DNA from: an uncultured bacterium
GTDB taxonomy: Bacteria > Margulisbacteria > WOR-1 > CAVSGV01
DNA length: 64,000 nt
Reading direction: 5' to 3'
NCBI GenBank assembly: GCA_963768305.1
Contig: CAVYHE010000003.1
Coordinates: forward strand, 256,001-320,000
Part shown: positions 1-64,000 of the stretch, one piece after another
How positions within the stretch are numbered: the stretch's first letter is position 1
Layout of the letters: each line of letters opens with the position of its first letter
Notes under the pieces: model-generated
What the model was told of the DNA's origin: nothing
Database searches by the model: none
What the model saw: the letters and a program-made list of their open reading frames with translations, nothing else
Made by a program: the position numbers and the translations under genes

Positions 1-975
1 TTAACGCATATCATGCACTTCACGCATTTCCGCTTATTGATGCGGGGCCGCGGCTTTATGCTTTCGATCAAAGGCTTTAAAATGTTGAGAAGGGATTTCG
101 GGATCCCGGCGACGATTTGCCTGCTGGGTACGGGCATCTGAAAGTTTTTTAATATCTCTAAAGGCTCGCCGATGATCTCGATATTTCCAAGCTGACCTTC
201 GCCCAAACCCATTTGGTCGGCAAGTCTGGTGGTATCGATATCAAAAGGTTCGATCCCCATCATTTTTGTTACCACAGAATCCACAGCTACCGTGTCGGCG
301 GATGCGATCAGTTTCTTTACGTCGCGCAGTATCCCGTTCGACGGACCGTTACCTTCCATTGCGACCACCGCGTCAACAATAGTTATTGCCGGCTTGATCC
401 TGGCGAATAGATTCAACAAGGGCTTTTGCAAAATCAGCCGGGGCAGGGCAGTTTATATGATACGATATCTTATGTAAGCCGGGAACACAGCCGAACATGT
501 TCTTTATTCCGCAGGTGACCGTGGTTAGTTCATGGGTCTTCATCTTGGCAATGTTGATGATCAGGTCATACGAAAGAGCTTCATTGGATATATAGATCGG
601 ATCCATTTTTCCGCCCGGATTGTCGAATTTCCTTATGCCTTTTGATTCAAAGTAAGCGATCGGGATACCGAGGTTGTCCATGCCGCATTCCCGAAGGACT
701 TTTTTGTACATGGAGCCGATCCCGCCCGGGCTGTCCCCGAGAAAAGGGAAAGCTCCGCATTCTTTCACGATCCCGGCAACAGCTTTTACTATTGAGGGAT
801 GCGTTGTCACGCCTTTTGAAGGGTTGAAATTCATAAGAAGGTTCGGCTTGAGGAGCACTTTTTGGCCGGGTTTTATAAGCCTTCTTAATTCCAGAAGATC
901 AAAAAGTTCCCTGACCGATCCATCGGCGTTCGGCGCTGAATAATCCTCGCAGTCAACTATGGCGACTTTAGGCAT
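1..975 (-). CDS. DUF362 domain protein with C-terminal 4Fe-4S ferredoxin motif; frameshift near 400; runs off the window start
   Basis: KVLLKPNLL, TTHP, KMKTH and GIKNMFG motifs in ORF 373-975; reverse strand near 1-40 reads CVKCMICV. Confidence 0.8.
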
Positions 976-1943
976 CAGAAAAAGAAGAACTTTCTTCTTG
1001 ACGGGGAATATGAAGCTGTCAATTTCTCGATCGAATCGGCTGCCGCAACAGTTGCTTTGCCGATATTATAAAAACATTTCCGGACCCAGTACTTTCTCAA
1101 AAATTCGAACTTATTCGGGTCTGATAACGCGGATTCGATCGCTTTTTCCAGGTCATCCGGCGTCGCCAATTCGCCTATCTGGAAGATCCCGTATTTATCC
1201 GCAGGTTCATCCCATAAGCCGTACATCCGTTTGTCGCCGAACATGTCTATTTGCACCATCGGTTTGTTCAGCAGGGCGAATTCCGCCATTATCGATGAAA
1301 TATCGCCGATCAACAGGTCCGCAGCCAATAGAAACCGGTTATAATTCGGCGCCTTGATGAAACGCTCTTTCACGCCTTCATTATATGTCTTATCGTACTC
1401 ATGGATGCAAACAAGCAGGTTTTTAAGCCCTAAAGACATGACTTTTGGCAGAATGTCTATTGTCCCTCTCCTGAAAGCGCCTTTATCATCCCAGGTGGGA
1501 GCATATACGATGACAGGTTCGGCAGGATCAAGCGCAAATTCTCTGATGATCTCGGCGCGCGTGCTGTTGCCATGGATAAGCTCGTCGCTTTTGGGAAAGC
1601 CGATCTCCACGCTTCCCTGATAATCGGGGAAAAGGTAATTCATTCTTTCTATGCGGATAGGACCGGTCATAAAAATATGATCGGCATTTAAAAGTTCATT
1701 AAAAAATACGTTTTTGGCCACGCCCGCGCCATGCGGAAGCAGAAAAACAGGCCGTTTAAGGTGTTTTAATCTGGCGGGTTCAAGGTACCTTACGCTTGAA
1801 ATTATGGTCGCGTCGACTTCATCCTGAGGGAAAAAGCCCAAGTGGCGCTCGATCACCGAATGGCCCCGCTTTTCCAACTCCTCTTTGACCGACAAAAGCG
1901 ACGCTTTTTGATACGAACGCCCGGCCCTGAAATGAAATCTCAT
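975..1943 (-). CDS. CDP-glycerol glycerophosphotransferase family protein
   Basis: PHGAG, IGFPKSD, VYAPTW and ADLLIGDISS motifs. Confidence 0.75.
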   Translation of the reverse strand: MRFHFRAGRSYQKASLLSVKEELEKRGHSVIERHLGFFPQDEVDATIISSVRYLEPARLKHLKRPVFLLPHGAGVAKNVFFNELLNADHIFMTGPIRIERMNYLFPDYQGSVEIGFPKSDELIHGNSTRAEIIREFALDPAEPVIVYAPTWDDKGAFRRGTIDILPKVMSLGLKNLLVCIHEYDKTYNEGVKERFIKAPNYNRFLLAADLLIGDISSIMAEFALLNKPMVQIDMFGDKRMYGLWDEPADKYGIFQIGELATPDDLEKAIESALSDPNKFEFLRKYWVRKCFYNIGKATVAAADSIEKLTASYSPSRRKFFFF

Positions 1944-2680
1944 AATTTGATCATCAGGCCGTCGGATGCGGCAGCGGAATTTTTGAACACTTTCCTCGCT
2001 TCTGTCTGCGCCTTCTTTTTATCCTTGGTTGACAGATATTGGGCCGCGTCAAAATGGGTCATTATCAGCTTTTTTGCTCCGGCTTCCTTTGCGAGCTTTG
2101 CGGCAAGGGTCGGGTTCATATGCGGCCAGCTTGGAGTGGTTATTCCGGGGGCAAGCGCGCATTCGGATATCAGGAGGTCCGCGTCTTTTGAAAGCTCGAT
2201 TGCCGCATCGCAGTAGCCCGTATCGGTGCAATAGCTGACGGTTTTCCCCTCCAGCTCAAACCGGTACCCAAAACATCTGGAAGCATGTTGAAGCTCAAGA
2301 CATCTGAATTTGACCGGCGTATCATGCCATCCCGTCTCGATGTCATGCAGTTTGCAGGGGAAGGGGAGCTTATGTATCGGAATAGAGAACTTTTTGCCCA
2401 AAAAATCCGCAATGGTCTTTTTTGTTCCCGGCTGCCCGTAAATATCAAGTCTCTTGAAATCGAACTTGGCCAGGACATGCAGGCCTTCGATATGGTCCAG
2501 GTGAAAATGGCTCAAGAACAGAAAGACCGGTTTGTCTTTTTTTATGAACCTGTCGGCCTTATAGATGCCGTTGCCCGCATCAAGTATGATGTACCTCTCC
2601 CGTGTCTCTATGAGCGTGCATATAGTATTGCCTGTCACGGAATCGTACCATCCGTTCGTTCCCAGAAAAACGATCTTCAT
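1940..2680 (-). CDS. MBL-fold metallo-hydrolase, RNase Z/BN-like
   Basis: FLGTNG start, SHFHLDH motif, YCTDT and MTHF. Confidence 0.85.
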   Translation of the reverse strand: MKIVFLGTNGWYDSVTGNTICTLIETRERYIILDAGNGIYKADRFIKKDKPVFLFLSHFHLDHIEGLHVLAKFDFKRLDIYGQPGTKKTIADFLGKKFSIPIHKLPFPCKLHDIETGWHDTPVKFRCLELQHASRCFGYRFELEGKTVSYCTDTGYCDAAIELSKDADLLISECALAPGITTPSWPHMNPTLAAKLAKEAGAKKLIMTHFDAAQYLSTKDKKKAQTEARKVFKNSAAASDGLMIKL

Positions 2681-2695
2681 AGATAAAGATGCTCC

Positions 2696-3745
2696 TTAAT
2701 ATCCCAGTTGTTTGATGACGGCGGAAACTTTGCAGGGGATTTCGATCGGTTTGGCTCCCTGCTTGACGGCGCAATCCGGATCCTTAAGTCCGTGTCCGGT
2801 AAGGACGCAAACGACCACGGAGCCGTCGGGAATAACGCGTTTTTTTGCGAGCTTCATCATTCCGGCAAGGGATGCTGCCGAAGCCGGCTCGCAGAAAACC
2901 CCTTCCAGCTTCGCGACCAGCCTGTATGCTTCCAGTATTTCATCATCGGTAACTATCGATATGGATCCCGCCGATTCTTCCGCCGCGGAAACGGCGCTTT
3001 TCCAGCTTGCCGGATTTCCTATCCTGATGGCTGTCGCCACAGTTTCCGGATTTTCGATAGCATGGCCTCTCACTATCGGCGCGGCTCCTTCAGCCTGAAA
3101 ACCCACCATCTTTGGCAGGCTGGAAATTATCTTCTTCTCGTAATATTCCTTGAAACCTTTCCAATAAGCCGTGATGTTGCCCGCGTTACCGACGGGGATC
3201 GCCAGGAAATCAGGGACAGATTCAAGCTGATCGCAAACTTCGAAAGCCGCTGTTTTCTGGCCTTCTATCCTGAATGGATTGATGGAATTGACTATCTCGA
3301 TCGGATATTTTTCACCCAGCTCTCTGACAAGCGTCAGCGCCTGGTCGAAGTTGCCGTCAACAGCAAAGACCTTCGCCCCGTGCATCATCGCCTGGGCGAG
3401 CTTTCCGAGCGCGATCTTCCCGTTGGGGATAATGACAACGCAGTCGATTCCGGCCCTTCCGGCGTAAGCCGCCGCTGATGCTGAAGTGTTGCCCGTGGAG
3501 GCACAGATGACGGCTTTAAATTTCGATTCAAGCGCCTTGCTTATGGCGACAGTCATGCCCCTGTCCTTGAACGAACCGGTGGGGTTCATGCCTTCATACT
3601 TGAGATAAACTTTGCATTTGGTCAGTTTGCTGAGTTTTTCGGCGTAAATAAGCGGCGTGTTGCCTTCGTTAAGCGTGACAACGGGGGTTTTGTCCGTTAC
3701 GGGCAGATAGTCAAGATATTTGTTTATTAAGCCTTTCCATCTCAT
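2696..3745 (-). CDS. thrC: Threonine synthase
   Basis: [13 protein letters not shown]-lysine motif, [18 protein letters not shown]; start taken at MRWKG. Confidence 0.95.
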
Positions 3746-3850
3746 TTTTGGTATTTTACCACCAATAAATTTCAGTGACAAGGACAGGTTAAAGAACATG
3801 TTTTGCAAGAAATTTCACTTTTTCTTCATCTTTTTTGATATAATCTCCGT

Positions 3851-5105
3851 ATGAAATACACCAGCCAGAGAGGAACGCGGGATATCCTGCCGGAAGAGAT
3901 AAGGACATGGCAATTTCTGGAGGAAAAAGCCCGCTCTGTTTTTGAGAGCTACAATTACCTCCGAGATAAGGACCCCGATATTCGAGCAGACGGAACTGTT
4001 CGCGCGCGGGATAGGCGAAAGCACGGATATCGTCGGCAAGGAAATGTACACTTTCACCGACAAGGGCGAAAGATCGATCACGCTTCGGCCTGAAGAAACA
4101 GCGCCGGTTGTCAGAGCTGCGATCGAAAATAATCTGATCAAACAGGGCGAGATCGTCAAACTTTACTATGTCGGCCCGATGTTCAGATATGAAAGGCCGC
4201 AGGCGGGACGGTCCAGGCAATTTCATCAGGCGGGAGTGGAAGTCCTTGGATCAGCTGATCCGCTTGATCGATGTTGAAGTGATCGAGCTCGGGTTACGAT
4301 ATTTTAGCGAGATCGGATTGAAAGGACTTGAAGTTGATATCAACAGCGTCGGCTGCCTGAAACTGCATGCCGAAGTTCAAGGAAGAATTGAAAAAATATT
4401 TCAAGAACAAATCGGCGGAGATCTGCGAGACCTGCCGCGGCCGCCTTGAAAAAAATCCTCTCAGGATACTGGACTGCAAAGAACCTGGATGCCAGAAAGC
4501 CATCGAGGGAGCGCCGTCTTCCGCCGATCATCTCTGCGAAGAATGCAAAACTCATTTTGATAAAGTTAAAACTTATCTGAACCAATATGGGATCAAATAC
4601 AAACTGAACAAACGGCTTGTAAGAGGACTGGATTATTATACAAAAACGACTTTCGAGATAATTTCAAGGTCGCTCGGAGCGCAGAACGCTGTTTGCGGCG
4701 GAGGACGGTATGACGGACTGGTTGAGGAGCTGGGCGGAAAATCAACTCCGGCTATCGGGTTCGCCATAGGGCTTGATCGATTGGTCCTGTTATTGAAAGA
4801 ACAAAAGATCGATGTTCCTCAGGCAGAAAGACTGCAGGTATATGTAGTGACATTGGGCGACGCGGCCAGGCAAAAAGGATATGAAGTTTTGAGGTCGCTC
4901 CGCAACATGGGAATAAGTTCGGACATGGATTATATGGGCAAAAGCCTCAATTCCCAGCTGAAATCCGCGGACAGGCTCAAGGCCCGGTTCGCAATAATCA
5001 TCGGCGATGACGAGTTGAAGAACAATATCGCCATAATCAGATCGATGGACAATAAGACCCAGGAGCAGGCAAAGTTCGAAGAAATCATTAGAGAAGGTCA
5101 AATAA
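3851..5105 (+). CDS. hisS: Histidine--tRNA ligase, with several apparent sequencing frameshifts
   Basis: [33 protein letters not shown] and GGGRYDGL spread over successive frames. Confidence 0.93.
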
Positions 5106-6904
5106 TGAAACGCACTAATAATTGCGGGGAATTAAGGAAAAAAGACATCAATAAAGAGGTCTTTCCTGGCCGGCTGGGTCCACAAAAGGCGCGATCACGG
5201 CGGGTTGATATTCATCGATCTGCGCGACAGGTCCGGGATATGCCAGGTGACGATTAATATTGCCGACAAAGAACTGCATAAAACCGGCGAACAGCTGAGG
5301 TGCAGAATTCGTCACCTTCATAAAAGGCAAGGTGGTCGGGCGTTCCGAAGGAACCGTTAACACAAAACTTGCCGACCGGAGAAATTGAGGTCATCGCTTC
5401 ACATGTCGAGATATTGAACAAGTCAAAGACTCCGCCGTTCGAAATTTCAAGCTCGGAACAGGAAGTGGACGAGAATGTCAGGATGAAATACCGCTATATC
5501 GACCTGAGAAAAGAGGGGATGAGGGAAAATCTCATATTCCGCCACAAAGTTATCAAGGCCGCCAGGGATTATCTGGACAAGGAAGGCTTCCTGGAGATCG
5601 AAACCCCGTTCTTGACCAAATCAACTCCCGAAGGAGCGAGGGATTATCTGGTCCCATCCCGGCTTAGTCCGGGCAAATTTTACGCGCTCCCGCAGTCGCC
5701 GCAGCTGTTCAAGCAAATTTTGATGGTCGCGGGAATGGAAAAATATTTTCAGATCGTCAGGTGCTTCCGCGACGAGGACCTGCGCGCCGACAGGCAGCCG
5801 GAATTCACGCAAATAGACCTTGAGATGAGCTTTGTTGAGCGCGATGATGTCCTTGATGTCATCGAGAAAATGATGGCCTATGTAATGAAACAAATAAAAG
5901 AGGATGAGGAAAAATTTTACATCCACAAGAGAATACCCGAGTTCCATCTGCCGATCCCGAGGATAACATGGGATGAAGCAATGAGCAGGTTCGGCACCGA
6001 TAAACCGGACATGAGGTTCGGCCTGGAGCTCGTGGACATAACCGATATTGCGAAGGGGACCGAATTTAAAGTTTTTGCCGAGACCGCAAAATCAGGCGGG
6101 CTGGTAAAAGCGCTGAACGGGAAAGGCTGCGCGAAATTTTCAAGGAACGAATTGGATAACCTTGAAGCCGAAGCGAAAAAACTTGGCGCGAAAGGATTGG
6201 CTTATATCATTTTAGGCGATGACGGCATAAGATCGCCGATAGCGAAATTCCTGAAAAAAGAAGAGATCGATTCGATAATCGAAAGGCTGAAGGGCGAGAC
6301 AGGCGACATAATTTTCTTTGTCGCGGACAGACCGGGCATTGCAAATTCAGTTCTCGGGCAGATCCGGCTTGAACTTGGGAAAAAATTGAACCTGATCGAT
6401 AAAGCGAAATTCAGCTATGTCTGGGTCACCGATTTCCCGCTTCTTGAATATGACGATAAGGATAAGCGCTGGGTTTCGCGGCATCATCCGTTCACAGCGC
6501 CGCAGGGTAATTGGGACGACCTTGAAGAAAGATTCATGAAAGATCCCGCGTCAATTAAAGCCCAAGCTTATGATCTGGTTTTGAATGGCGTAGAGATCGG
6601 CGGCGGTTCAATAAGAATTCACAGGACGGATGTTCAGGAGAAAGTTTTTAAACTCTTGAGGCTGTCAGAAGAAGAAACAAAACTCAGGTTCGGATTCCTT
6701 TTGGAAGCGTTCGAATACGGCGCGCCGCCGCACGGAGGGATAGCTCTGGGGCTTGACAGGCTTGTGATGATGCTTGCGGGAATGGATTCTATCCGCGATG
6801 TCATCGCTTTCCCGAAGAACCAGTCAGCCATGTGCCCCATGACCGGGGCTCCCGATACCGTGGATGCCAGGCAGTGGAAGGATATTCACATAAGACCGGC
6901 CTAG
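5105..6904 (+). CDS. aspS: Aspartate--tRNA ligase, frameshifts in the 5' part
   Basis: [10 protein letters not shown] start, [46 protein letters not shown]. Confidence 0.95.
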
Positions 6905-7927
6905 AATTTATTTATTTCGTGGATAAGCGCGGTCAATCTTCCGTAACTTTTCTTGTCAAAATTCATCGTCAGCCTGAAAAGATCCAGCTTGTCCCTTGTT
7001 TTTATCTCTTCGGTCGCGGGCTTGCAGCATTCTATCTTTCCTGAAACAAGGATGTCCCGAGAATTGCCTGTTCAGCTTGTTTATCTGTGAGTCCGTCAGC
7101 TCTTTGTTCAGCCTTAATATGGTCCTGTCCCCGACATAACGCATGGAATTGTAAACTTTATAGAAAGTCACGACTTCATTGACAGCTTCCTTCACCGAAT
7201 GGACGACTTTGAACAGGTTAAGATCGTTCTTGTACAGCAGATCATTTTTCATCATGCCGTTCTCAAGGAACCTGAGCCAGCTTCTCCAGTATGTGCCGAA
7301 AAGCGTGTCCACGAAGATAAGCGGCCGCGGATTGCTCTTCCCCGTCTGAAGGAGGGTCAATATTTCAAAGGCCTCGTCGTGAGTGCCGAACCCTCCCGGA
7401 AAAAGGACGGTCGCGTCGGATTCCTTGATGAACACGAGTTTCCGGGTGAAGAAATATTTCAGGGTAATGAGTTTCTCGCCCCTGACATACGCGTTCGGCA
7501 GCTGCTCGGTCGGAAGCTTGATATTCACTGCGAAATTCTTTCCGGGTCCGGCGCCCTTGTTCCCGGCCTCCATTATTCCGCCGCCTCCGCCGGTTATTAT
7601 CATCCAGCCTTTCGAGGATAATTGAGCCGCGAATTCCTCCGCCATTTTATAAGCGGGGGACTTCGCGCTTATCTTGTGCGAGCCGAATATGACCGCCCTC
7701 CTGATATTCCGGTAGGGAGCGAATATCTTGAAAGCGTATCTCAGCTCTTTAAGCGTGGAATTTATCAGCTTCAAGTCGGCTACGTCGCTCAGGTCGTTAG
7801 ATAACTTTCCGATTGTCGTGAACATCTGGCGGTATATCTCGTATGTTTCCTCATTGCCGTACCTTTTCGCCAGCACTTCGATGAGCCTGTCGTCGTTGTA
7901 ATTGCCGAGGCAGTATCTCTTTTCCAT
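6901..7927 (-). CDS. LOG family (TIGR00730-like) nucleotide-binding protein; frameshift near 7050
   Basis: [31 protein letters not shown]. Confidence 0.85.
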
Positions 7928-7951
7928 GGCGGATATATTATATCAAACCCG

Positions 7952-7980
7952 TTGCATTTGAAAGTGAATAATCATATAAT
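7952..7980 (+). promoter_or_regulatory. Sigma70-type promoter for the 6S-like RNA
   Basis: TTGCAT (7952-7957), 17-bp spacer, TATAAT (7975-7980), 7 nt upstream of the RNA stem. Confidence 0.75.
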
Positions 7981-7986
7981 TATTCA

Positions 7987-8133
7987 GCCTGCCGTACTCG
8001 GGGTTTGCCAAATTGTCTTGAACCAAATTTTATGAATTGGGAGTCTGATGCAAAGGCGACAGTTTCGCCCAAGAAAGACACCCACTTTGGATCTAAGGAT
8101 TCAAAGACACACATGGCCAACGGTACGGCGGGT
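7987..8133 (+). ncRNA. ssrS: 6S (SsrS)-like RNA
   Basis: Closing stem GCCTGCCGTAC/GTACGGCGGGT followed by a T-run; internal CTTGAACC...GGGAG...CCCAC...TTCAA elements; consensus promoter directly upstream. Confidence 0.7.
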
Positions 8134-8143
8134 TTTTTAATGA

Positions 8144-9434
<1,291 letters not shown>

Positions 9435-9435
9435 C

Positions 9436-10077
9436 ATGGCCAATCGCAAAAGCATCGTTCTTCTATCCGGCGGGCTGGATTCAACCACTACATTATATTA
9501 TGCAAGATCAAAGGGCTATTCTTGCTACGCCCTGATATTTGATTACGGCCAGAGGCACAAAAAAGAGGTTAGGGTCGCCGTCAGGATCGCCAAAACAGCG
9601 AATGTCCCTTATCGAATTGTTAAGATCGACCTTCCGTGGAAAGGTTCTGCTCTCCTTGATGAAAAGGTCAAACTGCCGGCCGATCGGTCGATCAAAAATA
9701 TGTCAAAAGGAATTCCTTCGACTTACGTTCCTGGCAGGAATACGATATTTCTCAGCTTTGCGCTGTCATATGCGGAAGCGATCGGAGCAAAAACTATATT
9801 CATCGGTGCGAACGCGATCGACTTCAGCGGTTACCCTGATTGCCGGCCGAAATATTACAAAGCGTTCAGGAAAATGATAAAAGCAGGAGCCAGAGATTCA
9901 TCGATAAAGATACTAACTCCCTTGATAAAAATGACAAAATCGCAGATAATCAAACTCGGAATGAAGCTTGGCGCGCCGCTGAATAAGACTTGGTCATGCT
10001 ATAAAGGCGGCAAAATCCCATGCGGAGTATGCGACAGCTGTTTGATACGGAAGAGAGGATTTGAAGAACTAAAGTGA
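9436..10077 (+). CDS. queC: 7-cyano-7-deazaguanine synthase
   Basis: LSGGLDSTT, TYVPGRN, YPDCRP, TWSCY...CGVCDSC. Confidence 0.95.
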   Translation: MANRKSIVLLSGGLDSTTTLYYARSKGYSCYALIFDYGQRHKKEVRVAVRIAKTANVPYRIVKIDLPWKGSALLDEKVKLPADRSIKNMSKGIPSTYVPGRNTIFLSFALSYAEAIGAKTIFIGANAIDFSGYPDCRPKYYKAFRKMIKAGARDSSIKILTPLIKMTKSQIIKLGMKLGAPLNKTWSCYKGGKIPCGVCDSCLIRKRGFEELK

Positions 10078-10892
10078 ACGCATTAATATTGATCTGCATA
10101 TTTACCGGCCTCATTCATTTCACGGAGACGATAGCGTCGTCGATGAGGCTGGCGGGCGTGCGTACAAAAAACATAGCGACATCGCTTACTTTTGTGAACG
10201 CAACCCTCCTCATCTCAAGAATGTCGAATATGCTCCAGGCACCGATATTGGGCAGCATAGTTGATACGGCAATATTGAAACATGACACGGGAATGCTTTT
10301 GCATGAATTCCGCATCATTGTTTTCGCGGCATTCATCGGCAATCTTATCGGCGCGATGATGGTCCCGTTCTTCGTTTCAATTTTCACTGCGGCAATGCTG
10401 GAGTTTGAAAGGGTGGGATCCCTGCCGAGAGTGATGATATCAGCTTTTCATCCGAGGAATATGCTGGCAATGTCAAAGAAGTTCCGTCTGCCGTCGCGCA
10501 AGACATTAAAAGGCATTTCGATCCATGGAATGCCGCAGACATTTCTTTATCTTAATATCCTTATGGTTTCGATATACGCTATCGGCGTGCTTTCTTCACT
10601 CTATGCCGGCGCGAGGGTCCCCGAATACAGGATCACGGCAACCCAGCTGTCGGGAATAGTGAACGGGATAGCGACGATATTTTTGACGCTTCTGGTGGAT
10701 CCCACCTGCGCGCTGATAACCGATCAGGCGATAAAAGGCAAAAGGGACGAGAAAGACGTAAGGACCATGGTCTTCTACATCATCGCAGGCCGAGTTGTAG
10801 GCACATTGATGATATCCCAGCTGATATTCCTGCCGGCCTCGGATTATATAATGAACGTGACTTTGTTCATGAAACATATGTTCGGACAATAG
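10074..10892 (+). CDS. amj: Lipid II flippase Amj (DUF2837) family protein
   Basis: RLAGVRT, SRMSNMLQAP, QLSGIVNGIATI and VDP motifs; multi-TM. Confidence 0.8.
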   Translation: MNALILICIFTGLIHFTETIASSMRLAGVRTKNIATSLTFVNATLLISRMSNMLQAPILGSIVDTAILKHDTGMLLHEFRIIVFAAFIGNLIGAMMVPFFVSIFTAAMLEFERVGSLPRVMISAFHPRNMLAMSKKFRLPSRKTLKGISIHGMPQTFLYLNILMVSIYAIGVLSSLYAGARVPEYRITATQLSGIVNGIATIFLTLLVDPTCALITDQAIKGKRDEKDVRTMVFYIIAGRVVGTLMISQLIFLPASDYIMNVTLFMKHMFGQ

Positions 10893-10905
10893 GCCCGGAT
10901 CTTAC

Positions 10906-11808
10906 ATGAAAATCATTCACTTCAGAAAATCGAACTGCCGCAATATCGTACTGGTCCTCGGCAACTTTGACGGCGTACATAAAGGACATGCAAAGCTGAT
11001 AAGCCAAGCCATAAGCTATGCCGGGAAGAACAAGCTTCCTTGTTTCGCTATGACCTTTGATCCTCACCCTCAGGAAGTGGTGAACCCGGGTCGAGGTCTG
11101 TGCTTGCTAACGACCCTGCCGGAACGCATAGAACTTATGAGGGAACTCGGCCTGGACGGCGTGATCGTGAAGGAATTTAGCAGAAAAATGAGCCGGCTTT
11201 CGCCAGAAGCGTTCGTCAAAACCTTTCTTATCGATCAGCTGAAAGTCCGGAAAATATTCGTGGGCTATGATTTTGCTTTCGGAAGGGACAGGGCGGGCGG
11301 CGTTTCTATCTTGAGGAAAATGGGGCTGGAAGTCCACGCGGTTTCTCCTTACAAGGCCCACGGCCATCTTGTAAAAAGTTCCACGATACGGTCAATGATC
11401 GCTGACGGAAATCTATATGAAGCCATAAAGCTTCTCGGGCATCCTTATTCTCTGACGGGAAAAGTGGTCAAAGGAGCTGGGAGAGGGAAGGGGCTCGGGT
11501 TCCCGACTGCCAATATTGCTGTCGCGAAAGATAAATTGATCCCGAAACACGGGGTTTATTCGGGGATGATCAAGACCGCAAAGCTCATGCGGAAAGCGGC
11601 GATTTTTATAGGTTCGCGACCGACTTTCGGCAAAGAATCGTTCGCCATAGAAGCGCATATCCTGAATTTCCGCGGCAACTTAAGAGGTAAGACGATCAGG
11701 ATCGACATTCTGAAAAGGCTTCGTGATGAGATACATTTCAGCGATGTCGAAAAGCTGAAGGAGCAGATCAGGGAAGATGTGAATTCGATCCGCAAAAATA
11801 AAGCATAA
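10906..11808 (+). CDS. ribF: Bifunctional riboflavin kinase/FAD synthetase
   Basis: GNFDGVHKGH, GYDFAFG, SSTIR, LGFPTAN. Confidence 0.95.
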   Translation: MKIIHFRKSNCRNIVLVLGNFDGVHKGHAKLISQAISYAGKNKLPCFAMTFDPHPQEVVNPGRGLCLLTTLPERIELMRELGLDGVIVKEFSRKMSRLSPEAFVKTFLIDQLKVRKIFVGYDFAFGRDRAGGVSILRKMGLEVHAVSPYKAHGHLVKSSTIRSMIADGNLYEAIKLLGHPYSLTGKVVKGAGRGKGLGFPTANIAVAKDKLIPKHGVYSGMIKTAKLMRKAAIFIGSRPTFGKESFAIEAHILNFRGNLRGKTIRIDILKRLRDEIHFSDVEKLKEQIREDVNSIRKNKA

Positions 11809-11819
11809 GGGTTACTCTC

Positions 11820-12392
11820 TTACAACCATTTTACGACGGGCGGTTTTTTGGGCGGAGCGTCAGGAAACCCTCCCTTTGGATAACCAAGGAGGATCGGCCC
11901 GAAAACTTTTTCATCCTCTTTGATCTCAAAAAGATTTTTTATTTCCGGATCCTCGGTGGCAAAAGAGCCGAACATAACCCAGCAGCTCCCGAGCCCGAAC
12001 GACCTGGCCGCAAGCATCATGTTCTCGCAGACCATGGGCGTGTCATATTCCCTCATGTTCCCGCTTCCGATGACAAAAACGATGGCCGGCGCCCCGTAAT
12101 AAATGGGATCCTCCATCTGCTTCGCTATTTTCCTGCGCCTTTCCCTGAAGGACTTTGCCTTATCTCCCAGCCACTTTTCCAGTCTCGGGATGGACAAACT
12201 GACCAGCTTTTCTCTAAGCTTTTTATCCTGGACGACAACGAACCTCCAGGACTGAACATTCATCCCGCTTGGAGACGCATTCCCGGCCGCGATGATCTCA
12301 TCCAATATGTCCTTCGGGATCGGCTTATCCTGATAGCTCCTGACGGCTCTCCGGGACATGATAGTTCCCATTATTGAATTTTTCATGAACAT
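11820..12392 (-). CDS. Nitroreductase family protein
   Basis: RRAVRSY, SPSGMNVQSW, LAARSFGLGSCW. Confidence 0.88.
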   Translation of the reverse strand: MFMKNSIMGTIMSRRAVRSYQDKPIPKDILDEIIAAGNASPSGMNVQSWRFVVVQDKKLREKLVSLSIPRLEKWLGDKAKSFRERRRKIAKQMEDPIYYGAPAIVFVIGSGNMREYDTPMVCENMMLAARSFGLGSCWVMFGSFATEDPEIKNLFEIKEDEKVFGPILLGYPKGGFPDAPPKKPPVVKWL

Positions 12393-12398
12393 CCCTCC

Positions 12399-13448
12399 TT
12401 AATTGAATATTTCGTCGATCATTGCCAAGAACATGTTCTTTGATACGGGGTTCATCTTCAGCTGTTCGATCACCTCTTTCGCTTTTTTTATCAGGCCGTC
12501 AATGCCAGCTTGAATATTTGCCTTCACGTTGCTTTTCAGGAATATCTGTTTCATCTTGACCTGTTCTTTTTTCCCGATATTTTGTGAACGCAGCATAGCA
12601 TCGATCTCTTTCCTCACTTTGGAGTTCGAATTCCCGTAAGCCAGACGGACAAGGAAAGTCTTTTTGGATTCCTTAAGGTCGGTGAACCCGGGTTTTCCCG
12701 TGTTATTGTCGCTGCAGAACACGTCGATCATATCATCATGAAGCTGAAATGCGCAGCCCAGGAGCTTCCCTGCGGAGGAAAGCATGCCTTTTTCGTTCTC
12801 TGTAGTGTCGGCAAGCGCCGCTCCCATCAGAAGCGGCGTCGTGAAAGTGTAATTACCCGTCTTCTGATCATAAACTTTCAGGATATCGTTAAGCGAGATG
12901 CCCGAGATATCTCTGGCTCCGTACCTCAGCTCGTTTATTTCGCCGCATCCCGTGTATGACGCGGAAGAAAGCAGGTGATGCAGGGCTTTTTCTTTGCGCG
13001 CGGGATCCACTTTTATGGAAAGGAACGCCTTAACGCCCAGCGCGAACATTATGTCGCCGATTATCATCGCGACATCCCTCCCTTCGAATCTGGCGTCCGA
13101 GCCGCGGATCTCTTTTTCGATCATTTTGTGGAGAGTGGGTTTCCCTCTCCTGGAGCCGGAGCGGTCCACTATGTCGTCATGCGCAAGGATGAAAGATTGG
13201 ATAAGCTCAAAGCTTATCGCGGAAGACAGATAATCCGGAGCGGGTTTTTCACTGTATCCGAGATAGCTGATTATGAAAAGCAGGGAGCGGATCCTTTTAC
13301 CTTCCCTCAGTGAATATTCCTTAAAATGTTTATAAACATACGGCGAAGCCCGGCCCAGCCAATACTCTTTCCCAAGACTTTTGATATACCTTCCCAACTC
13401 CCTGTTAATTTTAGCCCTGAATTGCCGAAGTTCGGTTTTTCCGCCCAC
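12399..13448 (-). CDS. Polyprenyl synthetase family protein
   Basis: GKRIR, HDDIVD..RRG, KTG, FQLHDD. Confidence 0.9.
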   Translation of the reverse strand: MGGKTELRQFRAKINRELGRYIKSLGKEYWLGRASPYVYKHFKEYSLREGKRIRSLLFIISYLGYSEKPAPDYLSSAISFELIQSFILAHDDIVDRSGSRRGKPTLHKMIEKEIRGSDARFEGRDVAMIIGDIMFALGVKAFLSIKVDPARKEKALHHLLSSASYTGCGEINELRYGARDISGISLNDILKVYDQKTGNYTFTTPLLMGAALADTTENEKGMLSSAGKLLGCAFQLHDDMIDVFCSDNNTGKPGFTDLKESKKTFLVRLAYGNSNSKVRKEIDAMLRSQNIGKKEQVKMKQIFLKSNVKANIQAGIDGLIKKAKEVIEQLKMNPVSKNMFLAMIDEIFN

Positions 13449-13451
13449 ACT

Positions 13452-14342
13452 TCATCCTATCAGGAAAGATATAAGGTATATAGCGCCAAAAGCCAGATGC
13501 AGTTTCGCGGTGCTGATGTCTAGAGAAACAAGTTTTTTCACGTCACCGCCGAACGCGATCCTGATAAGTCCGAATGCGATCGGCAAAGTTAAGACGACCA
13601 GAAGGGACGACACAGGGATCATTTTAAAGAACGACATGAGAGCGACAGAGAAATAAGGGAGCGCGATGAGCGAAAGATACATTGATTTCGTTCTTTCCTG
13701 CCCCAATATCGTCGCTATGGTCCGGATCCCGGCTGACCGGTCATGATGGACATCGCGGAGATTATTCCCGTTGAGGATCGCGGTCACGAGCAATCCGACG
13801 GGAATGCACGCATAGACGACAGAGTTCACCGGCATTCCCGTGAGAGCGAGGAATGCCCCTGCAGACATAAGCGGTCCCATAAGAATAAATACCATCGGCT
13901 CGCCAAGAGCGTAATATTTCCAGTAGAAAGGCCAGCCCGTATAAGCATAAGCGCCAAAGATCCCGATCAATATTATCGTAAACATTAAAGGACCTCTCAA
14001 ATAGACAAAATACGCGCCTAATGCGGCAGCAAGGAAATAAAATGCAAAAGAAACGTTCAGAATGGCCGCCGGCGTCAGCAACTTCTCAAAAATGACGCGA
14101 CTGGAGCCGAGAGAATCTTCCTTATCAACTTTATTCTTATGGTCAAAATACTCGTTGGTCAGGCAGGTAGCCGAGTTCAAGCATAGCCCGCCTACGATAG
14201 CGAGCGGAAGAAGTTTCCAGTCGACAGGAATGTCCCGATATTGCGCGTAAACTGCAGCTAGTAGAATGGGAACGAAAGTGCCGGTGAATGAAAAAGCGCG
14301 AACAGCTCGAAGCCAGGTGATAATGTGGTTTTGTTTCTTCAA
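13452..14342 (-). CDS. UbiA/MenA-family prenyltransferase
   Basis: NEYFD..KVD and NNLRD..HD aspartate-rich motifs; multi-TM. Confidence 0.85.
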   Translation of the reverse strand: MKKQNHIITWLRAVRAFSFTGTFVPILLAAVYAQYRDIPVDWKLLPLAIVGGLCLNSATCLTNEYFDHKNKVDKEDSLGSSRVIFEKLLTPAAILNVSFAFYFLAAALGAYFVYLRGPLMFTIILIGIFGAYAYTGWPFYWKYYALGEPMVFILMGPLMSAGAFLALTGMPVNSVVYACIPVGLLVTAILNGNNLRDVHHDRSAGIRTIATILGQERTKSMYLSLIALPYFSVALMSFFKMIPVSSLLVVLTLPIAFGLIRIAFGGDVKKLVSLDISTAKLHLAFGAIYLISFLIG

Positions 14343-14730
14343 TTTACGATCAATTTACCGCGCATTCCCATATGGCCAAGTCCGCAAAAAACGGAGCAGT
14401 AATAATCGTAAGTGCCAGTTGTATCAGGCGTAAAATCAATGATAGTATCTTTGCCTTTTGCGACGCTGGCATTGATCTTGAACGCGTCTATCGCGAAGCC
14501 GTGGGTGACATCCTGGGATGAAAGAATGATCCTGACAGGGATCCCTTTTTCACCGCGACCGAACTTGGGTTAAATTCATATTGCTTGGCTGATATTTCGA
14601 TCACTTGGATATTGTTCGCATTGACAGGAACGTTTTCCGGGTCAACCATCAGCGGCGAACTCATGGAGAAAGCAGGCGATATCATCATTATCATCACGGC
14701 TATAATAAATAAAGCATGTTTCTTTGTCAT
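14339..14730 (-). CDS. Secreted cupredoxin (CuA-type) domain protein; frameshift near 14545
   Basis: Signal peptide, KQYEF, then DVTHGF and CSVFCGLGHMGM (CxxxCxxxHxxM) in the shifted frame. Confidence 0.75.
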
Positions 14731-14804
14731 AGGGGATATATTTTCCAATGGGAGGAGTATGTTGTCAAGCTAAAAAACTGGTTTTAAGGTATAATTGCAA
14801 TGTC

Positions 14805-15860
14805 ATGCTGGACAGAAAAAGGACAAAGATCATATCCATCGGCAATGTTCGCATAGGCGGCGGAAATCCCATTGCCATCCAGTCCATGACGAAGACCTTC
14901 ACCCACGATGTTAAAGCGACCATTAAACAGATCAAAAAGCTTCAGGACGCCGGCTGCCGGATCATTCGATGTGCCGTGCCTGAGGATGAAGACGCTGTAG
15001 CCATCAAGGAGATCAAAAGGCATATCGATATCCCGCTTGTTGCAGATATCCACTTTAATTATCGGCTGGCTCTTGCCGCCATCGATGCCGGTGCCGATAA
15101 GATAAGGATAAATCCCGGGAATATCGGGGGCGAAGAAAAATTAAAACTGGTCGTTGCGGCTTGTAAAGATAAGGGCATCCCGATAAGGATAGGGGTCAAT
15201 TCCGGCTCGCTTGAAAAAGATATATTGAAAAAATACAAGCATCCGACAGCAGAGGCATTGGTTGAATCGGCGCTCCGGAATATCGCGATATTGGAGAAGC
15301 TAAGATTTCGAGAGATCGTGGTCTCGATAAAATCATCCAGCGTTCCGACCACGATCGATGCATACCGCAAGCTTTCAAAAAAGATCGATTATCCGCTCCA
15401 TATCGGGGTCACGGAGGCAGGGATCGGGACGACAGGAGCTATTAGATCTTCCGTCGGGATCGGCGCTCTTCTTTCCGAGGGCATAGGCGACACTATCAGG
15501 GTGTCGCTGACGGGCGATCCGGTTTCTGAGGTCATTGTGGCAAAAGAAATATTGCGGTCGCTTGAGATCGAGAAATCCGGCGCATTCATCATTTCATGCC
15601 CGACATGCGGCAGATGCGAAATGGATATCGAAAAGATCGCCAAAGAAGTTGAAAATAGAACTAAAGGGGTTAAAAAACCCGTAAAAATTGCTATAATGGG
15701 TTGTACGGTGAACGGCCCCGGCGAAGCTGCCGATGCAGATGTAGGAGTTGCCTGCGGCAGGGGAGGGGCTTTGATATTCAGGAAAGGCAGGATCGTGAAA
15801 AAGGTTCGCGAGCGGGATATTGTTAAAGGATTACTTAATGAGGTGAAAAAAATAAAATGA
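14805..15860 (+). CDS. ispG: HMBPP synthase IspG
   Basis: IQSMT, ADIHF, RINPGN, CPTCGR, GCTVNGPGEA. Confidence 0.95.
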   Translation: MLDRKRTKIISIGNVRIGGGNPIAIQSMTKTFTHDVKATIKQIKKLQDAGCRIIRCAVPEDEDAVAIKEIKRHIDIPLVADIHFNYRLALAAIDAGADKIRINPGNIGGEEKLKLVVAACKDKGIPIRIGVNSGSLEKDILKKYKHPTAEALVESALRNIAILEKLRFREIVVSIKSSSVPTTIDAYRKLSKKIDYPLHIGVTEAGIGTTGAIRSSVGIGALLSEGIGDTIRVSLTGDPVSEVIVAKEILRSLEIEKSGAFIISCPTCGRCEMDIEKIAKEVENRTKGVKKPVKIAIMGCTVNGPGEAADADVGVACGRGGALIFRKGRIVKKVRERDIVKGLLNEVKKIK

Positions 15861-17149
15861 TAGACCGATATTCCCTTGAAAAAATGAAATCCATCTGGAG
15901 CGAAGAAAATAAATTCAGGAAATGGCTGGAAGTGGAGCTTGCGGCGTGCGAGGCATGGAAAGTGCTTGGCAAAATACCCGAAACTTCGCTCAGGAAAATA
16001 AAGAAGAACGCCAAGTTCTCAATTAAGAGGATCAATGAGATCGAAAAGACCACCGACCACGATGTGATAGCATTCCTTACCAGTGTTGCCGAATACGTCG
16101 GCCCGGATTCCAGGTTCATCCACATGGGAATGACATCGTCCGACGTTGTTGATACGTCACTTGTCATTATTGATGAAGGAAGCCGCCCGGCTTATTATTG
16201 CCGATATCGGCGACCTTATAAGGGCGCTGAAAGCAAAAGCAAAACTGTACAAACGCACGCCCATGATAGGAAGAAGCCACGGCATCCACGCGGAGCCTAT
16301 TACATTCGGCCTGAAAATGGCGCTTTATTATGAGGAAATGAAAAGGAACCTTGAGCGGATGAAGAACGCCATGGAAACCGTCAGCGTCGGGAAATTTTCT
16401 GGGGCTGTCGGGACATATTCGAACATCGAGCCGAAAGTGGAGGAGATAGCCTGCAGGAAACTGGGGCTTAAGAGGGCCGAGGTCTCGACCCAGGTGATCC
16501 AGAGGGACAGGCACGCGGAATATCTTACTACGCATCGCGATAGTCGCGGCCTCGCTGGAAAAGATCGCGACCGAGATAAGGAACCTGCAGAGGACCGAGC
16601 TGCAGGAAGCCGAAGAGCCGTTCAAGCGCGGACAGAAAGGCTCATCAGCGATGCCGCATAAAAGGAACCCCATTACCTGCGAAAGGATAACCGGGCTTGC
16701 GAGGGTCCTGAGGGCGAACGCGCTTGTTTCCATGGAGAACGTCGCACTGTGGCATGAAAGGGACATAACGCATTCTTCCGCCGAAAGGATAATCATTCCG
16801 GACAGCTCCATCCTGATCGATTACATGCTCCAAACGATGACCAGGATCATAGATAATCTGGTCGTCTATCCGGACAACATGCTGAAGAACATCGACAGAA
16901 CGCAAGGGCTGATCTTTTCCCAAAGGCTTTTGCTGATGCTGGTCGAACAAGGGGCTCACAAGAGAAGAAGCGTACGAAATAGTCCAGTCGAATGCGATGA
17001 AGGCAAGAGGAAGGCGCTCGCTCCTGGAAGAGGTCCTGGCGGACCCGAAAGTGAAGAAACATATGTCAAAAAAAGAGATCGAATCCGCCTTCGACATAAA
17101 TTATTATCTGCGCAATATTGACGATATATTCAAGAGGAACGGCATATGA
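15857..17149 (+). CDS. purB: Adenylosuccinate lyase, several frameshifts
   Basis: [33 protein letters not shown]. Confidence 0.93.
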
Positions 17150-17397
17150 TGTTCAACGCGAAAGTGACCGTGAGGCTGAAAAAAGGCCTTCTGGATCCTC
17201 AGGGGACCGCGATCAACGGCGCTTTGAATTCGCTTGGTTTTGCGGGCGTAAAGGAAGTTAAGGTCGGGAAATTCATCGAAATATTCATTGATGCGAAAAA
17301 TGAAGCTGATGCAAGAAAAAAAGCCGATGAAATGGGGAAAAAGCTGCTTGCGAACCCCGTTATCGAGGTCTACACCGTGGAAATAGGGGCCGCGTAA
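17146..17397 (+). CDS. purS: FGAM synthase subunit PurS
   Basis: LDPQG..., KLLANPVIE. Confidence 0.93.
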   Translation: MMFNAKVTVRLKKGLLDPQGTAINGALNSLGFAGVKEVKVGKFIEIFIDAKNEADARKKADEMGKKLLANPVIEVYTVEIGAA

Positions 17398-17399
17398 AA

Positions 17400-18087
17400 A
17401 TGCGTTTTGGCGTTGTCACTTTTCCCGGATCTAACTGCGACTACGACTGCTACAATGCCGTAAAAAGGGTCTTGAAAGAGCCGGTCGAATTCATCTGGCA
17501 TGCGGATACGACGCTTCATAAATTCGACTGCATCATAATTCCCGGCGGTTTTTCATACGGCGATTATTTAAGGACCGGCGCCATTGCGCATTTCGCCAAT
17601 ATAATGGGAGCGGTCAAGAGATTTGGCGGCAAAAGGCGGCCTGGTGATAGGGATCTGCAACGGTTTTCAGATCCTTACCGAAGCGGGAATGCTTCCCGGC
17701 GCCCTTCAGAGGAATAAAAGCCTTCAGTTCATATGCAAGAACATCCATTTGACGTGCGAGAACAACAAGACCCCGTTCACTTCAAAGCTGAAAAAAGGGC
17801 AGATTTTAAGGATCCCGATAGCTCACGGAGAGGGCAATTATACGGCCGACAAGGAAACATTGAAGGAACTGGCCAAGAATAAGCAGATCATCTTCAAATA
17901 TTGCGATGAAAAGGGGAGGGTGACAGAAAATTCCAATCCCAACGGTTCCATGCTCAATATTGCCGGGATATGCAATAAAAAGCGCAATATTCTGGGAATG
18001 ATGCCTCATCCGGAGCGATGCTCCGAGGCTATTCTGGGCGGCATCGACGGTAAAAAGATCCTGGATTCGATTGTCCACAGCATTTAA
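17400..18087 (+). CDS. purQ: FGAM synthase glutaminase subunit PurQ; frameshift near 17625
   Basis: [33 protein letters not shown]. Confidence 0.93.
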
Positions 18088-18534
18088 TCCCTAAAATACC
18101 CAAAGTGACGATTCGCTGTGTCGAAATATTTCAAGTGCACCCTATTCATAACTTTTACCGCTATATCAACAAAAACTAAGCTATTTACCCCTCATTAAAC
18201 GCGATTAGCGCCCTTTTATTCCGGTTTCCGGTATAAATATGCCTAAGTATGCTGCTAAAATGCTAAAACCGGAGCTATTTTTGCCAATTCTCATGGGTAT
18301 AGGCTGGCAATAGAGTCCCAAAAACACTAAAGTGCGCTTGTGTAACCCTCAAATAGGGCACTTAAATTGGTGAAACATGGTCAATTTCAGAGGAAACTTG
18401 GCATACGGAATGAATAAGATCGTGAGTAAATACATCTAAATGATCATCACCAAGCATAGATCCAGTTAAACATCATTAAAATGGATGGCAACGCAAATAG
18501 ATACCGCTACCAACTGGTATTTTGAACATATTTA

Positions 18535-18562
18535 ACTTGACATAAGATATATTATGCGACGT
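18535..18562 (-). other. dif-like XerC/D recombination site
   Basis: Minus strand reads ACGTCGCATAA-TATATC-TTATGTCAAGT (11-6-11), resembling E. coli dif GGTGCGCATAA-TGTATA-TTATGTTAAAT; sits in a long intergenic gap at the gene-orientation switch. Confidence 0.8.
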
Positions 18563-18619
18563 TAGCCATGAGAGACAACAGTGATCATTAGGCAAAGTTA
18601 ATGTAGTTATAGTATGATT

Positions 18620-19705
18620 TTAAGGCGTATAGGGTTCGAAAGTAGGAGGAAATATCGAGCTGTAATAATAATAATCATTATTCTCATTATTCATTGCTGC
18701 TTCGAAGGAAGCCAGGCAAACCGGAGAAGTGCCCGAAGAGTCCACTGTCCAATCACTTTCAGTGGAAGCTTGTCCTGTTTTATTTATATTGAACCATACG
18801 TACAATTTGATATTTGTCCATTGGTGCTCGATATCATAGAATACTTTGCTTATCCATTCTGGTTTGGTAGTAGCATCAAAAGTTCCACACGCCATCTCCC
18901 CTATCATCATGGGTTTATTGGGATATAAGCTTTCAAGCGTGGAGTATATGGTTGAAAATTGTTTAGTGGGATCGTTGTCAGAAGATGAAATCCCGGCATA
19001 CCCGTCAAAACCCACCCAATCAACATAGTTATCTCCGGGATAATATTTTTCAGGGGCATTCCACGGCTCATCGGGGACACTGATACGGTTAACGCACCAT
19101 ACCCAGTTCACATTGGTGGCTCCGGCATTATTGAAAATGTCATGTACATGTTTCCAGGCGTTGATATATTTGTTTGTCGCGGCCTCATCGCTGCCATTTC
19201 TCGATCCGCTCCACGTATACCAATTACCGTTCATTTCATGGCCGAATCTGATAAAAATCGGTTTTCCATATGATACTGTGTTGGCAGCAAAGGGGATAAT
19301 ATAAACATCTTCGTTGCCGTTAATAATGTTATCGAGAGAACCAGGAGGCTGCCAGGTGATCATCGGGATGCTTCCGCGTTTTCTTATCATGTCACAAGCG
19401 TCTCTGAGCGGGTCCTGTTCCGAAAAAGCTTCGCCCCAATTAATAAAAAGCATCACAACAGAGACTTCCCTGGATATCTTAGATTCATACAGATCAACCT
19501 CTTGGGTTGTCAGCGCGGGGTCGTTAGCAAGGAAAACACCTATTCCGCAGCCGTCATAATGTCCCGAGATCTTTTGCGAGAACAGATCCGCGGCCGCGCC
19601 CGAGCTTGTCGGCGCTTGCTGGCATCCCGTCAGATAGAATAAGAGAACAATGATGCCTGCAAAATAAATCGACCTTTTTATCATCAGATCATTTATTGAG
19701 CGCAT
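18620..19705 (-). CDS. Glycoside hydrolase family 26 lipoprotein
   Basis: Lipobox LTGC, RFGHEMNGNWY, YYPGDNYVDWVGFDGY, KPMMIGE. Confidence 0.85.
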   Translation of the reverse strand: MRSINDLMIKRSIYFAGIIVLLFYLTGCQQAPTSSGAAADLFSQKISGHYDGCGIGVFLANDPALTTQEVDLYESKISREVSVVMLFINWGEAFSEQDPLRDACDMIRKRGSIPMITWQPPGSLDNIINGNEDVYIIPFAANTVSYGKPIFIRFGHEMNGNWYTWSGSRNGSDEAATNKYINAWKHVHDIFNNAGATNVNWVWCVNRISVPDEPWNAPEKYYPGDNYVDWVGFDGYAGISSSDNDPTKQFSTIYSTLESLYPNKPMMIGEMACGTFDATTKPEWISKVFYDIEHQWTNIKLYVWFNINKTGQASTESDWTVDSSGTSPVCLASFEAAMNNENNDYYYYSSIFPPTFEPYTP

Positions 19706-20336
19706 CTACAACCTCCGACGCGAACTCGTCCGAATACCTGTAAAGATCAACAGTTATAAAGTTTTTGTCAACAACGATATCCTTTTCCACATAATTTATG
19801 CCCATTTTTTTGAGTTCTCTCGCCATCGACGGGTTTATGGTGACCTTAACGTCCTTTAAAAGTCCCCATTTGGCCAGAAAATACGGAATATTGTCCATCG
19901 CGCATATCAGCCGGCCTTTATCCTTGAATTCCTTCGCTTTTTCGATTAAAACCGGGTTTTCATAGAATTTCTTAGATAAATAGCCGCCAACAAAGACAAC
20001 AGCTTCATATTTATCCGTATTTATTTGGTCCACGGTGAGATTCGGCCTCACTTTTATGGCATCGGTCCCGAGGGCCGGTTCAGTGGTGGATTCCGAAGCG
20101 ACTTCCACCGTGTACCCTGCCCTGCTGATGACTATTTTTGGGATGGTGTATTCATCATCAACGAAATTAAATTGCGGGATAATAAAAAGTACATATCCGG
20201 TCCTGGCCGGCTTAACTTCCATAGAGGGCGCATTTTCCGTTGTTTCAATAGTGTCGCAAAAGACTGGAACGCAGAAAAGGATCGATATGCAAAGCAATAG
20301 AAATGTTCTTTTCAAAAGAAGCCCCCCAACATTCAA
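19689..20336 (-). CDS. DJ-1/PfpI family protein with signal peptide
   Basis: FVDDEY, YEAVVFVGG; the usual nucleophile Cys position reads ICAMD. Confidence 0.75.
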   Translation of the reverse strand: MNVGGLLLKRTFLLLCISILFCVPVFCDTIETTENAPSMEVKPARTGYVLFIIPQFNFVDDEYTIPKIVISRAGYTVEVASESTTEPALGTDAIKVRPNLTVDQINTDKYEAVVFVGGYLSKKFYENPVLIEKAKEFKDKGRLICAMDNIPYFLAKWGLLKDVKVTINPSMARELKKMGINYVEKDIVVDKNFITVDLYRYSDEFASEVVDALNK

Positions 20337-20358
20337 TTATTATATCTTAAACAGGAGA

Positions 20359-22062
20359 TCATAGCCATCTGCTCGGCACAAGTTCGAAAGAGAAATTGAA
20401 TTCAGACCTTAATTTGTCAACATCCCTTTTAAGGATGTAACTGAAAATGAGGTTGTAACAATGCATCCCGAGCAGCAGTTCATAATCCACCTTGAAAAGG
20501 TCCCAGCTGGGCAGTTCATATGAAGCCTTCATCGAAAGATACGACCACCAGGCATTCATCTTTACGCTGCCCGTGAACGTATCATAAGGCGAATACCAGT
20601 ATCCCTCGAACAGATATGGCGAAAATCCCTCCTGATTTATATAATGCGAATGGGCGTAAGTCAAGGTCAGGCGGTCGAAATACTTTTGTTCGAGCGCCAG
20701 CTTTTGTTCCGCCCTGTCCCATGACTCCGATGATCCGGTATCGCCGTTAAGATCGCCGTTAAGATCGCCGTAATGTGACGAAGCGGAGTCCACTCCCGCG
20801 TTGAATTTTCCAAGCCATCCCCAATTCGCGGAGTAAAGGATGTCCGCGTAATAATTTGTCATCGTGCCGGATGTGACATAACCCGTGGGGAGGGGCGATT
20901 CAGGTTCGGGGACCTCTTCCGAGACATTGGCCGTGCTTGCCTCCATGTAATAAGTGAAAGGTTCCCCGAGCAGCGGAAGAGGTTGCCTGTTGGACCTGAT
21001 CGTGACTTTGGGCGTATAGCTGACCCTTGTGAAGGGTCCTTCATTCGCGTCCAGGTGGGGCCTTTCCCTGAGCGAATCCAGCAGCTCGAGTTCATAAGCA
21101 TATTTTCCGCCGGGCTTATAGAATTCATAAACAAGCGAATCTTCATCGAATTTTGAGAGCAATTTTGGTCCCAGCGAAATGAAATGCGTCCATCCGCCAT
21201 AACCGCCTTCCATTTCATCGCTCCCGATCCGCAGCTCACCCTCCATCCTGTCGTTAAGAATGTAATTCGCGGCAAGCGATCCCCCAAAATGGTTGTTTCC
21301 CGAGTAGCTGAGGAGAGTTTTTGCGTATGACCTTGGAGTGAAATACCAGTTAAAGCCCTGCTTGATAAAGGTCCCGTCCACCGGGTTAGCCCCGATCTCC
21401 GGGACAGGCTGCTGAATATTGGCCTCTTCCTTTTTTGCCTGGCCTTCTTCCGATAATTTCTTCGCTTTTGCTTTTTTGTCCGCATTCGCGAATTTGTCCT
21501 TCGGGACAGAAGCCGAATACACGAAAGTAGGAACGGGTATCACAGGCGCGATCCACACCCATGTTGTGGCATAATACGCGACTATCAGTCCCGTCTCCGG
21601 ATACAGGGTCACCTGTTGCGCGGAAATATGATAATGTTGTGACTGCGGCTGGTTGCTGCATCCCGTGAAATATCCGTCGTATATCTCGAATTTATCGGTA
21701 TCAAGGGTCATGTACCGGCCGCCGAGAAAAGTCTCACCGAAATCTATCCGCACTCTTTCCGCGTTGCCCGTATTTTTCCAGTAATAGTATTCCATGGAAC
21801 TGCCGGAGATGCTGTAACCTTCTTTCTTGAATATGAACTGATCCATCGCAGAGATCTTCTCATCCTTGAAATATCTGATGACATACGGAGACTCTATCCG
21901 GAAGTCGGGCCCTTTTACGACGACATGGCCTTTTGCTATAAGAACATCGCGGTATTTATCATAATGCGTGTAATCAGCGGTTATCTTGATATTTTGCGCA
22001 TAGCAATACCCGCAGCATACTATGATAAGGCAGACAAATAATGATAGCTTTTTCAAGTCCAC
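20359..22062 (-). CDS. LptD/OstA-like outer-membrane assembly protein
   Basis: Signal peptide, ITAD..Y..A.G.V OstA-like start, FTGC...HY.I.A, beta-rich C-terminus; adjacent to mla genes. Confidence 0.6.
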   Translation of the reverse strand: MDLKKLSLFVCLIIVCCGYCYAQNIKITADYTHYDKYRDVLIAKGHVVVKGPDFRIESPYVIRYFKDEKISAMDQFIFKKEGYSISGSSMEYYYWKNTGNAERVRIDFGETFLGGRYMTLDTDKFEIYDGYFTGCSNQPQSQHYHISAQQVTLYPETGLIVAYYATTWVWIAPVIPVPTFVYSASVPKDKFANADKKAKAKKLSEEGQAKKEEANIQQPVPEIGANPVDGTFIKQGFNWYFTPRSYAKTLLSYSGNNHFGGSLAANYILNDRMEGELRIGSDEMEGGYGGWTHFISLGPKLLSKFDEDSLVYEFYKPGGKYAYELELLDSLRERPHLDANEGPFTRVSYTPKVTIRSNRQPLPLLGEPFTYYMEASTANVSEEVPEPESPLPTGYVTSGTMTNYYADILYSANWGWLGKFNAGVDSASSHYGDLNGDLNGDTGSSESWDRAEQKLALEQKYFDRLTLTYAHSHYINQEGFSPYLFEGYWYSPYDTFTGSVKMNAWWSYLSMKASYELPSWDLFKVDYELLLGMHCYNLIFSYILKRDVDKLRSEFNFSFELVPSRWL

Positions 22063-22065
22063 AAT

Positions 22066-22866
22066 TTATTTAGAGTACCTTCTGAGCACCTTGCTTGCAT
22101 CCGATGACGCTTGCCTTAATTCATTGAATGCGTCTTTCGCGTTCTTTACGGTATCTTTCACGTTACCGATGAATTCGGGATCGCTTGTAAGTTTGTCCAG
22201 TGCCGATATTACGCCGTCCAGTTCTTTGCTGACCCTGTTAATGGTGTCCGAAGCGGTGCTCAGGCTTTTTATCAGGTCCCCGAAACCGCCCCTTGATATC
22301 GCATTAGAAAGTCCCGAAGTGATCTTGTTCAGCTCGGCGGTGGTTTTTTGCATATTGATCAAGGTATCTTTCGCCGCTTTTTGGACGACAGGATCGTCAG
22401 TTATCTTCCTAACCGATTGAAGGATCCTTTTGCTTTCTTCCAGGTTCTGCGTGCCGACATCGATGAAATCCACCATCCCGAGCGTGCTGAAACCGGGAAT
22501 TACGCTTTTATTCTTGAGCATGACCGTTGATACGCCCGGCATTATCTCCACGTATTTCTGGCCGATCAAACCGTCAAAAGCGACGCGAAGGGTGGAACCT
22601 TCCGGAACGTTAATGTTGGGCTGTATGATAAGATAAACCCTCACTTCCTCCGGGCTGGGTTCTATTCGGACGACCTTGCCTACCTGGTAACCGCGGTACC
22701 TGACCTCCGCTCCCGTCATGACCCCTCCCGCGTTGTCAAAGGACCCGATGATCTCATAACCTTTCGCTTTAAGGAAGATATCCCCTTTCCAGATTATCAT
22801 CGACGCAAGTATCATCATTGCCGCCAGCGCGATCATTCCGACCTTTGCCTGCAGGGATAATTTCAT
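22066..22866 (-). CDS. mlaD: MlaD/MCE family protein
   Basis: N-terminal TM, FDNAGG...GAEVRYRGYQVGKV, GLIGQKYVEI. Confidence 0.88.
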   Translation of the reverse strand: MKLSLQAKVGMIALAAMMILASMIIWKGDIFLKAKGYEIIGSFDNAGGVMTGAEVRYRGYQVGKVVRIEPSPEEVRVYLIIQPNINVPEGSTLRVAFDGLIGQKYVEIMPGVSTVMLKNKSVIPGFSTLGMVDFIDVGTQNLEESKRILQSVRKITDDPVVQKAAKDTLINMQKTTAELNKITSGLSNAISRGGFGDLIKSLSTASDTINRVSKELDGVISALDKLTSDPEFIGNVKDTVKNAKDAFNELRQASSDASKVLRRYSK

Positions 22867-22885
22867 TTACATTACCTCCTCGTTA

Positions 22886-23662
22886 TTATGACGCTTTTCC
22901 CGTGACGAACTGTTTGATCACGGGATCCTTTGACGCAGCAGTTTCATCCGGAGTCCCCGCCTCAAGTATCTTCCCATTATGAAGCATAACTATCCTGTCG
23001 GCAATCTTATAAACCGTGCTCAACTGGTGCGTCACCACTATCGCGGAGGTACCGAGCTTCCCGTGTATGTCCAGGATAAGGTCCTCGATCGATGTGGCCG
23101 TTGTTGGATCCAGCCCTGTTGTCGGCTCATCATAGAGGATGATCTCAGGTTCCGTGGCCAGTGCCCTGGCAAGACCCACTCTTTTTTGCATTCCGCCGGA
23201 CAGCTCGGCCGGCATCAGGCTCTCAGACCCATTTAACCCCACCATTTCCAGTTTTTCCGACACTATCTGAAATATCTTTTTTTCGGGAAATTTAGAATGC
23301 TCTCTGAGACCGAATGCCACGTTCTCCCCAACCGTCAAAGAATCAAAAAGCGCCGAGGACTGGAATACCATGCCGATGCACCTTCTTGCGTTCACCATTT
23401 CTTCCTTGTCCATGCCGGCGATGTTAACGCCCTTGATCCTTATCTCTCCCGATGTGGGAGGGAAAAGCCCTATGATCAGCCTTAATATAGTGCTTTTCCC
23501 GCATCCGGACGGCCCGATGATGGCCAGTGTTTCGCCTTTTTTAAGCGCAAGGTCCACTCCGTTTATGACGCTCTTTTCGTTAAAACTCTTATGAACATCG
23601 ATCAATTCGATAACATTGCCGGACGGCTTTTCAGCTGAAATTGCTTTTTTGACCTTTTTCAC
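22886..23662 (-). CDS. mlaF: MlaF-like ABC ATPase
   Basis: GPSGCGKS, LSGGMQKR, YDEPTTGLDP; lies between mlaE and mlaD. Confidence 0.88.
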   Translation of the reverse strand: MKKVKKAISAEKPSGNVIELIDVHKSFNEKSVINGVDLALKKGETLAIIGPSGCGKSTILRLIIGLFPPTSGEIRIKGVNIAGMDKEEMVNARRCIGMVFQSSALFDSLTVGENVAFGLREHSKFPEKKIFQIVSEKLEMVGLNGSESLMPAELSGGMQKRVGLARALATEPEIILYDEPTTGLDPTTATSIEDLILDIHGKLGTSAIVVTHQLSTVYKIADRIVMLHNGKILEAGTPDETAASKDPVIKQFVTGKAS

Positions 23663-23699
23663 TTGGTCGGTGAAAGATCTTTTTAATATCGAACATCCA

Positions 23700-24466
23700 T
23701 CACCTTTTAAATAATACCAGCGAAAGGAAATAATTCGCGACGAATATCGCCATGAGGGAATAGACCACGGAATTCGTGGTGGCTTCCCCTACCCCTTTTG
23801 CGCCGCCTTTTGTCTTTAGTCCCATATAGCAGCCGATTATCGATATTATCATCCCGAAAAAGATCGCTTTTATGATCCCGCCGGTGATGTCGCCCATACC
23901 AAGGAAAGAGGACGCAGAATCCATGTAACCGAAGGAATTGATCCCCACGACATATACCGCGACCAAGTATCCCCCGAAGAAACCGACAATGTCCGCGAAT
24001 ATGGTAAGTATCGGGAGCATGAACGTGCTGGCGATGAACCTTGGAACGACAAGATGCTTTATCGGGTCGCTGCCCATGGCGTAAATGGCGTCTATTTGCT
24101 CCGTTACGGACATGGTGCCTATTTCGGCGGCAAATGACGAGCCGACCCGGCCCGCGATGACAACGGCCGTTAACGCCGGCGCGAGCTCCCTTGCCACCGC
24201 TATTCCCATTACGCCGCCCACCACATTGCCGGCGCCGAATTTCACGAATTCAGAGGCGATCTGGACCGCAAAGACCATTCCCACGAATGCCGCGGTCACC
24301 ACTGCGACGGGAAGAGAATCAACCCCTATCCTCACCATCTGGGCAAGAAGGTCCCTGTAATTGAATATTCCCCTGAACGAATAAAGCAATGTTTGAAGGG
24401 AAAGGAAGGTGATCCCCCTGCTTCTTCGAACGCATTAATGATCCATTTCCCGATATCATCCAACAT
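23700..24466 (-). CDS. mlaE: MlaE permease; frameshift near 24415
   Basis: RELAP, AGRVGS..AAEIGTM.VTEQIDA, GGAKGVG. Confidence 0.9.
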
Positions 24467-24497
24467 TTTAATGTCTAACCTCTCTTGATAATGGATT

Positions 24498-25319
24498 TCA
24501 TGTCTGCGGTATGGAATCGATTATATCACTTGCAATGACGCCGCGGTCGCCTTTTTTTGATGATGCGCGGTTGCCCGCCATGCCGTGAATGAAAGCCGCG
24601 GCCACGGCCGCATGGAAACTATCCACTCCCTGACCTATGAGGCTCGCGACGATCCCTGTCAGAACATCCCCGGAACCGGCGGTGGCAAGTGCGGGATTTT
24701 TCACCGGATTGATGAATATCTTTCCTTTGCCGGCTATGACCGTTTCGGCGCCCTTCAGGACCACGGTCACGCCGAATTTCGATGCGAACGAGGCGGCTGA
24801 ACCGGTCCTGTCATTCTGTATGGATCGAACGCTCTTTTTCGTCAGTCTGGAGAATTCTCCCGGATGCGGAGTGATGACCATATCTTTTCCGCTTTTCTTC
24901 AAGATCGACGGATCGGAAATAGCGTTCAGGCCATCGGCATCGATCACTATGGGAACTTTCACTTTTTTAGAAAGCAGGACCTTTTTCACGATCCCGGCGG
25001 CGGTATTCCCCCTTGAAAGCCCGGGGCCGATCGCTATGGCATCGAAATCCGTTAATTTATCGTTCAGCTGTGAAAAACCGGCGACGATAGTTTCCAGCGA
25101 TATTGAATTGACGACATTCTTTATTTTATCCGGTACGCACAGTGTAACGAGGCCGGAGCCTGTTCTCAGGGCGGCGCGGGCGGTAAGGACAGCCGCCCCT
25201 ATCATTCCGGATGAACCCGCAATGATAAGGACTTTTCCAAAATCGCCCTTATTGGCGTCAGCCTTGCGCTTTGGAAGAACATTGGCCACATATTTGGAAC
25301 TGGTGATAGATGTTTTCAT
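24498..25319 (-). CDS. nnrD: ADP-dependent NAD(P)H-hydrate dehydratase
   Basis: NKGDFG, IGPGL, IDADGL, TPHPGEF, AGSGDVL. Confidence 0.92.
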   Translation of the reverse strand: MKTSITSSKYVANVLPKRKADANKGDFGKVLIIAGSSGMIGAAVLTARAALRTGSGLVTLCVPDKIKNVVNSISLETIVAGFSQLNDKLTDFDAIAIGPGLSRGNTAAGIVKKVLLSKKVKVPIVIDADGLNAISDPSILKKSGKDMVITPHPGEFSRLTKKSVRSIQNDRTGSAASFASKFGVTVVLKGAETVIAGKGKIFINPVKNPALATAGSGDVLTGIVASLIGQGVDSFHAAVAAAFIHGMAGNRASSKKGDRGVIASDIIDSIPQT

Positions 25320-25322
25320 CCT

Positions 25323-25673
25323 TTAATTCACCATCACAACTGCGGTCGCGTAATCCTTGCTGTGGGAAAGGCTCACCATCGCTCGTTTCACAAGCTTGCG
25401 GTTCACGTAAATATTGGGCTTCCCGAGGCAGTCGTTTATTACCTCTATCTCTTTCCAGTAGATGCCCTTTATGCCGGTGCCGATGGCTTTTGAATAGGCC
25501 TCTTTAGCGGCAAATCGGGCGGCGAGTTCGGGGAATTTAAGCGCTTTTTTGGATGAGCAGTATTTCAGCTCTCTTTGGGTGAATATCCTTTTGAGGAATT
25601 TATCTTTGAACTGCTTGACGGCATCTTTGACCCTGTGTATCTCTATTATGTCGATCCCAATGCCTTTTTGCAC
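25323..25673 (-). CDS. acpS: Holo-ACP synthase
   Basis: GIGIDI, ARFAAKEA, SLSH. Confidence 0.93.
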   Translation of the reverse strand: MQKGIGIDIIEIHRVKDAVKQFKDKFLKRIFTQRELKYCSSKKALKFPELAARFAAKEAYSKAIGTGIKGIYWKEIEVINDCLGKPNIYVNRKLVKRAMVSLSHSKDYATAVVMVN

Positions 25674-25677
25674 GGCT

Positions 25678-26604
25678 TTAGCTTACCGCCGTGAGCCAAT
25701 CCATGTATTTCGGGTCATCGCCTTTGACCGCTTTGAAATATACTTCCTGCAGTTTTTTTGACACGGGCCCGACGTTGCCGTCATTTATCGTTTTTCCGTC
25801 CACGCTGACTATGGGGGATATCTGGGCGCCCGTTCCGCAGAAGAAAAGCTCATCCGCTCCGTAAAGTTCTTCTTTTTTAACGTGGCGCTCTATCGTTTCC
25901 ACCCCGAGCTCTTTTTCGGCAAGCTCTATCAATGATACGCGGGTTATGCCGGGAAGGATTATTTCCGTCAGAGGAGGAGTTATCAATATCCCGTTCTTTA
26001 CAAGGAAAAGATTCTCCCCCGATCCTTCCGCCACGGTCCCTTCCGGAGAAAGCAGGATCGCTTCGTCAAAGCCTTTTTCAAGCGCTTCCGCCTTGGCGAG
26101 AGAGGAATTGATATATGCGCCGGTTATCTTCGCTCCCTGAGGGAGCGACTGGGCGCCGATCCTTCTCCATGATGATATGCAGACATTTATCCCCTTGGAT
26201 ACGTCCAGATATTCGCCGAACGGGGCAACGAACATGCAGAAATCATCGGCTATTCCTGTCAATCCCAGTCCGATCTTTTCTTCCGATTTGTATGCAAGCG
26301 GTCTAACATAAACATCTTCCTTGTAGTCATTGCGCTTGCAAAGCTCCGCGGTGATCCTTATCAATTCTTCAACGGAATATTTCAGCTTTATATTCACCGC
26401 AAGCGCGGAAACCTGGAGCCTTTCAAAATGCTCCTTGAGTTTTAAAAGGAACATCTGTTTTTTTCGGGGATTCCAGTAACCGCGTATGCCCTCAAAAACG
26501 CCCGTGCCGTAATTGAAAGCGTGGGTCATTATCCCGATCTTCGCGTCGGCAAAAGGAACGAATTTTCCCTGAAAGAACGCTGTTTTCATTTGCTCTCCGA
26601 TCAA
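25678..26604 (-). CDS. ilvE: Branched-chain amino acid aminotransferase
   Basis: YGTGVFEGIR, AKITGAY, EGSGEN, LPGITR. Confidence 0.9.
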   Translation of the reverse strand: MIGEQMKTAFFQGKFVPFADAKIGIMTHAFNYGTGVFEGIRGYWNPRKKQMFLLKLKEHFERLQVSALAVNIKLKYSVEELIRITAELCKRNDYKEDVYVRPLAYKSEEKIGLGLTGIADDFCMFVAPFGEYLDVSKGINVCISSWRRIGAQSLPQGAKITGAYINSSLAKAEALEKGFDEAILLSPEGTVAEGSGENLFLVKNGILITPPLTEIILPGITRVSLIELAEKELGVETIERHVKKEELYGADELFFCGTGAQISPIVSVDGKTINDGNVGPVSKKLQEVYFKAVKGDDPKYMDWLTAVS

Positions 26605-26607
26605 AAT

Positions 26608-28185
26608 TTACATGGATTCCGGAGCCGTTATTCCCAATAATTTTAACACATTCCTCAAAACTATTGAAGCCGATTTGACCAGCGCCAGCCTGGCTTTGGA
26701 CAATTCTTTGTCATCGGTTATGACCCTTTCCTGGTGATAATAATTGTGGAATATCTGAGCAAGAGATTCCGCGTAGGCGGTCAATCTATGCGGTTGCATT
26801 GATAAAGCGGCGCTGATGACCTCGTCCTCGAAGTGCAGAAGTTTAAGCATCAATTTTCTTTCCGGTTCGGCTTTAAGCAGCTCCATATGCGATGTCGATG
26901 GCGAAAGCCCGGCTTTTTTTGCCTCTTTCAGGATGCTTATGATCCTCGCGTGGGCATAGCCTACATAATATACAGGATTTTCAAGGGATTTTGATTTCGC
27001 GAGTTCAAGGTCAAAATCCAGGTGCGTGCTCGGGCTGTTCTTCACGAGGAAATATCTTGCGGCGGGGGTCCCGATTTCATCGATAACCTCCTTAAGCGTT
27101 ATCATCTCCCCTGTCCTTTTGCTCATTTTCACAAGTTCCTTGCCCCTGTAGAGCGCCACAAGCTGGCCGATGATTATTTCAAGGTTTTCGTCCGGGTATC
27201 CGAGCGCGGTCATCGCCGCTTTCAATCTTGCAACATAGCCGTGATGATCCGTTCCCCAGACATTGATTATCCTGTCATAGCCGCGGTCGAACTTGCCGGC
27301 ATGATATGCTATATCGGCCGCGAAATAAGTGGTTTGGCCGTCCTCTTTTACAAGCACCCTGTTCTTGTCGTCACCGTACTGGCTGGACTTGAACCATAAA
27401 GCAGAACCTTCATGGAAAGTAAGACCCTTGTCTTCCAGGCGTTTTATGCATTTTTTAACTAGACCTTTTTTATGAAGTTCGCTCTCAAAAAACCATTTGT
27501 CGTAATTGACCCCCAGCTCTTTCAGGGTCTCTTTCTGATCTTCCAGGAGCATCTTCAAGGATTCTTCCTTGACCCGGTTCTTATTCCTGATATGAGCGGC
27601 GACATCCTCGATGTATTTTCCGGCATATCCGTTTTCCGGGACCGGTTGCCCATCCATTTTCGCTTTTACAGACGATACAAGGTTGTTTATCTGTTCGCCG
27701 ACGTCATTCACGTAATATTCCCTGTCCACCTTGAATCCAACGGTTTTCATTATGTTCGCAAGGCAGTCCCCTATTACCGCCCACCTGCCGTGGCCTATAT
27801 GAAGCGGACCGGTTGGATTCGCGCTTACATATTCAAGGAGAACTTTTTTTCCTTTGCCGGCGTCAGAGCGACCATATTTCTCATCGTATTTAAGTATATC
27901 CGCGATATTCATTACAAGGACCAAGTCTTTGAGCTTAAAGTTTATGAATCCCTGTGGCGTAGCGTCGATCTTAGCGAAGAGCTTGCCGTTATCGATCTTC
28001 TTAATGCCGGAAACTATGATGTTCGCTGCATCGATCGGCGTGGACTTGTTGGCTCTGGCAATAAGCATTGCGATGTTAGTTGAATAATCGCCGTACTGCT
28101 CGTTCTTCGGGGTTTCTATCTCTACAGGAAGATCGGCGGCAATGTCGCTTTTAATGAGGGCTTTTATTTTCTGCTGGATCGGCAT
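26608..28185 (-). CDS. argS: Arginine--tRNA ligase
   Basis: SANPTGPLHIGH, KMSKR, APESM C-terminus. Confidence 0.95.
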   Translation of the reverse strand: MPIQQKIKALIKSDIAADLPVEIETPKNEQYGDYSTNIAMLIARANKSTPIDAANIIVSGIKKIDNGKLFAKIDATPQGFINFKLKDLVLVMNIADILKYDEKYGRSDAGKGKKVLLEYVSANPTGPLHIGHGRWAVIGDCLANIMKTVGFKVDREYYVNDVGEQINNLVSSVKAKMDGQPVPENGYAGKYIEDVAAHIRNKNRVKEESLKMLLEDQKETLKELGVNYDKWFFESELHKKGLVKKCIKRLEDKGLTFHEGSALWFKSSQYGDDKNRVLVKEDGQTTYFAADIAYHAGKFDRGYDRIINVWGTDHHGYVARLKAAMTALGYPDENLEIIIGQLVALYRGKELVKMSKRTGEMITLKEVIDEIGTPAARYFLVKNSPSTHLDFDLELAKSKSLENPVYYVGYAHARIISILKEAKKAGLSPSTSHMELLKAEPERKLMLKLLHFEDEVISAALSMQPHRLTAYAESLAQIFHNYYHQERVITDDKELSKARLALVKSASIVLRNVLKLLGITAPESM

Positions 28186-28201
28186 GGTTATGATAAGGCC
28201 G

Positions 28202-29047
28202 TCAGGAAGCTTTCGGATATGAGCCTAGCATCTTGAAGAAAGAAGCTTTCCCTTTGACCTCTTTTAACGCATCGGCGACCTTCTTGCCAGCCCTGTGGCC
28301 GTCGATATCGATGAAGAAAAAGTAATCCCCGAGCGTTCTTTTGGTCGGCCGCGACTCTATCTTTGTCAGATTTATGCCGCGTTTTGCGAACTCCCCGAGG
28401 ATCGCGTAAAGGCCTCCCGGCCTGTCCTTCTTTATGGAGAATACTATTGATGTTTTATCTTTTCCCGTCTTAAGATGGTCCTTCTTTGCAAGAACGACGA
28501 ATCTCGTGGCATTATGCGGGGAATCGTTCACATTTGAAGCTATTATCACCAAATTATAGAGTTTCGCGGATATCTTGGAGCCGATGGCCGCGGGAACTTC
28601 CAGCCCCTTCACGATCCCCGCTTCAGCGACCTGCCTTGCGGCGTCAGCAGAGCTGAAAGCGAACCTTATCCTGGCCTTGGGAAGGTTCTTTCTTAAATAA
28701 TGTTTGCACTGATCTATGATCTGGGGGAACGAGACGACCTCTGTGACCTTTGAGGGAGGAACTTGTATTTTTGACATCAAATAATGCTGGACCGGAATGA
28801 CGAGCTCCTGTTTTATCTGGAGACGTACCTCGTTGACCAAAATATCGGTCACTGTGCCGATGGTCCCTTCAACAGAGTTCTCGATCGGGACTATGCCTTC
28901 ATCCAGCTTGCCTTTGTCCACATCCATGAGGACATCATGAAAAGTGGAGTATGGGAGGAACTCCGCCTTACCGATCTTTTTCAGATAAACTGAGCTTGCT
29001 TCTTCCGAGAAGGTTCCTTCCGGGCCGAGATATCCTATTTTTAACAT
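28202..29047 (-). CDS. pheA: Prephenate dehydratase
   Basis: LGPEGTFS, PIENS.EG, N.TRF, LTKIESRP. Confidence 0.92.
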   Translation of the reverse strand: MLKIGYLGPEGTFSEEASSVYLKKIGKAEFLPYSTFHDVLMDVDKGKLDEGIVPIENSVEGTIGTVTDILVNEVRLQIKQELVIPVQHYLMSKIQVPPSKVTEVVSFPQIIDQCKHYLRKNLPKARIRFAFSSADAARQVAEAGIVKGLEVPAAIGSKISAKLYNLVIIASNVNDSPHNATRFVVLAKKDHLKTGKDKTSIVFSIKKDRPGGLYAILGEFAKRGINLTKIESRPTKRTLGDYFFFIDIDGHRAGKKVADALKEVKGKASFFKMLGSYPKAS

Positions 29048-29049
29048 GG

Positions 29050-29487
29050 CTATCTCCTTTCAACTTTGATTTTCGATTCTTTCAGCATCTTTCGGGCAAG
29101 TTTATCGGGGTAATCGCCTTCATAAACAAGCCGCTTTATCCCAGAATTTATCATCATTTTAACACAAATTATGCAGGGTTGGTAAGTTGCATACATGGTG
29201 GATCCTTCTATTTTCACCCCATGCCAGGCCGCCTGGATTATCGCGTTCTGTTCCGCGTGAAGACCTCTGCATAATTCGTGCCGCTGGCCGGAAGGAACTT
29301 TCAATTTTTTCCTGAGGCAGCCTGTCAAACTGCAATGTTCAATATCCTTTGGTGCGCCGTTGTAGCCGGTGGAAAGTATCCTGTGGTCCATCACGATGAT
29401 AGCGCCGACCTGTCTTTTAAGGCAGGTGGAACGGACGGCTACATCCTTTGTGATCTTCATGAAATATTCGTCCCAGGAAGGGCGCAT
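29050..29487 (-). CDS. dCMP deaminase family protein
   Basis: [19 protein letters not shown]. Confidence 0.9.
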
Positions 29488-29489
29488 CG

Positions 29490-30437
29490 TTATTTCCTCT
29501 TTATTACGCTTCGGACGGCGGAGCAGATGTCCTTTGAGGTAAGGCCGTATTTTTCAAGAAGCTCCTCCGGCTTTCCGGATTCGCCGAACATGTCCTTCAT
29601 GCCGACCCTGGACATGGGAACGGGCATGTTCTCTCCCAGAACTTCGGCGACCGCGCCGCCAAGCCCCCCGACAATTGAATGCTCTTCAGCCGTGACAATC
29701 GCTCCGGTTTCCTGGGCGCACCTTATGATAAGCTCCCTGTCGAGAGGCTTTATCGTGTGCATGTTCACGACCCTGGCGCTTATTCCTTCACTTGAGAGTT
29801 GTTCCGCCGCGACAAGCGCGTGATGGACCATTATCCCGGTCGCGATGATGGTGACATCGGTGCCCGGCCTCATTATAATTCCTTTGCCGATGTGAAGTTC
29901 ATAATTGGCATTTTCGTGGACCAATGGAGTCGGCAGCCGCGGTATCCTGACATATGAAGGACCATATTCATTCACAAGCATTTTTATCACACGCGCTGTT
30001 TCAATGGCGTCTGCGGGGACTATCACGGTCATGTTGGGGATAACCCTCATTATGGCGATGTCCTCATTTGCCTGATGCGTCGCGCCGTCCTCGCCGGTGG
30101 TAATGCCTCCGTGCGTGACGACCAGCTTCACGTTCAACCTGGTGTAAGCCATGGAAACCCTTACCTGGTCCCACGCGCGGCCTGAGCCGAAAACGGCGAA
30201 AGTGCTGGCAAAAACTATTTTCCCGCATGGCTGCGAGCCCTGCCGCTGTGCTTATCATGTCCTGCTCGGCGACGCCCATGTCAAAGAACCTGTCGGGGAA
30301 TTCCTTCGCGAAAATGTTCGTTTTAGTCGAGGCGGAAAGGTCGGCATCAAGTACGACAATGTCCTTATTGACCTTTCCGAGCTCCAAAGGAGCGTCTTTC
30401 CGTACGCGTCGCGCGATGATGCAAGAGTTTCTGCCAT
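29490..30437 (-). CDS. Transketolase C-terminal subunit, frameshifts
   Basis: [24 protein letters not shown]. Confidence 0.9.
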
Positions 30438-31685
30438 CAGATAAGCTCCTCCAGCGCCTTGATCACTTCTTCTTTTGTCGGCGCCTTGCCGTGAAAATCC
30501 GTCGGCTTGCTTTCCATGAAAGAAACGCCTTTTCCTTTCACCGTCTCGGCGATTATGATCGTTGGTTTTCCTTTGAAGTGTACGCCTTCTTCCAAAGCTT
30601 TCATTATTGATTTGATATCATGCCCGTTCACGTTATCTATTACATTGAACCTGAAGGCCTTCCATTTGTCAGCTATCGGCTGGATCCCCTTTATCTCCTC
30701 AACGCGGCCGTCTATCTGATACTTGTTGTGGTCAAGGATGACGGTAAGGTTATCCAGTTTGTAATGGCCCGCGGTCATTGCAGCTTCCCAGATCTGGCCT
30801 TCCTGCGATTCTCCGTCCCCTATCATCGCGTAAACCCTGTAATTTTTTTTGTCCATTTTTCCAGCCAAAGCCATGCCGTTCGCGGCAGAAAGGCCCTGGC
30901 CGAGCGAGCCTGTGGACATTTCTATACCTGGAAGGCTTATCATGTCTACGTGACCTTGAAGCGAACTCCCTATTTGCCGGAGCGTCTTAAGGTAACTCTT
31001 TCGTGCTTTCTTCCAAAGCTTTTATTATAGATCTCATATCATGCCCGTTCACCTTATCAATGACGTTGAACCTGAAAGCTTTCCATTTATCCGCGATAGG
31101 CTCGATACCTTTTATATCCTCCACATGGCCGTCTATCTGATATTTGTTATGGTCCAGGATCACGGTCAAATTATCCAATTTATAATGACCGGCGGTCATC
31201 GCCGCTTCCCATATCTGGCCTTCCTGCGACTCTCCGTCCCCTACCATCGCGTAAACCCTGTAATTTTTTTTGTCCATTTTTCCGGCCAAAGCCATGCCGT
31301 TCGCGGCGGAAAGGCCCTGGCCGAGCGAGCCAGTGGACATTTCTATCCCCGGAAGGCTTATCATGTCCACGTGGCCTTGAAGCGAACTCCCTATCTGCCG
31401 GAGCGTCTTAAGATAGCTTTTTGGAAAATATCCCGCTTCCGCCAATGCGGCATAAAGGACCGGAGCCGCATGGCCTTTTGAAAGGACAAACCTGTCCCTC
31501 TCAGGCCATTTGGGATCCTTTGGGTCATGGCGCAACTGATGAAAATAAAGGGCTGTAACGATATCTGCGGCTGAAAGGCTTCCGCCCGGGTGTCCGGAGC
31601 CGCACCGGCCGATCATCTCCACTATATGTCGGCGTATGACCTTTGCCTTGTCCTCAAGTTCTTTTATTTTTGCCGAATTTACCAT
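30437..31685 (-). CDS. Transketolase N-terminal subunit containing a ~421-bp internal tandem duplication
   Basis: GHPGGSLS and SKGHAAP once; STGSLGQG and GDGESQEG twice. Confidence 0.85.
30585..31425. repeat. Diverged tandem duplication, unit 421 bp, inside transketolase
   Basis: GAGCGTCTTAAG at 30980 and 31401; copies differ at many synonymous and conservative positions. Confidence 0.9.
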
Positions 31686-31695
31686 AAAAACCTCA

Positions 31696-32611
31696 TCAGA
31701 ATAACATGTTGAGTTTGCCGCTGTCAACAAGCTCAAGTTCAAGTTTGACCTTGAACTTTTCATTTACACTGGATTTAACTTTACGAATCAAAGTTTTAAC
31801 GTCCTTTGCCTTTGCCTGCCCGAGATTGATGATGAAATTCCCGTGTTTTTTTGAAACTTCCGCATCCCCCGCCCTTAATCCTTTGCATCCCGCCATATCT
31901 ATCAATTTTCCCGCAGGAACATCTTTCGGATTCTTAAAGACAGATCCAGCGCTTGGCGCTGAAAGCGGCTGCATCTCTTTTCGCTTTGAGATAACTTCCT
32001 TCATCCTGTTCTGGATATTGACCTTGCTTTTGTTCGTCAATTTCAGCCCGACGCCGGTCAGGATGCAATCATGGATATTGCTTTTCCTGTAAGAAAATTT
32101 CAGGTCTGATGCCGTCATTCTTTGCGTTTTGCCGTCCGCATCGATGATATCGGCATATTCACCAAGACTCCCGATATCCTGCCCGAAAGCTCCCATGTTC
32201 ATAACAACAGCTCCTCCGACCGCGGCCGGGACCCCTGCTGAGAACTCCAATCCGGACAGACCGATCGATGCCAGTTTATTCAGCAGCGTGCTGCAGCAAT
32301 GTTCCGGCACCGACATGGATCGATCTGCCGGCGCACTCAAAACCGTCCAATCCTCCGGATATTTTTATCACGATCCCCCTTATCCCGCCGTCAGGGATCA
32401 GAAGATTGGAGCCGTTGCCGATGACATATTTCTTCAGGCCCTTTGTCACGGCCAGAACATCCTGCAGTCCCAGCAAACTTTTTGGAACGACCAAAATATC
32501 CGCGGGCCCGCCTATCTTTAGAGTCGTATGGCGGCTGAGCGGCTCGTCTTTGCACGCTCTTACTGTTCTTAGCTTTTTAAGCTCCTTGAATATTTCCTGA
32601 TTATTGGACAT
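31696..32611 (-). CDS. murB: UDP-N-acetylenolpyruvoylglucosamine reductase; frameshift near 32290
   Basis: IGGPA, GNGSNLL, GSVFKNP, KHGNF. Confidence 0.92.
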
Positions 32612-34025
32612 TTCCCTTTAACCTGCTGTATATCTCTTTCCCGACATTATTGATATCTCCCGCACCCATTGTGATGATAATGTCATTAGGGCGGGAGATC
32701 TCCACGATATAGCCGGCTATCAGCTCTCTTTTCTTGAAATACACCACTTCTTTATTGTATTTTTTTATTTCATTCAGGATCGTTTCCCCTGAGATACCAA
32801 CTATAGGGTGTTCGCCGGCGCTGTAAATATCGGCCAGGATAACGACGTCAGCGTTCTGGAATGCGCTTCCGAATTCCTGAAAAAGGTGCGCGGTCCTGGT
32901 GAACCTGTGAGGCTGAAAAATGCAGATGACGCGCCTTTCGGGATATCCGAGCTTGGCGGCCTCGAGCGTTTTTGCCACTTCCGTGGGATGATGCCCGTAA
33001 TCATCCACTATCATTATGTCGTTTATTTCCCCGACGATCTGGAACCTTCGCTTAGCTCCCGTGAACAACTGAAGGCCGCTGATGACCTGCTGGAATTCGC
33101 AGCCCAGCTGCGTTGTTACGGCTATCGTCGCAAGCGCGTTCTCAATGTTCTGATTTCCCGGCACGCACAATGTACAGCTGCCGAGCATCGTACCCTTGTT
33201 GTGGACATCGAACTTGGACCTTCTTTCGCTGAATATGACATTGTCAGCCCAGAAATCCAGATCGTTCGACATGCCGTATGTGATGATCTTTTTATTCGGG
33301 ATATTCTTTTTCAGCGCTTCCATTCCCTTCCCGTCCCCCCCCATCACGATAAAGCCGTCGCCAGGCACAAGGTCGGCAAAACGCGAAAATGAATCCACCA
33401 CATTATCGAACGTTCCGAAATGCTCCATGTGATCGCACTCGACGTTCGTTATCACTTCCACGGTAGGATGAAGCGTAAGGAACGAACCGTCGCTCTCATC
33501 GGCTTCAGCCACGACATATTCCTGCTCTCCCAGGCGCGCGTTCCCGTCCACGTCATTTGCTTCTCCTCCGATAAGGAAAGTGGGGTCCTTATCGCATCTC
33601 GAAAGCGCCATTGCGATCATGGAAGTCGTGGTCGTCTTCCCGTGAGTTCCCGCGACCGCGATCCTTATCTTGAACTGGTCCATTATCCAGGAAAGCATTT
33701 CGGCCCTTTTTTCAATGGGTATCCCGGACGAGATCGATTCTTCGATCTCAGCGTTGCCGGACGGGATCGCGGAGGAAACAACGGTCAGATCGGCGCCTCT
33801 CACATTTGTTCTGTCGTGGCCGATGAACACTTTCGCTCCCATGTCTTTCAGCCTTATCGTGTTCGCAGATTCTTTCAGGTCCGACCCCGTGACCTTATAT
33901 CCTTTTTTAATGAGTATTTTGGCGATAGCGCTCATGCCGCACCCGCCGATGCCGACGAAATGCACGATGCGTATCTTGTTCATATCCGGCTTATTTGCCG
34001 GCACGTTTTTTTCTTTTTTTGTCAT
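32601..34025 (-). CDS. murC: UDP-N-acetylmuramate--L-alanine ligase
   Basis: GIGGCGMS, GTHGKTTT, EADESD, DDYGHHPTE. Confidence 0.95.
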   Translation of the reverse strand: MTKKEKNVPANKPDMNKIRIVHFVGIGGCGMSAIAKILIKKGYKVTGSDLKESANTIRLKDMGAKVFIGHDRTNVRGADLTVVSSAIPSGNAEIEESISSGIPIEKRAEMLSWIMDQFKIRIAVAGTHGKTTTTSMIAMALSRCDKDPTFLIGGEANDVDGNARLGEQEYVVAEADESDGSFLTLHPTVEVITNVECDHMEHFGTFDNVVDSFSRFADLVPGDGFIVMGGDGKGMEALKKNIPNKKIITYGMSNDLDFWADNVIFSERRSKFDVHNKGTMLGSCTLCVPGNQNIENALATIAVTTQLGCEFQQVISGLQLFTGAKRRFQIVGEINDIMIVDDYGHHPTEVAKTLEAAKLGYPERRVICIFQPHRFTRTAHLFQEFGSAFQNADVVILADIYSAGEHPIVGISGETILNEIKKYNKEVVYFKKRELIAGYIVEISRPNDIIITMGAGDINNVGKEIYSRLKGNVQ

Positions 34026-35124
34026 TGACATAAAGTTCAATCCCCATGATATTGGCGATTATATCCACAAAATCTTTCGCCGCCTTCGGCCTTCCAAGCA
34101 ATGCGCTTGCAGACGACATTTTCGCGTGCAATTCCCTGTCCTTGATTATCTTTTCGATATTCCGGATAAGGATATCCTTGTTCAATTCTTTGTCTTTAAT
34201 AATGACCGCCGCACCGGAATCTTTTAACAGGCCGGCATTCCTGTCCTGATGGCCTTCCGCTGAGAACGGGAACGGGATCAGGATGGACGGCAATCCCCGG
34301 GCGATTATCTCTGATATGGCCGTAGCTCCAGCCCGGGAAACCACCAGATCACATGCGGCGAGCCCGTCCCATACATTATACATATAAGATATCAGGTGAT
34401 AGAAGGGGTAATTTTCTTTAACTGTCCCTTTTATCCAGCCGTGGTCCCTCTCTCCGCAGACATGAACGACCTGGATGTTCATTTCCGCAAGCTCAGGCAA
34501 TGCCTCAATGACCGCCTTATTTATTGATCTTGCTCCCTGGCTCCCTCCAAGAATAAGCAGTATCTTTTGGTCCTGGCGCAGCCCCATTTTTTGTATCGCA
34601 ATGCTTTTAACGGCTTGAACTATGTTTTTTCTTACAGGTCCTCCGACGCAATACACCTTTTTCCATTTAAAATATTTTCTTTGCGAATCAAATCCAATGT
34701 TGACCGCCGTGGCGAACCATTTGCATATCTTCGTCGCAAGCCCCGGGATAAGGTTGCCTTCATGGAGGATTATCGGTATTCTCCTGAAAGAACCGGCAAG
34801 AACTACAGGCAGGCTCACAAATCCGCCTGTGGCAACGATTATGTCAGGCTTGAACGTTTTAATGACGTTGAGAGAATCAAAAAATCCCGCGACCGCATAG
34901 AACGGCGACGTTATCGCTTTAAGCGACAGTTTCCTGAGCATCCCTCTTGCTTTTATGGTCACCAGCGAGAACCTTGCTTCGGGGACTATCTTTTCCTCTA
35001 TTCCGCCCTCACTGCCCACAAAAAGGACCTGGCTGTCCAGCATCCTGTCCTGGATCGCTTCGGCGATCGCTATCGCAGGATAAATATGTCCGCCCGTCCC
35101 GCCGCCTACCATTAAAACTTTCAT
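33991..35124 (-). CDS. murG: Lipid II GlcNAc transferase
   Basis: GGGTGGHIYP, GGSQGA, SRAGA, HQ..NA. Confidence 0.95.
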   Translation of the reverse strand: MKVLMVGGGTGGHIYPAIAIAEAIQDRMLDSQVLFVGSEGGIEEKIVPEARFSLVTIKARGMLRKLSLKAITSPFYAVAGFFDSLNVIKTFKPDIIVATGGFVSLPVVLAGSFRRIPIILHEGNLIPGLATKICKWFATAVNIGFDSQRKYFKWKKVYCVGGPVRKNIVQAVKSIAIQKMGLRQDQKILLILGGSQGARSINKAVIEALPELAEMNIQVVHVCGERDHGWIKGTVKENYPFYHLISYMYNVWDGLAACDLVVSRAGATAISEIIARGLPSILIPFPFSAEGHQDRNAGLLKDSGAAVIIKDKELNKDILIRNIEKIIKDRELHAKMSSASALLGRPKAAKDFVDIIANIMGIELYVNDKKRKKRAGK

Positions 35125-35125
35125 G

Positions 35126-36226
35126 CTACGCTTTTTCCCCTCTCGGAGGCGCATACCGTGAAACATTAAGAAGGATGCCGGCCCCGAAAAGTGCGGTCAC
35201 AAGCGACGTTCCGCCGTAGCTGACGAACGGGAGCGGAATGCCTGTGGTCGGAAGTATCCCCATTACCACGCTCATGTTCAATACCGCCTGAAGGGATATC
35301 CATGCGACTATGCCCGCGCATAAAAGCATAAGGAACGGATCGGGCGCATTCCTTACAATGCGCACTCCGCGGGCCGCGAAGATAATGAAAAGAAAGATCA
35401 GGAAAAGAGCCCCGATCAAACCCATTTCCTCGCAATATATCGCAAAAATGAAATCAGTGTAATTTTGCGGAAGATAGAAGAATTTCTGCCTGCTCCCTCC
35501 CAGTCCGAGGCCGAACAACCCTCCGCTGCCCACCGCGATCAGAGATTGGATTATATGAAAACCTATCCCTCTTGGGTCTTCCCACGGGTCCCTGAAGGCC
35601 AGAAGCCGATTCACCCTGTAAGGGCTTTTAATGCTGATAAAAATGATTCCGAAGATCCCGGCAATAATGATTGACAAAAAATTCTTTCCGGGGGTTCCTG
35701 CAAGATAAAATATCACAAAAGCGACCATCGATATTACAATGGCTGTTCCTATATCCGGTTCCATTATAATGAGAAGAACGAAAGCCAGCGTCGCCGATAA
35801 AGCCGGTAATGCAGCCTTGGATAATGGTTTGGATGAAAGCTCTTTGGCCAGGTAAATTATCAGCGCCATCTTGGCGATCTCCGCCGGCTGGAACGAGAAC
35901 AAGCTCGCGTTCAACCACCTGTGTGCGCCGCTTACCCTGATACCCGCACCCGGTATCAGAACGGCGAGAAGAAGGAAAAGTGCTGCAACGATAATATAAG
36001 CAGCCTTGTCCTTCAAAATATCCGGGTCAAGACGGAAGCCCGCGTACAATGCGACGAGACCCAGAGCCAGAGAAATAAGATGTTTTTTCAGATAAAAAAA
36101 GCTGTCGCCATGCCGCATCGCCATGGTAGGGCTTGCGGAAAATACCATGAGCACGCCCACCGATAAAAGAGCGGCAATGACGAAGAGCAGCCAAAAATCC
36201 GGGCGCGATCTATAAATTCTTGACAA
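35126..36226 (-). CDS. ftsW: Cell division protein FtsW (SEDS)
   Basis: GAHRW, QPAE.AK, PD.GT, TDFIFA, PTTGIPLPFVSYGG; start approximate. Confidence 0.92.
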   Translation of the reverse strand: MSRIYRSRPDFWLLFVIAALLSVGVLMVFSASPTMAMRHGDSFFYLKKHLISLALGLVALYAGFRLDPDILKDKAAYIIVAALFLLLAVLIPGAGIRVSGAHRWLNASLFSFQPAEIAKMALIIYLAKELSSKPLSKAALPALSATLAFVLLIIMEPDIGTAIVISMVAFVIFYLAGTPGKNFLSIIIAGIFGIIFISIKSPYRVNRLLAFRDPWEDPRGIGFHIIQSLIAVGSGGLFGLGLGGSRQKFFYLPQNYTDFIFAIYCEEMGLIGALFLIFLFIIFAARGVRIVRNAPDPFLMLLCAGIVAWISLQAVLNMSVVMGILPTTGIPLPFVSYGGTSLVTALFGAGILLNVSRYAPPRGEKA

Positions 36227-37526
36227 TATGTTTAAAGATCCTTCCTCTTTCTTCAAAATCCCTGAACATGTCAAAGCTCGCGCAGGCGGGGGACAAAAGC
36301 ACCGCGTCGCCGCAAGTCGCGGACTTATATGAACGTTCAACGGCTTCTTTGAAATTCTTCGCTTGATCGATGTTCTTAAAGCCCGATCTTATTAAAGCTT
36401 GCCGGAATCTGTCTTTTGCCTCTCCTATCAGAACAACATCTTTCACGTGGCTTCTTATCTCTTTGCAAAGGCCCGAAAGATCCGTCATCTTATCCCTGCC
36501 GCCCAGGATAAGGATTATACCGTGCGCTGGATAAAGGGCTTTGATCGCAACGATAGTGGAATCCGGGTTCGTCCCTTTTGAATCATTGAAAAATGAGATC
36601 CCCTTTGTTTTTCTAACGAATTCTATCCTGTGTTCGACCCCTTTGAATCCCATCAATGTCCTTTTGATCGATGACGCGGGGACTTTGCATATGACGGCAG
36701 CGGCGATCGCTGCAAGGCAATTTTCAATATTGTGAGCGCCTTTTATCTTTATCTCGCCGACCTTACAGACACGTTTTGAGCCGTAAAAGATCGTTCCATT
36801 ATCCACATAGGCGCCGTCCTTGACCCGCTTTTTTTGGCTGAAGCCTATTTTTTTACATTTCGCTTTTCGTGAGAGCGCGTCAACGCGTTCATCATCGCGG
36901 TTATAAACAAGGAAATCGCCCCTGCCCTGCCTGCCAAATATCCTTGATTTTGCGCTCACATACTCTTTCATGGTCCTGTGCCGAGTCAAATGGTCTTCTG
37001 TTATGTTCAAGATAATGCTTATCCACGGTCTGAAATCTTTCACTGTTTCCAGCTGATAGCTGCTTATCTCCGCTACTATCAGGTCCAGTTTCGCATCATT
37101 AACGGAGATAAGTGGTTTGCCGATATTACCGGCTATCGCGACCTTTCTGCCGTGATCTTTCAGTATCTGCCCGATGAGCGCTGTCGTGGTGGTCTTGCCG
37201 TTCGTTCCTGTCACTGCGATGATCGGCTTTGTAAGAAAAGAATACGCAAGCTCTATCTCGCCGATGATCGGGATATTCCTCCGTTTCGCTTTGCGCAGAA
37301 CCGGGATATCCAGACTGATGCCGGGGCTGACGATTATCAGATCTGTGCCATCGAGAGCTTTTTCCGTGTGTCCGCCAAGTTCATATCGGATGCCAAATCT
37401 TTTTAATTCGGAGAAGGCCTTATTATCAAGATGCTTTTTCTCTTCCGTAAGAAAAACGGAATTGTTCCTGAGCTTTTTTGCCACGGCGATGCCGCTTTTC
37501 CCCGCCCCAAAAACAGCGATCTTCAT
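36210..37526 (-). CDS. murD: UDP-MurNAc-L-Ala--D-Glu ligase
   Basis: TGTNGKTTT, EISSYQL, DSKGTN, SPACASFD. Confidence 0.95.
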   Translation of the reverse strand: MKIAVFGAGKSGIAVAKKLRNNSVFLTEEKKHLDNKAFSELKRFGIRYELGGHTEKALDGTDLIIVSPGISLDIPVLRKAKRRNIPIIGEIELAYSFLTKPIIAVTGTNGKTTTTALIGQILKDHGRKVAIAGNIGKPLISVNDAKLDLIVAEISSYQLETVKDFRPWISIILNITEDHLTRHRTMKEYVSAKSRIFGRQGRGDFLVYNRDDERVDALSRKAKCKKIGFSQKKRVKDGAYVDNGTIFYGSKRVCKVGEIKIKGAHNIENCLAAIAAAVICKVPASSIKRTLMGFKGVEHRIEFVRKTKGISFFNDSKGTNPDSTIVAIKALYPAHGIILILGGRDKMTDLSGLCKEIRSHVKDVVLIGEAKDRFRQALIRSGFKNIDQAKNFKEAVERSYKSATCGDAVLLSPACASFDMFRDFEERGRIFKHIVKNL

Positions 37527-38482
37527 AATATGCCGCTACACACCACGCCTGCTATGGCAAATAATATCCCGAAGACCACGAACATGGCGACGACCAGAGG
37601 TTCAGACATCCCCAGAAGCTCAAAATGATGATGAAGCGGCGCCATTTTTAACAGCCTTTTTCCGAATGCCTTGAAGAAAGAGACTTGCGCTATCACGGAA
37701 AGCGCTTCTATGAGAAAAACCCCGCCGATAATGGCCAGGACGATCTCCATGTGAAGTATGACGGCGACGCCTGCAAGGAGCGCGCCAAGCCCGAGCGCCC
37801 CCACATCGCCCATAAAGACCTCGGCGGGATAAATATTGAACCACAAGAACGCGAAACACGCTCCGGCGGCGGCCGATGTCACCACACCGGGATCATTGGC
37901 CTGGATATAAAAGGAGATCACCGCGAAAGCGGAAAAAGCCACCGTAAGAGTGCCGGCGGCAAGCCCGTCGAGCCCGTCAGTGAGATTGACCGCGTTCGCG
38001 GTCCCTACAATAACCAGGCAGATGAAAGGGAAATATATCCAAGGAACATCAAAATGGAGCTGCTTTAATATCCCGCTTACGTCGCTGTTGTGGCCGGTCC
38101 ATATCAGCAGCAAAGCGAAGATGGCCGCAAAAACGAACTGCCAGAACAATTTCTGACGGGACGTCAGGCCTTCATTGTGCCGCGTACGTATCTTGATAAG
38201 GTCATCGACGAATCCAAGCATTGAAAAAGCCAGGAAAAGCAGGACCAGCGCAAAATATTTCAATTCCATGTCGATATTGATGAGGATTATTATGAACAAA
38301 AGGATCGCGACCATTATCGCTATCCCGCCCATAGTGGGGGTTCCGGCTTTCATAAGGTGGGATGAAGGCCCTTCCTGGCGGATGGACTGGCCGATCTTAA
38401 ATACCTTTAACACCCAAACAACAGGGAAGCTGATAAGCCAGCAGGCCATAGCGGAAAAAAGGAACGTGATAAGAAGGCTCAT
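37523..38482 (-). CDS. mraY: Phospho-MurNAc-pentapeptide transferase
   Basis: KAGTPTMGG, NLTDGLDGL, FMGD.G, APLHHHFE. Confidence 0.95.
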   Translation of the reverse strand: MSLLITFLFSAMACWLISFPVVWVLKVFKIGQSIRQEGPSSHLMKAGTPTMGGIAIMVAILLFIIILINIDMELKYFALVLLFLAFSMLGFVDDLIKIRTRHNEGLTSRQKLFWQFVFAAIFALLLIWTGHNSDVSGILKQLHFDVPWIYFPFICLVIVGTANAVNLTDGLDGLAAGTLTVAFSAFAVISFYIQANDPGVVTSAAAGACFAFLWFNIYPAEVFMGDVGALGLGALLAGVAVILHMEIVLAIIGGVFLIEALSVIAQVSFFKAFGKRLLKMAPLHHHFELLGMSEPLVVAMFVVFGILFAIAGVVCSGIL

Positions 38483-38502
38483 ATATCGGGATTATATCAA
38501 AA

Positions 38503-38543
38503 TAAAAAACCCCCGTCTACATTCTGGTAAACGGGGGTTTTAT
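38503..38543. terminator. Intrinsic terminator, possibly bidirectional
   Basis: AAAACCCCCGT...ACGGGGGTTTT hairpin with A/T tails downstream of the 38560 gene. Confidence 0.8.
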
Positions 38544-38559
38544 CAGATGCAATGCTTAT

Positions 38560-39114
38560 TTAGAAATCGAGATTTATGCCCAGCGAAATAAGCGTCGGAA
38601 GGCCTATTCCCAGCCTTGTCCTGACGTTATCTGTCAGAAGCCATTCATATCCCATTTCAGCGTTGAGGATGCCCAGCTCAACATAGGTCAAATGATTGAC
38701 ACCAAGCATGTTCCTCGCCTGGGTGGGGACGTCACTGTCGCTTATGCCGGGGTTGTTTTTCTTTACCGCTATTACGGCCGCTTTCATGTCCGCGACTGAC
38801 GGATATCCGCTGAACCATGTATAGCCGAACCCTATCCCCGAGATCAATCCGTATTCATCTCTCGGGAAGTCGATGCCGTCCTTGTCAACGAACCCTATTA
38901 AAGGGCTGCCGCCGAAACCAAGGCCGATAGTGAAATGGTTGGTGATGACGGACGGATCTGCCGCTCCCAACGCCGGTTCAGCTGGCGGCGTCGGAGGCGT
39001 CACTACCTCAGCTTTTGGTTTTTCGGTGGTAGGCGCAGGTGCTCCCGCGAATGCCGCCATTCCGAAGAGCGAAACAAAAACCGTAGCCATTAACACATAC
39101 TTTGCTATCTTCAT
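38560..39114 (-). CDS. Secreted or outer-membrane hypothetical protein
   Basis: Signal peptide, Pro-rich linker, C-terminal ...GINLDF; has its own promoter and terminator. Confidence 0.7.
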   Translation of the reverse strand: MKIAKYVLMATVFVSLFGMAAFAGAPAPTTEKPKAEVVTPPTPPAEPALGAADPSVITNHFTIGLGFGGSPLIGFVDKDGIDFPRDEYGLISGIGFGYTWFSGYPSVADMKAAVIAVKKNNPGISDSDVPTQARNMLGVNHLTYVELGILNAEMGYEWLLTDNVRTRLGIGLPTLISLGINLDF

Positions 39115-39151
39115 TTTTTTACCCCCCTCAATTTATTTTGGAACTGTGTGA

Positions 39152-39179
39152 ATTATAAACCACGAGTAATATTTGTCAA
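39152..39179 (-). promoter_or_regulatory. Consensus sigma70 promoter
   Basis: Minus strand TTGACA-16 bp-TATAAT. Confidence 0.7.
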
Positions 39180-39197
39180 GGGGGAATTTTGGCCAAA

Positions 39198-39231
39198 AGA
39201 AAAACCCCGGTTTTTACGCCGGGGTTTTCTT
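39198..39231. terminator. Intrinsic terminator
   Basis: AAAACCCCGG...CCGGGGTTTT hairpin. Confidence 0.8.
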
Positions 39232-39262
39232 GAGACTTAAATATATATAAGTCCTTCAGGAA

Positions 39263-40046
39263 CTAGAACATGTACACATAGCCGACTGAGAGACCGGAAA
39301 CTGAGCTGGCAGAGCCATCCTTATCGCCTGTGGCCGAATGCCCATGCGCCGTGACCTCGCCCCAAGAATCATTTTCCGTATCATACTCAATTGCTACCGC
39401 CTGGTTATCGGCAATGCCGACATAAACGCCCAGGTTGAACATAAGGCCGGTACCGGGGACGGCATCAACTTTTGAACCGCCAATAGTTTTCCCTAAATCC
39501 TGTGACAAGGATTTCAGGGCTACCCCTCCGTACGGCACGCAGATACCGATCTGCTTGCTGAATATCGCGGCAAGAGCATAGGTGGTCACAACGACTGATG
39601 TGTTTGAGAGGTTATCTGCCTTCAAGCCAACAGTGGACTGCTCATAGCCGACCAATACCGCTGCATCGCAAGGTAACATGTTCACGGATTTCGGAAGCGT
39701 ATATTTCACGCCTAAATCGAGAATGCTGCCGGATGTCTGTTTTACGCCTGGTAATATGTCATCCAATGCCGGGATGTTAACCAGAGTAGTAACAGCATAG
39801 CCGCCCACAACATCCAGTCCGTCCATTATTCCGTAGGTTCCTTTGACGCCTAAGCCTGTTGCATCCATAAATCTGGGGATCCATTTGGTTGTTATTTGCG
39901 ATATTGCCATTATGGCTGCCTCCATAAACGCCCAACAGGTCCCAGTTGCCCTTGCCCACTCCATTGGCGGTCAAAAAGCTGACCGACGCGAATGAAGAAG
40001 CGGCGAACATCATGATTATCAGCTAATGCTAAAATTGTTTTCTTCA
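39263..40046 (-). CDS. Outer-membrane beta-barrel-like hypothetical protein; frameshifts in the 5' part
   Basis: MKKTILAL signal peptide, alternating beta strands, C-terminal GYVYMF. Confidence 0.65.
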
Positions 40047-40162
40047 TAATTTTCCTCCATTTTTCATTTTGAAAAAACGGATTTCTTTTTCACCTCCTTT
40101 CATTTAAATTTGATTTAAAATGTAATGCCAGGATCGAACTAGCCGATCATGGCAACCGACCT

Positions 40163-40825
40163 TTACTTTGCTTTAAAAAGATTCGTCAGGAAATCCGCCG
40201 CAATGTCCTTGCAGCCAAGCCCGAAAGCTATGGCGAACGCAAGTCCCACGGCGCCTACTATCACGCTGAACGACGCGACTATTATCGCCGATGAGATCCC
40301 GAGTATCTCTATCGCCTTCAAAAAACCGAAAATATTAACGCTGTACTGAGCGATCCTCGCAAGTGTCTTTGAGTTGGAAAGGCCCACATTGTTCGCTATG
40401 ACCATCACTATGCCGGCAATGACAACGGAAAGAAAGATCGAAAGCCCCATAATGAAAATGGCGGCAATGACAGCGACGGAATAATTAAGGAGCATGTTCA
40501 AGAGCTCTTTCGAATTCGCGGGGCCGTACGCCATCGCTATGGAAGTGACCGAGATGAATATAACGAGCCAGTACACCAATTCTCCCAGAAGTTCCGTCGG
40601 GGATCTCTTTATTTCGCCCCTTGTGAGGAACGGCGTGAAGCCTATGGATGCAAGGCCTTTATCAAGCATGGCGGCTTTTAATATGTATACAACGATGAGC
40701 TGGAGCCCTTTTGCGACAAGAAGAGCGACAAGCAGAAGCACCAGAGAGACCAGAAGATTGAGAAGCAAAGGAGAAATCGTGTTCGCGACATCCATTATCG
40801 GATTCAATATCATTTGTAAGTCCAT
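40163..40825 (-). CDS. Small mechanosensitive-channel-related TM-helix (CmpX-like) protein
   Basis: LAFAIAFGLGCKD motif; multi-TM. Confidence 0.7.
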   Translation of the reverse strand: MDLQMILNPIMDVANTISPLLLNLLVSLVLLLVALLVAKGLQLIVVYILKAAMLDKGLASIGFTPFLTRGEIKRSPTELLGELVYWLVIFISVTSIAMAYGPANSKELLNMLLNYSVAVIAAIFIMGLSIFLSVVIAGIVMVIANNVGLSNSKTLARIAQYSVNIFGFLKAIEILGISSAIIVASFSVIVGAVGLAFAIAFGLGCKDIAADFLTNLFKAK

Positions 40826-40901
40826 TGTTTTATTCCCCTCTCGTGATTGAACATTGAAATAATTATGATAACTAGAACCTTAAGTTTTCGTTATCACCCC
40901 C

Positions 40902-41117
40902 TCAAGTGATGGACAGTATCAATGATATCAGCATAAATACGCCCGCGCAAGCATAAGTTATCCTGTCCAGGCCTTCTTCAAGTCCCTTTTGAGTGCCGAA
41001 CAATCTTGCCTGCCCGCCGATCCCGCCAAGACCTTCGCCTTTCGCGGAATGGAGTAATATCGCGACAATAAGGAAAAACGCGGAAAGAACTTGAATGGAT
41101 AGCAATAAACCTTTCAT
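40902..41117 (-). CDS. secG: Preprotein translocase subunit SecG
   Basis: ILLHSAKGEGLGGIGG...LDRIT. Confidence 0.88.
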   Translation of the reverse strand: MKGLLLSIQVLSAFFLIVAILLHSAKGEGLGGIGGQARLFGTQKGLEEGLDRITYACAGVFMLISLILSIT

Positions 41118-41140
41118 TGAAGCCAAAGTTTAGCACAGGG

Positions 41141-42673
41141 CTACTTCTTGTCAAGGGCTATCAAAGTTCGCCCCGTCATTTCTTTCGGCTGTTTAATGGA
41201 AAGGAGCTGAAGGATCGTCGGCGCGATGTCGGCCAGTATGCCGTTATCCCTGAGACGAGCCTTGATATCATCTGAAACAATGATGAAAGGGACCCTGTTG
41301 CACGTGTGGGCGGTCCAAGGGCCTTTTGTCTCATAATTGTATTTTTGTTCGGCGTTCCCGTGGTCGGCTGTGATGAGCGTTATTCCGCCCTGTTTTTTTA
41401 CAGCGTCCGCCACTCTTCCAACGCACTTGTTCACTGTCTCCACCGCCTTGATGGTCGCATCCAGCATACCGGAGTGGCCTACCATGTCGCAATTGGCGTA
41501 ATTCATCATTATCACGTCGTATTTTCCGCTTTCGATCTCCTTTATCACGCGGTCTGTGACTTCTGGCGCGCTCATTTCAGGTTTAAGGTCATATGTCGCC
41601 ACTTTCGGGGAAGGAAGAAGTATCCTGTCCTCATTTGGGAACGGTTTTTCGACTCCGCCGTTGAAGAAGAACGTAACATGCGCGTATTTTTCCGTTTCGG
41701 CGATGCGCAGCTGTTTCTTTCCGTTTTTGCTCAAAACATCGGCCAGAATATTTTTCAGTTCCTGCGGAGGGAACGCAACAGGCGCCTTGATCGTCACGTC
41801 ATACTGCGTCAGGCAGACGAAATGGGTTTTCGGATGGATTTTTCTTGTGAAACCGTCAAAGGGATCGTCGGTGAAGCATCTGGTTATTTCCCTCGCCCTG
41901 TCGCCCCTGAAATTGAAAAAGATCACAGAATCATTATCGGATATCGTAGCGCCGCCTTTTATGACGATCGGTTTTATGAACTCGTCGGTTTCTTTCCTGT
42001 CGTACGCGTTCTGCATTGCCTGGATAGGATCAGATCCCTCAACCCCTGCTCCACTTGTCATCGCGTCATACGCCTGCGAAACTCTCTCCCATCTCTTGTC
42101 GCGGTCCATGGCGTAGTATCTTCCGATGATCGTTGCGATCTTCCCGGTGCCAAGTTCTTTCATTTTCTTCTGCAGTTCCTCGATATAACCTTTTCCGCTT
42201 TCGGGCGGCGTGTCCCTTCCGTCCATGAAGCAGTGGACATATACATTATTGATGTTGTTTCGTTTGGCGAAGTCGAGGAGCGCGTAGAGGTGTTTGTTGT
42301 CGCTATGTACGCCGCCGTCGGAGAGAAGTCCCATTATATGAAGGTTCGACTTATTTTTTTTAGCGTTGCCGACAGCGCCGAGGAGGACTTTATTCCTGAA
42401 AAAATCGCCGTCTTTTATCGATTTGGTAATTCTTGTCAATTCCTGATAAACGATGCGGCCCGCGCCGATATTAAGGTGGCCCACTTCAGAGTTGCCCATT
42501 TGGCCTTCCGGCAGGCCGACGGATTCGCCGGAGCATCCGAGCGTTGTGGATGGATATTTTTTCGCGAGGTTATTGACGGTCTGGTCTTTGCAGAGTTTGA
42601 TCGCGTTAAAGTCCGAGCTTTCTCTCACTCCCCAGCCGTCCATTATTATCAATACGAGCGGTTTGTTTGGCAT
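41141..42673 (-). CDS. gpmI: BPG-independent phosphoglycerate mutase
   Basis: MDGWG, QMGNSEVGH, DMVGH, TADHGNAE. Confidence 0.95.
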   Translation of the reverse strand: MPNKPLVLIIMDGWGVRESSDFNAIKLCKDQTVNNLAKKYPSTTLGCSGESVGLPEGQMGNSEVGHLNIGAGRIVYQELTRITKSIKDGDFFRNKVLLGAVGNAKKNKSNLHIMGLLSDGGVHSDNKHLYALLDFAKRNNINNVYVHCFMDGRDTPPESGKGYIEELQKKMKELGTGKIATIIGRYYAMDRDKRWERVSQAYDAMTSGAGVEGSDPIQAMQNAYDRKETDEFIKPIVIKGGATISDNDSVIFFNFRGDRAREITRCFTDDPFDGFTRKIHPKTHFVCLTQYDVTIKAPVAFPPQELKNILADVLSKNGKKQLRIAETEKYAHVTFFFNGGVEKPFPNEDRILLPSPKVATYDLKPEMSAPEVTDRVIKEIESGKYDVIMMNYANCDMVGHSGMLDATIKAVETVNKCVGRVADAVKKQGGITLITADHGNAEQKYNYETKGPWTAHTCNRVPFIIVSDDIKARLRDNGILADIAPTILQLLSIKQPKEMTGRTLIALDKK

Positions 42674-42754
42674 TTGTTAAATGATAGTAGGAAAAATGGA
42701 ATTAGTAAAGCGAGAGATGAGAGATGAGGATTCTTGAAGTCACAAATTGTGACT

Positions 42755-43145
42755 TCAAGTTATCAAAAATCCCATATTATGCTTCCTGGTTGACCGCTCG
42801 ATGGTCAACTTGCGTATATCTCGCACCAATTCGCTGATGTTCGCGTCGTGCTTGAAGACGCGCTTTTCGAGCTGTTCTATCTTATGAGCAAGCGCTTGAT
42901 TGCCGGCTATCATCTGCCTCAGACGGATAAAAGCCCTCATTATCGCGACATTCACATACACGGCTCTTTTGCTACGAAGCACCCCTGACAACATGGCCAC
43001 TCCCTGTTCAGTAAAGGCTAAAGGAAGATATCTGGAGCCGCCCCAACTTGAGGTGTAATTTTTGCACCTCAAGATCTCATTGAATTCTTCCTTGCTCAAC
43101 TGGAACATAAAGTCGTCGGGAAATCGATCGATAGTTCCTTTTTTT
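42755..43145 (-). pseudogene. 5'-truncated ORF6N domain gene
   Basis: (KRN)IDRFPDDFMFQLSKEEF...WGG.RYLP.AFTEQGVAMLSGVLRS; similarity stops near 43145 at CCCTTAT-type low-complexity repeats. Confidence 0.8.
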
Positions 43146-43220
43146 TCTATCCCCTTATCCCTATATTCCCTTATCCCCTACCCCCTGCTTTATGCTACAA
43201 TTCCTCCGAGGTGATGCTTT

Positions 43221-43445
43221 ATGAACAAGGCTCAAACGCTCGTCCTCTGGATCGCAGGTCTTCTGATCACTGGGATCTTTTGCAACACAGGTCTTAATCT
43301 TCTCAGGCATGCGGCAGCGAACAAAGAACTGCTTGAAACGGGATATCCTTTCACGGTTGTTATTGGGACGGCCTGGACCTTCATCGCGCCGATAATAATT
43401 GTAGGAGTATTACTGGCGGTTTCGTTGAAGGGGCATGAGAAATAA
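43221..43445 (+). CDS. Small two-TM hypothetical protein
   Basis: GAGGTG RBS; two hydrophobic segments. Confidence 0.6.
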   Translation: MNKAQTLVLWIAGLLITGIFCNTGLNLLRHAAANKELLETGYPFTVVIGTAWTFIAPIIIVGVLLAVSLKGHEK

Positions 43446-43488
43446 AGAGATCACGATACAACTCAAAAATAAAAGGTGACATTTTCGT

Positions 43489-44121
43489 ATGAGTAATATA
43501 ATTTCATTTTTCAGCTTATTCGTAGCCATTGCTTCATTTTTTAGGGATAAGATTTTTGAGAACTTTAAGCCTGCATTAAAAATCGAAGCACAAAATAGAT
43601 CTCCGGATTGCGTAAAAACCCCCTTTTATACTCCCGATAGAGTCGTGAAAATTGATGGATATCAATTTCGCATAAGAATTATCAATGATAGTAAACAAGA
43701 AGCTACAAGAGTGAGGGTGACGGCAGAAAGGCTTGAGAAAATGGTTAATGGTAGTTTTGTTGCCGATAATAATTTTATCCCCTTATTTTTATTTTGGACC
43801 CATCATAGGACGACGGAAGTAAATATTTATAGTGAAACATATGCTTTTTGTGACTTTGGTATCATATATCACCCGCAAGGCCGCTTCGAAATTTATGGGG
43901 ACGATCCGACGCTACCTACAATATTGGAATTAGATACGACAGTAAAACCTTTCACAAAGAGCAATCTTATTCCACCAGGCAAATACTGGTTGACGATCAA
44001 AGTGTCGGGGTCAAATATTAAGCCTACAATCAAAAAGATTATTATTGATAACAGTGGGAAATGGTTTGACGATGAACGGGAAATGTTAATTCAAGGTACA
44101 ACAATTAAGGTTTTGGATTAG
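43489..44121 (+). CDS. Hypothetical protein, N-terminal TM anchor
   Basis: 210-aa AT-rich ORF with an RBS-like AAGGTG. Confidence 0.7.
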   Translation: MSNIISFFSLFVAIASFFRDKIFENFKPALKIEAQNRSPDCVKTPFYTPDRVVKIDGYQFRIRIINDSKQEATRVRVTAERLEKMVNGSFVADNNFIPLFLFWTHHRTTEVNIYSETYAFCDFGIIYHPQGRFEIYGDDPTLPTILELDTTVKPFTKSNLIPPGKYWLTIKVSGSNIKPTIKKIIIDNSGKWFDDEREMLIQGTTIKVLD

Positions 44122-44164
44122 TATTGCTCGTTTATGTTTTTTGTCTCAACACTCTATACATGCG

Positions 44165-44377
44165 TCATTTCAATCTTTCCCATATTTGTAAAACGAATCC
44201 TAATATAAGCAGAATGATTCCGGGCCAAAATACATACAAATTAATTATAGCAAAAGGGATGTTTATCGTATGCCACAAAAAATGACAGCCGGTTTCATAA
44301 GCCCCTGTGTTTTCAGAAACTGAAAAAGCAATAAATATACTTCCCAAAAAGTTTAAGATTAAACCTACTAAACCCAT
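44165..44377 (-). CDS. Small membrane hypothetical protein
   Basis: Hydrophobic GLILNFLGS...LGFVLQ pattern. Confidence 0.5.
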   Translation of the reverse strand: MGLVGLILNFLGSIFIAFSVSENTGAYETGCHFLWHTINIPFAIINLYVFWPGIILLILGFVLQIWERLK

Positions 44378-44452
44378 TTTATTGATTCGCTTTCTGCGCT
44401 CCCAAATAAATAGTATTCATATTTTGTGATTTCATTTATTGATGAAGTAAAA

Positions 44453-45378
44453 TGGGATTAAAGCCCCCTCCTCGAACTGTCAGCATCATTCTACAGAATA
44501 CAATTCATGGGTGCAAGAAGCTGAATCTGGGCCGTTCAGGATGATCATCAGATACTGTGAACTAACCTGGGAACTTCACAGTATCCCTTTATGCTCGACT
44601 GGAGCACACAGGCACGCACGCACGGGCGCAGGAGGCGCGGCCAGGCGCAAACCAGATTAGATATTTTATTAATTAACACAAGACAGATACATTCAAACAG
44701 TTGATAGACAGATGTTGCTCTTTAGCGTGAGAGAATAGACAGAGGATCAATGACGTTGGATACGAACACAAATGAGAGACAGAAGAACCTAACCCAATGA
44801 GTTGAAGACACGCTGGGAGCTTGAAGTTATTGCCGCTCAACTCCACCAAAGGAGCTTCTGGGATCCCCGAAAAGAAGACGCTACATTGCTGGCCTGCACG
44901 AATAACCATTCGGCTTGTGGCTCTTGCTGAATATGTTGATGACAGCTGCCGGCGCATAGAAAAAGAGCGACGGGTATTCGCAATCGTCATAGATAACCAA
45001 GCTGGTCGGACTGCTCTAACTGGTCGTTTCCAGAGAGGAATTAAGGCTTTGCTTGAACCTCCTCAAGTGATCGTTCGTTGTGTTCCTGTGTTGCCTTCTC
45101 CGTGGTCCCGCCAAAGGAGAATGACCTCTCCTTCGCTCTTCGAGCTACGAAGGGCTGGCAATTAAGGTGTGCTACGCACATTTGAAAGGGAAAGACCATA
45201 ATTCCTGCTCCGCCTTCGGCGGTATTTAACTTCGTGTCTTGCCGCCCGCCAATCCTTCGACAAGCTCAGGACAAGTGCCCGCCAAAAAAGAACCAAAGCT
45301 CCTGCTCCGACTTCGTCGGTATTTGACTTCGTGTTGTGCCGCCGCCCGCCAAACCTCTCCCAAAATGATGGTGGGGGA
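44453..45378 (+). repeat. Long inverted repeat, left copy (LIR-A), non-coding
   Basis: Aligns end to end with the reverse complement of 61048-61967. Confidence 0.95.
44551..44585. other. 35-bp palindromic site with an asymmetric core, in LIR-A
   Basis: GATACTGTGAACTA-ACCTGGG-AACTTCACAGTATC. Confidence 0.8.
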
Positions 45379-45445
45379 AAAACCTGGCACGTCATACTCA
45401 AAAAAAGTGGTGAAAAATGATACTAATTTAAGGCCGAAAAACCAC

Positions 45446-45506
45446 CGGTTATTTCACAGTATCCTATCGGGTATTTCACAGTATCGAGCGGTTAGTTCAC
45501 AGTAAG
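45446..45506 (+). repeat. Three 18-bp direct repeats at 22/21-bp spacing (operator- or iteron-like)
   Basis: CGGTTATTTCACAGTATC (45446), CGGGTATTTCACAGTATC (45468), CGGTTAGTTCACAGTAAG (45489); followed directly by TTGACT-18 bp-CATAAT. Confidence 0.85.
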
Positions 45507-45543
45507 TTGACTTTGTTGGCCACCCAAGACCATAATTCCCCCC

Positions 45544-47016
45544 ATGGCTGAAGAGCTGGAATACTTAACTCTTAATGAGATAAAAGCTTTTCTTAACTCC
45601 ATCGACGATATCCGCGACCGGGCGCTGATAACCCTATTTCTTAACACCGGCCTATTCCTGAACGAAATAACCTCGCTGAAAATTGATTCCGTCGACTGGA
45701 AGAATAAAATTCTGAATGTCCCCGGAAACCGTAAAAGGGCCATTCCTCTCAACGACCAGGTTTTTGATGCGCTTGCCAAATGGTCGAAGGAGCGTCCCTC
45801 GGGCAATATCTCCGAGCTTTTTGTCACAACAAAAGGCGCGCTGAAAGATCTGACCAGCCGCGGCGTAGATTATCTGATTAGAAAATACGCCGATCAAGCA
45901 GGCATCAAAAAAACGGGTCAATCCGCAGATACTTCGCAATACATTCGCAGTCCGGCTTTTCTCCGAAGAACCCTCCGTGGAAAAAGCTTCCGCCATTTTG
46001 GGCATATCCGATCTGGAATCGGTAAATCGCTATATAAGGGCCTCTAAATTGCCGCCGGCCAGGGTAGAGATAACTGAAAATCTTGAGCATATCGATACTC
46101 GCCATCCCCTTGTCAAAGCCGTTTCCAAAATGTTCCCGACAAAACCCAAAGCCGTTAAGCCGACGACCGAAATAAAAGGCCCAATAACTCCCAGCCCCGA
46201 AGAAGTGATCTTCGGAAGGGATAACATAATCGCCGACATAAAAGCCGATATCGCCAAAGGCCAGTCTGTTTTATTGACGGGTCCTCTGGGAATAGGCAAA
46301 ACGCATTTATTGAAGCACATGTTAAAAGTGCTTGGTCCTAATACAATATATATATCATCCCCAACCCCGCTTAAAACCGCCCTGATGCAAATACTCGTAA
46401 AACTTGATCCTGAATGGAATAAGACGCTGAATACAAGAGCTTCAACGAAAGATATAACCGACTATATTGTGAAAGATAAAAGGGGAAAAGCCTCCCGTCC
46501 TGCTTATCGACAATTTAAATAATATCAAGATTTCTGATATTGATCCTGTTTTAAGCTTTTTGAATAACTTCCCCGTACTTGCCGCGGCTGATGAAACAAA
46601 GCCCAAGCTGAAGCAGATATGGTGGCAGCTCAAACAGGTCGCGCTTCCGCCGTTAAATGAAGATGCCTCAAAGGAACTTATCAAATATCTTACGCAGAAC
46701 CTTACTATCAGCGATTATGAAATGCTTGAAACAAGGATATCTGACCCTTTCAAGCGGCCTTCCCATCGCGATCGTAGATATGGTCCGTCAAATAAGTCAT
46801 ATCCGGAAGATTTCAGTTGATGTTATTCGTGATGTTTATCACGAAGCCGGGATTCAATATCGCGACTGGACGATGGTAATAATCTTCATTTACTGGATAG
46901 CCGTCATTTTCAGGTTCCTTGCGCTCGGCACGAAAAGCTATGAGGCGTATTTCCTTGCAGGTTTCGGCGTAACTTTATTGATGATATTAAAAAATGTTAT
47001 GTCAATGTTGAGGTAA
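45544..47016 (+). CDS. Degenerate tyrosine-recombinase catalytic domain + AAA ATPase + C-terminal TM fusion (three apparent frameshifts)
   Basis: RDRAL..LFLNTGL...E, then PQILRNTFA and ILGISD...RY after a shift in the A-run near 45910; Walker A GPLGIGKT, Walker B LLIDN; two terminal hydrophobic helices. Confidence 0.7.
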
Positions 47017-47067
47017 AGGAGGGAGTTAAAAGAATTTAAGGGCTCAAATAATAAGAGGTGATAATAA

Positions 47068-47523
47068 ATGACAAGAAGAGAATTTATTGAAAAATGTTTT
47101 GGCAACAAACTTCAGGCAATCCCTTACAGTGAAGGCGACCATTTTAATGCTTTAGAGGAGGTCGAATCGCTACTTACTAAGCAAGGGCTTATTAATTTAG
47201 ATGAGAATGATATTGAGCAAATAACCAGTACAAGCGACAAGTTAGTGGCGATTTCTGCTGAGGCCCACGGAAAACATCGGTCGCACAGACTTGGTCACAA
47301 AATCCTTTCAAACATACCTGATTTCTTTTGGGATAAGAAACCCACAAATGCATTATTTAATATCACGGGAAGTCCCGATATAACACTAAATGAGGTTAAT
47401 GATGTTGCTGAACACATTTACGATTCAGTGAATCCCCACGCGAATATCATTTTTGGCGCGATTATCGATGAAAATAAAACCGATTACTTAAAAGCCACCG
47501 TGATATTCGGCGGCAAAAAATAG
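47068..47523 (+). CDS. Stand-alone FtsZ C-terminal domain protein
   Basis: GLINLDEND (T7-loop-like), NITGSPDITLNEV, ANIIFGAIIDE, ATVI; no GGGTG GTPase domain. Confidence 0.75.
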   Translation: MTRREFIEKCFGNKLQAIPYSEGDHFNALEEVESLLTKQGLINLDENDIEQITSTSDKLVAISAEAHGKHRSHRLGHKILSNIPDFFWDKKPTNALFNITGSPDITLNEVNDVAEHIYDSVNPHANIIFGAIIDENKTDYLKATVIFGGKK

Positions 47524-47540
47524 AAATGTGAGGTTAAAAT

Positions 47541-48107
47541 ATGGAACCAATTTTTACTTTATCCTTTCCGGAATATAAGGTTGTTCTGAAGTTATTGGGG
47601 CTCTATAAGCCAAAATATGGCTATTCAATATTATTGCCGTTGAGCAGGCAGCAAAAAGGCTTCGATCTGCTAATTTACAATTTAAATAAACATAGATCTG
47701 CTTCAATCCAGGTAAAAGGCTCTCGCTCATATGACGGACATAAAAACGATCCGCATGATTATAATCTTTGGTTTAAGAGGTTTAAATATAAAGAGGGTAT
47801 GGCCGATTTTTATATTCTGTTTAGTGTATATCCCCAATTGGCTTCTAATATAAAGCGTCTCGATCATTCAAGAAATACATCGCGTTACAGCTATTTATTC
47901 ATGCTATTAAAAGATGTTGAGATGGAGAAGCTCTTGGTTAACCTTAAAACTAAAAAAGGGAAAAGGGATAACTCTTTTCAGTTCGGTTTTGACTCTTCTG
48001 GCAGAAATATATTTCTGACCAGAGGTATTGGTAGGCAGAAAGAGAAGCCCTATAATAAATATCTGCTGGAGAACAGGGTCGATTTGATAAAGAAATTTCT
48101 GAAATAG
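47541..48107 (+). CDS. PD-(D/E)XK nuclease-like protein
   Basis: KGFDLL...IQVKGSR motif. Confidence 0.6.
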   Translation: MEPIFTLSFPEYKVVLKLLGLYKPKYGYSILLPLSRQQKGFDLLIYNLNKHRSASIQVKGSRSYDGHKNDPHDYNLWFKRFKYKEGMADFYILFSVYPQLASNIKRLDHSRNTSRYSYLFMLLKDVEMEKLLVNLKTKKGKRDNSFQFGFDSSGRNIFLTRGIGRQKEKPYNKYLLENRVDLIKKFLK

Positions 48108-48114
48108 GTAAATT

Positions 48115-49451
48115 ATGCTCGCACCCACCCATAGCGTATTCGGCATCTTTTTAACGCTGATATTCCTGGCGGTGTTCGGGATTCAGTGGAGCCTGCATTG
48201 GACGATAATTCTTGTTGCCATTTTTGGCTCGATCGTTCCCGACATTGACCATCCCCGTTCCGTCATAGGCAAGCTCTTCCCCTATATCTCCATCCCCTTA
48301 GAGCGCAGATACGGCCATAGAACGATAACCCATTCCTTCATCGGCTGGATAATTTCAACTGTCATTTTTGCTTTTCTTGTCTTGCTTGTAGTTTTGATAT
48401 TTAAATTTGTTTCGATTCTCGGACTTCCGTTTCGGGTTTTATCTTGGGCGGAGTCGAGGGCTTGGCTCCCCGCTGGATAGCCGCATTTTCAATATCTTAT
48501 TTTTCCCACCTGCTTTTGGACATGTTCAACAAGCGCGGCAGCCAGATGTTCTGGCCTAACCTCAGTCGTGATGTTATCCCGAAAAATCCAAAATACCGCC
48601 CTGAATCGGGCTCAAGCGTTGAGCCTTTTATCTTCATTATTCTTTTCATATTGATGCTTTTTGCTTTCCCGATCTCCAAATACGGGATAGCAAGTTCGCT
48701 TCGCTGGCTTATGGCTACTCCCGGCTCCGCCATGCAAGAATTCCAGTCCCTCAAGACCCATTCCTATGTTGATTTCAACGGCTATTACACGGAAACAAAA
48801 GAGCCGCTTGAAGGGACCGCAGAAATACTTGATGTAGACAAAGGACGGCTGGTAGTACTTTATAAGACCAAGATTTACACGTTAAGTGACGCTCTAGCCG
48901 CCGATATAACCGCCTCCCATGTCCGGCTGAAAAGGACGGATATTCCAATTAATATCACGCAGAAGATATTTAAGGATGAAAACCGCGATGAGTTGCTTGC
49001 TCAAATTCCTGCAGGCGCGCTTGTTTCGGGAACAGTTAAGCTCCCGGAAGGAATGGAGCTTCAATTCCCCGCCTTCCCCGGCTCTTATAAGCCAATGGAT
49101 CAGAAAAGCGGGAACCTGATCCTTTTATTCGCCTCAAAAGACCAAATTGAGAAGCTTGCCCTCACGGAAACCTTCGATCTGCTAAAAAGAAAGGACCAGG
49201 CCGACCTCGCCCAGCTGTACGCGCAGGCGGATAAGCTCAAAAGCCAGATATCGGAAGCGGAAACTGGCGGCGGACTAACTCCTTTGGGCCAGGAGCTTAT
49301 GATGAACAAGGATGACATCCAAAAGCAAAAAGCCCAGCTTGCCGATTTGAAAGGCCAGCTTGATGAAATAAATGTTAAAATTGAAGAGCTTCAATTGAAG
49401 ATAAAGGCCAGAAAGTTCGTTTTTTCAGGAGAGGTTTATTTAAGGCAATAA
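48115..49451 (+). CDS. YdjM-like membrane metal-dependent hydrolase with long C-terminal domain and coiled coil; frameshift near 48450
   Basis: M...TH, PDIDH, GHRTITHS, SHLLLDMF; heptad-rich C-terminus. Confidence 0.75.
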
Positions 49452-49462
49452 GGAGGCCTGAT

Positions 49463-49994
49463 ATGAGAAAATTAGTCGTTTATCTTGTAATAATGAGTTT
49501 ATTGTCCCCGCTTATCGGCTCTATTGCTTATGCTTTTGAGTATACCCTCGCCCCAAATGATACTCTTGAAGATCAAATTAATGCCAAAAGGACATGGATA
49601 CAAAGCAAACTATCGCTCCGGATGGCACAATTTCGCTTCCCTTCCTCGGAAGGGTCCAGCCTCAGGGCAAAACGCTCAGTGAATTTCAAACCTATTTAAC
49701 AACCGAACTTGCCAAATATGTGAACAAGCCTCAGCTTGTCGTTTATCTTAACGCCAAGATCGATATATGTCGTTCAGCATAATCTCAAGACGAATCTTTC
49801 AGAGGTAAGGAAGCTAAATCCATTGACAGAAGCTAAAGCATTATGCTGGCGAGGATTACACAAAAGAGATCAAATATGGCGATGTTATAACCGTCGATGT
49901 CGGCATTCAGCCTGATTGGTGGGAAACTAACTGGTACAAGGTCATATCCGCAACGGCTGTGCTCGTAGGAATAGATGCGGCATTAAAGAAATAG
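49463..49994 (+). CDS. Polysaccharide-export (Wza/Poly_export) domain protein, frameshifts
   Basis: Signal peptide, YTLAPNDTL, IAPDGTISLPFLGRV..QGKTLSE, YVNKPQLVV; C-terminal WWETNWYK hydrophobic tail. Confidence 0.65.
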
Positions 49995-50008
49995 GAGGGA
50001 GGTGACAA

Positions 50009-50776
50009 ATGAGCCCTAAACAAAGACCTGTAAACTTCGGCTGGATTCCTGATATCCCCGACCATCGCGATCATTTGTATGCCGCGCCTCTTGAATGGAT
50101 CGCAAAACTTCCCGCAAAGGTAGACCTCCGTCTCCAATGCCCTGATGTATACGATCAAGGCCAGTTAGGAAGCTGCACGGCGAACGCAATTGCCGGGGCA
50201 ATGGAATTTGAGCAGATAAAGCAGAAAGAAAAATATTTCATGCCCTCTCGCCTGTTCATTTACTATAACGAGCGAGCGATGGAACATACCGTCGAGTCCG
50301 ACAGCGGCGCGCAGATCCGCGATGGGATCAAAAGCGTCGGAAAGCAGGGTGATTGTCCCGAAAAGCTATGGCCGTATGATATAGCGAAATTCTCCCAGAA
50401 GCCGCCGGCGCCGTGCTACAAGAACGCCGTCAAGCACAAGGCGGTCTTATACCAGCGCGTAAGCCGTATTGCGAACCAGATGAAGGGATGTCTTGCGTCG
50501 GGATATCCGTTCGTGTTCGGATTTTCCGTATATGATAGCTTTATGAGCCCGGATGTAGCCAAGACCGGGCATGCCAAGATGCCGGAGCCGAAGGATAAAC
50601 TGGAAGGCGGTCATGCGGTAATGGCGGTCGGATATGATGATGAGAATCAATGGTTTATTGTCAGGAATTCGTGGGGAACGGGATGGGGAATGAAAGGATA
50701 TTTTACCCTGCCTTATGCATATCTGGCAGAAGAAAATCTTTCGGATGATTTTTGGACAATACGAATAGTGGAATAG
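50009..50776 (+). CDS. C1 family (papain-like) cysteine peptidase
   Basis: DQGQLGSCTANA, GGHAV, RNSWG...WG..GYF. Confidence 0.9.
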   Translation: MSPKQRPVNFGWIPDIPDHRDHLYAAPLEWIAKLPAKVDLRLQCPDVYDQGQLGSCTANAIAGAMEFEQIKQKEKYFMPSRLFIYYNERAMEHTVESDSGAQIRDGIKSVGKQGDCPEKLWPYDIAKFSQKPPAPCYKNAVKHKAVLYQRVSRIANQMKGCLASGYPFVFGFSVYDSFMSPDVAKTGHAKMPEPKDKLEGGHAVMAVGYDDENQWFIVRNSWGTGWGMKGYFTLPYAYLAEENLSDDFWTIRIVE

Positions 50777-50890
50777 AGGGTTTGGGTAAGGGGGCTCAAA
50801 AGATCGTTCTTCCGGTAGTTCCTCGAACTTAATTGAAAGATTGATAAGAAGTATATTAAGGTATATTATCGATAGAATAAATATTTTGTT

Positions 50891-51463
50891 ATGAGAAAGG
50901 CCAAAAGAATAAAAACCAATACCACAAGCTCAACCATACGAGAGAAGCTTCAAAGTCTTTCAGAAGACGATCTTAGGGTGTCCATAATCATTCCATTACT
51001 ATATGCACTAGGATGCACCGAAGTAAGAGATAATTGTGGCCCTGATGAGAAAGGTAAAGATATTATTTATAGTACTCCTCACTTATTGGGAGCTAATATA
51101 TATGGTGCGGTAATATTAAAAAATGATCGCAACCTCGGATTAGGTAAGATGGACAATTTGCGTTCACAAGCTCTTCGTGCCTTGAATGCATTCGGAAATC
51201 CCAGAGATCCTCGTATTGAAACGAAAGTGCATGAATTAATTTTTGTTACCTCATTTGACATTACAAGTGACGTTAGAGATTTCTTAGTGAAGAATTGTGG
51301 CAGTAATTTTCCAAATATGCATTTTGTTGACGGCGTCAGACTTGAGCTTTTAATAAGAAAAATAATTGATTTGTTCAAGAAACTCACTGGCAGAACATAT
51401 GTCTTCGATATTACCTCCTTTGCGGGAATGTGCGATAAAGTTAGGGAATGTAATTCGGAATAA
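50891..51463 (+). CDS. Restriction-endonuclease-like (Mrr-type) protein
   Basis: E..L...IIPLL.ALG...GPDEKGKDII...AV.LK, FVDG..L. Confidence 0.6.
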   Translation: MRKAKRIKTNTTSSTIREKLQSLSEDDLRVSIIIPLLYALGCTEVRDNCGPDEKGKDIIYSTPHLLGANIYGAVILKNDRNLGLGKMDNLRSQALRALNAFGNPRDPRIETKVHELIFVTSFDITSDVRDFLVKNCGSNFPNMHFVDGVRLELLIRKIIDLFKKLTGRTYVFDITSFAGMCDKVRECNSE

Positions 51464-51466
51464 AAT

Positions 51467-54400
51467 ATGAGTAAACACGGGCAAAACAATCAAAAAGGAG
51501 TATTCGCCCAAAATTGGGCTGCTCTGTCATTGTTTCTCCAATTCTATAAAGATCCGAAGTTTTCGTACATTCAACTTGAACCAAACACTTCGGAAGATTT
51601 TGATCTCGTCTTTAATGATGGGAAAAAGATTGTTTGCGAAACAAAATACAGGATAAAGAAGTTCAATTATGCAGATTTAAAGCTTTTACTTTCAAAGATA
51701 TTGGACCGGAAATCGATATCAGAGCAGGATGAAATATTAATAGTTTGTCGATCTGTTAATGAAACCTTAGCTTCGGATGTCAAAAATATCAGATTCTTTA
51801 ATCGTTTAGAAGAGAAATTCCTAGAGAAGAATTTTAATAAGCAAATGATAGGATTGATTCCAAGGGTTAGTTTTTGGGTTATTAATAAATCGTTACATAA
51901 GGACATTAATTTACCATTAATATCACAAGCAATAAATCTATGGCTTCCCCAACAAGACCTGAAGAAATTTACCGACCATATTATGCAAGATAAAATAATG
52001 CGATTGTCGACGCAAGGAAGAGCGTATAGCCGAAATGATTTTAATAATGAAATCAACAATCTAAATGCATATGTCTTGCAAAGCAGCGATAAGTTCAATA
52101 AAAGGTTAACACGAAAAGAGAAACAATTCAAAATGTTGGAAGACGATGTAAACAGGAACAAAGGGATTAAGTGGGGAACGGCCTCATCATCCGCCATTTC
52201 TGCTCAATGGGATTTAATGTCTTTTGTTTTAACAAAATTAAGGAAGAGAAACGATCTTGATCTCAAGAAATGGGATGATTTGTGGCAACTCAAAAGTGCT
52301 TTTCAGTTTATTTATACCGTTTTCGATATCTTTAAAAATAATATGGGGACTGAACAAAATATGACATATATCCTTGGATATATTCAAAGAGATATCAAGG
52401 GAATACGTGGTTTCTATGGCCATTCGGACTTCTTTAATCATGGAGTTGTTGAGCTTGTGACAAAGATAATTGATGCCCCAAGCGGGCATAAATATCTGAA
52501 AGAAGCATTTGCCATTGTTAAATATCTTATTAATTTCAATAAAGATGAATATTTCTATCTTAAAGATCGCGACCAGGATCGGGGCCAGTGGGAAAAGGAA
52601 GAAATATGTAAGTTAATAACGAAGATATATAAAATTGCCCCCCCTGAGATTAAGGAATCTGTTTTCCAGCTAATTACATCGGGATTTAACCTCACGGAAG
52701 ACGAAGGTGAATTTAGCCATTATGCGCCAAGAGAAGCTTTCGAAATTATCAGGGAGTGGTTAAATGAAGATTTTGTTAATAGAATCACTCCGCTAGTAAA
52801 TATAATTGTAGATCAATATAAAAGGTTTTATAAGAAGTTTGGGAAAAATATTGAATTTAAAGGCTGGGAGCTTATGGGCGGTGGAGTCGGAATCTGGGAG
52901 GGGAATTATCGTGTTTCAGATCGTCATTTTATTGAATATATCTTGTCACCAGCTATCAGAAAATATTATGAATCAAATAAAGCTGCCGGTTGGCAATTAA
53001 TACTAGATAAGTTTATTAGTAAGACAGCACAAGTTAGTTCTCACCAACCTGATTTCTTAAATAGAGCCGTTTTCGATATTGTATGCGAAAGATATGCAGA
53101 AGGAGATGAAAATTCTAATCGCCAAGCTTTCAAGATTCTTAAAGAGTTCATTCTTTCCCCCAAAGGGATTCCACATAAATCCGAACTAATCTATCAGAAC
53201 ATAGATCGCCCAACAATGTCTGACGAAAAGAAATGGAAGCTGGTTAAGATTATGACCGATAAATATGACATTCCTGCCAATCCTTTTATTGAGCCAATAG
53301 TTGCTGGACTAGTAAAGAAAGGGCATCCCAAAGCCAAACAGTTATTAATAGGGTGGTTTATGAACCCGAAATTCTATCCTCGATTCCCTTTTGATGGCAG
53401 ATATATCTCTACAATTAAGGGATTAATTGAAACAAACTTAGATTTATCAATTGATTTATTTAAAATCATAATGCGGAGTGAATATATTAAAACGGCAAAA
53501 TCAGAGCATTATGATGTTTATGATGTTGCAAACATATTATTTGAGATATTGAAAAGAGATTATGTGCAAGGTTTATCCATTATTCGAATGTTGGAATCCG
53601 AGAAGGCATTGAGCATCGATCAACAGATTATCTACACTTATAGCTTATGCAATTATCGTGGGAATGAAGACTCAGATGATTTAAATCTACTTATTAAAGT
53701 GTATGCCGATATTGTTGATCCATTTCTGACAAGGATGCATGATGATATTAATTCTATTAACCATGTATTGACTTTTGATAATAGCAGAGAAGCATTAATA
53801 CAGTTTGCCTCAAGGTTGGCTGCTAAGGGCAAAATCCATGAGGCATTAAGAATAGTTAAAGTCTTTTTAGATGATACCGATCCATATCTACCTTCTAACG
53901 CCCCAGTGGGTTATAAAATTGAATATAATGAACACCAAAGAATCGAAAGAGGAGAAGCGCCACTCACAATTACATCTGTGAGAGGATGGTGTGCGTGGAC
54001 TTTGATGAGATGTTCGGTTTTGTCTGGAAGAGAATACATCCCAATGGTAATTGAATTTACAAAGAAGTTGATTGAAGACAATAACTATTATGTTGTTCAT
54101 TTGGCATGTAATGCATTGGCTCACCTAGCTAGAAACCGTCTGACAGTATTGCCAAAGAATAGTGATATTATGTTCTTTAACGATGATAAGCGAAAAGCTC
54201 TGGAAATGGCAAAAGATGTCGAAAAAATTGCTTTTTCACTCCTAGATAGGTTTGTTGGCTGGCCAACTCCAGTTCAAAAGGCACTTATTAAAGATGTAAT
54301 ATATGTATTTGATAACATTACTCAGCTGAACGAATCAGATGCTACAAAATTAGTTACCAAATTAATAGGCTTGCCGAAGGAGGCCGTTGCAGAATCTGCC

Positions 54401-55096
54401 CCATTATTAATATTCTTTGCTGAAACGAGAAGAGATTGTTATGCAAAATGGAACACATATTATCCAGGATTATATGATGATCTTGGACCTGATAAATATA
54501 ACTCAGACATTTTCAAGAAGATTCTTACTGACACGATTAAATCCTTGATGAAGGATAATCCCAAAAATTGCTTTCGATTTGCCTCCACTTTTGAACACAT
54601 GTTGCGTCATGATGTCGAAAGAAAAGCCGACGCCGAGCAATCTACAAAACTGGGACTGAAATATTTTAGACTTTTGATGGAGCCTTACTCTCATTCAATT
54701 TATAACATTATCTTTCAGGTTATTCAAGATAGGATGAAAAATCCGGATAAATATTTAGATGAATGGTTTTTATTGTTCATAGAATGCTTAAATCTCGAAA
54801 ACAGATACTATGATAATGCGGTTAAAATGGGGAATCTTGAAAAGGTATTTTGGTTTCCTTCTTTCTATCATTCAGATATATTAGAATTAATCTATAAAGG
54901 AATGGGCCAAGATAAATTTATGAGGGCTGCAAAGATATTCTTTAATTTTCCAAAAGGAATGCAACTAGAAGAATCTTCAAAACTTGTTAATATAATTAAA
55001 GAATTATCAAAATCAGATAAAGAAGCGCAAAGGATCATTAAAACTCTAATCAAAAACAATCCTGGTAAATATTGGGATTTAAAAGAGAAGAAGTAA
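51467..55096 (+). CDS. 1209-aa protein: N-terminal Cap4/DUF4297-like nuclease plus long alpha-helical region
   Basis: G..N.KG..AQ...E...EDFDL...ETK at the N-terminus; no Walker A motif seen; intact AT-rich ORF. Confidence 0.65.
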   Translation: MSKHGQNNQKGVFAQNWAALSLFLQFYKDPKFSYIQLEPNTSEDFDLVFNDGKKIVCETKYRIKKFNYADLKLLLSKILDRKSISEQDEILIVCRSVNETLASDVKNIRFFNRLEEKFLEKNFNKQMIGLIPRVSFWVINKSLHKDINLPLISQAINLWLPQQDLKKFTDHIMQDKIMRLSTQGRAYSRNDFNNEINNLNAYVLQSSDKFNKRLTRKEKQFKMLEDDVNRNKGIKWGTASSSAISAQWDLMSFVLTKLRKRNDLDLKKWDDLWQLKSAFQFIYTVFDIFKNNMGTEQNMTYILGYIQRDIKGIRGFYGHSDFFNHGVVELVTKIIDAPSGHKYLKEAFAIVKYLINFNKDEYFYLKDRDQDRGQWEKEEICKLITKIYKIAPPEIKESVFQLITSGFNLTEDEGEFSHYAPREAFEIIREWLNEDFVNRITPLVNIIVDQYKRFYKKFGKNIEFKGWELMGGGVGIWEGNYRVSDRHFIEYILSPAIRKYYESNKAAGWQLILDKFISKTAQVSSHQPDFLNRAVFDIVCERYAEGDENSNRQAFKILKEFILSPKGIPHKSELIYQNIDRPTMSDEKKWKLVKIMTDKYDIPANPFIEPIVAGLVKKGHPKAKQLLIGWFMNPKFYPRFPFDGRYISTIKGLIETNLDLSIDLFKIIMRSEYIKTAKSEHYDVYDVANILFEILKRDYVQGLSIIRMLESEKALSIDQQIIYTYSLCNYRGNEDSDDLNLLIKVYADIVDPFLTRMHDDINSINHVLTFDNSREALIQFASRLAAKGKIHEALRIVKVFLDDTDPYLPSNAPVGYKIEYNEHQRIERGEAPLTITSVRGWCAWTLMRCSVLSGREYIPMVIEFTKKLIEDNNYYVVHLACNALAHLARNRLTVLPKNSDIMFFNDDKRKALEMAKDVEKIAFSLLDRFVGWPTPVQKALIKDVIYVFDNITQLNESDATKLVTKLIGLPKEAVAESAPLLIFFAETRRDCYAKWNTYYPGLYDDLGPDKYNSDIFKKILTDTIKSLMKDNPKNCFRFASTFEHMLRHDVERKADAEQSTKLGLKYFRLLMEPYSHSIYNIIFQVIQDRMKNPDKYLDEWFLLFIECLNLENRYYDNAVKMGNLEKVFWFPSFYHSDILELIYKGMGQDKFMRAAKIFFNFPKGMQLEESSKLVNIIKELSKSDKEAQRIIKTLIKNNPGKYWDLKEKK

Positions 55097-55138
55097 CTAC
55101 TTTTTTCGCTCCTAGTGCCTCAACCTTAACATGACAGT

Positions 55139-58100
55139 TTATTTCCTAAGAAAATCAATCTCATCGATCTCTTTCATGATTCTGTATGTTTCTGTCAGGG
55201 CAACAATCATTTTCTGATAATGTTCAATATCTTCATTTGATAGTTCCCGGCCTTTACGGTCCTTAAGCCATTTTTGTGCGGGCTGATAACCGCCGATGTA
55301 AAAGTTCCACGCAATTTCCGGCACTTTTCCAAAATATTGCTCTGCATTAATGTATATCTTGCCATCTTTATAGGTTACCTTTTCAACAGTATCTGAGCCG
55401 GAAGCGGGATATGTAGTAATATATTTATCCACTTTAGGAGATTCAAGCAGATGTAGTTCCCGCAACTCTGTCCCAAGTTTTACTAACTTTTTGAATGTTT
55501 TTGTGTCTTTCGGATATGGCACACGAGGAAAATCTATTTTCAAGAATTCTTTATACTTATTACGGTATCTAGGCGAATACAGAACAGCATAAATATAATC
55601 ATAAATATCTTCCGGATTTGTTTGGCCGATTATACTTTCTATTTTAATGGTAATTTCTTTGTTAAGGTTTGATACTCTTTCATCCCCTACAGGGTAAAGA
55701 TAAAGTGGAAAAACATATGTTTGATCACTAGCAGCATGAATATCGGCAATAGATTTAGAAACATATGCCCTATCAAAAGGTTGATTGGCCGGCATTGAAC
55801 GCGAAGAGAGTAAGGTGATATTATCTCTGCCAACAACATTCACATTTGTTTTTTCTCTTGGATATGCAATAAAGCCTTTTGAATTTCCACTATATGCTGT
55901 GTACCGCACATCAAAAGGACGATAAAGTATTTGTTCAATACTATACTTCTTGCTCAAATCCTCTTTTGCCCATTCGACTTTCCAATCTCGCCCATCTTCT
56001 GGCAATTGGTATTTACTTCTTATTTCTAAATCAGACAATGTTTGGAAATCATCAATTACTTTTTTAATGTCCTTTTTTGAAAATTGCACAGTAGTATCAT
56101 CGCGTTTCGTTTGAATGCCAGAATTGTATTCGTGAAATATTTCAGTTAAAGAAACCCCGTTTTTATATTGCTCTTCTAGCCCAAAATCCTTAGGAACAAA
56201 GAAATAATAAGGATCGTTATATTCAATGTTTTTCCATTTCACCTTTTCTATTTCGGTTTCACTGAGTATTTCATATTTCGCTTCCCGGCTGCCATATAAC
56301 TCTGAATGATAAACGACTCCTAGTCCCGTTTTATTTTCGCTTTTGCGGACAAATATCGAAATAGCCACTCCTTGTTGTATATCAAATACATTTTTATCTT
56401 CTTTATTCAGCTCTTTCTTTCTTGAACTCCCATGAAGATCAAGCACATATATCTTTTCAAAGGTTTCAAGCAAATGCTTCCTCATTTGGCGATGTGTAAT
56501 ACCATCCAAGAAAGAGTTATTAGTAATCATTGCAACAATGCCAGTTTTGTTTTTTTCAATAAAATGCTCTGCAAGTCGAATAAATTTAATATAATCATCA
56601 TCCAAGTTTATCTTTTTTTCGCCAAGACCTTTTTTGTAATCATCTAGTTTAGATAATATCCATGCCCCTTTATTCTTTGATTTTACATTGTAAGGTGGAT
56701 TACCCATGACCACCATAATCGGAGTTTCATTTTTAATCATATTCTGCCTGCTTTGGCCTCTTCTGCAATGCTTTCTGCCAAACCAAAAGCAAATCATAGC
56801 TTGTTGGTTTGCGCCTTCCTCAAGTGAATTAGTTAAATAAATTCCAAGACGATTATTAAACATTCTAAAATCCGATAATTTAAGTGCAATACTTAATTTA
56901 AGATGAGCGATAGTATATGGAGTCATCATTAATTCAAAGCCATGTAGACGCGGCAAAAGGTCATTATGTACATATGCTGGCCAGCTGCCCATCTTGGCCC
57001 TGTTCATTTGAGATATTCATATATGTTCCTGAATAGTTTCACTAATAAATGTCCCTGTGCCGACTGCCGGATCAAGAATTTGCACACGATGTTTCCCATT
57101 CGGTAGTTTTGATGCATCAGCAAGCCCATCTCGAAGCTGAAATCTTTTGCAAAATATGATCAACAGCATCGAACAATAAAATCGAACAACCGGCAATGGT
57201 GTATAAAACGCCCCCATTTTCTTATCGAAGTTCAGGATCATATTCTTTTAAAAAGTCCTCGTAAAAATGAATCACAGGATCTGGTGCATTCTTGTTTACC
57301 CACATAATCATCCCTATAAGTACTTCTATTAGTTATTTGAGTTTGCATGATGAAACAGATATCACAATTCATCAACGATAAACTTAAGCGCTTATCAAAA
57401 TCGGCCCCGGCGATATGATCAAAAAAATGTCTTAAAAATGGGTTAGATGCGGGAATTAAATCTCTTGCGCTTCTGACGTGAAAAAGTATCAGGGGTTTCA
57501 TCGTAATATCTTGCAACAAATAAGCCATAGACTAGAGTTTGGGCATACATATCGGCAAAAGCATTCCTGAGTCAGTCGTGAACAAGAGCTTTTTTATCGT
57601 TTCATATACACGCAATATCTCTGTATTTTTTTTGAATCTAAATCTGAAGAAAGATAATGCCTAATATTGTCCCTTATTCTTTGAGCCTTACCTCCCATGA
57701 TCTTTGCAAGGTGCTCACCTGACTTGATTGGCTCTTTTTGTGATTGTGTAAAGTCGATAAGGGTTTTCGCGACATGTTCATAATTTTCCGGTAAAGGTGC
57801 AATTGAACGTGTCTTAAGGTCATATTCTGCTATTTTTATTGGTTCTTCATAACGTTCTCCATTCCTATAAAACCTGAAATTCAAGATAATCCGTAAGAAC
57901 TAAATTCGTATAGCCATAATATCTTGCCATTTGCTCAGATTTTTCAACTTTATCTAATGGAACACCAATATCTTTTGCTTCAATATAGAGAATAGGGACA
58001 CTATTGTTGATTACGACAAAATCCGGTTTATTCCCTTCTGCTGCTCTTTCATCGTGGCCTATGCGTTGAACCTTTATCGTCTCAAATATTCCGTTTAACA

Positions 58101-58209
58101 ATATTTCAAAATCGGTACGGTAGCCCATCTCGCTTGTTTCTGTGTGGGTAAATTTAGAGGCAACAGACTTTAGATATTTGGACATTAAATCTTTTGTATT
58201 TTCTGCCAT
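55139..58209 (-). CDS. Type IIG / type ISP-like R-M enzyme (REase + N6-MTase + specificity domain), multiple frameshifts
   Basis: KPDF...YIEAK, GAFYTP, LDPAVGTGTF, GNPPY, YRPFD.R, IGGYQPAQKWLKDRK. Confidence 0.8.
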
Positions 58210-58724
58210 TGCTTTGAATTATACGCCCATAAGAAAAGAGAGTAAAGATTAGAAGTTCTTGCTCCCAGCCTTTTCTGTTTTGAATTTTATCCGTCGCTTT
58301 CTGTTGAAAACCACAAAACAGTGTTAATGAAATCGACGGCATCTTCAAGCGAAAACCCCAATTCCATGAGGAATTCGATTTTTCCCATCATTGTTATCAC
58401 CTTTGATTAGTATTATTTTGCTCCCCAGCCTTTCCAGTATAGCATTTTACCGCCTTTTCCCTGTAAAGAGCGCTCACGTTAGGACTTCGTATAAAGCTCT
58501 CTGTCCCGAAAAAATCCTCATCCTTGCGGATTTTTTCGGGGATTAGTTCGCGCTCTCCTCCAGTCGCCCGCCTCCGGCGAGGCTCCTTCCGGCCCTCCGC
58601 TCGTTGCGCTCTCTCGCCCATATATTAGCTTTAGGTAGGCTCAATCGCTCCACTCGCTTCGGGTGACAGGGGCGGTAAAATGCTGTTCCTTCCTATGTTT
58701 TCATTTCATAGGGAGGTGGTTTTC

Positions 58725-59257
58725 ATGTCTCGTTTGGCAGGTGTCATTGGTTCTCGTTCATTGCCCGCTTCTTTTGCTCCGCTTGTTTCCCGCGTTGTTT
58801 CTCTTCTTCTTTCCCGTGGCTACAGCATTGCCTCCGGCGGCGCCGTGGGCGCTGATTCATTTGCTCTTGAGGCTGTCATTCAGCAGGGGGCGGCTTCACG
58901 CGGCATCATTCATTCAGCTTGGGCTTCTGCTTCTGGCTTTCCTAGCGTCCGTTCAGCCTCAGGTTTCTCGCTTTCATTGCTTCCGGCGGTCAGGTTGTTT
59001 GGGGCTCGGCTCAGCCGGGTCAGTCCCGTTCTGCTGTTGTTTCAGCTCTTCTCGGCAGGAACAGGCGGCTTGTTTCTGCTTCCTCGGTTGTTGTTGCTTT
59101 CCTTCACGGCCAGTCTCGCGGCTCTCTTTACACAGTCCGTCAGGCCATTGAGCAGGGCGTTCCGGTCATTGTGTTCCTTTGCGGCGGCGGGGCGTCTTTG
59201 CCGGCTGATTTGGCTTCCAGGTGTTTAGTATTTACGGAAAAGGAGGTGTTATTATGA
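58725..59257 (+). CDS. SLOG/DprA(Smf)-like protein; two frameshifts
   Basis: GGAGG RBS; VIGSR, SGGAVGAD, then LLGRNRRLV, SRGSLYTVRQA. Confidence 0.7.
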
Positions 59258-59421
59258 GAATTTGCAGAGTGTGCGGTTCATTCCTCGTTCCTTGCAACGA
59301 AGGAATAGATCATATCGTCTTCTATCATCCTATCCTTCATAGGCATGTTTATATCTGTCAGACCTGTCTTACAGAGATTCAGAATATCCTCGAGTACGGC
59401 TTCCTCGCTCCCTGCGCTTAA
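59254..59421 (+). CDS. Small zinc-finger protein
   Basis: AAGGAGGT RBS; CRVC...CQTC; ATGA overlap with the upstream gene. Confidence 0.65.
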   Translation: MRICRVCGSFLVPCNEGIDHIVFYHPILHRHVYICQTCLTEIQNILEYGFLAPCA

Positions 59422-59548
59422 CCCAAAAGGCCTGATTCATCAAGAAACAGGCCTCTTTTTGGTCGCTACTCAGATTTGTTCTCACATATTACCAAATACA
59501 TATTTTGTTATATAAAACCGTCATAATTTAAGATAATATTAGTGTACT

Positions 59549-60304
59549 ATGAAATATGTTTATTTTGACGATAGCATTCATGATAGAGGCGGATTTATTA
59601 TTGGGGCATTTGTCTCTTTAACAAAAGACCCAGATACTGATCTATCAAATATATTAATCAATAATGGATTTGATCCCAACAATGATGAGTTTAAAAGTAG
59701 CACGCATTTTAAAGAATGTCCGAAAATGATTGATGTAAGAGATCAGCTGAAATCATATGTTAGAAATAATTGTGGAATAAGTATCATTGTGCTGCCCAGA
59801 AAAAATAGAGATAAATTAGGAGCTGAGACTATTAATGCCTTTCATAAAATGGTTCAATTCAATACAATAAACGATCCGATGAGCATATATTTTGACGAAG
59901 GGATATTCAAAAACATTAAAGATGGGCAGAAAATAGCCTCTCAATATTCTTTTGATAGATGCAACTTTAATTTTAAAACGAGCTCTGTAACATGCAAAGG
60001 GATACAGCTTGCCGATTTAGTTGCACATACTTGTTCGGTAATGTTATTAGATCAAATGGGCTTGATTAACAAAACAATAAAAGCAGGAGATAATTCTGGA
60101 TATGCTCCTGACACGGATATTGAATTGGGTTTTGAATTGTGGGCCTCTATAAGAGGGAATTTCTTTTGCAAGCAGAAAGCCGTTTCGTCTCCTTATTATA
60201 TAGTTGAGCCATATGGATTATATATTTCTCACTTATGTAGCAACTCCTTATCAATTAAAGCTCGAGAACGCTTTGGTGAAACATATCGCGGCTGTATTCA
60301 CTAA
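59549..60304 (+). CDS. DUF3800-like protein
   Basis: YFDDS start, YFDEG, GIQLADLVA. Confidence 0.7.
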   Translation: MKYVYFDDSIHDRGGFIIGAFVSLTKDPDTDLSNILINNGFDPNNDEFKSSTHFKECPKMIDVRDQLKSYVRNNCGISIIVLPRKNRDKLGAETINAFHKMVQFNTINDPMSIYFDEGIFKNIKDGQKIASQYSFDRCNFNFKTSSVTCKGIQLADLVAHTCSVMLLDQMGLINKTIKAGDNSGYAPDTDIELGFELWASIRGNFFCKQKAVSSPYYIVEPYGLYISHLCSNSLSIKARERFGETYRGCIH

Positions 60305-60403
60305 CGCCTGCTTATTTGGATTGACTTGCAGTATCGTTTACCCTAATTCATAATGCTGAAAATAAGATAAAGTCAAGGATAGAAAAGGGGTAATGAAAGG
60401 AAA

Positions 60404-60985
60404 ATGATGATGCTGGTTTTGATAAAATTAGCAATTTATTTGTTTTCGATATTTGTATTTTTTAAAGTCTTATCTTTATATTATGAATATCGTTCAACAA
60501 TAGTAACGGTTGCTAGCCATAACATTGGGGGGGGAGGCATAGGAACATTTTTAGGGGAATTAAAATGGAAGTTATTACGCTTTTGGGAAAAATTCAGAGT
60601 CTTTGTCCTCTTTATTCTTATTGCATATATTATTTTTGTGGCATTTGGGGATTATTGGACACGGATAATTTCATTTGCATTTTCTGTATATACCTTTGTA
60701 ATTAATAGGGATGCTTTTGATTTGTTAAGTTCTTATGGGTATGAAAAAAACAAAGATAAGTTAGCGATTGTTGAGAGATATTTATGGACACATTATAAAG
60801 ATGGCTGTTTTGAGAATTATGATATGGATTTAAGGAAAAGAGTAAATGGGTTTGATATCTATATAAAGATAGGCAAATATGATGTTGCCACTGAAGAAGC
60901 TAAACATAATCTTGAAAAATATGTGAGGGAAGCTTGTGGAATAGTTGGCCTCAATCTAAAATCAGTTATTGTTAATATTCACTAA
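60404..60985 (+). CDS. Membrane hypothetical protein
   Basis: AT-rich ORF with 3 hydrophobic segments. Confidence 0.6.
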   Translation: MMMLVLIKLAIYLFSIFVFFKVLSLYYEYRSTIVTVASHNIGGGGIGTFLGELKWKLLRFWEKFRVFVLFILIAYIIFVAFGDYWTRIISFAFSVYTFVINRDAFDLLSSYGYEKNKDKLAIVERYLWTHYKDGCFENYDMDLRKRVNGFDIYIKIGKYDVATEEAKHNLEKYVREACGIVGLNLKSVIVNIH

Positions 60986-61047
60986 TGAATGCCTTTGTTA
61001 CTGTCCAGATCCCATTTGTTTAGCCACTTTTTCAATACAAAATCCCC

Positions 61048-61967
61048 TCCCCCACCATCATTTTGGGAGAGGTTTGGCGGGCGGCGGCACAACACGAAGA
61101 CAAATACCGCCGAAGGCGGAGCAGGAGCTTTGGTTCTTTTTTAGCGGGCTTTACCCTGAACTTGTCGAAGGATTGGCGGGCGGCAAGACACGAAATTAAA
61201 TACCGCCGAAGGCGGAGCAGGAATTATGGTCTTTCCCTTTCAAATGTGCGTAGCACACCTTGATTGCCAGCCCTTCATAGCTCGAAAAGCGAAGGAGAGG
61301 TCATTCTCCTTTGGCGAGATTACGGAGAAGGCAACACAGGAACACAACAAACGATCACTTGAGGAGTTTCAAGCAAAGCCTTAATTCCTCTCTGGAAACA
61401 ACCAATTAGAGCAGTCCGACTAGCTTGGTTATCTATGACAATTGCGAATACCCATCGCTCTTTTTCTTGCGCTGGCAATGGTCATCAACATATTGAGCAA
61501 GAGCCACAAGCTGAATGGTTATCATGCAGGTTAGAAATTAGCGTCTTCTTTTCAAGGATCTCAAGAGCTTCTTTGGTGAGTTGAGTGGTAATAGCTTCAA
61601 GCTCCCAGCGTATCTTCAACTCATTGGGTTAGGTTCCTCTGTCTCACATTTGTATTCATATCCAATGTCATTGATCCTTCGTCTTTCTTTCACGCTAAAG
61701 AGCAACATCTGTCTATCAACTGTTTGAATGTATCTGTCTTGTGTTAATTAATAAAATATCTAATCTGGTTTGCGCCTGGCCGCGCCTGCTGCGCCCGTGC
61801 GTGCGTGCCTGTGTGCTCCAGTCGAGCATAAAGGGATACTGTGAAGTTCCCAGGTTAGTTCACAGTATCTGATGATCATCCTGAACGGCCCAGATTCAGC
61901 TTCTTGCACCCATGAATTGTATTCTGTAGAATGATGCTGACAGTTCGAGGAGGGGGCTTTAATCCCA
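61048..61967 (-). repeat. Long inverted repeat, right copy (LIR-B)
   Basis: Reverse complement of 44453-45378; the 35-bp palindrome is at 61835-61869. Confidence 0.95.
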
Positions 61968-61983
61968 CATAATTATAGCTGCG

Positions 61984-62016
61984 AACCGCTGTGTTTTCTA
62001 AACCGGCGGTTTTTTC
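61984..62016 (+). terminator. Intrinsic-terminator-like hairpin just outside LIR-B
   Basis: AACCGCTG...CGGCGGTT followed by a T-run. Confidence 0.5.
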
Positions 62017-62121
62017 TTTGCGGGAAATAGCGCGGCGGGCGGCGTTTGCCGCTACCCAAACGCCGCCCGCCGAATGTTCGCCGCGTCGGGACACATTGTT
62101 GTTTTAGATGAGGTTTGAATT

Positions 62122-62637
62122 TTATTCGCTTTTATCTTTATCGAACATAGCCCCATAGCTGCCTCTATATCTCGATAATAAATCTCTAGCAAAATTAAAG
62201 TTCTTTCTATTGCTATACCATTTCTTCCCAAAAGCATCTTCAATAATAATATCTTTTACTTTATTTTCATCATTTTCTAGATATGGCGAATCAAAGCTTA
62301 TGTATCCATGAGCAGGGATCATTACAGGGAAAACAAGTTTTACGCCATTATTATAATAACTATTATATTCGCTTATTTTATTTGACTCTTTATCACGATA
62401 AAGCATCCTCATTATCGTCTCGACTTTATTCCCCTGATTAACAAGAACAATTTGTGCACTCTTTTTATCGGAATATCTTGGAGACGAAGCAATGATAATC
62501 TTGATATTGCGACGTTCCTGCCTAAGGGCCAGCCAAAGTGAAACAAATACTGCAGCCATTGTCCCTATTGCTGATAATGCATGCCAGTTTATGTTGGCCG
62601 TCCATATTAGCTTAATCATCTCAATTAAATTAATCAT
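62122..62637 (-). CDS. Hypothetical protein, N-terminal TM anchor
   Basis: W.ALSAIGTMAAVFVSLWLA segment followed by a soluble domain. Confidence 0.7.
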   Translation of the reverse strand: MINLIEMIKLIWTANINWHALSAIGTMAAVFVSLWLALRQERRNIKIIIASSPRYSDKKSAQIVLVNQGNKVETIMRMLYRDKESNKISEYNSYYNNGVKLVFPVMIPAHGYISFDSPYLENDENKVKDIIIEDAFGKKWYSNRKNFNFARDLLSRYRGSYGAMFDKDKSE

Positions 62638-62638
62638 C

Positions 62639-62836
62639 TTATTTCACAAGTTTATCAATTGATACATTAAGAGCTTTAGCGATCTTATGAAGGGTGTTGA
62701 TCCCAATATCCTTATATTTGCGATAAAGGATTTTTTGAAGCGTATATTGTGATATTAAGGCTTTTTGGGCAAGTTTCGCGATAGATACTTTCCGGTATTT
62801 ATTAATGTTTCTTGCAATATTCTCAATCAAGCTCAC
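62639..62836 (-). CDS. XRE-family HTH regulator
   Basis: LAQKALIS..TL.KI...TLHKIAKALNVSIDKL; start approximate. Confidence 0.8.
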   Translation of the reverse strand: MSLIENIARNINKYRKVSIAKLAQKALISQYTLQKILYRKYKDIGINTLHKIAKALNVSIDKLVK

Positions 62837-62864
62837 AAATGAAATTATATCACCCACTTGAAGC

Positions 62865-62893
62865 TTGACAATGTAGCCGTATAGGACTATATT
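62865..62893 (+). promoter_or_regulatory. Promoter for the serine recombinase
   Basis: TTGACA-17 bp-TATATT, then an AGGAGG RBS. Confidence 0.65.
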
Positions 62894-62919
62894 CCTCGCA
62901 TAAAAGGAGGTAATAACCA

Positions 62920-64000
62920 ATGAATAAAATGAAAATTGGCATCTATACCCGCGTTTCCACCGATGGACAGGCCGAAGTGGAGTTCAACTCCTGCGAGGCT
63001 CAGGAAGCCAAGATAAAAGCCTTTATCTCCAGCCAGGACAATATGGAGATATATAAAACATATTCTGACCAGGGTTACAGCGGAGCCGACACTAATCGCC
63101 CCGCCCTTATGGATTTGCTAACGGATATTCGGCAAGGCAGCATAAACTCTGTTATTGCTTATAAGATCGACCGGCTTACAAGGTCGCCGAAGGATTTCTA
63201 TCAGCTTATCGAAGTATTCGAACAGCATGATGTCAGCTTCATATCGGTAACTGAGAGGTTCGATACCTCTACGCCGTCAGGTCGTCTCCTCAGAAATATA
63301 ATGCTTACTTTCGCGCAGTTCGAGCGCGAGCTTATAAGCGAAAGGATAAGGGATAAAATGCTCGAACGCGCGAAAAAAGGGCTCTGGAATTCTGGTATTA
63401 CCCCGCTCGGCTATGGCAGAGAAAATAAGAAACTGATCATCAACGCCAATGAAACTAAGATAGTAAAAACCATCTATGATACCTATTCTAAAACCGGATC
63501 GATGGCTGCTGTATACCATAAGCTAAAAGACCAGGGAATTAGGGGAAGGAACGGCAAGATTTTTCCAAATGTAACATTATCCACAATTTTGAGAAATAGG
63601 CTTTATACCGGCAAGATAACTCATCGCGGCCAAACATATCAGGGCATCCATGAACCGATCATTTCAGAAGAGCTTTTCAGCAAAGTTCAATTGCTTCACA
63701 AGGAAAAGGTTAAAAAGGCGAAGGTTTACAACTATTCCCTTTTCACCGGGCTTGTGAACTGTAAAGAATGCGGTTCAAAAATGACTTTTGTTTTCACTAA
63801 CAAAAGCAGGAAGCAGCCCGGTCCCAAACTGAGGTATTATTATTATCGCTGTACCAGCATTTCAAAAAGGGATTTTTCTGTTTGTTCCACCAGACAGGTG
63901 AGCATGGATCGGCTTGACGATTTTGTCATAGAAAATCTCTCAAGGATCGCCGCCGATCCTAATTATGTCGACAGTTTGATTTTCAGGAACAACCACCCGG
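62920..64000 (+). CDS. Large serine recombinase, truncated by the window end (absent from the ORF track)
   Basis: IYTRVSTDGQ, D.GYSG...RP, KIDRLTRS, FAQFERELISER, later C..CGS.M...YYRC zinc ribbon. Confidence 0.92.
   Translation, partial: MNKMKIGIYTRVSTDGQAEVEFNSCEAQEAKIKAFISSQDNMEIYKTYSDQGYSGADTNRPALMDLLTDIRQGSINSVIAYKIDRLTRSPKDFYQLIEVFEQHDVSFISVTERFDTSTPSGRLLRNIMLTFAQFERELISERIRDKMLERAKKGLWNSGITPLGYGRENKKLIINANETKIVKTIYDTYSKTGSMAAVYHKLKDQGIRGRNGKIFPNVTLSTILRNRLYTGKITHRGQTYQGIHEPIISEELFSKVQLLHKEKVKKAKVYNYSLFTGLVNCKECGSKMTFVFTNKSRKQPGPKLRYYYYRCTSISKRDFSVCSTRQVSMDRLDDFVIENLSRIAADPNYVDSLIFRNNHP

What the first reader, a model, noticed from the sequence alone, without database searches (positions are those of the whole stretch)
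44453..64000. Candidate new integrative element: LIRs + pseudo-integrase-AAA-TM + hydrolase + Wza-like + SLOG, mobilised by a serine recombinase
Seen: moderately GC genes (45544, 48115, 49463, 58725) alternate with AT-rich nuclease and R-M genes, and an XRE/large serine recombinase pair sits at the right edge. I see no phage structural, VirB4/T4SS or relaxase genes. Inference: the first group is a conserved backbone with variable defence slots. A membrane-anchored DNA-binding ATPase, a membrane hydrolase, an export-family domain and a possible ssDNA-handling protein could form an unconventional DNA transfer or partition module.
Basis: inference. Interest (0 to 1): 0.78.

Follow-up and report, generated by a model that had tools for sequence, protein, structure and literature searches.

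The report
Serine-recombinase defence island with mirrored attachment site
This is a real, roughly 20-kb mobile gene island sitting at the end of a tRNA gene of an uncultured Margulisbacteria-type bacterium; it carries anti-phage genes, keeps a spare mirror-image copy of its own insertion site, and starts with three conserved membrane-protein genes whose job is unknown.

Summary
A 925-nt inverted repeat (44453-45378 / 61048-61967) brackets 15.7 kb. GC-moderate conserved genes alternate with AT-rich restriction and defence genes, and an XRE/large-serine-recombinase (LSR) pair sits at the right. The apparent pseudogenes are assembly frameshifts that also break GAPDH, FtsW and PGM.

New here: a second repeat (61965-62095 / 64224-64355) abuts the first. 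Together they are two inverted copies of one ~1.05-kb unit holding the LSR crossover site. One copy was split when the element (44454-64355, past the window end) inserted at the CCA end of a tRNA gene. The other stays intact inside.

The same layout is complete in four further trio-bearing elements of three genomes (G085 twice, G129, G132), plus a trio-less mini-element in G085. G082 has the empty site.

The operon Int-AAA+-TM > YdjM fusion > mini-Wza is phylum-wide (34 of 35 and 29 of 30 metagenome loci). Cargo is mainly restriction-modification. The integrase-like domain keeps Arg, Arg and Tyr but lost Lys and both His.

The function of the three genes is unresolved: DNA handling at the membrane or defence cargo.

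Earlier notes of this scan describe the same spare-attP layout in Patescibacteria. I found no paper on it.

The parts
44454..45378 (+). L arm, left copy (outer half of the split ~1.05-kb inverted unit); its first bases are the attL junction
44477..44504 (+). Promoter-like site reading inward, in the best-conserved outer part of the L arm
   Evidence: conservation in alignment A5
44551..44585 (.). 35-bp dyad site (two inverted copies of GATACTGTGA around a 15-nt centre), conserved in family-f1 relatives; mirrored at 61835-61869
45195..45343 (+). Two ~97-nt tandem units, each with a UUCG-type hairpin followed by a T-rich run (terminator-like)
45446..45506 (+). Three direct copies of the TTCACAGTA motif, 21-22 nt apart, abutting a promoter-like site (45507-45536) just before the Int gene
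45544..47016 (+). Int-AAA+-TM gene (tyrosine-recombinase catalytic domain, AAA+ ATPase, C-terminal two-helix membrane anchor). At least three frame breaks here; intact at 489-491 aa in G085 and G082
47068..48107 (+). Variable slot 1: FtsZ C-terminal-domain-only protein (47068-47523) and a 188-aa unknown (47541-48107), AT-rich
48115..49451 (+). YdjM-fusion gene (YdjM membrane hydrolase domain + beta-rich domain + long alpha-hairpin); one frame break here
49463..49991 (+). Mini-Wza gene (signal peptide, Poly_export domain, C-terminal hydrophobic helix; 176 aa when intact); frame breaks here
50009..50776 (+). Papain-type (C1) peptidase, also present at this position in G082
50891..55096 (+). AT-rich pair of unknowns (190 aa and 1209 aa) with no family match; presumed defence cargo
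55139..58209 (-). Type IIG restriction-modification enzyme (frame breaks); 1028 aa intact in G085a
58680..59251 (+). DprA-like (SLOG) Rossmann-domain protein, conserved backbone gene; one frame break
59549..60985 (+). Variable slot: DUF3800 protein and a 193-aa unknown, AT-rich
61048..61967 (-). L arm, right copy (part of the intact internal unit)
61960..61970 (.). Internal junction of L and I arms: intact, inverted spare attP (core TGG)
61965..62095 (-). I arm, left copy. On the minus strand it repeats the last ~44 codons of the LSR gene. Its partner, 64224-64355, lies beyond the window
   Evidence: same in G085b
62122..62920 (-). 171-aa unknown (62122-62637) and XRE-type regulator (62639-62920)
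62920..64000 (+). Large serine recombinase, 486 aa, intact. It runs on to 64380; its last 8 codons lie in the tRNA gene

Best explanation
It is a 19.9-kb integrative element (window 44454 to 64355) that its own large serine recombinase inserted at the very 3' end (CCA) of a tRNA gene lying between the iPGM and PGK genes.

The free form is inferred to be a circle of two unique segments: 15.7 kb of cargo and 2.1 kb carrying the XRE and LSR genes. These are separated by two inverted copies of a ~1.05-kb unit (I arm + L arm), and the crossover site lies at the I|L boundary. Integration split one copy. Its L half became the left end and its I half the right end at the tRNA. The other copy remains inside as a spare, inverted attP.

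Recombination between the two copies is inferred to flip the segments, and either copy can be used for insertion.

The cargo segment always opens with the operon Int-AAA+-TM, YdjM fusion, mini-Wza. It usually holds a DprA-like gene. The slots between these genes are filled with changing restriction-modification and other anti-phage genes.

Shown:
- the repeats, junctions, empty site and conservation
- the defence content

Inferred:
- excision to a circle
- flipping of the segments
- that Int-AAA+-TM binds the 35-bp dyad sites in both L arms and the repeats at its own promoter, so that the trio handles the element's DNA at the inner membrane. I put about 0.3 on a nick-and-export role, about 0.25 on tethering, replication or amplification of the excised circle, and about 0.3 on the trio being just a very successful defence or envelope cargo.
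For: Repeats:
- L arms are 926 nt and 93.8% identical; I arms are 132 nt and 99.2% identical. They abut at 61965-61967.

Junctions:
- attL, the internal junction (reverse complement) and attR share only TGG.
- attR continues into the tRNA 3' end (tRNA at 64352-64426).

Empty site:
- In G082, PGK, the tRNA gene and iPGM lie within about 520 nt. G085 has a different 3.1-kb insert at this site.

Same complete layout elsewhere:
- G085b: L 914 nt at 99.2%, I 197 nt, tRNA-Gln, core CTGGG.
- G085a: L 1292 nt at 100%, I 161 nt, tRNA-Glu, core TAGC, 38-kb cargo.
- G129 and G132: their LSR is only 33% identical; overlap of 21-30 nt; no tRNA.
- G088: complete as far as its contig runs.

Arm identity:
- Arms are 92-100% alike within a genome but 71-78% between genera.

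Configurations:
- All four Int/LSR arrangements predicted by a two-repeat circle with flipping are seen. Distal-same: G000, G085a, G085b, G129, G132, G088. Distal-opposite: G064. Proximal-same: L041, L062, L078, G069. Proximal-opposite: L045, L080.

A repeat next to Int is general:
- In 29 of 57 metagenome contigs whose upstream edge is a contig end, the contig stops 700 nt or less before the Int start.

Trio linkage:
- YdjM fusion follows Int in 34 of 35 loci, and mini-Wza in 29 of 30 loci.
- Int has 33 strong places in 25 of 146 genomes of the phylum.

Cargo:
- Restriction-modification parts occur in 18 of 25 loci, plus GmrSD, OLD-like, AbiE, RT+nuclease and PLD genes.

The LSR is intact, with Resolvase + Recombinase + Zn ribbon domains.

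Int domain:
- It matches XerA (Foldseek E 6e-9, rmsd ~2 A over ~170 residues).
- Arg24, Arg131 and Tyr163 are invariant in 26 sequences.

Motif layout:
- The dyad-plus-repeats layout is conserved in G000, G085a, G085b and G082.
Against: - No excised circle, restored attB or flipped isomer was observed directly. No sequencing run could be listed, and no related contig is in the viral collection.
- Not every trio sits in this layout. G126:C1 and G112:C50 show no repeat or LSR in the 40 kb and 20 kb fetched. G082 has L arms but no LSR within 8 kb. G145:C4 has Int and LSR but no repeat. In G069 the LSR lies directly before Int.
- A mini-element in G085 has the same recombinase layout with a 56-nt L arm and no trio. 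The trio is therefore dispensable for integration and may be cargo.
- The Int active site lacks the catalytic Lys (Arg instead) and both His, so it may not cut DNA.
- Which protein binds the dyad sites is unknown. The motif was found only in family f1.
- LSRs are not known to act on two attP sites, so the use of the spare copy is unexplained (recalled).
- The G000 arms differ by 6%; part of that may be assembly error.
Confidence: 0.75

Rival explanations
1. The trio is simply the most successful cargo of a generic LSR island. It would be a membrane-based anti-phage or exclusion system: an AAA+/STAND-like switch with a DNA-nicking head, a YdjM hydrolase and a periplasmic partner. It would have no role in the element's own DNA transactions.
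For: - The same LSR/spare-attP layout exists without the trio (G085 mini-element).
- The trio's neighbours are almost always defence genes.
- The ATPase gives weak hits to Avs, mad8 and nSTAND models and to NLR resistosomes in Foldseek.
- The trio also occurs without a detectable repeat or LSR (G126:C1, G112).
Against: - Its place and direction are fixed as the first genes inside the L arm.
- Long L arms (394-1292 nt) go with the trio, against 56 nt in the mini-element.
- The same 10-11-nt motif lies in both L arms and at the Int promoter.
- No PADLOC model matches any of the three beyond weak P-loop hits.
Confidence: 0.3
2. The 15.7-kb segment is an invertible or phase-variable cassette. The recombinase next to it (LSR or the Int domain) acts as an invertase between the long repeats, and the whole is a fixed chromosomal island, not a mobile element.
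For: - Long inverted repeats are kept nearly identical within genomes.
- A loxP/FRT-sized dyad site sits in each arm.
- The LSR has weaker matches to invertase models.
- Both orientations of the recombinase module occur among loci.
Against: - The element sits at different tRNA genes and different neighbourhoods in close relatives, and twice in G085.
- G082 has the empty site.
- The junction cores lie at the tRNA 3' end.
- Because each arm carries the same inward promoter-like site, flipping would not change expression.
Confidence: 0.1
3. It is a decaying, dead island (pseudogenes throughout) or an assembly artefact of a palindromic mis-join.
For: - Many frame breaks in Int, YdjM, mini-Wza, Type IIG and SLOG genes.
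- The arms are 6% diverged in G000.
Against: - Housekeeping genes nearby carry the same kind of breaks.
- The LSR and several cargo genes are intact.
- The same layout with intact genes exists in a one-contig genome (G085) and in G129 and G132.
Confidence: 0.04

Closest known systems
Large-serine-recombinase integrative elements and prophages (phiC31, Bxb1, A118, SPbeta SprA; SCCmec CcrAB; Anabaena XisF). Names recalled; CcrB and XisF are the best NCBIfam hits, all far below their cut-offs
   Same: A three-domain LSR lies at the element's edge. attL and attR share only a few bases with the target. Insertion is at a specific conserved gene end.
   Different: Here the attachment site lies inside a ~1-kb unit that is present twice in inverted orientation, so an intact inverted attP stays inside the integrated element. 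The LSR reading frame runs across the crossover. The targets are the last bases of tRNA genes.
'Spare inverted attP' LSR islands of Patescibacteria noted earlier in this scan (AI notes)
   Same: An LSR at a tRNA 3' end, two abutting inverted-repeat pairs, an internal inverted attP-like junction, and defence cargo.
   Different: Those are 4-10 kb islands in another phylum. This family is 20-40 kb, has long L arms (0.4-1.3 kb) and carries the conserved Int-AAA+-TM / YdjM / mini-Wza operon.
Tycheposons of Prochlorococcus (preprint 10.1101/2020.12.28.424599; search listing only, details recalled)
   Same: Small tRNA-targeting cargo islands without capsid or conjugation genes, some with LSRs, in a lineage related to this phylum.
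   Different: No primase or helicase hallmark genes were found here. No tRNA-fragment direct repeats flank this element. Tycheposons are not described with a mirrored attP or this trio (recalled).
Yeast 2-micron plasmid (Flp/FRT in 599-bp inverted repeats; recalled)
   Same: A circle divided into two unique segments by two long inverted repeats. A 34/35-bp dyad target sits inside each repeat, and the element encodes a tyrosine-recombinase-type protein.
   Different: No replication origin or Rep gene is identified. The Int active site is degenerate. Integration is by a separate LSR. Inversion is inferred, not shown.
Tyrosine-recombinase-like relaxases: MpsA of SGI1 and TcpM of pCW3 (PMC6414798, abstract and discussion passages read)
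   Same: A tyrosine-recombinase catalytic fold without its own core-binding domain. The gene lies next to a short cis site with inverted repeats. The element lacks a classical relaxase.
   Different: MpsA needs the helper's type IV secretion system. That system is nearly absent from this phylum. MpsA is not fused to an ATPase or a membrane anchor. No sequence relation was tested.
Wza-Wzc type polysaccharide export pair (recalled; weak Foldseek rows 9r62, 9r6b)
   Same: A Poly_export-domain protein with a C-terminal helix lies beside an inner-membrane protein with a helical-hairpin domain, plus a membrane-linked P-loop ATPase.
   Different: Mini-Wza has 176 aa, no lipobox Cys and no detected SLBB repeats. 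The partner's membrane part is a YdjM hydrolase. The fold matches are not significant.

Membership tests
LSR-mobilised integrative element | Large serine recombinase with Resolvase, Recombinase and zinc-ribbon domains, intact | tested here: met
   E 1e-38, 2e-18 and 1e-12; 486-aa open frame
LSR-mobilised integrative element | Element ends share only a short core with the target; recombinase gene at one end | tested here: met
   Cores are TGG (G000), TAGC, CTGGG and TGG (G085 elements) at tRNA 3' ends. The LSR stop lies 25 nt beyond the element end.
LSR-mobilised integrative element | Empty target site in a relative | tested here: met
   G082: PGK, tRNA and iPGM lie within about 520 nt; the tRNA is inverted there.
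LSR-mobilised integrative element | Excision to a circle / restored attB observed | not testable with these tools
   No run listed. Short reads could not tell the circle junction from the internal copy.
LSR-mobilised integrative element | Recombination directionality factor | not tested
   No candidate was identified. The 171-aa ORF in the LSR segment is not conserved in G085b.
Active tyrosine recombinase | Catalytic Arg-Lys-His-Arg-His/Trp-Tyr set | tested here: not met
   Arg24, Arg131 and Tyr163 are invariant. The Lys position is Arg63, His II is variable, and His/Trp III is Ile/Phe/Arg. Wider relatives of ~500 aa keep the full set.
Active tyrosine recombinase | N-terminal core-binding domain | tested here: not met
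   The protein starts at the catalytic domain (Pfam profile 2-170 at residues 7-168). The model shows no extra N-domain.
ICE / mobilisable element | Relaxase, VirB4 ATPase, coupling protein | tested here: not met
   No such Pfam hit in the element. PF03135 is found in 1 of 146 and PF02534 in 6 of 146 genomes of the phylum, none in this class.
Prophage / phage satellite | Capsid, portal, terminase, tail genes | tested here: not met
   PHROGs gives only integrase, regulator, DprA-like, hydrolase and peptidase hits for 22 proteins. There are 0 relatives of Int in viral contigs.
2-micron-type amplification system | Two inverted repeats each holding a target of an element-encoded tyrosine recombinase; autonomous origin | tested here: inconclusive
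   The repeats and a 35-bp dyad in each arm are present. Binding, cutting and an origin were not testable.
Wza/OPX outer-membrane exporters | Poly_export domain, SLBB repeats, lipoprotein signal, C-terminal pore helix | tested here: inconclusive
   Poly_export E 1e-19, and a C-terminal hydrophobic helix is present. No SLBB hit and no Cys after the signal peptide.
YdjM (PF04307) membrane hydrolases | YdjM domain with conserved His/Asp metal ligands | tested here: met
   E 2e-27 to 4e-28. His6, Asp43, Asp45, His68, His73, His124 and Asp128 are invariant in 27 sequences.
Periplasmic adaptor (membrane fusion) proteins | Beta domain with inserted long alpha-hairpin matching HlyD/AcrA folds | tested here: inconclusive
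   The topology is seen in the model. Foldseek best E is 0.03. HlyD and LipC reach Z 9.1 among many generic hairpins.
AAA+ / STAND ATPases | Walker A and B, lid domain; clade assignment | tested here: inconclusive
   Walker A GxxGxGK(T/S) and Asp322 are invariant. Foldseek hits RFC, RuvB, Cdc6/Orc1 and NLRs alike.

The most novel reading that the evidence does not exclude
The Int-AAA+-TM / YdjM-fusion / mini-Wza operon is a minimal DNA-moving machine that works without a type IV secretion system. A tyrosine-recombinase-derived head would bind and nick the dyad site present in both L arms. The fused AAA+ motor, anchored in the inner membrane, would feed the strand to an envelope conduit made by the other two proteins. 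This would give these islands their own route out of the cell, with the DprA-like protein acting on the single strand, in a phylum that almost lacks conjugation genes. A sister version of the idea is that the same protein flips the two repeats, as Flp does in the 2-micron plasmid, to amplify the excised circle.
Probability: 0.2. Interest if true: 0.9.

Novelty: new variant of a known kind. Interest (0 to 1): 0.62.

Why it matters
1. It defines a phylum-wide family of 20-40-kb defence-gene carriers in Margulisbacteria, an uncultured sister group of cyanobacteria for which my paper searches found no description of mobile elements.

2. It extends the 'spare inverted attP' design of serine-recombinase islands from tiny Patescibacteria islands to large islands in another phylum. 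That argues the mirrored site is a selected feature of this recombinase lineage. Its purpose (two entry sites, flipping, or control of direction) is directly testable with att reporters and matters for the use of serine integrases as tools.

3. It brings to light a protein architecture not described in the papers I could search: tyrosine-recombinase domain + AAA+ ATPase + membrane anchor. This protein is always partnered with a YdjM fusion and a mini-Wza. YdjM itself is an SOS-regulated membrane protein of unknown function in model bacteria (recalled).

4. If the trio moves DNA, it would be a new route of gene transfer.

Tried and rejected
- Reads: the look-up of sequencing runs listed none for 45400-50800.
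- Viral contigs: 0 relatives of Int.
- Rfam: nothing in the L arm at E <= 1; the whole window gave only 6S RNA.
- Complex prediction, YdjM-fusion C-domain with mini-Wza: no verdict (score 0.09).
- Fold searches of the YdjM-fusion model gave no clear match.
- An idea that the LSR switches its C-terminal tail between the integrated and excised states was dropped. The read-through tails of G000 and G085b are not conserved as protein; the conservation there is at DNA level.
- Telomere-resolvase reading of the dyad: rejected because the 15-nt centre is not palindromic.
- Composite transposon / IS reading of the repeat: rejected because no consistent ORF lies in the arms.
- Dyad/iteron motifs could not be recognised outside family f1.
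- A search for the wider ~500-aa relatives in 401 sampled genomes of the phylum of G146 (the genome holding L189, a locus titled Croceitalea) found none at E <= 1e-40. Their gene neighbourhood therefore stays unseen.
- Paper searches for Margulisbacteria mobile elements, for YdjM/STAND/SLOG islands and for an inverted attP copy returned nothing relevant.
- G145:C4 was checked for repeats and has none.

Full report
**What is in the window.**
- Between 44453 and 61967 lies a pair of long inverted repeats. The arms are 44453-45378 and 61048-61967: 926 aligned bases, 93.8% identical overall, and 99% over the outermost 283 nt.
- These are the only two copies in the 1.53-Mb, 16-contig assembly.
- The 15,669 bases between the arms alternate between GC 0.44-0.55 and GC 0.30-0.39.
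- The GC-moderate parts hold four genes:
  - a gene with a tyrosine-recombinase domain and a P-loop (45544-47016)
  - a YdjM gene (48115-49451)
  - a Poly_export gene (49463-49991)
  - a DprA-like gene (58680-59251)
- The AT-rich parts hold:
  - an FtsZ-C-domain-only gene and an unknown
  - a C1 peptidase
  - a 190-aa + 1209-aa pair with no family match
  - a Type IIG restriction-modification gene (55139-58209, minus strand)
  - a DUF3800 gene and an unknown
- To the right of the repeat lie a 171-aa ORF, an XRE regulator and a large serine recombinase (LSR) that starts at 62920.
- No capsid, tail, VirB4, coupling-protein or known relaxase family is hit.

**The frame breaks are not decay.**
- Int, YdjM, mini-Wza, Type IIG and the DprA-like gene are each cut into pieces.
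- In the 20 kb to the right, however, GAPDH is in three pieces, and FtsW, PGM and peptidase M24 are each in two.
- For protein work I therefore used the intact homologues from relatives and did not repair anything.

**The second repeat and the model.**
- A self-comparison that included sequence beyond the window showed a second inverted pair, 61965-62095 and 64224-64355 (132 nt, 99.2%).
- Its left arm starts exactly where the right arm of the long repeat ends.
- Its right arm is the 3' end of the LSR gene (62920-64380) and stops at a tRNA gene on the minus strand (64352-64426).
- Call the long repeat L and the short one I. The order is then: flank | L> cargo <L I> (171 aa, XRE, LSR) <I | tRNA.
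- The internal junction <L I> is the reverse complement of what joining the two ends (<I + L>) would give.
- The simplest reading is a circular free form with two inverted copies of one ~1.05-kb unit (I+L), each with the crossover site at the I|L boundary. One copy was opened by integration. The other stays as an intact, inverted attP.
- The three junctions share only TGG. In attR these three bases are the CCA end of the tRNA gene.
- I wrote this model down. At I found that earlier notes of this scan describe the same 'spare inverted attP' layout for small LSR islands of Patescibacteria and call it undescribed. Those are AI notes on other DNA, not independent proof.

**Mobility.**
- The element sits between iPGM (41141-42673) and PGK.
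- In G082, a relative of the same family, PGK, the tRNA gene and iPGM lie within about 520 nt. This is an empty site, although the tRNA is inverted there. G085 has an unrelated 3.1-kb insert at the site.
- G085, a one-contig genome, has two full elements elsewhere:
  - One lies next to GlnA/GDH and FtsZ at a tRNA-Gln: L 914 nt at 99.2%, I 197 nt, core CTGGG.
  - The other lies next to DnaG/RpoD at a tRNA-Glu: L 1292 nt at 100%, I 161 nt, core TAGC, 38 kb of cargo.
- G129 and G132 have the same layout with an LSR only 33% identical, a 21-30-nt overlap at the junctions and no tRNA.
- G088 has it as far as its contig runs.
- Arms are 92-100% alike within a genome but 71-78% between genera. This points to ongoing exchange between the two copies.
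- Among all loci with both genes on one contig, four arrangements of Int and LSR occur:
  - far apart, same strand: G000, G085a, G085b, G129, G132, G088
  - far apart, opposite strands: G064
  - adjacent, same strand: L041, L062, L078, G069
  - adjacent, opposite strands: L045, L080
- These are exactly the four forms expected from a two-repeat circle that can flip and can insert through either copy.
- None of this shows excision directly. No sequencing run could be listed.

**Exceptions.**
- G126:C1 and G112:C50 have the trio but no repeat or LSR in the 40 kb and 20 kb that I fetched.
- G082 has L arms (with patchy extension to about 3.7 kb) but no LSR within 8 kb.
- G145:C4 has Int, XRE, LSR and a tRNA-Glu but no repeat, with relics of Int and YdjM.
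- In G069 the LSR lies directly before Int.
- G085 also holds a mini-element (C1:1101121-1107752) with the same design but a 56-nt L arm. A DprA-like gene and an LSR lie between 240-nt I arms, it ends at a tRNA-Met, and it has no trio.
- The recombinase module is therefore self-sufficient, and the trio is not needed for integration.

**The conserved operon.**
- The ATPase part of Int finds 33 strong places (E <= 1e-20) in 25 of 146 genomes of the phylum, often two or three per genome.
- The YdjM fusion is found in 37 of 146 genomes and mini-Wza in 39 of 146.
- In 79 metagenome loci:
  - the YdjM fusion follows Int on the same strand in 34 of 35 loci with at least 3.5 kb downstream
  - mini-Wza follows in 29 of 30 loci with at least 8 kb downstream
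  - the single exception is L088
  - the DprA-like gene is seen in 7 of 28 loci within the 10 kb held
- In 29 of 57 contigs whose upstream edge is a contig end, the contig stops 700 nt or less before Int. That is what a repeat boundary does to short-read assemblies.
- Full-length relatives come only from records titled Margulisiibacteriota, Saganbacteria, WOR-1, Marinamargulisbacteria or 'uncultured bacterium', apart from three short contigs with other labels: two (Patescibacteria, Parcubacteria) among the protein hits and one (Acetomicrobium) among the loci.
- Variable genes sit between Int and YdjM, between YdjM and mini-Wza, and after mini-Wza.
- In 25 loci (120 proteins) I found restriction-modification parts in 18. 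I also found GmrSD, OLD-like ATPase-TOPRIM, AbiEi/Eii, reverse transcriptase with a nuclease, PLD, Schlafen-like, DUF4917 and patatin genes. The G085 and G082 elements are similar.

**The three proteins.**

*Int-AAA+-TM (489-491 aa when intact).*
- It has a complete tyrosine-recombinase catalytic domain (Pfam profile 2-170) with no core-binding domain.
- It then has a linker, an AAA+ ATPase and two C-terminal membrane helices behind an invariant YRDW motif.
- Foldseek matches the head to XerA (E 6e-9, rmsd about 2 A over 165-170 residues). It matches the ATPase to RFC small subunits, RuvB, Cdc6/Orc1 and NLRs without a clear choice.
- Aligned to XerA/XerD and across 26 family members, Arg24, Arg131 and Tyr163 are invariant. 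The catalytic Lys is replaced by a near-invariant Arg, and both His positions are lost.
- A wider set of ~500-aa relatives keeps the full canonical set and the same ATPase and anchor. There are 175 clusters at E <= 1e-30, and one is named from Limibacter armeniacum.
- The ancestor was therefore probably an active recombinase, and the Margulisbacteria branch is degenerate. 'Pseudo-integrase' is half right.

*YdjM fusion (about 440-460 aa).*
- It keeps seven invariant His/Asp residues of the YdjM site.
- In the model (pLDDT 73) it continues into a beta-rich domain with a long alpha-hairpin.
- This recalls periplasmic adaptor proteins or Wzc, but the fold searches are not significant.

*Mini-Wza (176 aa).*
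- It has a signal peptide, a Poly_export domain and a C-terminal hydrophobic helix that ends in Lys residues.

*All three together.*
- All three are membrane proteins.
- A test of binding between the last two gave no verdict and counts for nothing either way.

**Cis sites.**
- About 100 nt inside each L arm lies a 35-bp dyad: two inverted GATACTGTGA arms around 15 nt.
- Two or three direct copies of the same motif, 21-22 nt apart, abut a promoter-like site just before Int.
- This layout is conserved in G000, G085a, G085b and G082 and also stands in the locus L075. I could not recognise it in other families.
- The outer ~400 nt of L are conserved at DNA level, hold an inward promoter-like site, and hold no consistent ORF.
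- The inner end of L has two terminator-like UUCG hairpins. Rfam finds nothing there.
- Long L arms go with the trio, which suggests that L belongs to the trio's biology. Which protein binds the motif is unknown.

**How it most likely works.**
- Shown by sequence: an LSR element at a tRNA end, a mirrored attachment unit, and a conserved membrane operon beside variable defence genes.
- Inferred:
  - The LSR integrates and excises the element.
  - The two units recombine and flip the segments.
  - Int-AAA+-TM binds the dyads and its own promoter.
- For the trio I give about 0.3 to a nick-and-export role. This is modelled on tyrosine-recombinase-like relaxases such as MpsA and TcpM (PMC6414798, passages read). 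It gains appeal because VirB4 is found in 1 of 146 genomes and coupling proteins in 6 of 146 genomes of the phylum.
- I give about 0.25 to tethering, replication or Flp-like amplification of the circle.
- I give about 0.3 to a defence or envelope cargo with no role in the element's own DNA.
- The degenerate active site and the trio-less mini-element weigh against the first two.
- The fixed position, the long L arms and the shared motif weigh against the third.

**Known relatives and novelty.**
- As a kind, this is an LSR-mobilised defence island, which is known.
- New features:
  - the mirrored attP unit, for which my searches found no paper, though the scan has noted it before in Patescibacteria
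  - its occurrence in large islands of a second phylum
  - the Int-AAA+-TM / YdjM-fusion / mini-Wza operon, for which I found no description
- I saw the tycheposon preprint only as a search listing. What I say of it, of the 2-micron plasmid and of phage integrases is recalled.

**Verdict.** This is a real, conserved and unusual variant of a known kind, with one open and testable mechanism question.

Noticed in passing
window 47068-47523; L019:17032-17475; L066:4502-4879: Proteins of 125-151 aa that consist only of the FtsZ C-terminal domain recur in these islands. In G085b the gene lies next to a ClpP gene. They could cap FtsZ filaments (cell-division inhibitor or abortive-infection effector).
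   Followed up: partly
L003:2390-2428 and 3227-3264 (window scale 64390-64428 and 65227-65264): A 37-39-nt direct repeat equal to the 5' half of the tRNA gene flanks an ~800-nt insert with a 211-aa ORF of no known family, between the tRNA and PGK. It looks like the relic of another integration at the same tRNA.
   Followed up: partly
L003:2352-2426: ARAGORN calls this tRNA Arg(TCG) in G000, but the orthologous gene is Ala(CGC) in G082 and G085. The difference is one extra base in the anticodon stem-loop, probably an assembly indel.
   Followed up: partly
G085:C1:1101121-1107752 (L196): A trio-less mini-element with the same split-repeat design: 56-nt L arms around 3.8 kb, and 240-nt I arms around a DprA-like gene and an LSR, ending at a tRNA-Met.
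   Followed up: partly
window 44454-45350 and 61075-61967: The L arm may encode a ~0.7-0.8-kb non-coding transcript. It has an inward promoter-like site, ~400 nt conserved at DNA level without an ORF, and two UUCG hairpin terminators at the inner end. There is no Rfam match.
   Followed up: partly
window 42732-44452: An AT-rich stretch lies between iPGM and the element. It holds a truncated ORF6N/anti-repressor-like gene (PADLOC PDC-S05 hit), a 210-aa unknown and a small membrane ORF. It is absent from G082 and G085 and is probably the remains of an older island.
   Followed up: no
window 50891-55096: A 190-aa and a 1209-aa protein have no match in Pfam, NCBIfam, PADLOC or PHROGs. They sit in the defence slot and are candidates for a new defence pair.
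   Followed up: no
P0201 and other second-tier hits: A wider family of ~500-aa proteins keeps the canonical tyrosine-recombinase residues fused to the same AAA+ domain and membrane anchor (one is named from Limibacter armeniacum). Forms of 290-305 aa with only the ATPase and anchor also exist (some are named from Stahlbacteria).
   Followed up: partly
phylum-wide: LSR genes are very common in this phylum (78 of 146 genomes at E <= 1e-20, up to 8 per genome). VirB4 (1 of 146) and coupling proteins (6 of 146) are almost absent.
   Followed up: partly
window 7983-8138: 6S RNA gene (Rfam RF00013, 61.6 bits).
   Followed up: no

Follow-up and report, generated by a model that had tools for sequence, protein, structure and literature searches.

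A 17-bp word at the ends and at the recombinase-like gene promoter of a Margulisiibacteriota island, considered as a docking site of a recombinase-derived ATPase

The question raised by this locus is why one short word occurs as a head-to-head pair in each of two long inverted repeats (LIRs) and again as three direct repeats in front of a recombinase-like gene. Both arrangements lie in the window, which is the whole stretch of 64,000 nucleotides analysed here, and in the first-pass annotation they were read as lox-like sites and regulatory repeats of one and the same protein. The explanation favoured here, with moderate confidence and from sequence comparisons, is that the word would be a docking site of the protein encoded at 45544 (Int-AAA) and not a lox-type crossover site, serving as an autoregulatory operator and also marking or controlling the ends of the island. 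The features of the sites are as follows.

44453-45378, + strand: left long inverted repeat (LIR-L), 93.8% identical to 61048-61967 over 926 aligned positions
44551-44585, no strand assigned: distal site pair of LIR-L, the palindrome GATACTGTGAACTAACCTGGGAACTTCACAGTATC, with the layout 17+1+17
44551-44567, - strand: left half-site of this pair, reading GGTTAGTTCACAGTATC
44568: central T of this pair
44569-44585: right half-site of this pair, GGGAACTTCACAGTATC
45447-45506, + strand: three direct 17-bp sites (45447-45463, 45469-45485 and 45490-45506), spaced by 22 and 21 bp
45507-45536, + strand: sigma-70-like promoter, TTGACT(45507)-18-CATAAT(45536)
45544-47016, + strand: Int-AAA gene, encoding a XerA-like domain, an AAA+-like P-loop domain and two C-terminal hydrophobic helices
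61048-61967, - strand: right long inverted repeat (LIR-R), LIR-L in inverted orientation but lacking the three direct repeats
61835-61869, no strand assigned: distal site pair of LIR-R, the identical reverse complement of the left pair

The repeating unit is a 17-bp recognition site, GGnnAnnTC(A/G)CAnnATC, of which the repeated word TTCACAGTA is the core. This word has exactly seven copies in the window (44553 and 61837 on the - strand; 44575, 45453, 45475, 45496 and 61859 on the + strand), in agreement with the seven half-sites counted earlier. When one mismatch is allowed there are 16 matches, as compared with 7.39 +/- 2.59 in shuffled sequences, and at least 16 matches are reached in 0/100 shuffles. 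The palindrome at 44551-44585 and its identical inverted copy at 61835-61869 are both present as previously described, and the identity extends through 20 flanking bases on each side (75/75). The division of each palindrome into 14-bp arms around a 7-bp core is, however, incorrect: the inner part of the two halves (GGTTA and GGGAA) corresponds to the 5' portion of the direct repeats, so that the supposed core bases belong to two 17-bp sites, and the only free base is the central one between the half-sites, which is T, G or C depending on the element. The genome-wide scan that had been proposed, in case the motif were a common host regulator site, finds six copies of the 11-mer TTCACAGTATC in the whole 1,532,202-bp assembly, 6/6 inside the island, and no copy of this 11-mer in reversed order. 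The motif is therefore not a widespread one in this genome.

The three direct repeats are situated just inside the element relative to LIR-L, and the end of the third repeat abuts the -35 hexamer directly. Their earlier positions (45446, 45468 and 45489) are reproduced to within 1 bp, and the TTGACT..CATAAT promoter next to them is likewise upheld, being the best sigma-70-like match (10/12) in 44300-45700. As 7 nt separate the -10 hexamer from the ATG at 45544, the mRNA of this gene is probably leaderless. The same arrangement of three repeats is found once in genome G001 and twice in G004, and the same promoter layout is seen in relatives.

The distal pair is embedded in a composite repeat. 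LIR-L consists of an outer conserved block of approximately 90 nt, the head-to-head site pair, a GC-rich and then an AT-rich stretch (a succession kept in close relatives) and two terminator-like hairpins on the + strand (45205-45222 and 45307-45319). LIR-L and LIR-R are the sole two copies in the genome, and their outer 283 bp, which contain the site pair, are 99% identical as compared with 94% overall. A similar difference is seen in the elements of G012 and G016, where the two inverted copies agree at 51-52/52 nt around the distal site and at 85-89% over the entire repeats; these alignments point to constraint on the distal site at both ends of the element. In the family alignment an invariant CCCT(A/C)TATAG..GTACACA stretch comes after the distal site. 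A TATA-like box lies beside the site, in a degenerate form (TTTATG) in the window itself, and there is no consensus sigma-70 promoter at the distal pair in the window or in loci L031 and L057. A structured RNA gene in the LIR was considered and rejected: Rfam (E <= 1) gives 0 matches in 44300-45600, RNAalifold, applied to eight homologues of the 330-nt sequence that follows the pair, gives -7.6 kcal/mol over 409 columns and hardly any consensus pairs, and the fold of 44596-44700 has z = -1.7. A plain transcript terminating at the two + strand hairpins could still be made from LIR-L.

The Int-AAA gene belongs to a family without a name, of approximately 490 residues, found in Margulisiibacteriota; no paper on it is among those listed for tyrosine-recombinase/AAA fusions and for Margulisbacteria mobile elements. 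Intact homologues of 489 residues occur in G001 and G004 (84-85% identity). In the window the gene runs through three frames, with single extra bases near 45906, 46475 and 46740, of which the one at 45906 is absent from the contig of a close relative; these frameshifts are indistinguishable from assembly errors. A pseudogene reading was set aside, because other genes in the next 16 kb are broken as well, namely GAPDH (three pieces), FtsW/RodA, M24 peptidase, DHquinase II and phosphoglucomutase (two pieces each) and PGK, which is without its N-terminus.

The N-terminal part of the protein has the catalytic-domain fold of a tyrosine recombinase, as seen from the PF00589 match (2.5e-15 for the window piece, 1.7e-23 for an intact homologue), from the alignment of positions 92-255 of the NCBIfam XerA model to residues 3-167, and from the Foldseek superposition on XerA (5hxy_D), with an rmsd of 1.7 over 164 columns for a model with a pLDDT of 72.7. 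The core-binding (SAM-like) domain is absent: the protein begins 3-7 residues before the catalytic domain, and there is no PF02899-type match. Alignment with a XerD-like protein of 44 family sequences and 21 further homologues shows that the active site is remodelled and that the catalytic set of active tyrosine recombinases is incomplete. Arg-I is replaced by Phe (F38 is nearly invariant in the 44 sequences; F, Y, T or L is found in 20/21 further homologues, and R in L043 alone), Lys-beta by Arg, His-II by Gln in the window protein (Q, H, R, K or L across homologues) and His/Trp-III by Ile (I, L or V in 21/21 further homologues). All 44 + 21 homologues have Arg-II and the nucleophile Tyr, and the Glu after Arg-I is kept in the family. 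To our knowledge, Arg-I is essential in all studied members of the tyrosine recombinases.

In the second domain the Walker A motif (GPLGIGKT) is invariant in the family, and at the Walker B position the sequence is hhhhDN (with D322 invariant and N323 almost invariant) instead of DE or DD. The Pfam match to AAA_22 is above the cut-off in intact homologues and that to AAA_16 is below it, and the Foldseek matches are NLR NB-ARC, RuvBL and RFC, all with low TM-scores; the domain is best described as possibly AAA+/STAND-like. A known defence system was also tried as an identity and rejected: PADLOC gives nothing for the YdjM-like and Poly_export-like partners of the protein and, for the Int-AAA protein, a weak P-loop match alone (mad8, 2.5e-5).

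These partners and the recombinase at the far end of the island are encoded as follows.

48115-49451, + strand: YdjM-like membrane protein with a long C-terminal extension, second gene of a conserved trio, split over two frames
49463-49915, + strand: remains of a Poly_export/SLBB-like small gene, third gene of the trio, in three short frames
62920-64000, + strand: large serine recombinase gene at the tRNA-Arg end of the island, continuing to 64380 beyond the window

The Poly_export/SLBB-like call is made from DNA similarity to the elements G004a and G004b together with the ORF pieces, the Pfam matches coming from intact homologues only. The large serine recombinase is probably the integrase of the 21.6-kb island, and the whole island seems to have been placed beside tRNA-Arg by this enzyme; the tRNA-Arg end shares no att-type word of at least 11 nt with 42650-44470, whichever strand is read. 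The island represents a recurrent Margulisiibacteriota type, with inverted repeats of approximately 0.6-0.9 kb, a fixed set of three genes and changing cargo, and three other elements (in G001 and G004) share the layout of the window with different flanks. The cargo between and after the fixed genes is variable and defence-like (restriction enzymes, Abi, Schlafen-like and GmrSD genes). The genes adjoining the sites in all elements are the Int-AAA, YdjM-like and Poly_export-like genes and no others. All three trio proteins are membrane or envelope proteins, and the Int-AAA protein is the only one having a DNA-binding-type domain. No Tn7 genes are found in the island, and a viral origin was rejected, there being 0 relatives among 2.9 million viral contigs.

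The family survey shows how the two site types are related to each other. A three-repeat array is present in 25 of the 64 distinct upstream regions of the family (each beats all 100 shuffles), with a spacing of exactly 22+21 in 19 of these 25, and the remaining 39/64 have no triple above shuffles. Across the family the three repeats abut the -35 box of an apparently leaderless gene, and the repeat core is lineage-specific, being CACAGTAT, CGCAATAT, CCGCAC, TGGCAATAT and others. The upstream distance of the distal site ranges from 0.3 to 4.5 kb, with most loci at 0.6-0.95 kb, and the site is found in 19/20 aligned sequences (the window's own and 18 loci); in 18 of these 19 sites the left arm also carries the core of the lineage. 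The core of the promoter repeats and that of the distal half-site shift together, for example from CACAGTAT to CGCAATAT in L085. In 12 non-redundant lineages the match of the own distal half-site to the own repeats is 8.39/10, as compared with 7.18/10 for the half-sites of other elements, and the own half-site ranks first, ties included, in 9/12 lineages; the exception L032 has a distal site unlike its upstream region (rank 7/12). The observed mean match is reached by 0/10,000 permutations, a test that overstates independence since the lineages are related. The earlier claim that one protein binds both arrangements is therefore supported in so far as one factor probably reads both, as judged from this covariation, and not supported in so far as its action was taken to be lox-, FRT- or dif-type recombination. 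In being element-specific, adjacent to a promoter and variable with the gene lineage, the sites agree with an autoregulated operator of a DNA-binding protein encoded by the element.

An inverted second copy of the distal block is present at the far end of 5/6 elements with enough context (the window, G004b, G001, G012 and G016); the exception is G004a, with a single arm in the 60 kb examined. In the G012/G016 clade one recognisable half of the distal site is found. In L032 and L037 other cargo genes sit between the distal site and the repeats, and L037 and L042, which are paralogues in one MAG, bear different repeats, which argues against a single host factor.

The binder of the sites is probably encoded by the element and is likely to be the Int-AAA protein. 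It is highly improbable that the sites belong instead to another protein, such as a host regulator, the large serine recombinase or its HTH neighbour. The serine recombinase and an HTH gene do lie just outside LIR-R in the window and in G004b, and the sites of serine recombinases are likewise imperfect palindromes; however, the motif is absent elsewhere in the genome, G004a and G001 keep the sites without a nearby serine recombinase, the odd central base is unsuited to a 2-bp staggered crossover, and the two paralogous elements in one MAG have different motifs.

The lox-type reading, in which the two pairs would be lox/FRT/dif-like sites at which the recombinase-like protein inverts the 15.7-kb segment and regulates itself at the direct repeats, is very unlikely. 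It would account for two identical sites in inverted orientation, for the catalytic-domain fold with its Tyr, Arg-II and the Glu after Arg-I, and for the covariation of the two site types. The palindromes are, however, inverted relative to each other because both lie within the 0.9-kb inverted repeat, and the analogy breaks down on the missing core-binding domain, on the replacement of Arg-I, Lys-beta, His-II and His/Trp-III, and on the geometry of the sites. Known tyrosine recombinase core sites have 11-13-bp arms around a 6-8-bp spacer, whereas here the arms are 17-bp half-sites (17+1+17), in which the inner GG..A is conserved as in the direct repeats, leaving no free spacer of 6-8 bp. The single arm of G004a and the single half-site of the G012/G016 clade also speak against it. 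As to orientation, the window and G004b are arranged in the same way relative to the serine recombinase (few relatives being comparable), and G012 and G016 have a common flank next to the repeat copy that is distant from the gene, with unrelated flanks on the near side. Among public runs a single one contained part of the stretch (5% of sampled words); its seven contig pieces cover 44763-44931 and 45164-45954 only, off the palindrome, and have no joints in them. In this small amount of suitable material no orientation variant is seen. It is possible that inversion occurs by homologous recombination between the LIRs, without need of the motif.

The docking-site explanation can be worked out as follows. 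A XerA-type domain that has lost key catalytic residues would have become a sequence-specific DNA-binding module, joined in one protein to a nucleotide switch of the AAA+/STAND-like type and to a membrane anchor at the C-terminus. The three in-phase sites, two helical turns apart at approximately -47, -68 and -90 from the start, would form an autoregulatory operator; since the repeats abut the core promoter without covering it, we infer activation of the own gene as more likely than occlusion. The head-to-head pair, approximately 0.9 kb upstream, would be a second, dimer-type binding place. As both island ends retain the conserved block around this pair, the protein may also mark or control both ends, possibly via inward transcription from the TATA-like box beside the site or, alternatively, by holding the island ends at the membrane. 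With Arg-II and Tyr being invariant, some DNA chemistry is still conceivable for this protein. The observations that count against the docking-site explanation are the upstream regions without a triple (39/64), the half-site of the G012/G016 clade, the mismatch of L032 and the three insertions in the gene of the window, together with the missing consensus promoter and the degenerate TATA-like box at the distal site.

Much of the same evidence can be read as an iteron-type origin of an integrated plasmid-like element, with the Int-AAA protein as an AAA+ initiator, the direct repeats as iterons and the GC-rich/AT-rich stretch as the unwinding region. The three phased repeats (22+21 bp) beside the gene of a P-loop protein, the conserved AT-rich after GC-rich stretch past the distal pair and the use of direct and inverted copies of one site by plasmid Rep systems are consistent with such an origin, to which only a very slim chance is given: Pfam, NCBIfam and PHROGs hold no Rep or initiator family match for the Int-AAA protein, which moreover carries a membrane anchor; the repeats abut the promoter, 0.9 kb from the AT-rich stretch; cargo genes can separate the distal site from the repeats, as in L032 and L037; the far end has a copy of the distal block too; and a search of 2.9 million viral contigs gives no match.

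A function of the island ends in DNA handling is unlikely, with a modest chance of being correct. According to this explanation, which resembles the function of an oriT or of transposon ends, the membrane ATPase and its envelope partners bind the end pairs and pair, tether, nick or transfer the DNA. It agrees with the inverted distal block at both ends in 5/6 elements, with the conservation of the site region above that of the rest of the repeat, with the invariant Tyr and Arg-II, with the conserved set of three membrane or envelope proteins and with the invariant CCCT(A/C)TATAG..GTACACA stretch, and a parallel is MpsA of SGI1 (PMC6414798), a protein of tyrosine-recombinase fold that is proposed to be an atypical relaxase acting at an inverted-repeat-rich oriT beside its gene. 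In that account MpsA retains its catalytic residues, whereas Arg-I is missing here. The island gives no match to a relaxase, coupling protein or transposase family, neither a target-site duplication nor an att repeat is present at the LIR ends (inspection of the aligned ends reveals no direct repeat), the island was apparently placed at tRNA-Arg by the serine recombinase, and regulation explains the three promoter-proximal repeats better. In its most far-reaching form, improbable when taken as a whole, the trio, with the YdjM-like protein as a membrane hydrolase, would be an undescribed membrane-bound DNA-handling machine of Margulisiibacteriota that recognises the 17-bp pairs at the two island ends and pairs, tethers, nicks or exports the island DNA by a new reaction; its pocket (an aromatic residue in place of Arg-I, with Tyr and Arg-II kept) would perform new chemistry, the promoter repeats would act as a feedback sensor, and the island would represent a new class of mobile defence island.

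If the docking-site explanation is correct, a tyrosine-recombinase domain would, for a second time and independently of TnsF, have given up catalysis and been kept for reading sequence, in this case within a single polypeptide that also has an ATPase switch and a membrane anchor. Covariation across an uncultured phylum makes the code of the sites directly legible, which leads to clear swap experiments, and the control sites would be a first handle on the regulation or movement of these Margulisiibacteriota islands. A palindrome beside a recombinase-like gene is insufficient for a lox call.

When compared with the loxP/Cre, FRT/Flp, dif/XerCD and XerA systems, the locus shares the XerA catalytic fold, an inverted pair among the presumed sites and the conserved Tyr and Arg-II. 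It differs from them in lacking the core-binding domain, in the four replaced catalytic residues, in half-sites of 17 bp that abut around one base, in the three further direct copies of the same site at a promoter, and in the fusion of the domain to an ATPase and a membrane anchor. Regulators of the ToxR/CadC type and STAND regulators (AfsR, MalT) use phased direct repeats upstream of the -35 box. The likeness to these concerns the union, within a single polypeptide, of a DNA-binding domain and either a membrane anchor or a STAND-like NTPase, and the helically phased direct repeats beside the -35 box, whereas here the DNA-binding fold would be derived from a recombinase instead of being a winged helix or HTH, a helical hairpin at the C-terminus without a visible sensor domain serves as the anchor, and there is a second, inverted pair at both ends of a mobile island. 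In plasmid Rep/iteron systems direct repeats serve one function and inverted repeats of the same word another, and the present locus likewise combines phased direct repeats and an inverted pair of one word, next to the gene that encodes the presumed binder; however, the protein is unrelated to Rep families, there is no sign of replication, and the placement of the direct repeats at the promoter with the inverted pair at a distance is the reverse of the classical layout.

TcpM and MobK are tyrosine-recombinase-like atypical relaxases. MpsA of SGI1 (PMC6414798) has a tyrosine-recombinase fold, is proposed to be an atypical relaxase and is encoded beside an inverted-repeat-rich oriT on a mobilisable island; it keeps its catalytic residues and requires MpsB and a helper plasmid. 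The present locus also has a recombinase-fold protein encoded beside an inverted-repeat-rich cis site, but with a remodelled active site, an ATPase and a membrane anchor, and with the cis block present twice in inverted orientation. A precedent for the fate of the domain is TnsF of Tn6022-like Tn7 elements, described (PMC10293859) as a catalytically inactive tyrosine-recombinase derivative for DNA target recognition: in both cases a recombinase-derived domain on a mobile element has lost catalysis and is, or in the present case would be, kept for sequence recognition. TnsF, in the same account, has zinc fingers and two CB-like domains, works with a separate TnsABC and has the host gene comM as its target, whereas the Int-AAA protein keeps the catalytic-type domain only, fused to its own ATPase, and has its sites on the element itself.

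The 35-bp palindrome reported in the first-pass annotation is present at 44551-44585, with its reverse complement at 61835-61869, and the two copies are identical at 75/75 positions when 20 flanking bases on either side are included. Both are located within a long inverted repeat (LIR-L, 44453-45378, and LIR-R, 61048-61967; 93.8% identity over 926 aligned positions, 99% in the outer 283 bp), of which these are the only two copies in the genome. The arm motif TTCACAGTA is found exactly seven times, where the seven half-sites had been placed, and allowing one mismatch raises the count to 16 (7.4 +/- 2.6 expected; 0/100 shuffles reach 16). The 11-mer TTCACAGTATC has six occurrences in the assembly (1.53 Mb, 16 contigs, 86% complete), all in the island, and its backwards control has zero; the motif is not common genome-wide. 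When read on one strand, the five left-end sites (GGTTAGTTCACAGTATC, GGGAACTTCACAGTATC, GGTTATTTCACAGTATC, GGGTATTTCACAGTATC and GGTTAGTTCACAGTAAG) align as 17-bp units, so that the palindrome is 17 + 1 + 17 and the true recognition unit is predicted to be 17 bp. The ACCTGGG once taken for an asymmetric core is then made of the 5' GG..A parts of both sites and one central base.

The triple direct repeat also holds, with starts at 45447, 45469 and 45490 (22 and 21 bp apart), as does the promoter, TTGACT-18-CATAAT at 45507-45536, which is the best sigma-70-like match of the region (10/12) and whose -35 hexamer is met by the end of the third repeat. It precedes the Int-AAA gene, encoding a XerA-like domain, an AAA+/STAND-like P-loop and two hydrophobic C-terminal helices. 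If transcription starts ~7 nt past the -10 hexamer, which is the ATG at 45544, the triple has its site centres at about -47, -68 and -90. The short distance between the -10 hexamer and the ATG is the same in every homologue read, which suggests a leaderless mRNA.

This geometry is preserved in three elements of close relatives, two in genome G004 (G004a and G004b) and one in G001, each having the same three repeats and promoter, and the same head-to-head pair of 17-bp sites (the distal pair) 0.9-1.3 kb upstream, in differing surroundings. The inverted repeat is 921 bp (99%, 16.6 kb apart) in G004b and 640 bp (92.5%, 13.6 kb apart) in G001; in G004a none is found within 60 kb. In G012 and G016, genomes of another family whose Int-AAA protein is 59% identical to the intact G004 protein P0002 and 62-63% to the N-terminal piece encoded in the window, a second, inverted copy of the upstream block lies 33 and 37 kb away; the 52 nt around the distal site are 51-52/52 identical across the four copies, the repeats being 85-89% alike overall. 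Many short-read contigs begin 230-400 bp ahead of the Int-AAA gene, as would be expected from a repeat ending there.

Downstream, the Int-AAA gene recurs in a trio with genes for a YdjM-like membrane protein (430-460 aa; 3/3 close elements, 8/9 distant loci) and a Poly_export/SLBB-like protein (176-209 aa; 3/3 and 7/9). The cargo between and after the trio varies and is defence-like, including type IIG restriction enzymes, GmrSD, AbiEi/Eii, Schlafen-AlbA2, an HD protein, Bro-N, PD-(D/E)XK and an M78 peptidase. Seven loci of the family (L032, L033, L035, L036, L037, L040 and L042) carry differing defence-like inserts (HD, DUF2254, Bro-N, AbiEi/AbiEii, Schlafen-AlbA2, SEC-C) at the same two positions between the trio genes, and the two positions resemble hotspots for cargo within an operon.

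Among 64 distinct upstream regions of the family, the triple repeat exceeds all 100 shuffles in 25, with exactly 22+21 spacing in 19/25, and 39/64 have no clear triple. An HMM of the left-end block has a same-strand match upstream of the Int-AAA gene in 21 loci, and the aligned block consists of an outer part of ~90 nt (TCGAAC ... TACCnAATACnATnCAyGGnTGCAAGAAG), the site pair, CCCT(A/C)TATAG and, ~10 nt on, GTACACA. The repeat core is lineage-dependent, and the core of the lineage is present in both arms at 18/19 aligned sites: locus L037 has CGCAACAT in either arm, and L085 has the arms CGCAAT/CGCAAC and the promoter repeats TTCGCAATATC. In 12 non-redundant lineages (the misaligned L044 left out), the own distal core scores 8.39/10 against the own promoter region, compared with 7.18/10 for foreign cores, and ranks first in 9/12; 0/10,000 permutations reach the observed mean and arm-arm likeness is greater within than between elements (198/10,000), permutation figures which exaggerate independence because the lineages are related. 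Exceptions are the G012/G016 clade, with the right half-site only, and L032, where the distal site does not fit its own promoter region.

The ORF at 45544-46047 has a Phage_integrase match (2.5e-15), with the P-loop in the next frame. The N-terminal domain aligns to the archaeal XerA model over model positions 92-255 (NCBIfam search; 107.7 bits, under the model cut-off of 220), and with the match starting at position 92 a core-binding domain is absent. The AlphaFold model (pLDDT 72.7) can be superposed on XerA 5hxy_D (rmsd 1.7 over 164 columns), its middle part has a loose likeness to AAA+/STAND ATPases, and the chain ends in two hydrophobic helices (442-462 and 465-488) that may form a membrane hairpin. 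Walker A is intact and Walker B is DN. In the active site, Arg-I is replaced by Phe, Lys-beta by Arg, His-II by Gln and His/Trp-III by Ile; the Glu after Arg-I, Arg-II and the Tyr are invariant in the alignment. A more distant set of 21 homologues has F/Y/T/L at position 38 in 20 cases (Arg in L043) and I/L/V at position 154 in all 21, with Arg-II and Tyr kept in 21/21.

The protein database holds 46 relatives (349-542 aa; PF00589 plus AAA_22/AAA_16 in nearly all), the few named ones from Margulisiibacteriota, candidate division WOR-1 and Patescibacteria. With a cut-off of E <= 1e-20, the gene is matched in 15/41 related genomes (G000 counted); the remaining ones match ordinary Xer-type genes only. 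There are 16 loci in public genomes (14 titled Margulisiibacteriota, WOR-1, Saganbacteria or unnamed MAGs), 78 in metagenomes and zero in the viral contigs searched. The family gets no name other than 'integrase' from PADLOC, PHROGs, NCBIfam and the ESM Atlas, and none of the papers listed in literature searches on tyrosine-recombinase/AAA fusions and on Margulisbacteria mobile elements deals with it.

Compared with three intact 489-aa homologues, the Int-AAA gene of the window carries one base too many at each of three places, near 45906, 46475 and 46740. A survey of 48115-49915 and of 65278-79536 (L128, the DNA continuing beyond the window) finds similar breaks: in the following 16 kb, the GAPDH gene is in three pieces, the PGK gene is without a start, and those for FtsW/RodA, M24 peptidase, type II dehydroquinase and phosphoglucomutase are in two each, and within 48115-49915 the island's YdjM-like and Poly_export-like genes are split in two and three. 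As housekeeping and island genes are broken alike, and the extra base at 45906 is missing from the contig of a close relative (public run), assembly indels are the simplest reading, and that of a pseudogene was not adopted. Single-base indels seem to be frequent in this assembly, and 'pseudogenes' of this genome therefore need careful reading.

The lox-type reading of the palindrome is not in agreement with these data: three to four catalytic residues, including Arg-I, are gone, the protein has no core-binding domain and the site no free spacer, and there is a single arm in G004a and a single half-site in the G012/G016 clade. Orientation variants are not seen in the relatives or read contigs compared, a check of low power. 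That the protein performs some DNA chemistry is unlikely, and is kept in consideration because Tyr and Arg-II are invariant; for the same reason the rival reading, in which the protein handles DNA at the island ends, is given a low but real probability.

Most likely, one element-encoded protein reads both site arrangements, as proposed in the first-pass annotation and in agreement with the covariation of the two site types across lineages. The recombinase-derived domain of the Int-AAA protein is taken as the putative reader, since no other conserved neighbour has a DNA-binding-type domain and since the words differ between L037 and L042, paralogous elements within one MAG. The triple repeat would be the autoregulatory site of the Int-AAA gene; it adjoins the core promoter without covering it, which fits autoregulation, with activation favoured over occlusion. 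The distal pair, inside a block that is more strongly constrained at both ends of the island, may govern an inward promoter, in favour of which a TATA-like box is counted; no -35 box or consensus promoter match is found there (window, L031 and L057). Alternatively, the pair could be a place of tethering or processing. Two + strand terminator-like hairpins ahead of the direct repeats, kept in G004b, would stop a rightward transcript within the LIR.

The whole island (~42711-64352, 21.6 kb) lies between gpmI and tRNA-Arg(TCG), beside pgk and gap, and G001 has a near-empty site, with 436 bp between gpmI and the tRNA gene. A large serine recombinase is encoded at the tRNA end; the LIR-bounded unit is thus nested within a serine-recombinase island. 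Further features were noted in the window and just beyond it:

7983-8138, 6S RNA (RF00013, 61.6 bits)
44750-44800, with a mirrored copy in LIR-R, micro-ORF inside the LIR with a good AGGA ribosome-binding site
47068-47523 (L025:1033-1476 in G004b), small gene with the FtsZ C-terminal domain only (PF12327, 5e-15)
50891-55096, gene pair (190 aa + 1209 aa) in the lowest-GC island part (35%), amid restriction-enzyme fragments
58414-58559, 145-bp non-coding stretch upstream of a DprA-like gene
61965-62095 and 64224-64355 (L128:224-355, beyond the window), second inverted repeat (132 bp, 99%)
64352-64426 (L128:352-426), tRNA-Arg(TCG), right border of the island
65227-65263, 37-bp partial copy of the tRNA-Arg 5' half, 0.8 kb beyond that gene, around a 211-aa ORF without a family

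The 6S RNA confirms the bacterial chromosome context. The left arm of the 132-bp repeat begins at the outer end of LIR-R and the right arm falls within the final ~50 codons of the serine recombinase ORF, ending at the tRNA-Arg 3' CCA; between the arms lie a 171-aa ORF, an HTH gene and the greater part of the recombinase gene, and G004b has an equivalent arrangement (197 bp, 97%). The micro-ORF has 16 codons in the window, after a TGA common to both arms, and 24 in G004a and G004b; its peptide is conserved (M-T/M-L-D-M-N-T-N-R/K-R-Q-K-N-L-T-Q-R-V...), and G001, L048 and L085 lack it through deletion. The 145-bp stretch, containing a hairpin and then a T run, is 92-97% identical among the window, G004a and G004b, compared with ~80% for the surrounding island. 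The FtsZ C-terminal-domain gene recurs across these islands and might act as a cell-division decoy or modulator. The gene pair, without a match in Pfam, NCBIfam, PADLOC and PHROGs, may be a defence pair.

The nearest concepts include plasmid iteron/operator logic and membrane-anchored or STAND-coupled regulators. Also among them are two recombinase-derived proteins, the DNA reader TnsF, an inactive tyrosine-recombinase derivative (PMC10293859), and MpsA, a proposed recombinase-fold relaxase (PMC6414798). None of these four is known to share the fusion of Int-AAA or the layout of its sites.

Follow-up and report, generated by a model that had tools for sequence, protein, structure and literature searches.

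The window, that is, the whole 64,000-nucleotide stretch of DNA analysed here, contains at 45544–47016 of the plus strand a gene that is tiled by four plus-strand ORFs in frames 1, 2, 0 and 1, as seen in the ORF list and the three-frame translation. Alignment of the DNA with two intact orthologues (L003 and L004) revealed exactly three single-base insertions specific to the window, and skipping these extra bases yields a single gene of about 490 codons, as a preliminary description of this DNA had proposed and as the ORFs, the three-frame translation and the orthologue alignment jointly indicate. The first insertion is an extra base in an A7 run at 45908–45914 and moves the reading from frame 1 to frame 2; the second, at 46470–46480 and near 46475 (GAAAGATAAAAGGGG), moves it from frame 2 to frame 0; the third lies outside a homopolymer at 46735–46742, near 46739 (GGATATC), and moves it from frame 0 to frame 1, all of them being given for the plus strand. 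An intact orthologue (P0001) has 489 residues and shares 87% identity with the middle piece of the window gene. The predicted product comprises, in this order, a recombinase-like domain, a linker, an AAA+ domain and a membrane hairpin. Every motif quoted in the preliminary description was located in the window, and its central proposal, that a degenerate recombinase fold is joined to an AAA ATPase and membrane helices, is supported by Pfam, structural matches and hydropathy: Phage_integrase and AAA_22 were recovered on P0001, and the AF2 model of the protein matched XerA and clamp-loader-type AAA+ proteins. Judged by its sequence, the gene is real and conserved in bacteria, and its predicted product is a membrane-anchored fusion of a dead recombinase fold and an ATP-binding domain.

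Assembly errors most likely account for the three extra bases, and in the organism the gene is in all likelihood intact. Insertions of the same +1 type, at non-homopolymer sites, occur four times within 1.3 kb of the single-copy HisRS gene of the window and once each in the genes for PurQ and transketolase, a pattern incompatible with a living cell, and the single-copy MurB gene is likewise broken across two frames. Every public contig that covers any of the three sites lacks the extra base, these contigs coming from relatives and not from the source reads. Thus, contigs from three runs omit one base at 45906–45910, including a 255-base contig with only eight other differences (97% identity); the sole public contig bridging the second site omits one base at 46475; and contigs of two runs omit one base at 46739 or 46741. 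The corrected gene has no stop codon in 489 codons, and its dN/dS is 0.086 and 0.084 against the two intact orthologues, compared with 0.060 between those two. Taken together, the insertions in single-copy essential genes, the contigs without the extra base and the low dN/dS indicate that the insertions are probably errors.

A reading of the frameshifts as real, with the gene recently inactivated to a pseudogene as its island decays, is very improbable. Such an explanation would fit the occurrence of three shifts within 1.47 kb and the state of other genes in the island, since the YdjM gene carries a 23-bp insertion, the Poly_export gene is spread over four frames, three indels interrupt the DprA-like gene and the Type ISP gene lies in at least six pieces; moreover, no read set of the source is found among the public sequencing runs, none of which contains the stretch (at best 0.06 of the sampled words were shared, across four runs of two studies). 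However, the gene shows no stop created by substitution, its dN/dS of 0.085 and the shared insertions in essential genes are not those of a pseudogene, and the relatives' contigs lack the extra bases. As for natural separation of the domains by frameshifts, it is contradicted by the related genomes: 13 of the 40 gave strong matches, 19 in number, and every one of these is an open frame of 405–549 codons without stops. Programmed frameshifting was rejected, as the intact orthologues need no shift and the essential genes carry the same insertions. Frameshift density is greater in the island than in the preceding 44 kb, which leaves real decay of the island copy some probability; the comparison took in four genes with about eight small indels that are not compensated, in addition to the fragmented Type ISP gene, and the 23-bp insertion in the YdjM gene is unlike a read error. 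In practice, the +1 insertion errors of this assembly will create false pseudogenes.

The N-terminal part of the product (45544–46055, plus strand; residues ∼1–170) shows the fold of the tyrosine-recombinase catalytic domain. The Pfam profile Phage_integrase matched the first piece of the window gene (E 1.9e-15, 57.5 bits against a cut-off of 27.1, profile positions 2–124 of 172), and the second piece takes the end of the profile (129–169) with an E of 0.028, under the cut-off; the domain therefore spans the first frameshift. In P0001 the match to PF00589 forms one stretch (residues 7–168, profile positions 2–170 of 172, E 5.5e-23, 82 bits). Profile comparison against the PDB retrieved XerA 4a8e (E 1.9e-45, query 4–180 to chain 101–276), followed by 5hxy (E 1.3e-41) and 1a0p (E 1.2e-35), and Foldseek with the AF2 model retrieved XerA 5hxy (E 3e-9). 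The core-binding domain is missing, as previously noted: the match begins at residue 7, in-frame stops lie just 5′ of the ATG and residues 1–100 of XerA are left uncovered. The NCBIfam cut-offs of XerA, XerC and XerD were not reached (XerA_Arch, 107.7 versus 220; XerC, 73.7 versus 335; XerD, 70.2 versus 330).

Tyrosine recombinases require their first arginine and their histidines for cleavage. Within the active-site set of R-K-H-R-H/W plus tyrosine, the window protein and its clade retain only the second arginine and the tyrosine when the first arginine, the three histidines, the second arginine and the tyrosine are considered; the position of the active-site lysine aligns to R/K in the comparison with XerA, although this part of the alignment is uncertain. 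Box I reads TGLFLNE (45646–45666), with F in place of R; box II reads PQILRNTF (45923–45946), where in QILRN the first H is replaced by Q and the second by N around the conserved R; LGISD (45998–46012) has I in place of H; and the tyrosine is kept in the NRY of VNRYI (46022–46036), all on the plus strand. Among 187 full-length members, 115 have F and 52 have R at the box I position, 91 have Q and 60 have H at the box II histidine, 117 have N and 51 have H at the next histidine, and 116 have I and 47 have H at the LGH position, while the box II arginine and the tyrosine are retained in 184 and 179 members, respectively. The complete R..HxxRH..H..Y set is found in 45 of the 187, all of them distant fusion relatives, and 137 of the 142 non-canonical sequences form one clade without canonical members (tree support 0.89). 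The possibility that close homologues keep the catalytic residues, in which case this would be a decaying copy, was raised earlier and is not borne out, since F/Q/N/I are common to homologues at 40–90% identity. As judged from the alignment and the tree, the F/Q/N/I replacement is not decay but a trait fixed in a family of Margulisiibacteriota proteins 485–500 residues long. With four active-site residues replaced, the N-terminal domain would no longer cleave DNA.

An AAA+ P-loop domain with its lid follows at 46202–46837 (plus strand), delimited by Pfam on P0001, Foldseek and column statistics. Pfam assigned AAA_22 to P0001 with an E of 5.2e-7 (30.5 bits against a cut-off of 27), together with AAA_16. 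The Walker A motif GPLGIGKT (46280–46303, plus strand) agrees with GxxGxGK[ST], and its lysine is retained in 178 of 187 members. In contrast, the Walker B motif VLLIDNL (46497–46517, plus strand; LLIDN) lacks the second acid, the residue after D being N in 126 and D in 27 of 187. The sensor-2 arginine is also absent from the lid, where GLPIAIV/GLPLAIV (GLPIAIV at 46753–46776, plus strand) stands in place of G-x-P-R; this position is L in 140 and R in 23 of 187, and the canonical relatives have G-N-P-R there. The AF2 model (pLDDT 89.5, pTM 0.72) contains the α-β-α core and the helical lid and aligns to the RFC small subunit 2chg (TMt 0.62), RuvBL and RuvB; Foldseek also pairs this part with NLR NTPases. 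The protein ends in a hairpin of two hydrophobic helices at 46867–47010 (46867–46929 and 46951–47010, plus strand) joined by a loop of about seven residues, with Kyte–Doolittle 19-residue means of up to 2.38 and 1.71. AF2 places the helices at residues 442–462 and 465–488, so that the chain terminates one or two residues past the second; R456 and G472 of the hairpin are nearly invariant. A similar combination of a membrane-tied AAA_22-type P-loop and Poly_export-type neighbours occurs in the ATPases of the ExeA/GspA and XrtA/PEP-CTERM systems (TIGR03015). A paralogue in the same genome (L002) matches TIGR03015 at 3.8e-20, and P0001 gave no match to this profile at E≤1e-3. Unlike those ATPases, the window protein has no periplasmic peptidoglycan-binding or TPR part but a recombinase domain instead, and its anchor is a C-terminal hairpin.

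The proteins most likely constitute a hitherto uncharacterised family of inner-membrane proteins with hundreds of members. A total of 174 database proteins were matched at E≤1e-5; among the matches listed (120 of 174), all carry PF00589 and measure 434–570 residues, and those named by source are 'tyrosine-type recombinase/integrase' proteins of Margulisiibacteriota, WOR-1 or Saganbacteria. Some members bear the wrong name 'EcfA2' in databases, and it is only under these two names that this unstudied family is known there. Catalytically complete members were found in Latescibacterota MAGs and on plasmids of cultured Bacteroidota, namely pHALHY01/02 of Haliscomenobacter hydrossis and pTS of Spirosoma taeanense. 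They share with the window protein the three-part architecture, the length (489–520 residues), the C-terminal hairpin motifs and a YdjM-type neighbour, but they keep the R..HxxRH..H..Y set, have a D-D Walker B and G-N-P-R more frequently, and are only 22–30% identical. In one relative (P0181), a winged-helix HTH takes the N-terminal slot of the recombinase domain, and 17 proteins of 288–350 residues have AAA-type Pfam matches only, their similarity covering the ATPase and hairpin part of the query. The phage collection contained no full-length relative, with none of 62 matching records covering 80% of the query.

The region upstream of the gene is marked by a repeated sequence. A unit of about 17 bp (GGTTAnTTCACAGTAtC) occurs in three direct copies in the region 45445–45536 (plus strand), spaced at 22 and 21 bp and abutting a promoter-like TTGACT-18-CATAAT (45507–45536, plus strand; 10/12 in the scan) that ends 8 bp before the ATG. 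The pattern TTCACAGTA has seven matches in the window, against 0.17 expected, all located at the promoter of the gene or in the two arms of a long inverted repeat; only five further copies exist in the 1.5 Mb of the genome. The left arm of this 926-bp inverted repeat occupies 44453–45378 and the right arm 61048–61967, with an overall complementarity of 93.8%. Each arm contains the palindrome GATACTGTGAA-N13-TTCACAGTATC, with 11-bp arms and a 13-bp spacer, at 44551–44585 on the left and at about 61835–61869 on the right. The same layout of 17-bp units at the promoter and in the arms recurs in all four f1 elements. The gene lies just inside a long inverted repeat in seven of nine elements examined, and the islands so bounded hold 15–41 kb of defence cargo; the other two (G015 and contig 1 of G022) have no long inverted repeat within 60 kb, and none was found in the short Latescibacterota contigs. 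The Latescibacterota relatives have other repeats at the same place, two with direct repeats spaced at 21 bp and two with a palindrome of 10-bp arms and a 12-bp spacer. Loosely similar units were noticed, by eye only, in the distant Margulisiibacteriota clades G009, G012, G016 and G022. The absence of matches to Rfam in 42500–47500 at E≤0.1, and of ARAGORN genes in the whole window, indicates that the 1.1-kb non-coding stretch upstream is no known RNA gene.

Downstream of the fusion gene, a gene for a YdjM-type membrane metal hydrolase (48115–49451, plus strand) is frameshifted, with the Pfam YdjM match running across two ORFs, and its product has a β-rich and coiled-coil C-terminal part. A gene of this type lies downstream in nine of ten Margulisiibacteriota elements and in all three Latescibacterota loci, adjoins the homologue on the Spirosoma and Haliscomenobacter plasmids, and, on a Nitrosococcus plasmid, lies close to the ATPase-only form. 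Complex prediction for the fusion protein and its YdjM-type partner gave a score of 0.47, with 0.00 for the best control; of 157 solved complexes 116 pass the mark, as do 2 of 215 mismatched pairs, but both of these mismatches and only 18 of the 157 do so with scores of 0.60 or below. At least 98% of the contacts were common to the runs, and the partner had a pLDDT of 75 or more. This model lends weak support to a contact between the two proteins. Next comes a small Poly_export-like gene of the Wza N-terminal type (49385–49991, plus strand), spread over four frames in the window, whose orthologues match PF02563 and TIGR03027 (8.9e-14). Just outside the right arm, a large serine recombinase gene (62920–63999, plus strand; Pfam Resolvase, Recombinase and Zn_ribbon_recom) runs off the window beside a divergent HTH gene (62642–62920). 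Such a recombinase gene is located beside or downstream in six of ten elements, adjoining the right arm in the window, G004a, G012 and G016 and lying near it in G004b. Of the preliminary description, the losses in the fold, the fusion and the anchor have stood; the complete distant relatives, the departures in Walker B and sensor 2, the YdjM-type partner and the inverted-repeat island had gone unnoticed there.

With about equal chances of being right or wrong, we propose that the gene, intact in the organism, encodes a non-cutting, site-specific DNA-binding ATP switch at the membrane, which holds or regulates its own element. From the cognate repeats near the gene, the purifying selection on the domain and its replacement by a winged helix in P0181, we infer DNA binding by the recombinase-fold domain, as we do the ATP-switch behaviour, the contact with the partner and the biological role from the features described above. 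The recombinase-fold domain would bind DNA in a sequence-specific manner, probably at the 17-bp units GGTTAnTTCACAGTATC, present as three direct copies at its own promoter and as an inverted pair in each repeat arm. The AAA+ domain, with its Walker A lysine kept, a D-N Walker B and no sensor-2 arginine, would serve as an ATP-binding assembly switch rather than as a fast motor. The C-terminal two-helix hairpin would anchor the protein in the membrane, where it would work with the YdjM-type membrane hydrolase bearing a periplasmic extension. In this way the protein would hold or regulate its own island or plasmid at the membrane, autoregulate the operon and mark the repeat arms, while DNA breakage would be left to the adjacent large serine recombinase. 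Against this proposal, the repeats could be bound by another protein, such as the large serine recombinase or the HTH protein by the right arm, and the 13-bp spacer of the palindrome is unlike classical tyrosine-recombinase core sites, in which it measures 6–8 bp.

The setting of the gene raises the alternative of a defence or abortive-infection module, in which an AAA_16/STAND-like NTPase would use the recombinase fold to sense foreign DNA or recombination intermediates and trigger a YdjM-type effector. We consider this unlikely, despite ATPase matches to AAA_16, nSTAND and NB-ARC-type profiles, the invariance of the YdjM metal-ligand residues in the partner-gene alignment, and an island cargo of Type ISP, MmeI, GmrSD, AbiE, Schlafen/AlbA and DprA-like (PsyrA/ShosA-like) genes around the two-gene module, to which the Nitrosococcus plasmid adds neighbouring Abi, a GIY-YIG nuclease plus helicase and a toxin-antitoxin pair. 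Whereas the defence genes are variable cargo, the two-gene module stays constant as the backbone and keeps to one end of the island. PADLOC 2.0 assigned the protein to no family, the only match being a weak one to the mad8 P-loop (2.5e-5, residues 226–266), and returned none for the partner and for the complete relative P0179. Furthermore, the specific repeats at the gene's own promoter suggest a self-directed target and not foreign DNA.

Decidedly less credible is a role as a replication-initiator-like or partition-like protein, binding the iteron-like repeats of 21–22 bp and melting or pairing DNA at the membrane. DnaA and Orc1/Cdc6 offer a functional analogy, as they combine an AAA+ module with a sequence-specific DNA-binding domain and have repeated sites by their own gene; unlike in these proteins, the DNA-binding part of the window protein would be N-terminal and of recombinase fold, and the protein would be membrane-anchored. 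Besides the three direct repeats by the gene and the inverted pairs in the arms, similarity to ATPase_2, IstB-type and ORC-CDC6-like profiles agrees with such a role, weak as it is (0.018 for the last), and so do the full-length homologues on plasmids, that of pHALHY01 lying two genes from a replication initiation protein. However, pHALHY01 already has a separate annotated initiator, most copies are found in chromosomal islands by a serine recombinase, and the clade has a D-N Walker B and has lost the sensor-2 arginine.

That the protein is still a recombinase or invertase, flipping or moving the repeat-bounded segment by means of its kept arginine and tyrosine and of substitute residues, is hardly probable even though both residues are so widely kept, the palindromic sites are inverted in the two arms and the complete relatives resemble catalytic-domain-only invertases (NF007370, 3e-12 for P0179), since four of six canonical active-site positions, including the arginine and histidines on which cleavage depends, are replaced across the clade, two of them by hydrophobic F and I; in addition, several elements have a complete large serine recombinase gene at hand.

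The window protein differs from the known systems that come closest to it. The simple tyrosine recombinases XerA, XerC and XerD (4a8e, 5hxy, 1a0p) share the catalytic fold, the box II arginine and the tyrosine with the window protein, but its clade has no core-binding domain and replaces the box I arginine, the box II histidine pair and the box III histidine; in addition, the protein is fused to an AAA+ domain and a hairpin and, so far as tested, has no dif-like site adjacent to it. Domesticated Crypton-derived vertebrate genes and streptococcal short XerD-like proteins likewise keep the fold under selection after loss of the active site; these catalysis-less proteins have lost the tyrosine or are soluble, and belong to other lineages. 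To our knowledge, none of them combines the fold with an AAA+ domain and a membrane anchor. Our literature search found no paper describing an architecture of recombinase fold, AAA+ domain and membrane segment. In the main text of a classification of tyrosine recombinases (PMC8138268), the words ATPase, AAA, fused and inactive do not occur.

More broadly, though with considerable doubt, we suggest that the recombinase-fold/AAA+/hairpin protein and its YdjM-type partner may together make up a new machine for handling DNA, encoded by two genes and spread across phyla. It would serve as a backbone both for plasmids and for an undescribed kind of island with 15–41 kb of swappable defence cargo, inverted repeats of 0.4–1.3 kb and a flanking large serine recombinase, and in Margulisiibacteriota an active recombinase would have been turned into a pure site-specific DNA-to-membrane tether recognising its old recombination sites. 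Inverted-repeat islands with exchangeable restriction, Abi and toxin-antitoxin cargo may represent a new vehicle of defence genes in a little-known phylum, and pipelines that count this gene as an integrase over-call mobile elements. Since complete and dead forms both exist, they can be compared at the bench. If the proposal is true, the family would provide a natural case of a cutting-and-joining fold kept under strong selection purely for DNA recognition and coupled to an ATP switch and to a membrane anchor.

Four plus-strand ORFs in frames 1, 2, 0 and 1 span positions 45544–47016 (ORF calling, three-frame translation) and, joined in succession, yield a single protein of ~490 residues. The preliminary description had attributed their separation to three indels, and this was borne out by alignment with the closest intact orthologue loci of two related genomes, L003 (G004) and L004 (G001), which is gap-free at the nucleotide level apart from three extra bases found only in the window: one in an A7 run (45908–45914), one near 46475 and one near 46739, the last at a non-homopolymer site. 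All the motifs quoted in that description were located on the plus strand, namely TGLFLNE (box I, 45646–45666), PQILRNTF (box II, 45923–45946), LGISD in place of the LGH motif (45998–46012) and NRY, with its Tyr kept (within 46022–46036), in the recombinase domain, as well as Walker A (GPLGIGKT, 46280–46303), Walker B (LLIDN, 46497–46517) and two hydrophobic helices (hydropathy; 46867–46929 and 46951–47010). The Pfam Phage_integrase profile matched the first ORF piece over positions 2–124 (E 1.9e-15) and the second over positions 129–169 (E 0.028), with P-loop families coming after. Because in-frame stop codons precede the ATG, the protein lacks an N-terminal core-binding domain, as previously proposed. 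Modelled confidently with AlphaFold2 (113-sequence alignment; pLDDT 89.5, pTM 0.72), the G004 orthologue displays a disordered linker (residues 170–222) and terminal helices at 442–462 and 465–488. In Foldseek searches its N-domain resembled XerA (5hxy, E 3e-9, ~180 columns) and its middle domain lid-bearing AAA+ folds (RFC small subunit 2chg, RuvBL, RuvB and NLR NTPases). Profile comparison with PDB sequences aligned residues 4–180 to residues 101–276 of Pyrococcus XerA (E 1.9e-45), the likeness being limited to the XerA catalytic domain.

Strong matches to the fusion gene occur at 19 places in 13 of 40 related genomes, five of which carry two or three copies, and each match falls within a stop-free open frame of 405–549 codons. 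A word-indexed protein search at E≤1e-5 returned 174 proteins, of which 120 were listed; these measure 434–570 aa, all contain PF00589 and, where named, are called either ‘tyrosine-type recombinase/integrase’ (Candidatus Margulisiibacteriota, WOR-1, Saganbacteria) or JGI ‘EcfA2’. When 50%-identity representatives were searched exhaustively, 13,292 proteins matched at E≤1e-3, most of them ordinary integrases or P-loop proteins; 522 passed 1e-10 and 51 passed 1e-30. The sole P-loop-level paralogue in the genome (G000:C8:8682-8867, locus L002:787-2208) encodes a membrane protein of 474 aa that has TPR, zinc ribbon and AAA_22 regions and matches the XrtA/PEP-CTERM-associated ATPase TIGR03015 at 3.8e-20.

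Among 187 full-length family members (440–620 aa), the box I Arg position is occupied by F in 115 and R in 52, the first His of box II by Q in 91 and H in 60, the His following the box II Arg by N in 117 and H in 51, and the LGH His by I in 116 and H in 47, while the box II Arg is present in 184 and the Tyr in 179. The complete R..HxxRH..H..Y set is found in 45 members, all four residues are lost in 116, and 26 are mixed. On a FastTree phylogeny, one clade with support of 0.89 holds 137 of the 142 non-canonical sequences and no canonical member, and the tree requires four parsimony changes in total. Canonical members share just 22–30% identity with the window's clade; among them are Latescibacterota MAG proteins and, by our own alignment, genes annotated ‘site-specific integrase’ on plasmids of Haliscomenobacter hydrossis and on the Spirosoma taeanense plasmid pTS, all of which, unlike the window's clade, keep the active-site set. 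Close homologues might have retained the catalytic residues; instead they share the substitutions, so that a decaying copy is excluded as the origin of these changes, which are a fixed family trait. The three-part fusion predates the residue loss, its first form having contained an apparently active recombinase. The ATPase has changed too: the Walker B Asp is followed by N in 126/187 and the sensor-2 position is L in 140/187, many canonical members having D-D in Walker B and G-N-P-R at sensor-2. Seventeen relatives of 288–350 aa, with AAA-type Pfam hits only, match the ATPase and hairpin part of the query, and in one protein, P0181, a winged-helix HTH occupies the recombinase-domain slot; this swap is the only direct comparative sign, and a hint, that the N-terminal slot may serve in DNA binding.

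The fusion gene begins 166 bp inward of the left arm (44453–45378) of a 926-bp inverted repeat whose right arm lies at 61048–61967. A long inverted repeat with the left arm ending 170–290 bp 5′ of the fusion gene was present in seven of nine elements examined (arm length, arm identity, span): the window (926 bp, 93.8%, ~17.5 kb), G001 (641 bp, 92.5%, ~15 kb), G004a (1292 bp, 100%, 40.7 kb), G004b (921 bp, 99.1%, ~18.5 kb), G009 (394 bp, 98.2%, ~16 kb), G012 (503 bp, 89.5%, ~34 kb) and G016 (587 bp, 94.0%, ~38 kb); none was found within 60 kb in G015 and G022 (contig 1). The window's repeat, which bounds a 15.7-kb segment, is non-coding and GC-rich, contains hairpin-forming direct repeats (e.g. 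61083–61134 and 61179–61230) and, for its left arm, had no Rfam match. A second inverted repeat of 150–170 bp (99–100% identity) brackets the large serine recombinase in G004a, G016 and G012 (L037:2805-2957/4582-4734, L030:271-422/2210-2360 and the equivalent place in L028), its inner copy abutting the main right arm on the outer side and its outer copy overlapping the 3′ end of the recombinase. Chromosomal flanks differ between elements, as does the cargo, which includes Type ISP, MmeI and GmrSD restriction genes, AbiE, Schlafen/AlbA, papain-like protease and radical-SAM genes, and a two-component system. In the window, a 190-aa ORF (50891–51463) and, 3′ of it, a cargo ORF of 1209 aa (51467–55096) had no Pfam or PADLOC match, and a minus-strand Type ISP restriction-modification gene (Eco57I methylase plus Type_ISP_C, 55142–58621), intact in the G004 island (1028 aa), apparently lies in at least six ORF pieces. 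The cargo of G016 (L029:856-3158), like the equivalent place in G012, contains a neighbouring pair of canonical tyrosine recombinase genes that have SAM-like N-domains, one of them also HNH_repeat, and this pair may represent a nested mobile element. The stretch separating the housekeeping genes from the left arm carries an ORF6N (KilA-C/antirepressor-type) fragment (42758–43108) and several small ORFs of no assigned kind, and the mobile region may begin ahead of that arm.

The 9-mer TTCACAGTA occurs seven times in the window, where 0.17 would be expected (0/100 shuffles reach seven), with just five more copies in the whole genome. Three copies form direct repeats of a ~17-bp unit (45445–45510, spacing 22 and 21 bp), and the array abuts the region's best promoter-like site, TTGACT-18-CATAAT, which ends 8 bp before the ATG. 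Each repeat arm carries two further copies as a palindrome, GATACTGTGAA-N13-TTCACAGTATC, ~100 bp from its outer edge. Both arrangements are present in all four elements of family f1. Latescibacterota paralogues have other repeats in the equivalent place, either GTTTTGTTTGC or GGTTTTGTCCG, each twice and 21 bp apart, and two Latescibacterota loci contain GATGTAGACC-N12-GGTCTACATC. A constant layout whose sequence shifts with the protein is as would be expected of a cognate binding site, the link being an inference.

Orthologue-built HMMs run over six-frame translations of 10 Margulisiibacteriota elements revealed a shared order: fusion gene, YdjM-type membrane metal-hydrolase gene (window 48115–49451), small Poly_export-like gene, variable cargo, DprA-like gene, right arm, then HTH and large serine recombinase genes. 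The YdjM-type gene (absent in G015) and the Poly_export-like gene each occur in 9/10, the DprA-like gene in 7/10 and the serine recombinase in 6/10, the other four loci ending too early or showing none within 60 kb. The window's DprA-like (DNA_processg_A) gene (58630–59260), near the right arm, bears three small indels and weak PsyrA/ShosA similarity. The variable slot separating the fusion gene from the YdjM-type gene holds a 151-aa ORF (47068–47523) whose match to the FtsZ C-terminal domain (PF12327, 5.4e-15) is confined to the final 57 positions, and in other elements a PDC-S31-like, Bro-N or 23S_rRNA_IVP gene. The YdjM-type gene is also found in all three Latescibacterota loci having downstream sequence, with an RND/HlyD-type periplasmic adaptor either fused to its product or following it (TIGR01730, 1.4e-35). 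Similar ‘metal-dependent hydrolase’ genes adjoin the homologues carried by the Spirosoma and Haliscomenobacter plasmids, and another is located close to the ATPase-only form of Nitrosococcus oceani plasmid A. The His and Asp metal ligands of the partner are invariant. Complex prediction of residues 215–489 with this partner scored 0.47 (best control 0.00), with ≥98% of contacts agreeing between runs and partner pLDDT ≥75; the mark used is attained by 116/157 solved complexes and 2/215 mismatched pairs, and at scores ≤0.60 by just 18 of the 157 together with both passing mismatches. The prediction weakly suggests that the two proteins may be in contact.

The reading we favour, at about an even chance, is that the fusion protein acts as a membrane-anchored, ATP-binding, non-cleaving DNA binder. 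It would recognize its former recombination-type sites, both beside its promoter and within the island repeat arms, and, held at the membrane, act jointly with the YdjM-type protein, leaving DNA breakage to the serine recombinase. A defence module coupling a sensor NTPase to a membrane effector is a distinctly less probable role, and an initiator-like or partition-like protein of the element an improbable one.

Still more doubtful is that the window's copy is a true pseudogene. In its favour, breaks are denser within the island than in the rest of the window and include a 23-bp insertion in the neighbouring YdjM-type gene. Against it, Pfam analysis of 81 window ORFs detected histidyl-tRNA synthetase, PurQ, transketolase, MurB, the YdjM-type gene and the Type ISP gene also split across frames, and HisRS, PurQ and MurB are each single-copy in the 1.53-Mb assembly. 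Three-way alignment with the G004 and G001 orthologues placed window-specific +1 insertions at 4262, 4358, 5086 and 5161 in HisRS and at 17625 in PurQ, and transketolase has one uncompensated +1 insertion at 30228, all at non-homopolymer sites like the third insertion of the fusion gene. A HisRS broken four times is incompatible with life, which therefore indicates systematic insertion error in the assembly. Single-base insertions in essential genes fall in regions 4000–5300, 17100–18200 and 29400–32700. Selection on the fusion gene is, moreover, intact: in the orthologue register it has no stops in 489 codons, and its dN/dS is 0.086 vs L003 and 0.084 vs L004 (0.060 between these two; similar by part, 0.10 and 0.07 for the recombinase-like domain, 0.09 for the ATPase and 0.04 for the hairpin). 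Every public metagenome contig over an insertion site (four runs) omits one base there: three runs cover the first site, including a 255-base contig with just eight other differences, one contig the second and two runs the third. A further caveat is that the window's own sequence was not found in public sequencing runs (best share 0.06). Real frameshifts dividing the domains had been envisaged; they are probably assembly errors, and apparent pseudogenes of this genome are unreliable until the assembly is polished. A ~415-bp N-terminal region of transketolase, single in G004 and G001, is doubled in tandem (30440–31000 vs 30990–31763; 93–94% identical at the protein level), through either assembly error or recent duplication.

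Residual non-canonical recombinase activity is the least probable reading and a very unlikely one. Databases name the family as integrase only, and literature searches, including one for terms in the main tyrosine-recombinase classification paper (PMC8138268), turned up no account of the architecture. The family unites known kinds of domain in an apparently undescribed combination, with clade-wide loss of catalysis.

Follow-up and report, generated by a model that had tools for sequence, protein, structure and literature searches.

A predicted stand-alone C-terminal half of FtsZ carried as cargo of mobile and defence islands

We describe a 151-aa gene that encodes the C-terminal half of FtsZ and nothing else, found in a 64,000-nt stretch of DNA from an uncultured bacterium (hereafter the window, meaning the whole stretch that was analysed). 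Judging from alignments, the gene product is a member of a rare conserved family of short FtsZ_C proteins. Its members are carried as cargo by mobile or defence islands, and they probably interfere with, or mimic, host FtsZ. As a tentative mechanism, we propose that the window protein would be an inducible capper or sequestrator of FtsZ, one that binds FtsZ and arrests division in response to a trigger. The support for this proposal comes from homology, fold, family, selection, island context and, in relatives, linkage to a WYL regulator and a promoter element.

Results

The short gene and its product

The gene lies at 47068..47523 on the forward strand and starts with ATG. The Shine-Dalgarno-like sequence AAGAGGTGA (47053..47061, forward strand), read directly from the DNA, has as its core GAGGTG (47055-47060), which lies 7 nt before this codon. 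The intact 151-aa frame with its own ribosome-binding site that a first-pass annotation had claimed is therefore present. The ORF spans an S6/H7 remnant, the T7 loop and the whole C-terminal subdomain; the GTP-binding domain, the linker and the C-terminal tail are all missing. The peptides quoted in that annotation (GLINLDEND, NITGSPDITLNEV and ANIIFGAIIDE) all occur in the translation. The first of them is the T7 loop, residues 40-48, encoded at 47185..47211 (forward strand), and its NxDxxD residues N43, D45 and D48 are intact, again as claimed.

Pfam, the PDB and the predicted fold agree with the proposed match to the FtsZ C-terminal half. Pfam FtsZ_C (PF12327), the model suggested as a check, matches residues 93-149 with an E-value of 5.4e-15 and 55.9 bits, passing its gathering cut-off of 27 bits. 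Using phmmer, we found that 49 FtsZ chains in the PDB match the ORF at E ≤ 4.3e-4, the best being M. tuberculosis FtsZ (E 2.8e-13), where residues 26-149 of the query correspond to residues 188-311 of FtsZ. The tubulin/GTPase domain (PF00091) gave no match in Pfam at E ≤ 0.1, in keeping with the earlier claim that the GTP-binding domain is absent. The NCBIfam ftsZ equivalog model TIGR00065 scored 51.6 bits, below its cut-off of 295.2. The homology to canonical FtsZ spans residues ~155/188-318. In an alignment with the FtsZ of its own genome (38% identity), the ORF corresponds to the part that begins near residue 155 and finishes with strand S10, with an 11-residue deletion in helix H7; N43, D45 and D48 pair with the N, D and D of the host NLDFAD. 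The ORF ends 2-3 residues after S10, and host FtsZ runs about 35 residues further.

The AlphaFold2 model of the protein, computed from 50 aligned sequences, has a mean pLDDT of 90 and a pTM of 0.85. Its top PDB matches in Foldseek are all FtsZ (E ~1e-11, TM (query) ~0.7), with an rmsd of ~2 Å over ~120 residues. An FtsZ_C fold is thus predicted with high confidence, contrary to the possibility, raised with the annotation, that there might be none. Canonical FtsZ and the short protein have the T7 loop and the predicted fold of the C-terminal subdomain in common; the short protein is island-borne and sporadic, whereas canonical FtsZ is a core gene. As it lacks three of the five defining features of canonical FtsZ, we filed it as a separate family within the superfamily. 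Alone, the 151-aa protein has no capacity for GTP binding or filament extension.

Distribution of the short FtsZ_C family

FtsZ_C matches three genes in the genome that holds the window (G000; 1.53 Mb in 16 contigs, 86% complete), namely a normal 351-aa ftsZ on contig C6, the window ORF and a second short copy of 112 aa on contig C7 (L046:85-423, reverse strand), directly downstream of an intact tyrosine integrase. This second copy is without its first ~40 residues, T7 loop included, and no upstream remnant of it was seen in other frames. With G000 included, the phylum set contains eight short copies, spread over 6 of its 146 genomes, and all six belong to the window's class. The intact homologues outside G000 measure 141-151 aa and come from five of the 146 genomes searched: G004 has two copies (56% and 45% identical to the window ORF), and G001, G101, G118 and G107 have one each (42%, 39%, 37% and 31%, respectively). 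A short match in G113 was left out of the family count because it sits at a contig end and is the sole FtsZ match of that genome.

Using a profile built from the eight short proteins against 1.84 billion representatives, we recovered about 12 further full-length clusters (145-155 aa, clustered at 50% identity) and one 296-aa fusion protein (P0139). Family members cover profile positions 1-147 with E-values of 1e-57 to 1e-21, whereas canonical FtsZ begins at position 18 at least. The family is rare: each of the ten clusters examined comprises one or two sequences, and the contigs that bear them measure 0.7-5.4 kb. Its proteins have no domain match other than Pfam FtsZ_C, and the family hallmarks are a length of 141-155 aa, an N-terminal F-x-N-K-[LVI]-x-x-[IV]-P motif, a shortened H7 and an end after S10. 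In alignments the window ORF has every one of these hallmarks, and it matches the profile over the full length.

A pattern scan of IMG/VR returned 126 pattern matches, none of which was confirmed as a family member. With tblastn, 50,697 phage records gave 18 matches and 72,556 plasmid records gave 78; in both sets, those listed have at most 34% identity and a query start of at least 15, and they therefore look like canonical FtsZ. A word-based protein search returned the query itself and FtsZ fragments of at most 40% identity (one reached 52% over 36% of the query). Fourteen matches of the word search were rejected as family members, being pieces of canonical FtsZ with linker and tail, mostly on long contigs. 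In the openly accessible full-text literature, neither a stand-alone rear half of FtsZ nor FtsZ-derived defence genes were found.

Divergence and selection

When 8 short and 26 host rows are placed in a maximum-likelihood tree, the short rows fall on one side of a branch with a support of 91/86, and seven of the short sequences form a clade (96/88). A single origin of the short copies would be compatible with this tree, in which long branches make attraction possible. The dN/dS ratio is 0.139 between the second G004 copy (G004b) and the G001 copy (dS 1.07) and 0.124 between the window copy and the first G004 copy (G004a), the latter at a saturated dS of 2.3; for host ftsZ it is 0.04-0.055. By these codon comparisons, the family is under purifying selection. 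The ratios of ~0.12-0.14, the divergence of the family and the position of the short rows apart from host FtsZ in the tree argue against a recent ftsZ fragment free of purifying selection, an origin that the first-pass annotation had allowed for and that we rejected. A split FtsZ was rejected as well, an orphan tubulin/GTPase half being absent from the five genomes checked. Canonical ftsZ is the only tubulin-domain gene above the Pfam cut-off in each of five short-copy genomes (G118 has one extra weak match below it, E 0.005), and the short protein is thus not half of a split paralogue.

The short proteins evolve much faster than their full-length counterparts. In the comparison of the window copy with G004a, dN is 0.29; for host FtsZ in these two genomes it is 0.05. 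Within the family-level taxon the host FtsZ cores are 93-94% identical, and the short proteins share 42-56% identity with the window copy. An arms race would account for this fast divergence no less well than docking on a near-invariant surface. Among 19 family members, the residue equivalent to D212 is D in 18, that equivalent to N207 is N in 12, and that equivalent to D209 is D in 9; with the latter two kept in only 12 and 9 members, GTPase activation is not a conserved property of the family. The GLI motif before the T7 loop is conserved at 84-100%, and the S8-H10-S9 block stays FtsZ-like across the family. P19 (95% of members) and F11 (79%) are not FtsZ residues.

The window island

The short gene sits in a low-GC mobile/defence island that extends from after the iPGM gene to at least the end of the window (42755..64000). 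GC content falls from ~0.49 to 0.35-0.45 past ~42 kb, and this drop, together with the flanking integrase, serine recombinase, restriction-modification and ORF6N genes, bears out the earlier description of the gene as island cargo. The island carries a papain-family (C1) peptidase gene (50009-50776, forward strand), a 1209-aa ORF (51467-55096, forward strand) with no match in Pfam, PADLOC or NCBIfam, a truncated type IIG/ISP restriction-modification gene (55139-57007, reverse strand) and a large serine recombinase gene (62920-63999). It also holds an ORF6N fragment, a DprA-like fragment and DUF3800. The papain-family peptidase is 85% identical to one located 1.4 kb from the second short copy of G004, and ORF6N genes are common to the two islands.

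Two of the island genes are broken by frame changes. The upstream integrase-ATPase gene (45544..47016, forward strand), which encodes a tyrosine-recombinase catalytic domain, a P-loop ATPase and a hydrophobic C-terminus in this order, takes three frame changes to read through. A downstream gene for a YdjM-like membrane protein is split into two overlapping ORFs (48115..49451, forward strand) by a single frame change, and its counterpart in G004 is intact (451 aa). The breaks in both genes may be real decay or assembly errors.

Located 18 nt downstream of the short gene, a 188-aa gene (47541..48107, forward strand) may be its operon partner. Its product has a predicted PD-(D/E)XK (restriction-endonuclease-like) fold. 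The AlphaFold2 model (pLDDT 84) aligns best with I-Ssp6803I in VIA-align (Z 10.2), followed by RecU, Hjc and restriction enzymes (Z 5-7), and an Atlas lead points to PDDEXK_5/NOV_C/DpnI; Foldseek alone gave no match at E ≤ 0.001. E11, D42 and Q57 never vary among 15 homologues, which also retain K/R59. The 188-aa gene was rejected as a conserved partner of the family, since it occurs in 2 of 146 genomes and no other genome with a short gene is among them. It has no sequence similarity to the PDDEXK_5 gene that neighbours the short gene in G001.

The window contains further features of its own. An 18-nt repeat, GGTTAnTTCACAGTAT, is present in four copies at 44551-44585 and 45446-45506. Three of the copies are in tandem with a spacing of 21-22 nt just upstream of the broken integrase gene, and inverted copies lie ~880-920 nt away; the arrangement looks like recombinase sites bounding a 0.9-kb segment that could be invertible or excisable. 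A 52-nt direct repeat occurs at 45195 and 45292. Rfam found nothing in positions 44300-45600, and a scan for consensus promoters and terminators gave no useful excess over shuffles. A 6S RNA (Rfam RF00013, 61.6 bits) lies at 7983-8138 (forward strand), within the core part of the window.

Neighbourhoods in related loci

In PADLOC-DB 2.0, no family matched the window ORF at E ≤ 0.001, and no member of the short family matched any model. The neighbours in related loci match PADLOC models for AbiU, Old/GajA/AriA, WYL, type IIG restriction-modification and Cas4-like proteins. Six related loci and one HNH fusion lend weight to the idea that homologues reside in defence islands.

At the G004a locus, about 8 kb from host ftsZ, a type IIG restriction-modification gene, a PD-(D/E)XK gene and a WYL regulator precede the short gene, and an accessory ClpP-like gene, a DprA-like gene, an IrrE-like peptidase, an ECF sigma factor and a serine recombinase follow it. 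The accessory ClpP-like gene (L039:10491-11072, forward strand) is diverged and starts 14 nt past the short gene; it scores 172 bits compared with 297 for the housekeeping clpP, which is located elsewhere. At the G004b locus, close to smpB, the order is a DpnII-type restriction-modification gene, a GIY-YIG-like gene, an OLD/GajA/AriA-like nuclease and the short gene, with 23S-IVP, ORF6N and peptidase C1 downstream. In G101 a WYL gene and an AbiU/AIPR gene are followed by the short gene and a 102-aa ORF; in G118 the series is a WYL gene, two unknowns, the short gene and a homologue of the same ORF. This conserved 102-aa ORF has no match in the PDB, Pfam, NCBIfam or PADLOC. In G001 the short gene is immediately preceded by a PDDEXK_5 nuclease gene, 54 nt away. 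The fusion protein P0139 (L049:1173-2063, forward strand) joins an HNH nuclease, a coiled coil and a short FtsZ_C domain, and a Doc/Fic toxin with an HTH gene lies divergently upstream of it. Altogether, a nuclease adjoins or is fused with the short protein in four of nine contexts (the PD-(D/E)XK gene of the window, PDDEXK_5 in G001, OLD in G004b and the HNH fusion in P0139).

A WYL regulator and a promoter element in three relatives

G004, G101 and G118 each carry a single WYL gene (HTH-WYL-WCX) on the same strand as the short gene and 0.15-1.9 kb upstream of it, and the three regulators are mutually 58-61% identical. The WYL gene of G001 sits elsewhere, away from the short gene. G000 (86% complete) yielded no WYL gene, and the window island yielded no promoter element; this control has either been lost from the window copy or was never there.

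The element in question, CGTARTGTCATACCYCTCnTGyCATAATTAC, is ~30 nt long, ends in a -10-like box and lies just upstream of the short gene in G004, G101 and G118. In these three genomes an exact 16-mer of it occurs only at those three promoters and at one more site in the G118 island. Allowing up to 2 mismatches, the G118 island (L043, G118:C27:57000-76999) has five copies, at 3426 and 4556 on the reverse strand and at 9692, 10286 and 10621 on the forward strand. Copies lie ahead of a DnaB_C/AAA_25-like ATPase gene, the short gene, a small downstream ORF and one further unit, and another lies upstream of a gene for a 248-aa protein with the DnaA ATPase domain only, full dnaA being elsewhere. 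The set is possibly a regulon of partial paralogues of essential proteins, as far as the placement of the element indicates. Orthologues of the WYL regulator (at least 50% identity) are present in five further genomes without a short gene, where they lie next to AAA_2 ATPases, a DnaB_C-like gene, GmrSD, AbiEii and a DprA-like gene. The WYL-linked island cassette thus carries several cargo genes that can replace one another, the short gene among them.

Discussion

Candidate mechanism and its alternatives

In a filament of FtsZ, the T7 loop (NxDxxD) of one subunit completes the GTPase site of the next. The family, whose proteins of ~148 aa derive from FtsZ, has shed the linker and the C-terminal tail as well as the GTP-binding domain and part of H7, and has retained the face whose T7 loop enters the GTP pocket of the adjoining subunit. 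The window ORF would be a functional member of it. Once expressed, in some relatives presumably under the WYL-type regulator, the T7/bottom face of the protein would dock onto host FtsZ, either free or at a filament end, at the nucleotide (top) face of the latter. As the short protein has no top face of its own, the filament would be ended or monomers would be sequestered, and Z-ring assembly and division would stall. The window copy keeps all three T7 residues and could therefore also set off futile hydrolysis of GTP. Whether it is active at present is uncertain, since it has neither the WYL regulator nor the promoter element and sits among broken genes. We give this account of the window protein as an FtsZ capper or sequestrator a little less than an even chance. 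The first-pass annotation had likewise suggested capping or depolymerisation of host FtsZ, or a decoy for phage FtsZ inhibitors.

A simple capper does not explain the nucleases that adjoin or are fused to the short protein. These contacts, the drift of the T7 loop and the fast evolution against a near-invariant target all count against it, and they favour a different account, somewhat unlikely in our estimation, in which the short protein would be a decoy or sensor. It would mimic the T7/H10 face that phage-encoded or other FtsZ-targeting proteins hit, the face on which SulA, MciZ, MinC and MipZ also act, and would either soak these attackers up or report them to an adjacent or fused nuclease, leading to abortive infection. 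The P0139 protein, with its HNH nuclease joined via a coiled coil beside a Doc/Fic toxin with an HTH gene, fits this, as do the same-strand adjoining nucleases of the window (18-nt gap), G001 and G004b and the AbiU/AIPR gene that is the upstream neighbour in G101. Fast evolution next to a nearly invariant host FtsZ points the same way, and PMC9897490 describes known inhibitors as binding the H10/T7 region that the short proteins retain. Yet no partner is conserved across the loci (the 188-aa neighbour is in 2 of 146 genomes), the neighbours may be independent defence genes that share an island, and no sensed phage protein is known for these uncultured hosts. In addition, the near-invariance of the D212-equivalent is more directly explained by contact with a nucleotide pocket.

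T7-loop drift can also be read as loss of contact with FtsZ altogether. The C-terminal subdomain might have become a general adaptor or regulatory subunit in WYL-controlled cassettes, no longer touching FtsZ or the proteins that bind FtsZ. We regard this as unlikely. It would account for two of the three T7 residues drifting while most of the conserved positions belong to the core shared with FtsZ, for the family-specific P19 (95%) and F11 (79%), and for the WYL orthologues in five genomes without the short gene, which make the cassette independent of that gene. However, the GLI motif, the D212-equivalent and S8-H10-S9 have stayed FtsZ-like over deep divergence, and the co-regulated neighbours in G118 include the 248-aa protein with only the ATPase domain of DnaA, a partial paralogue that suggests mimicry of host machines as a theme. 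The family may also be real while the window copy itself is decaying and no longer has a function. The three frame changes of the integrase-ATPase gene, the split YdjM-like gene and the truncated restriction-modification gene would agree with such decay, and so would the C7 copy of the same genome, which lost its first ~40 residues including the T7 loop, and the absence of a WYL regulator and promoter element beside the window copy. We nevertheless consider it quite improbable: the frame is intact and of full length, its ribosome-binding site is strong, every conserved residue of the family is present, and dN/dS is ~0.12 against the nearest relative, a value averaged over a long history.

Comparison with known regulators

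The proposed capper or sequestrator would have the same outcome as SulA, MciZ, MinC and MipZ, that is, sequestration or end-capping of FtsZ, and some of these inhibitors are likewise stress-induced or carried by mobile elements. Kil and DicB, for instance, are prophage-borne FtsZ inhibitors. The short protein differs from SulA, MciZ, MinC and MipZ in that they are unrelated to it in sequence and fold, and in the surface that it would use: inhibitors with known sites bind the C-terminal T7/H10 face at the plus end, whereas the short protein would bind the opposite, nucleotide face. According to PMC9897490, the C-terminal polymerisation interface is the plus end, MciZ, MinC and MipZ act on the H10/T7 region, and sequestration and capping are the known modes of FtsZ inhibition.

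Regulation in the G004, G101 and G118 loci may resemble that of DriD and DidA. The WYL regulator DriD turns on the division inhibitor didA after DNA damage, with ssDNA as the signal, according to PMC9186387 and PMC4211646. The logic of a WYL sensor acting on a division brake would be the same in both cases, but DidA is a small membrane protein not derived from FtsZ, and the window copy has no WYL partner. Moreover, the promoter element is confined to the island, which, unlike the DriD-DidA case, indicates that there is no genome-wide damage regulon.

Truncated paralogues of essential NTPases offer another comparison. Hda, a paralogue of DnaA with the AAA+ domain only, inactivates DnaA by supplying a hydrolysis-activating element. 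The short protein could be analogous in being a truncated paralogue that acts on the full-length protein; Hda belongs to another superfamily, and the parallel is one of analogy only. A possible point of contact is the 248-aa DnaA-ATPase-only gene of G118, which shares an island with WYL-linked promoters with the short gene. Extra, shortened FtsZ copies are also known in Agrobacterium (FtsZ1 and FtsZ3), and they keep the GTPase domain and lose C-terminal parts, whereas the short family is the reverse, a rear half only. Overexpression of FtsZ1 of Hyphomicrobiales (Agrobacterium) inhibits division, as stated in bioRxiv 10.1101/2025.09.29.679267.

Meaning for the islands and for FtsZ

On a wider and, in our view, doubtful reading, the defence or stress islands of this class might carry a toolkit of half-proteins fired from a shared WYL-linked promoter, in which the FtsZ half caps the nucleotide face or serves as a decoy that arms nucleases upon phage attack. 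Examples in such a toolkit would be the rear half of FtsZ, the DnaA ATPase-only protein, the DnaB_C/RecA-like ATPases and the extra ClpP.

The regulation of FtsZ is a central problem of bacterial cell biology, and FtsZ is an antibiotic target. The natural protein inhibitors covered in PMC9897490 are not related to FtsZ, whose T7/H10 face they target. An FtsZ fragment shaped by natural selection that shows the T7/H10 face itself would be a new class of regulator and, if the proposal is true, the face that it caps would be opposite to the target of every inhibitor with a mapped site. Such a fragment would be a ready probe for the nucleotide end of the filament, with which ideas on polarity and treadmilling could be tested. 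The link to WYL regulators, nucleases and other partial paralogues hints that these islands may arrest their host, or bait phage factors, with crippled copies of host machines.
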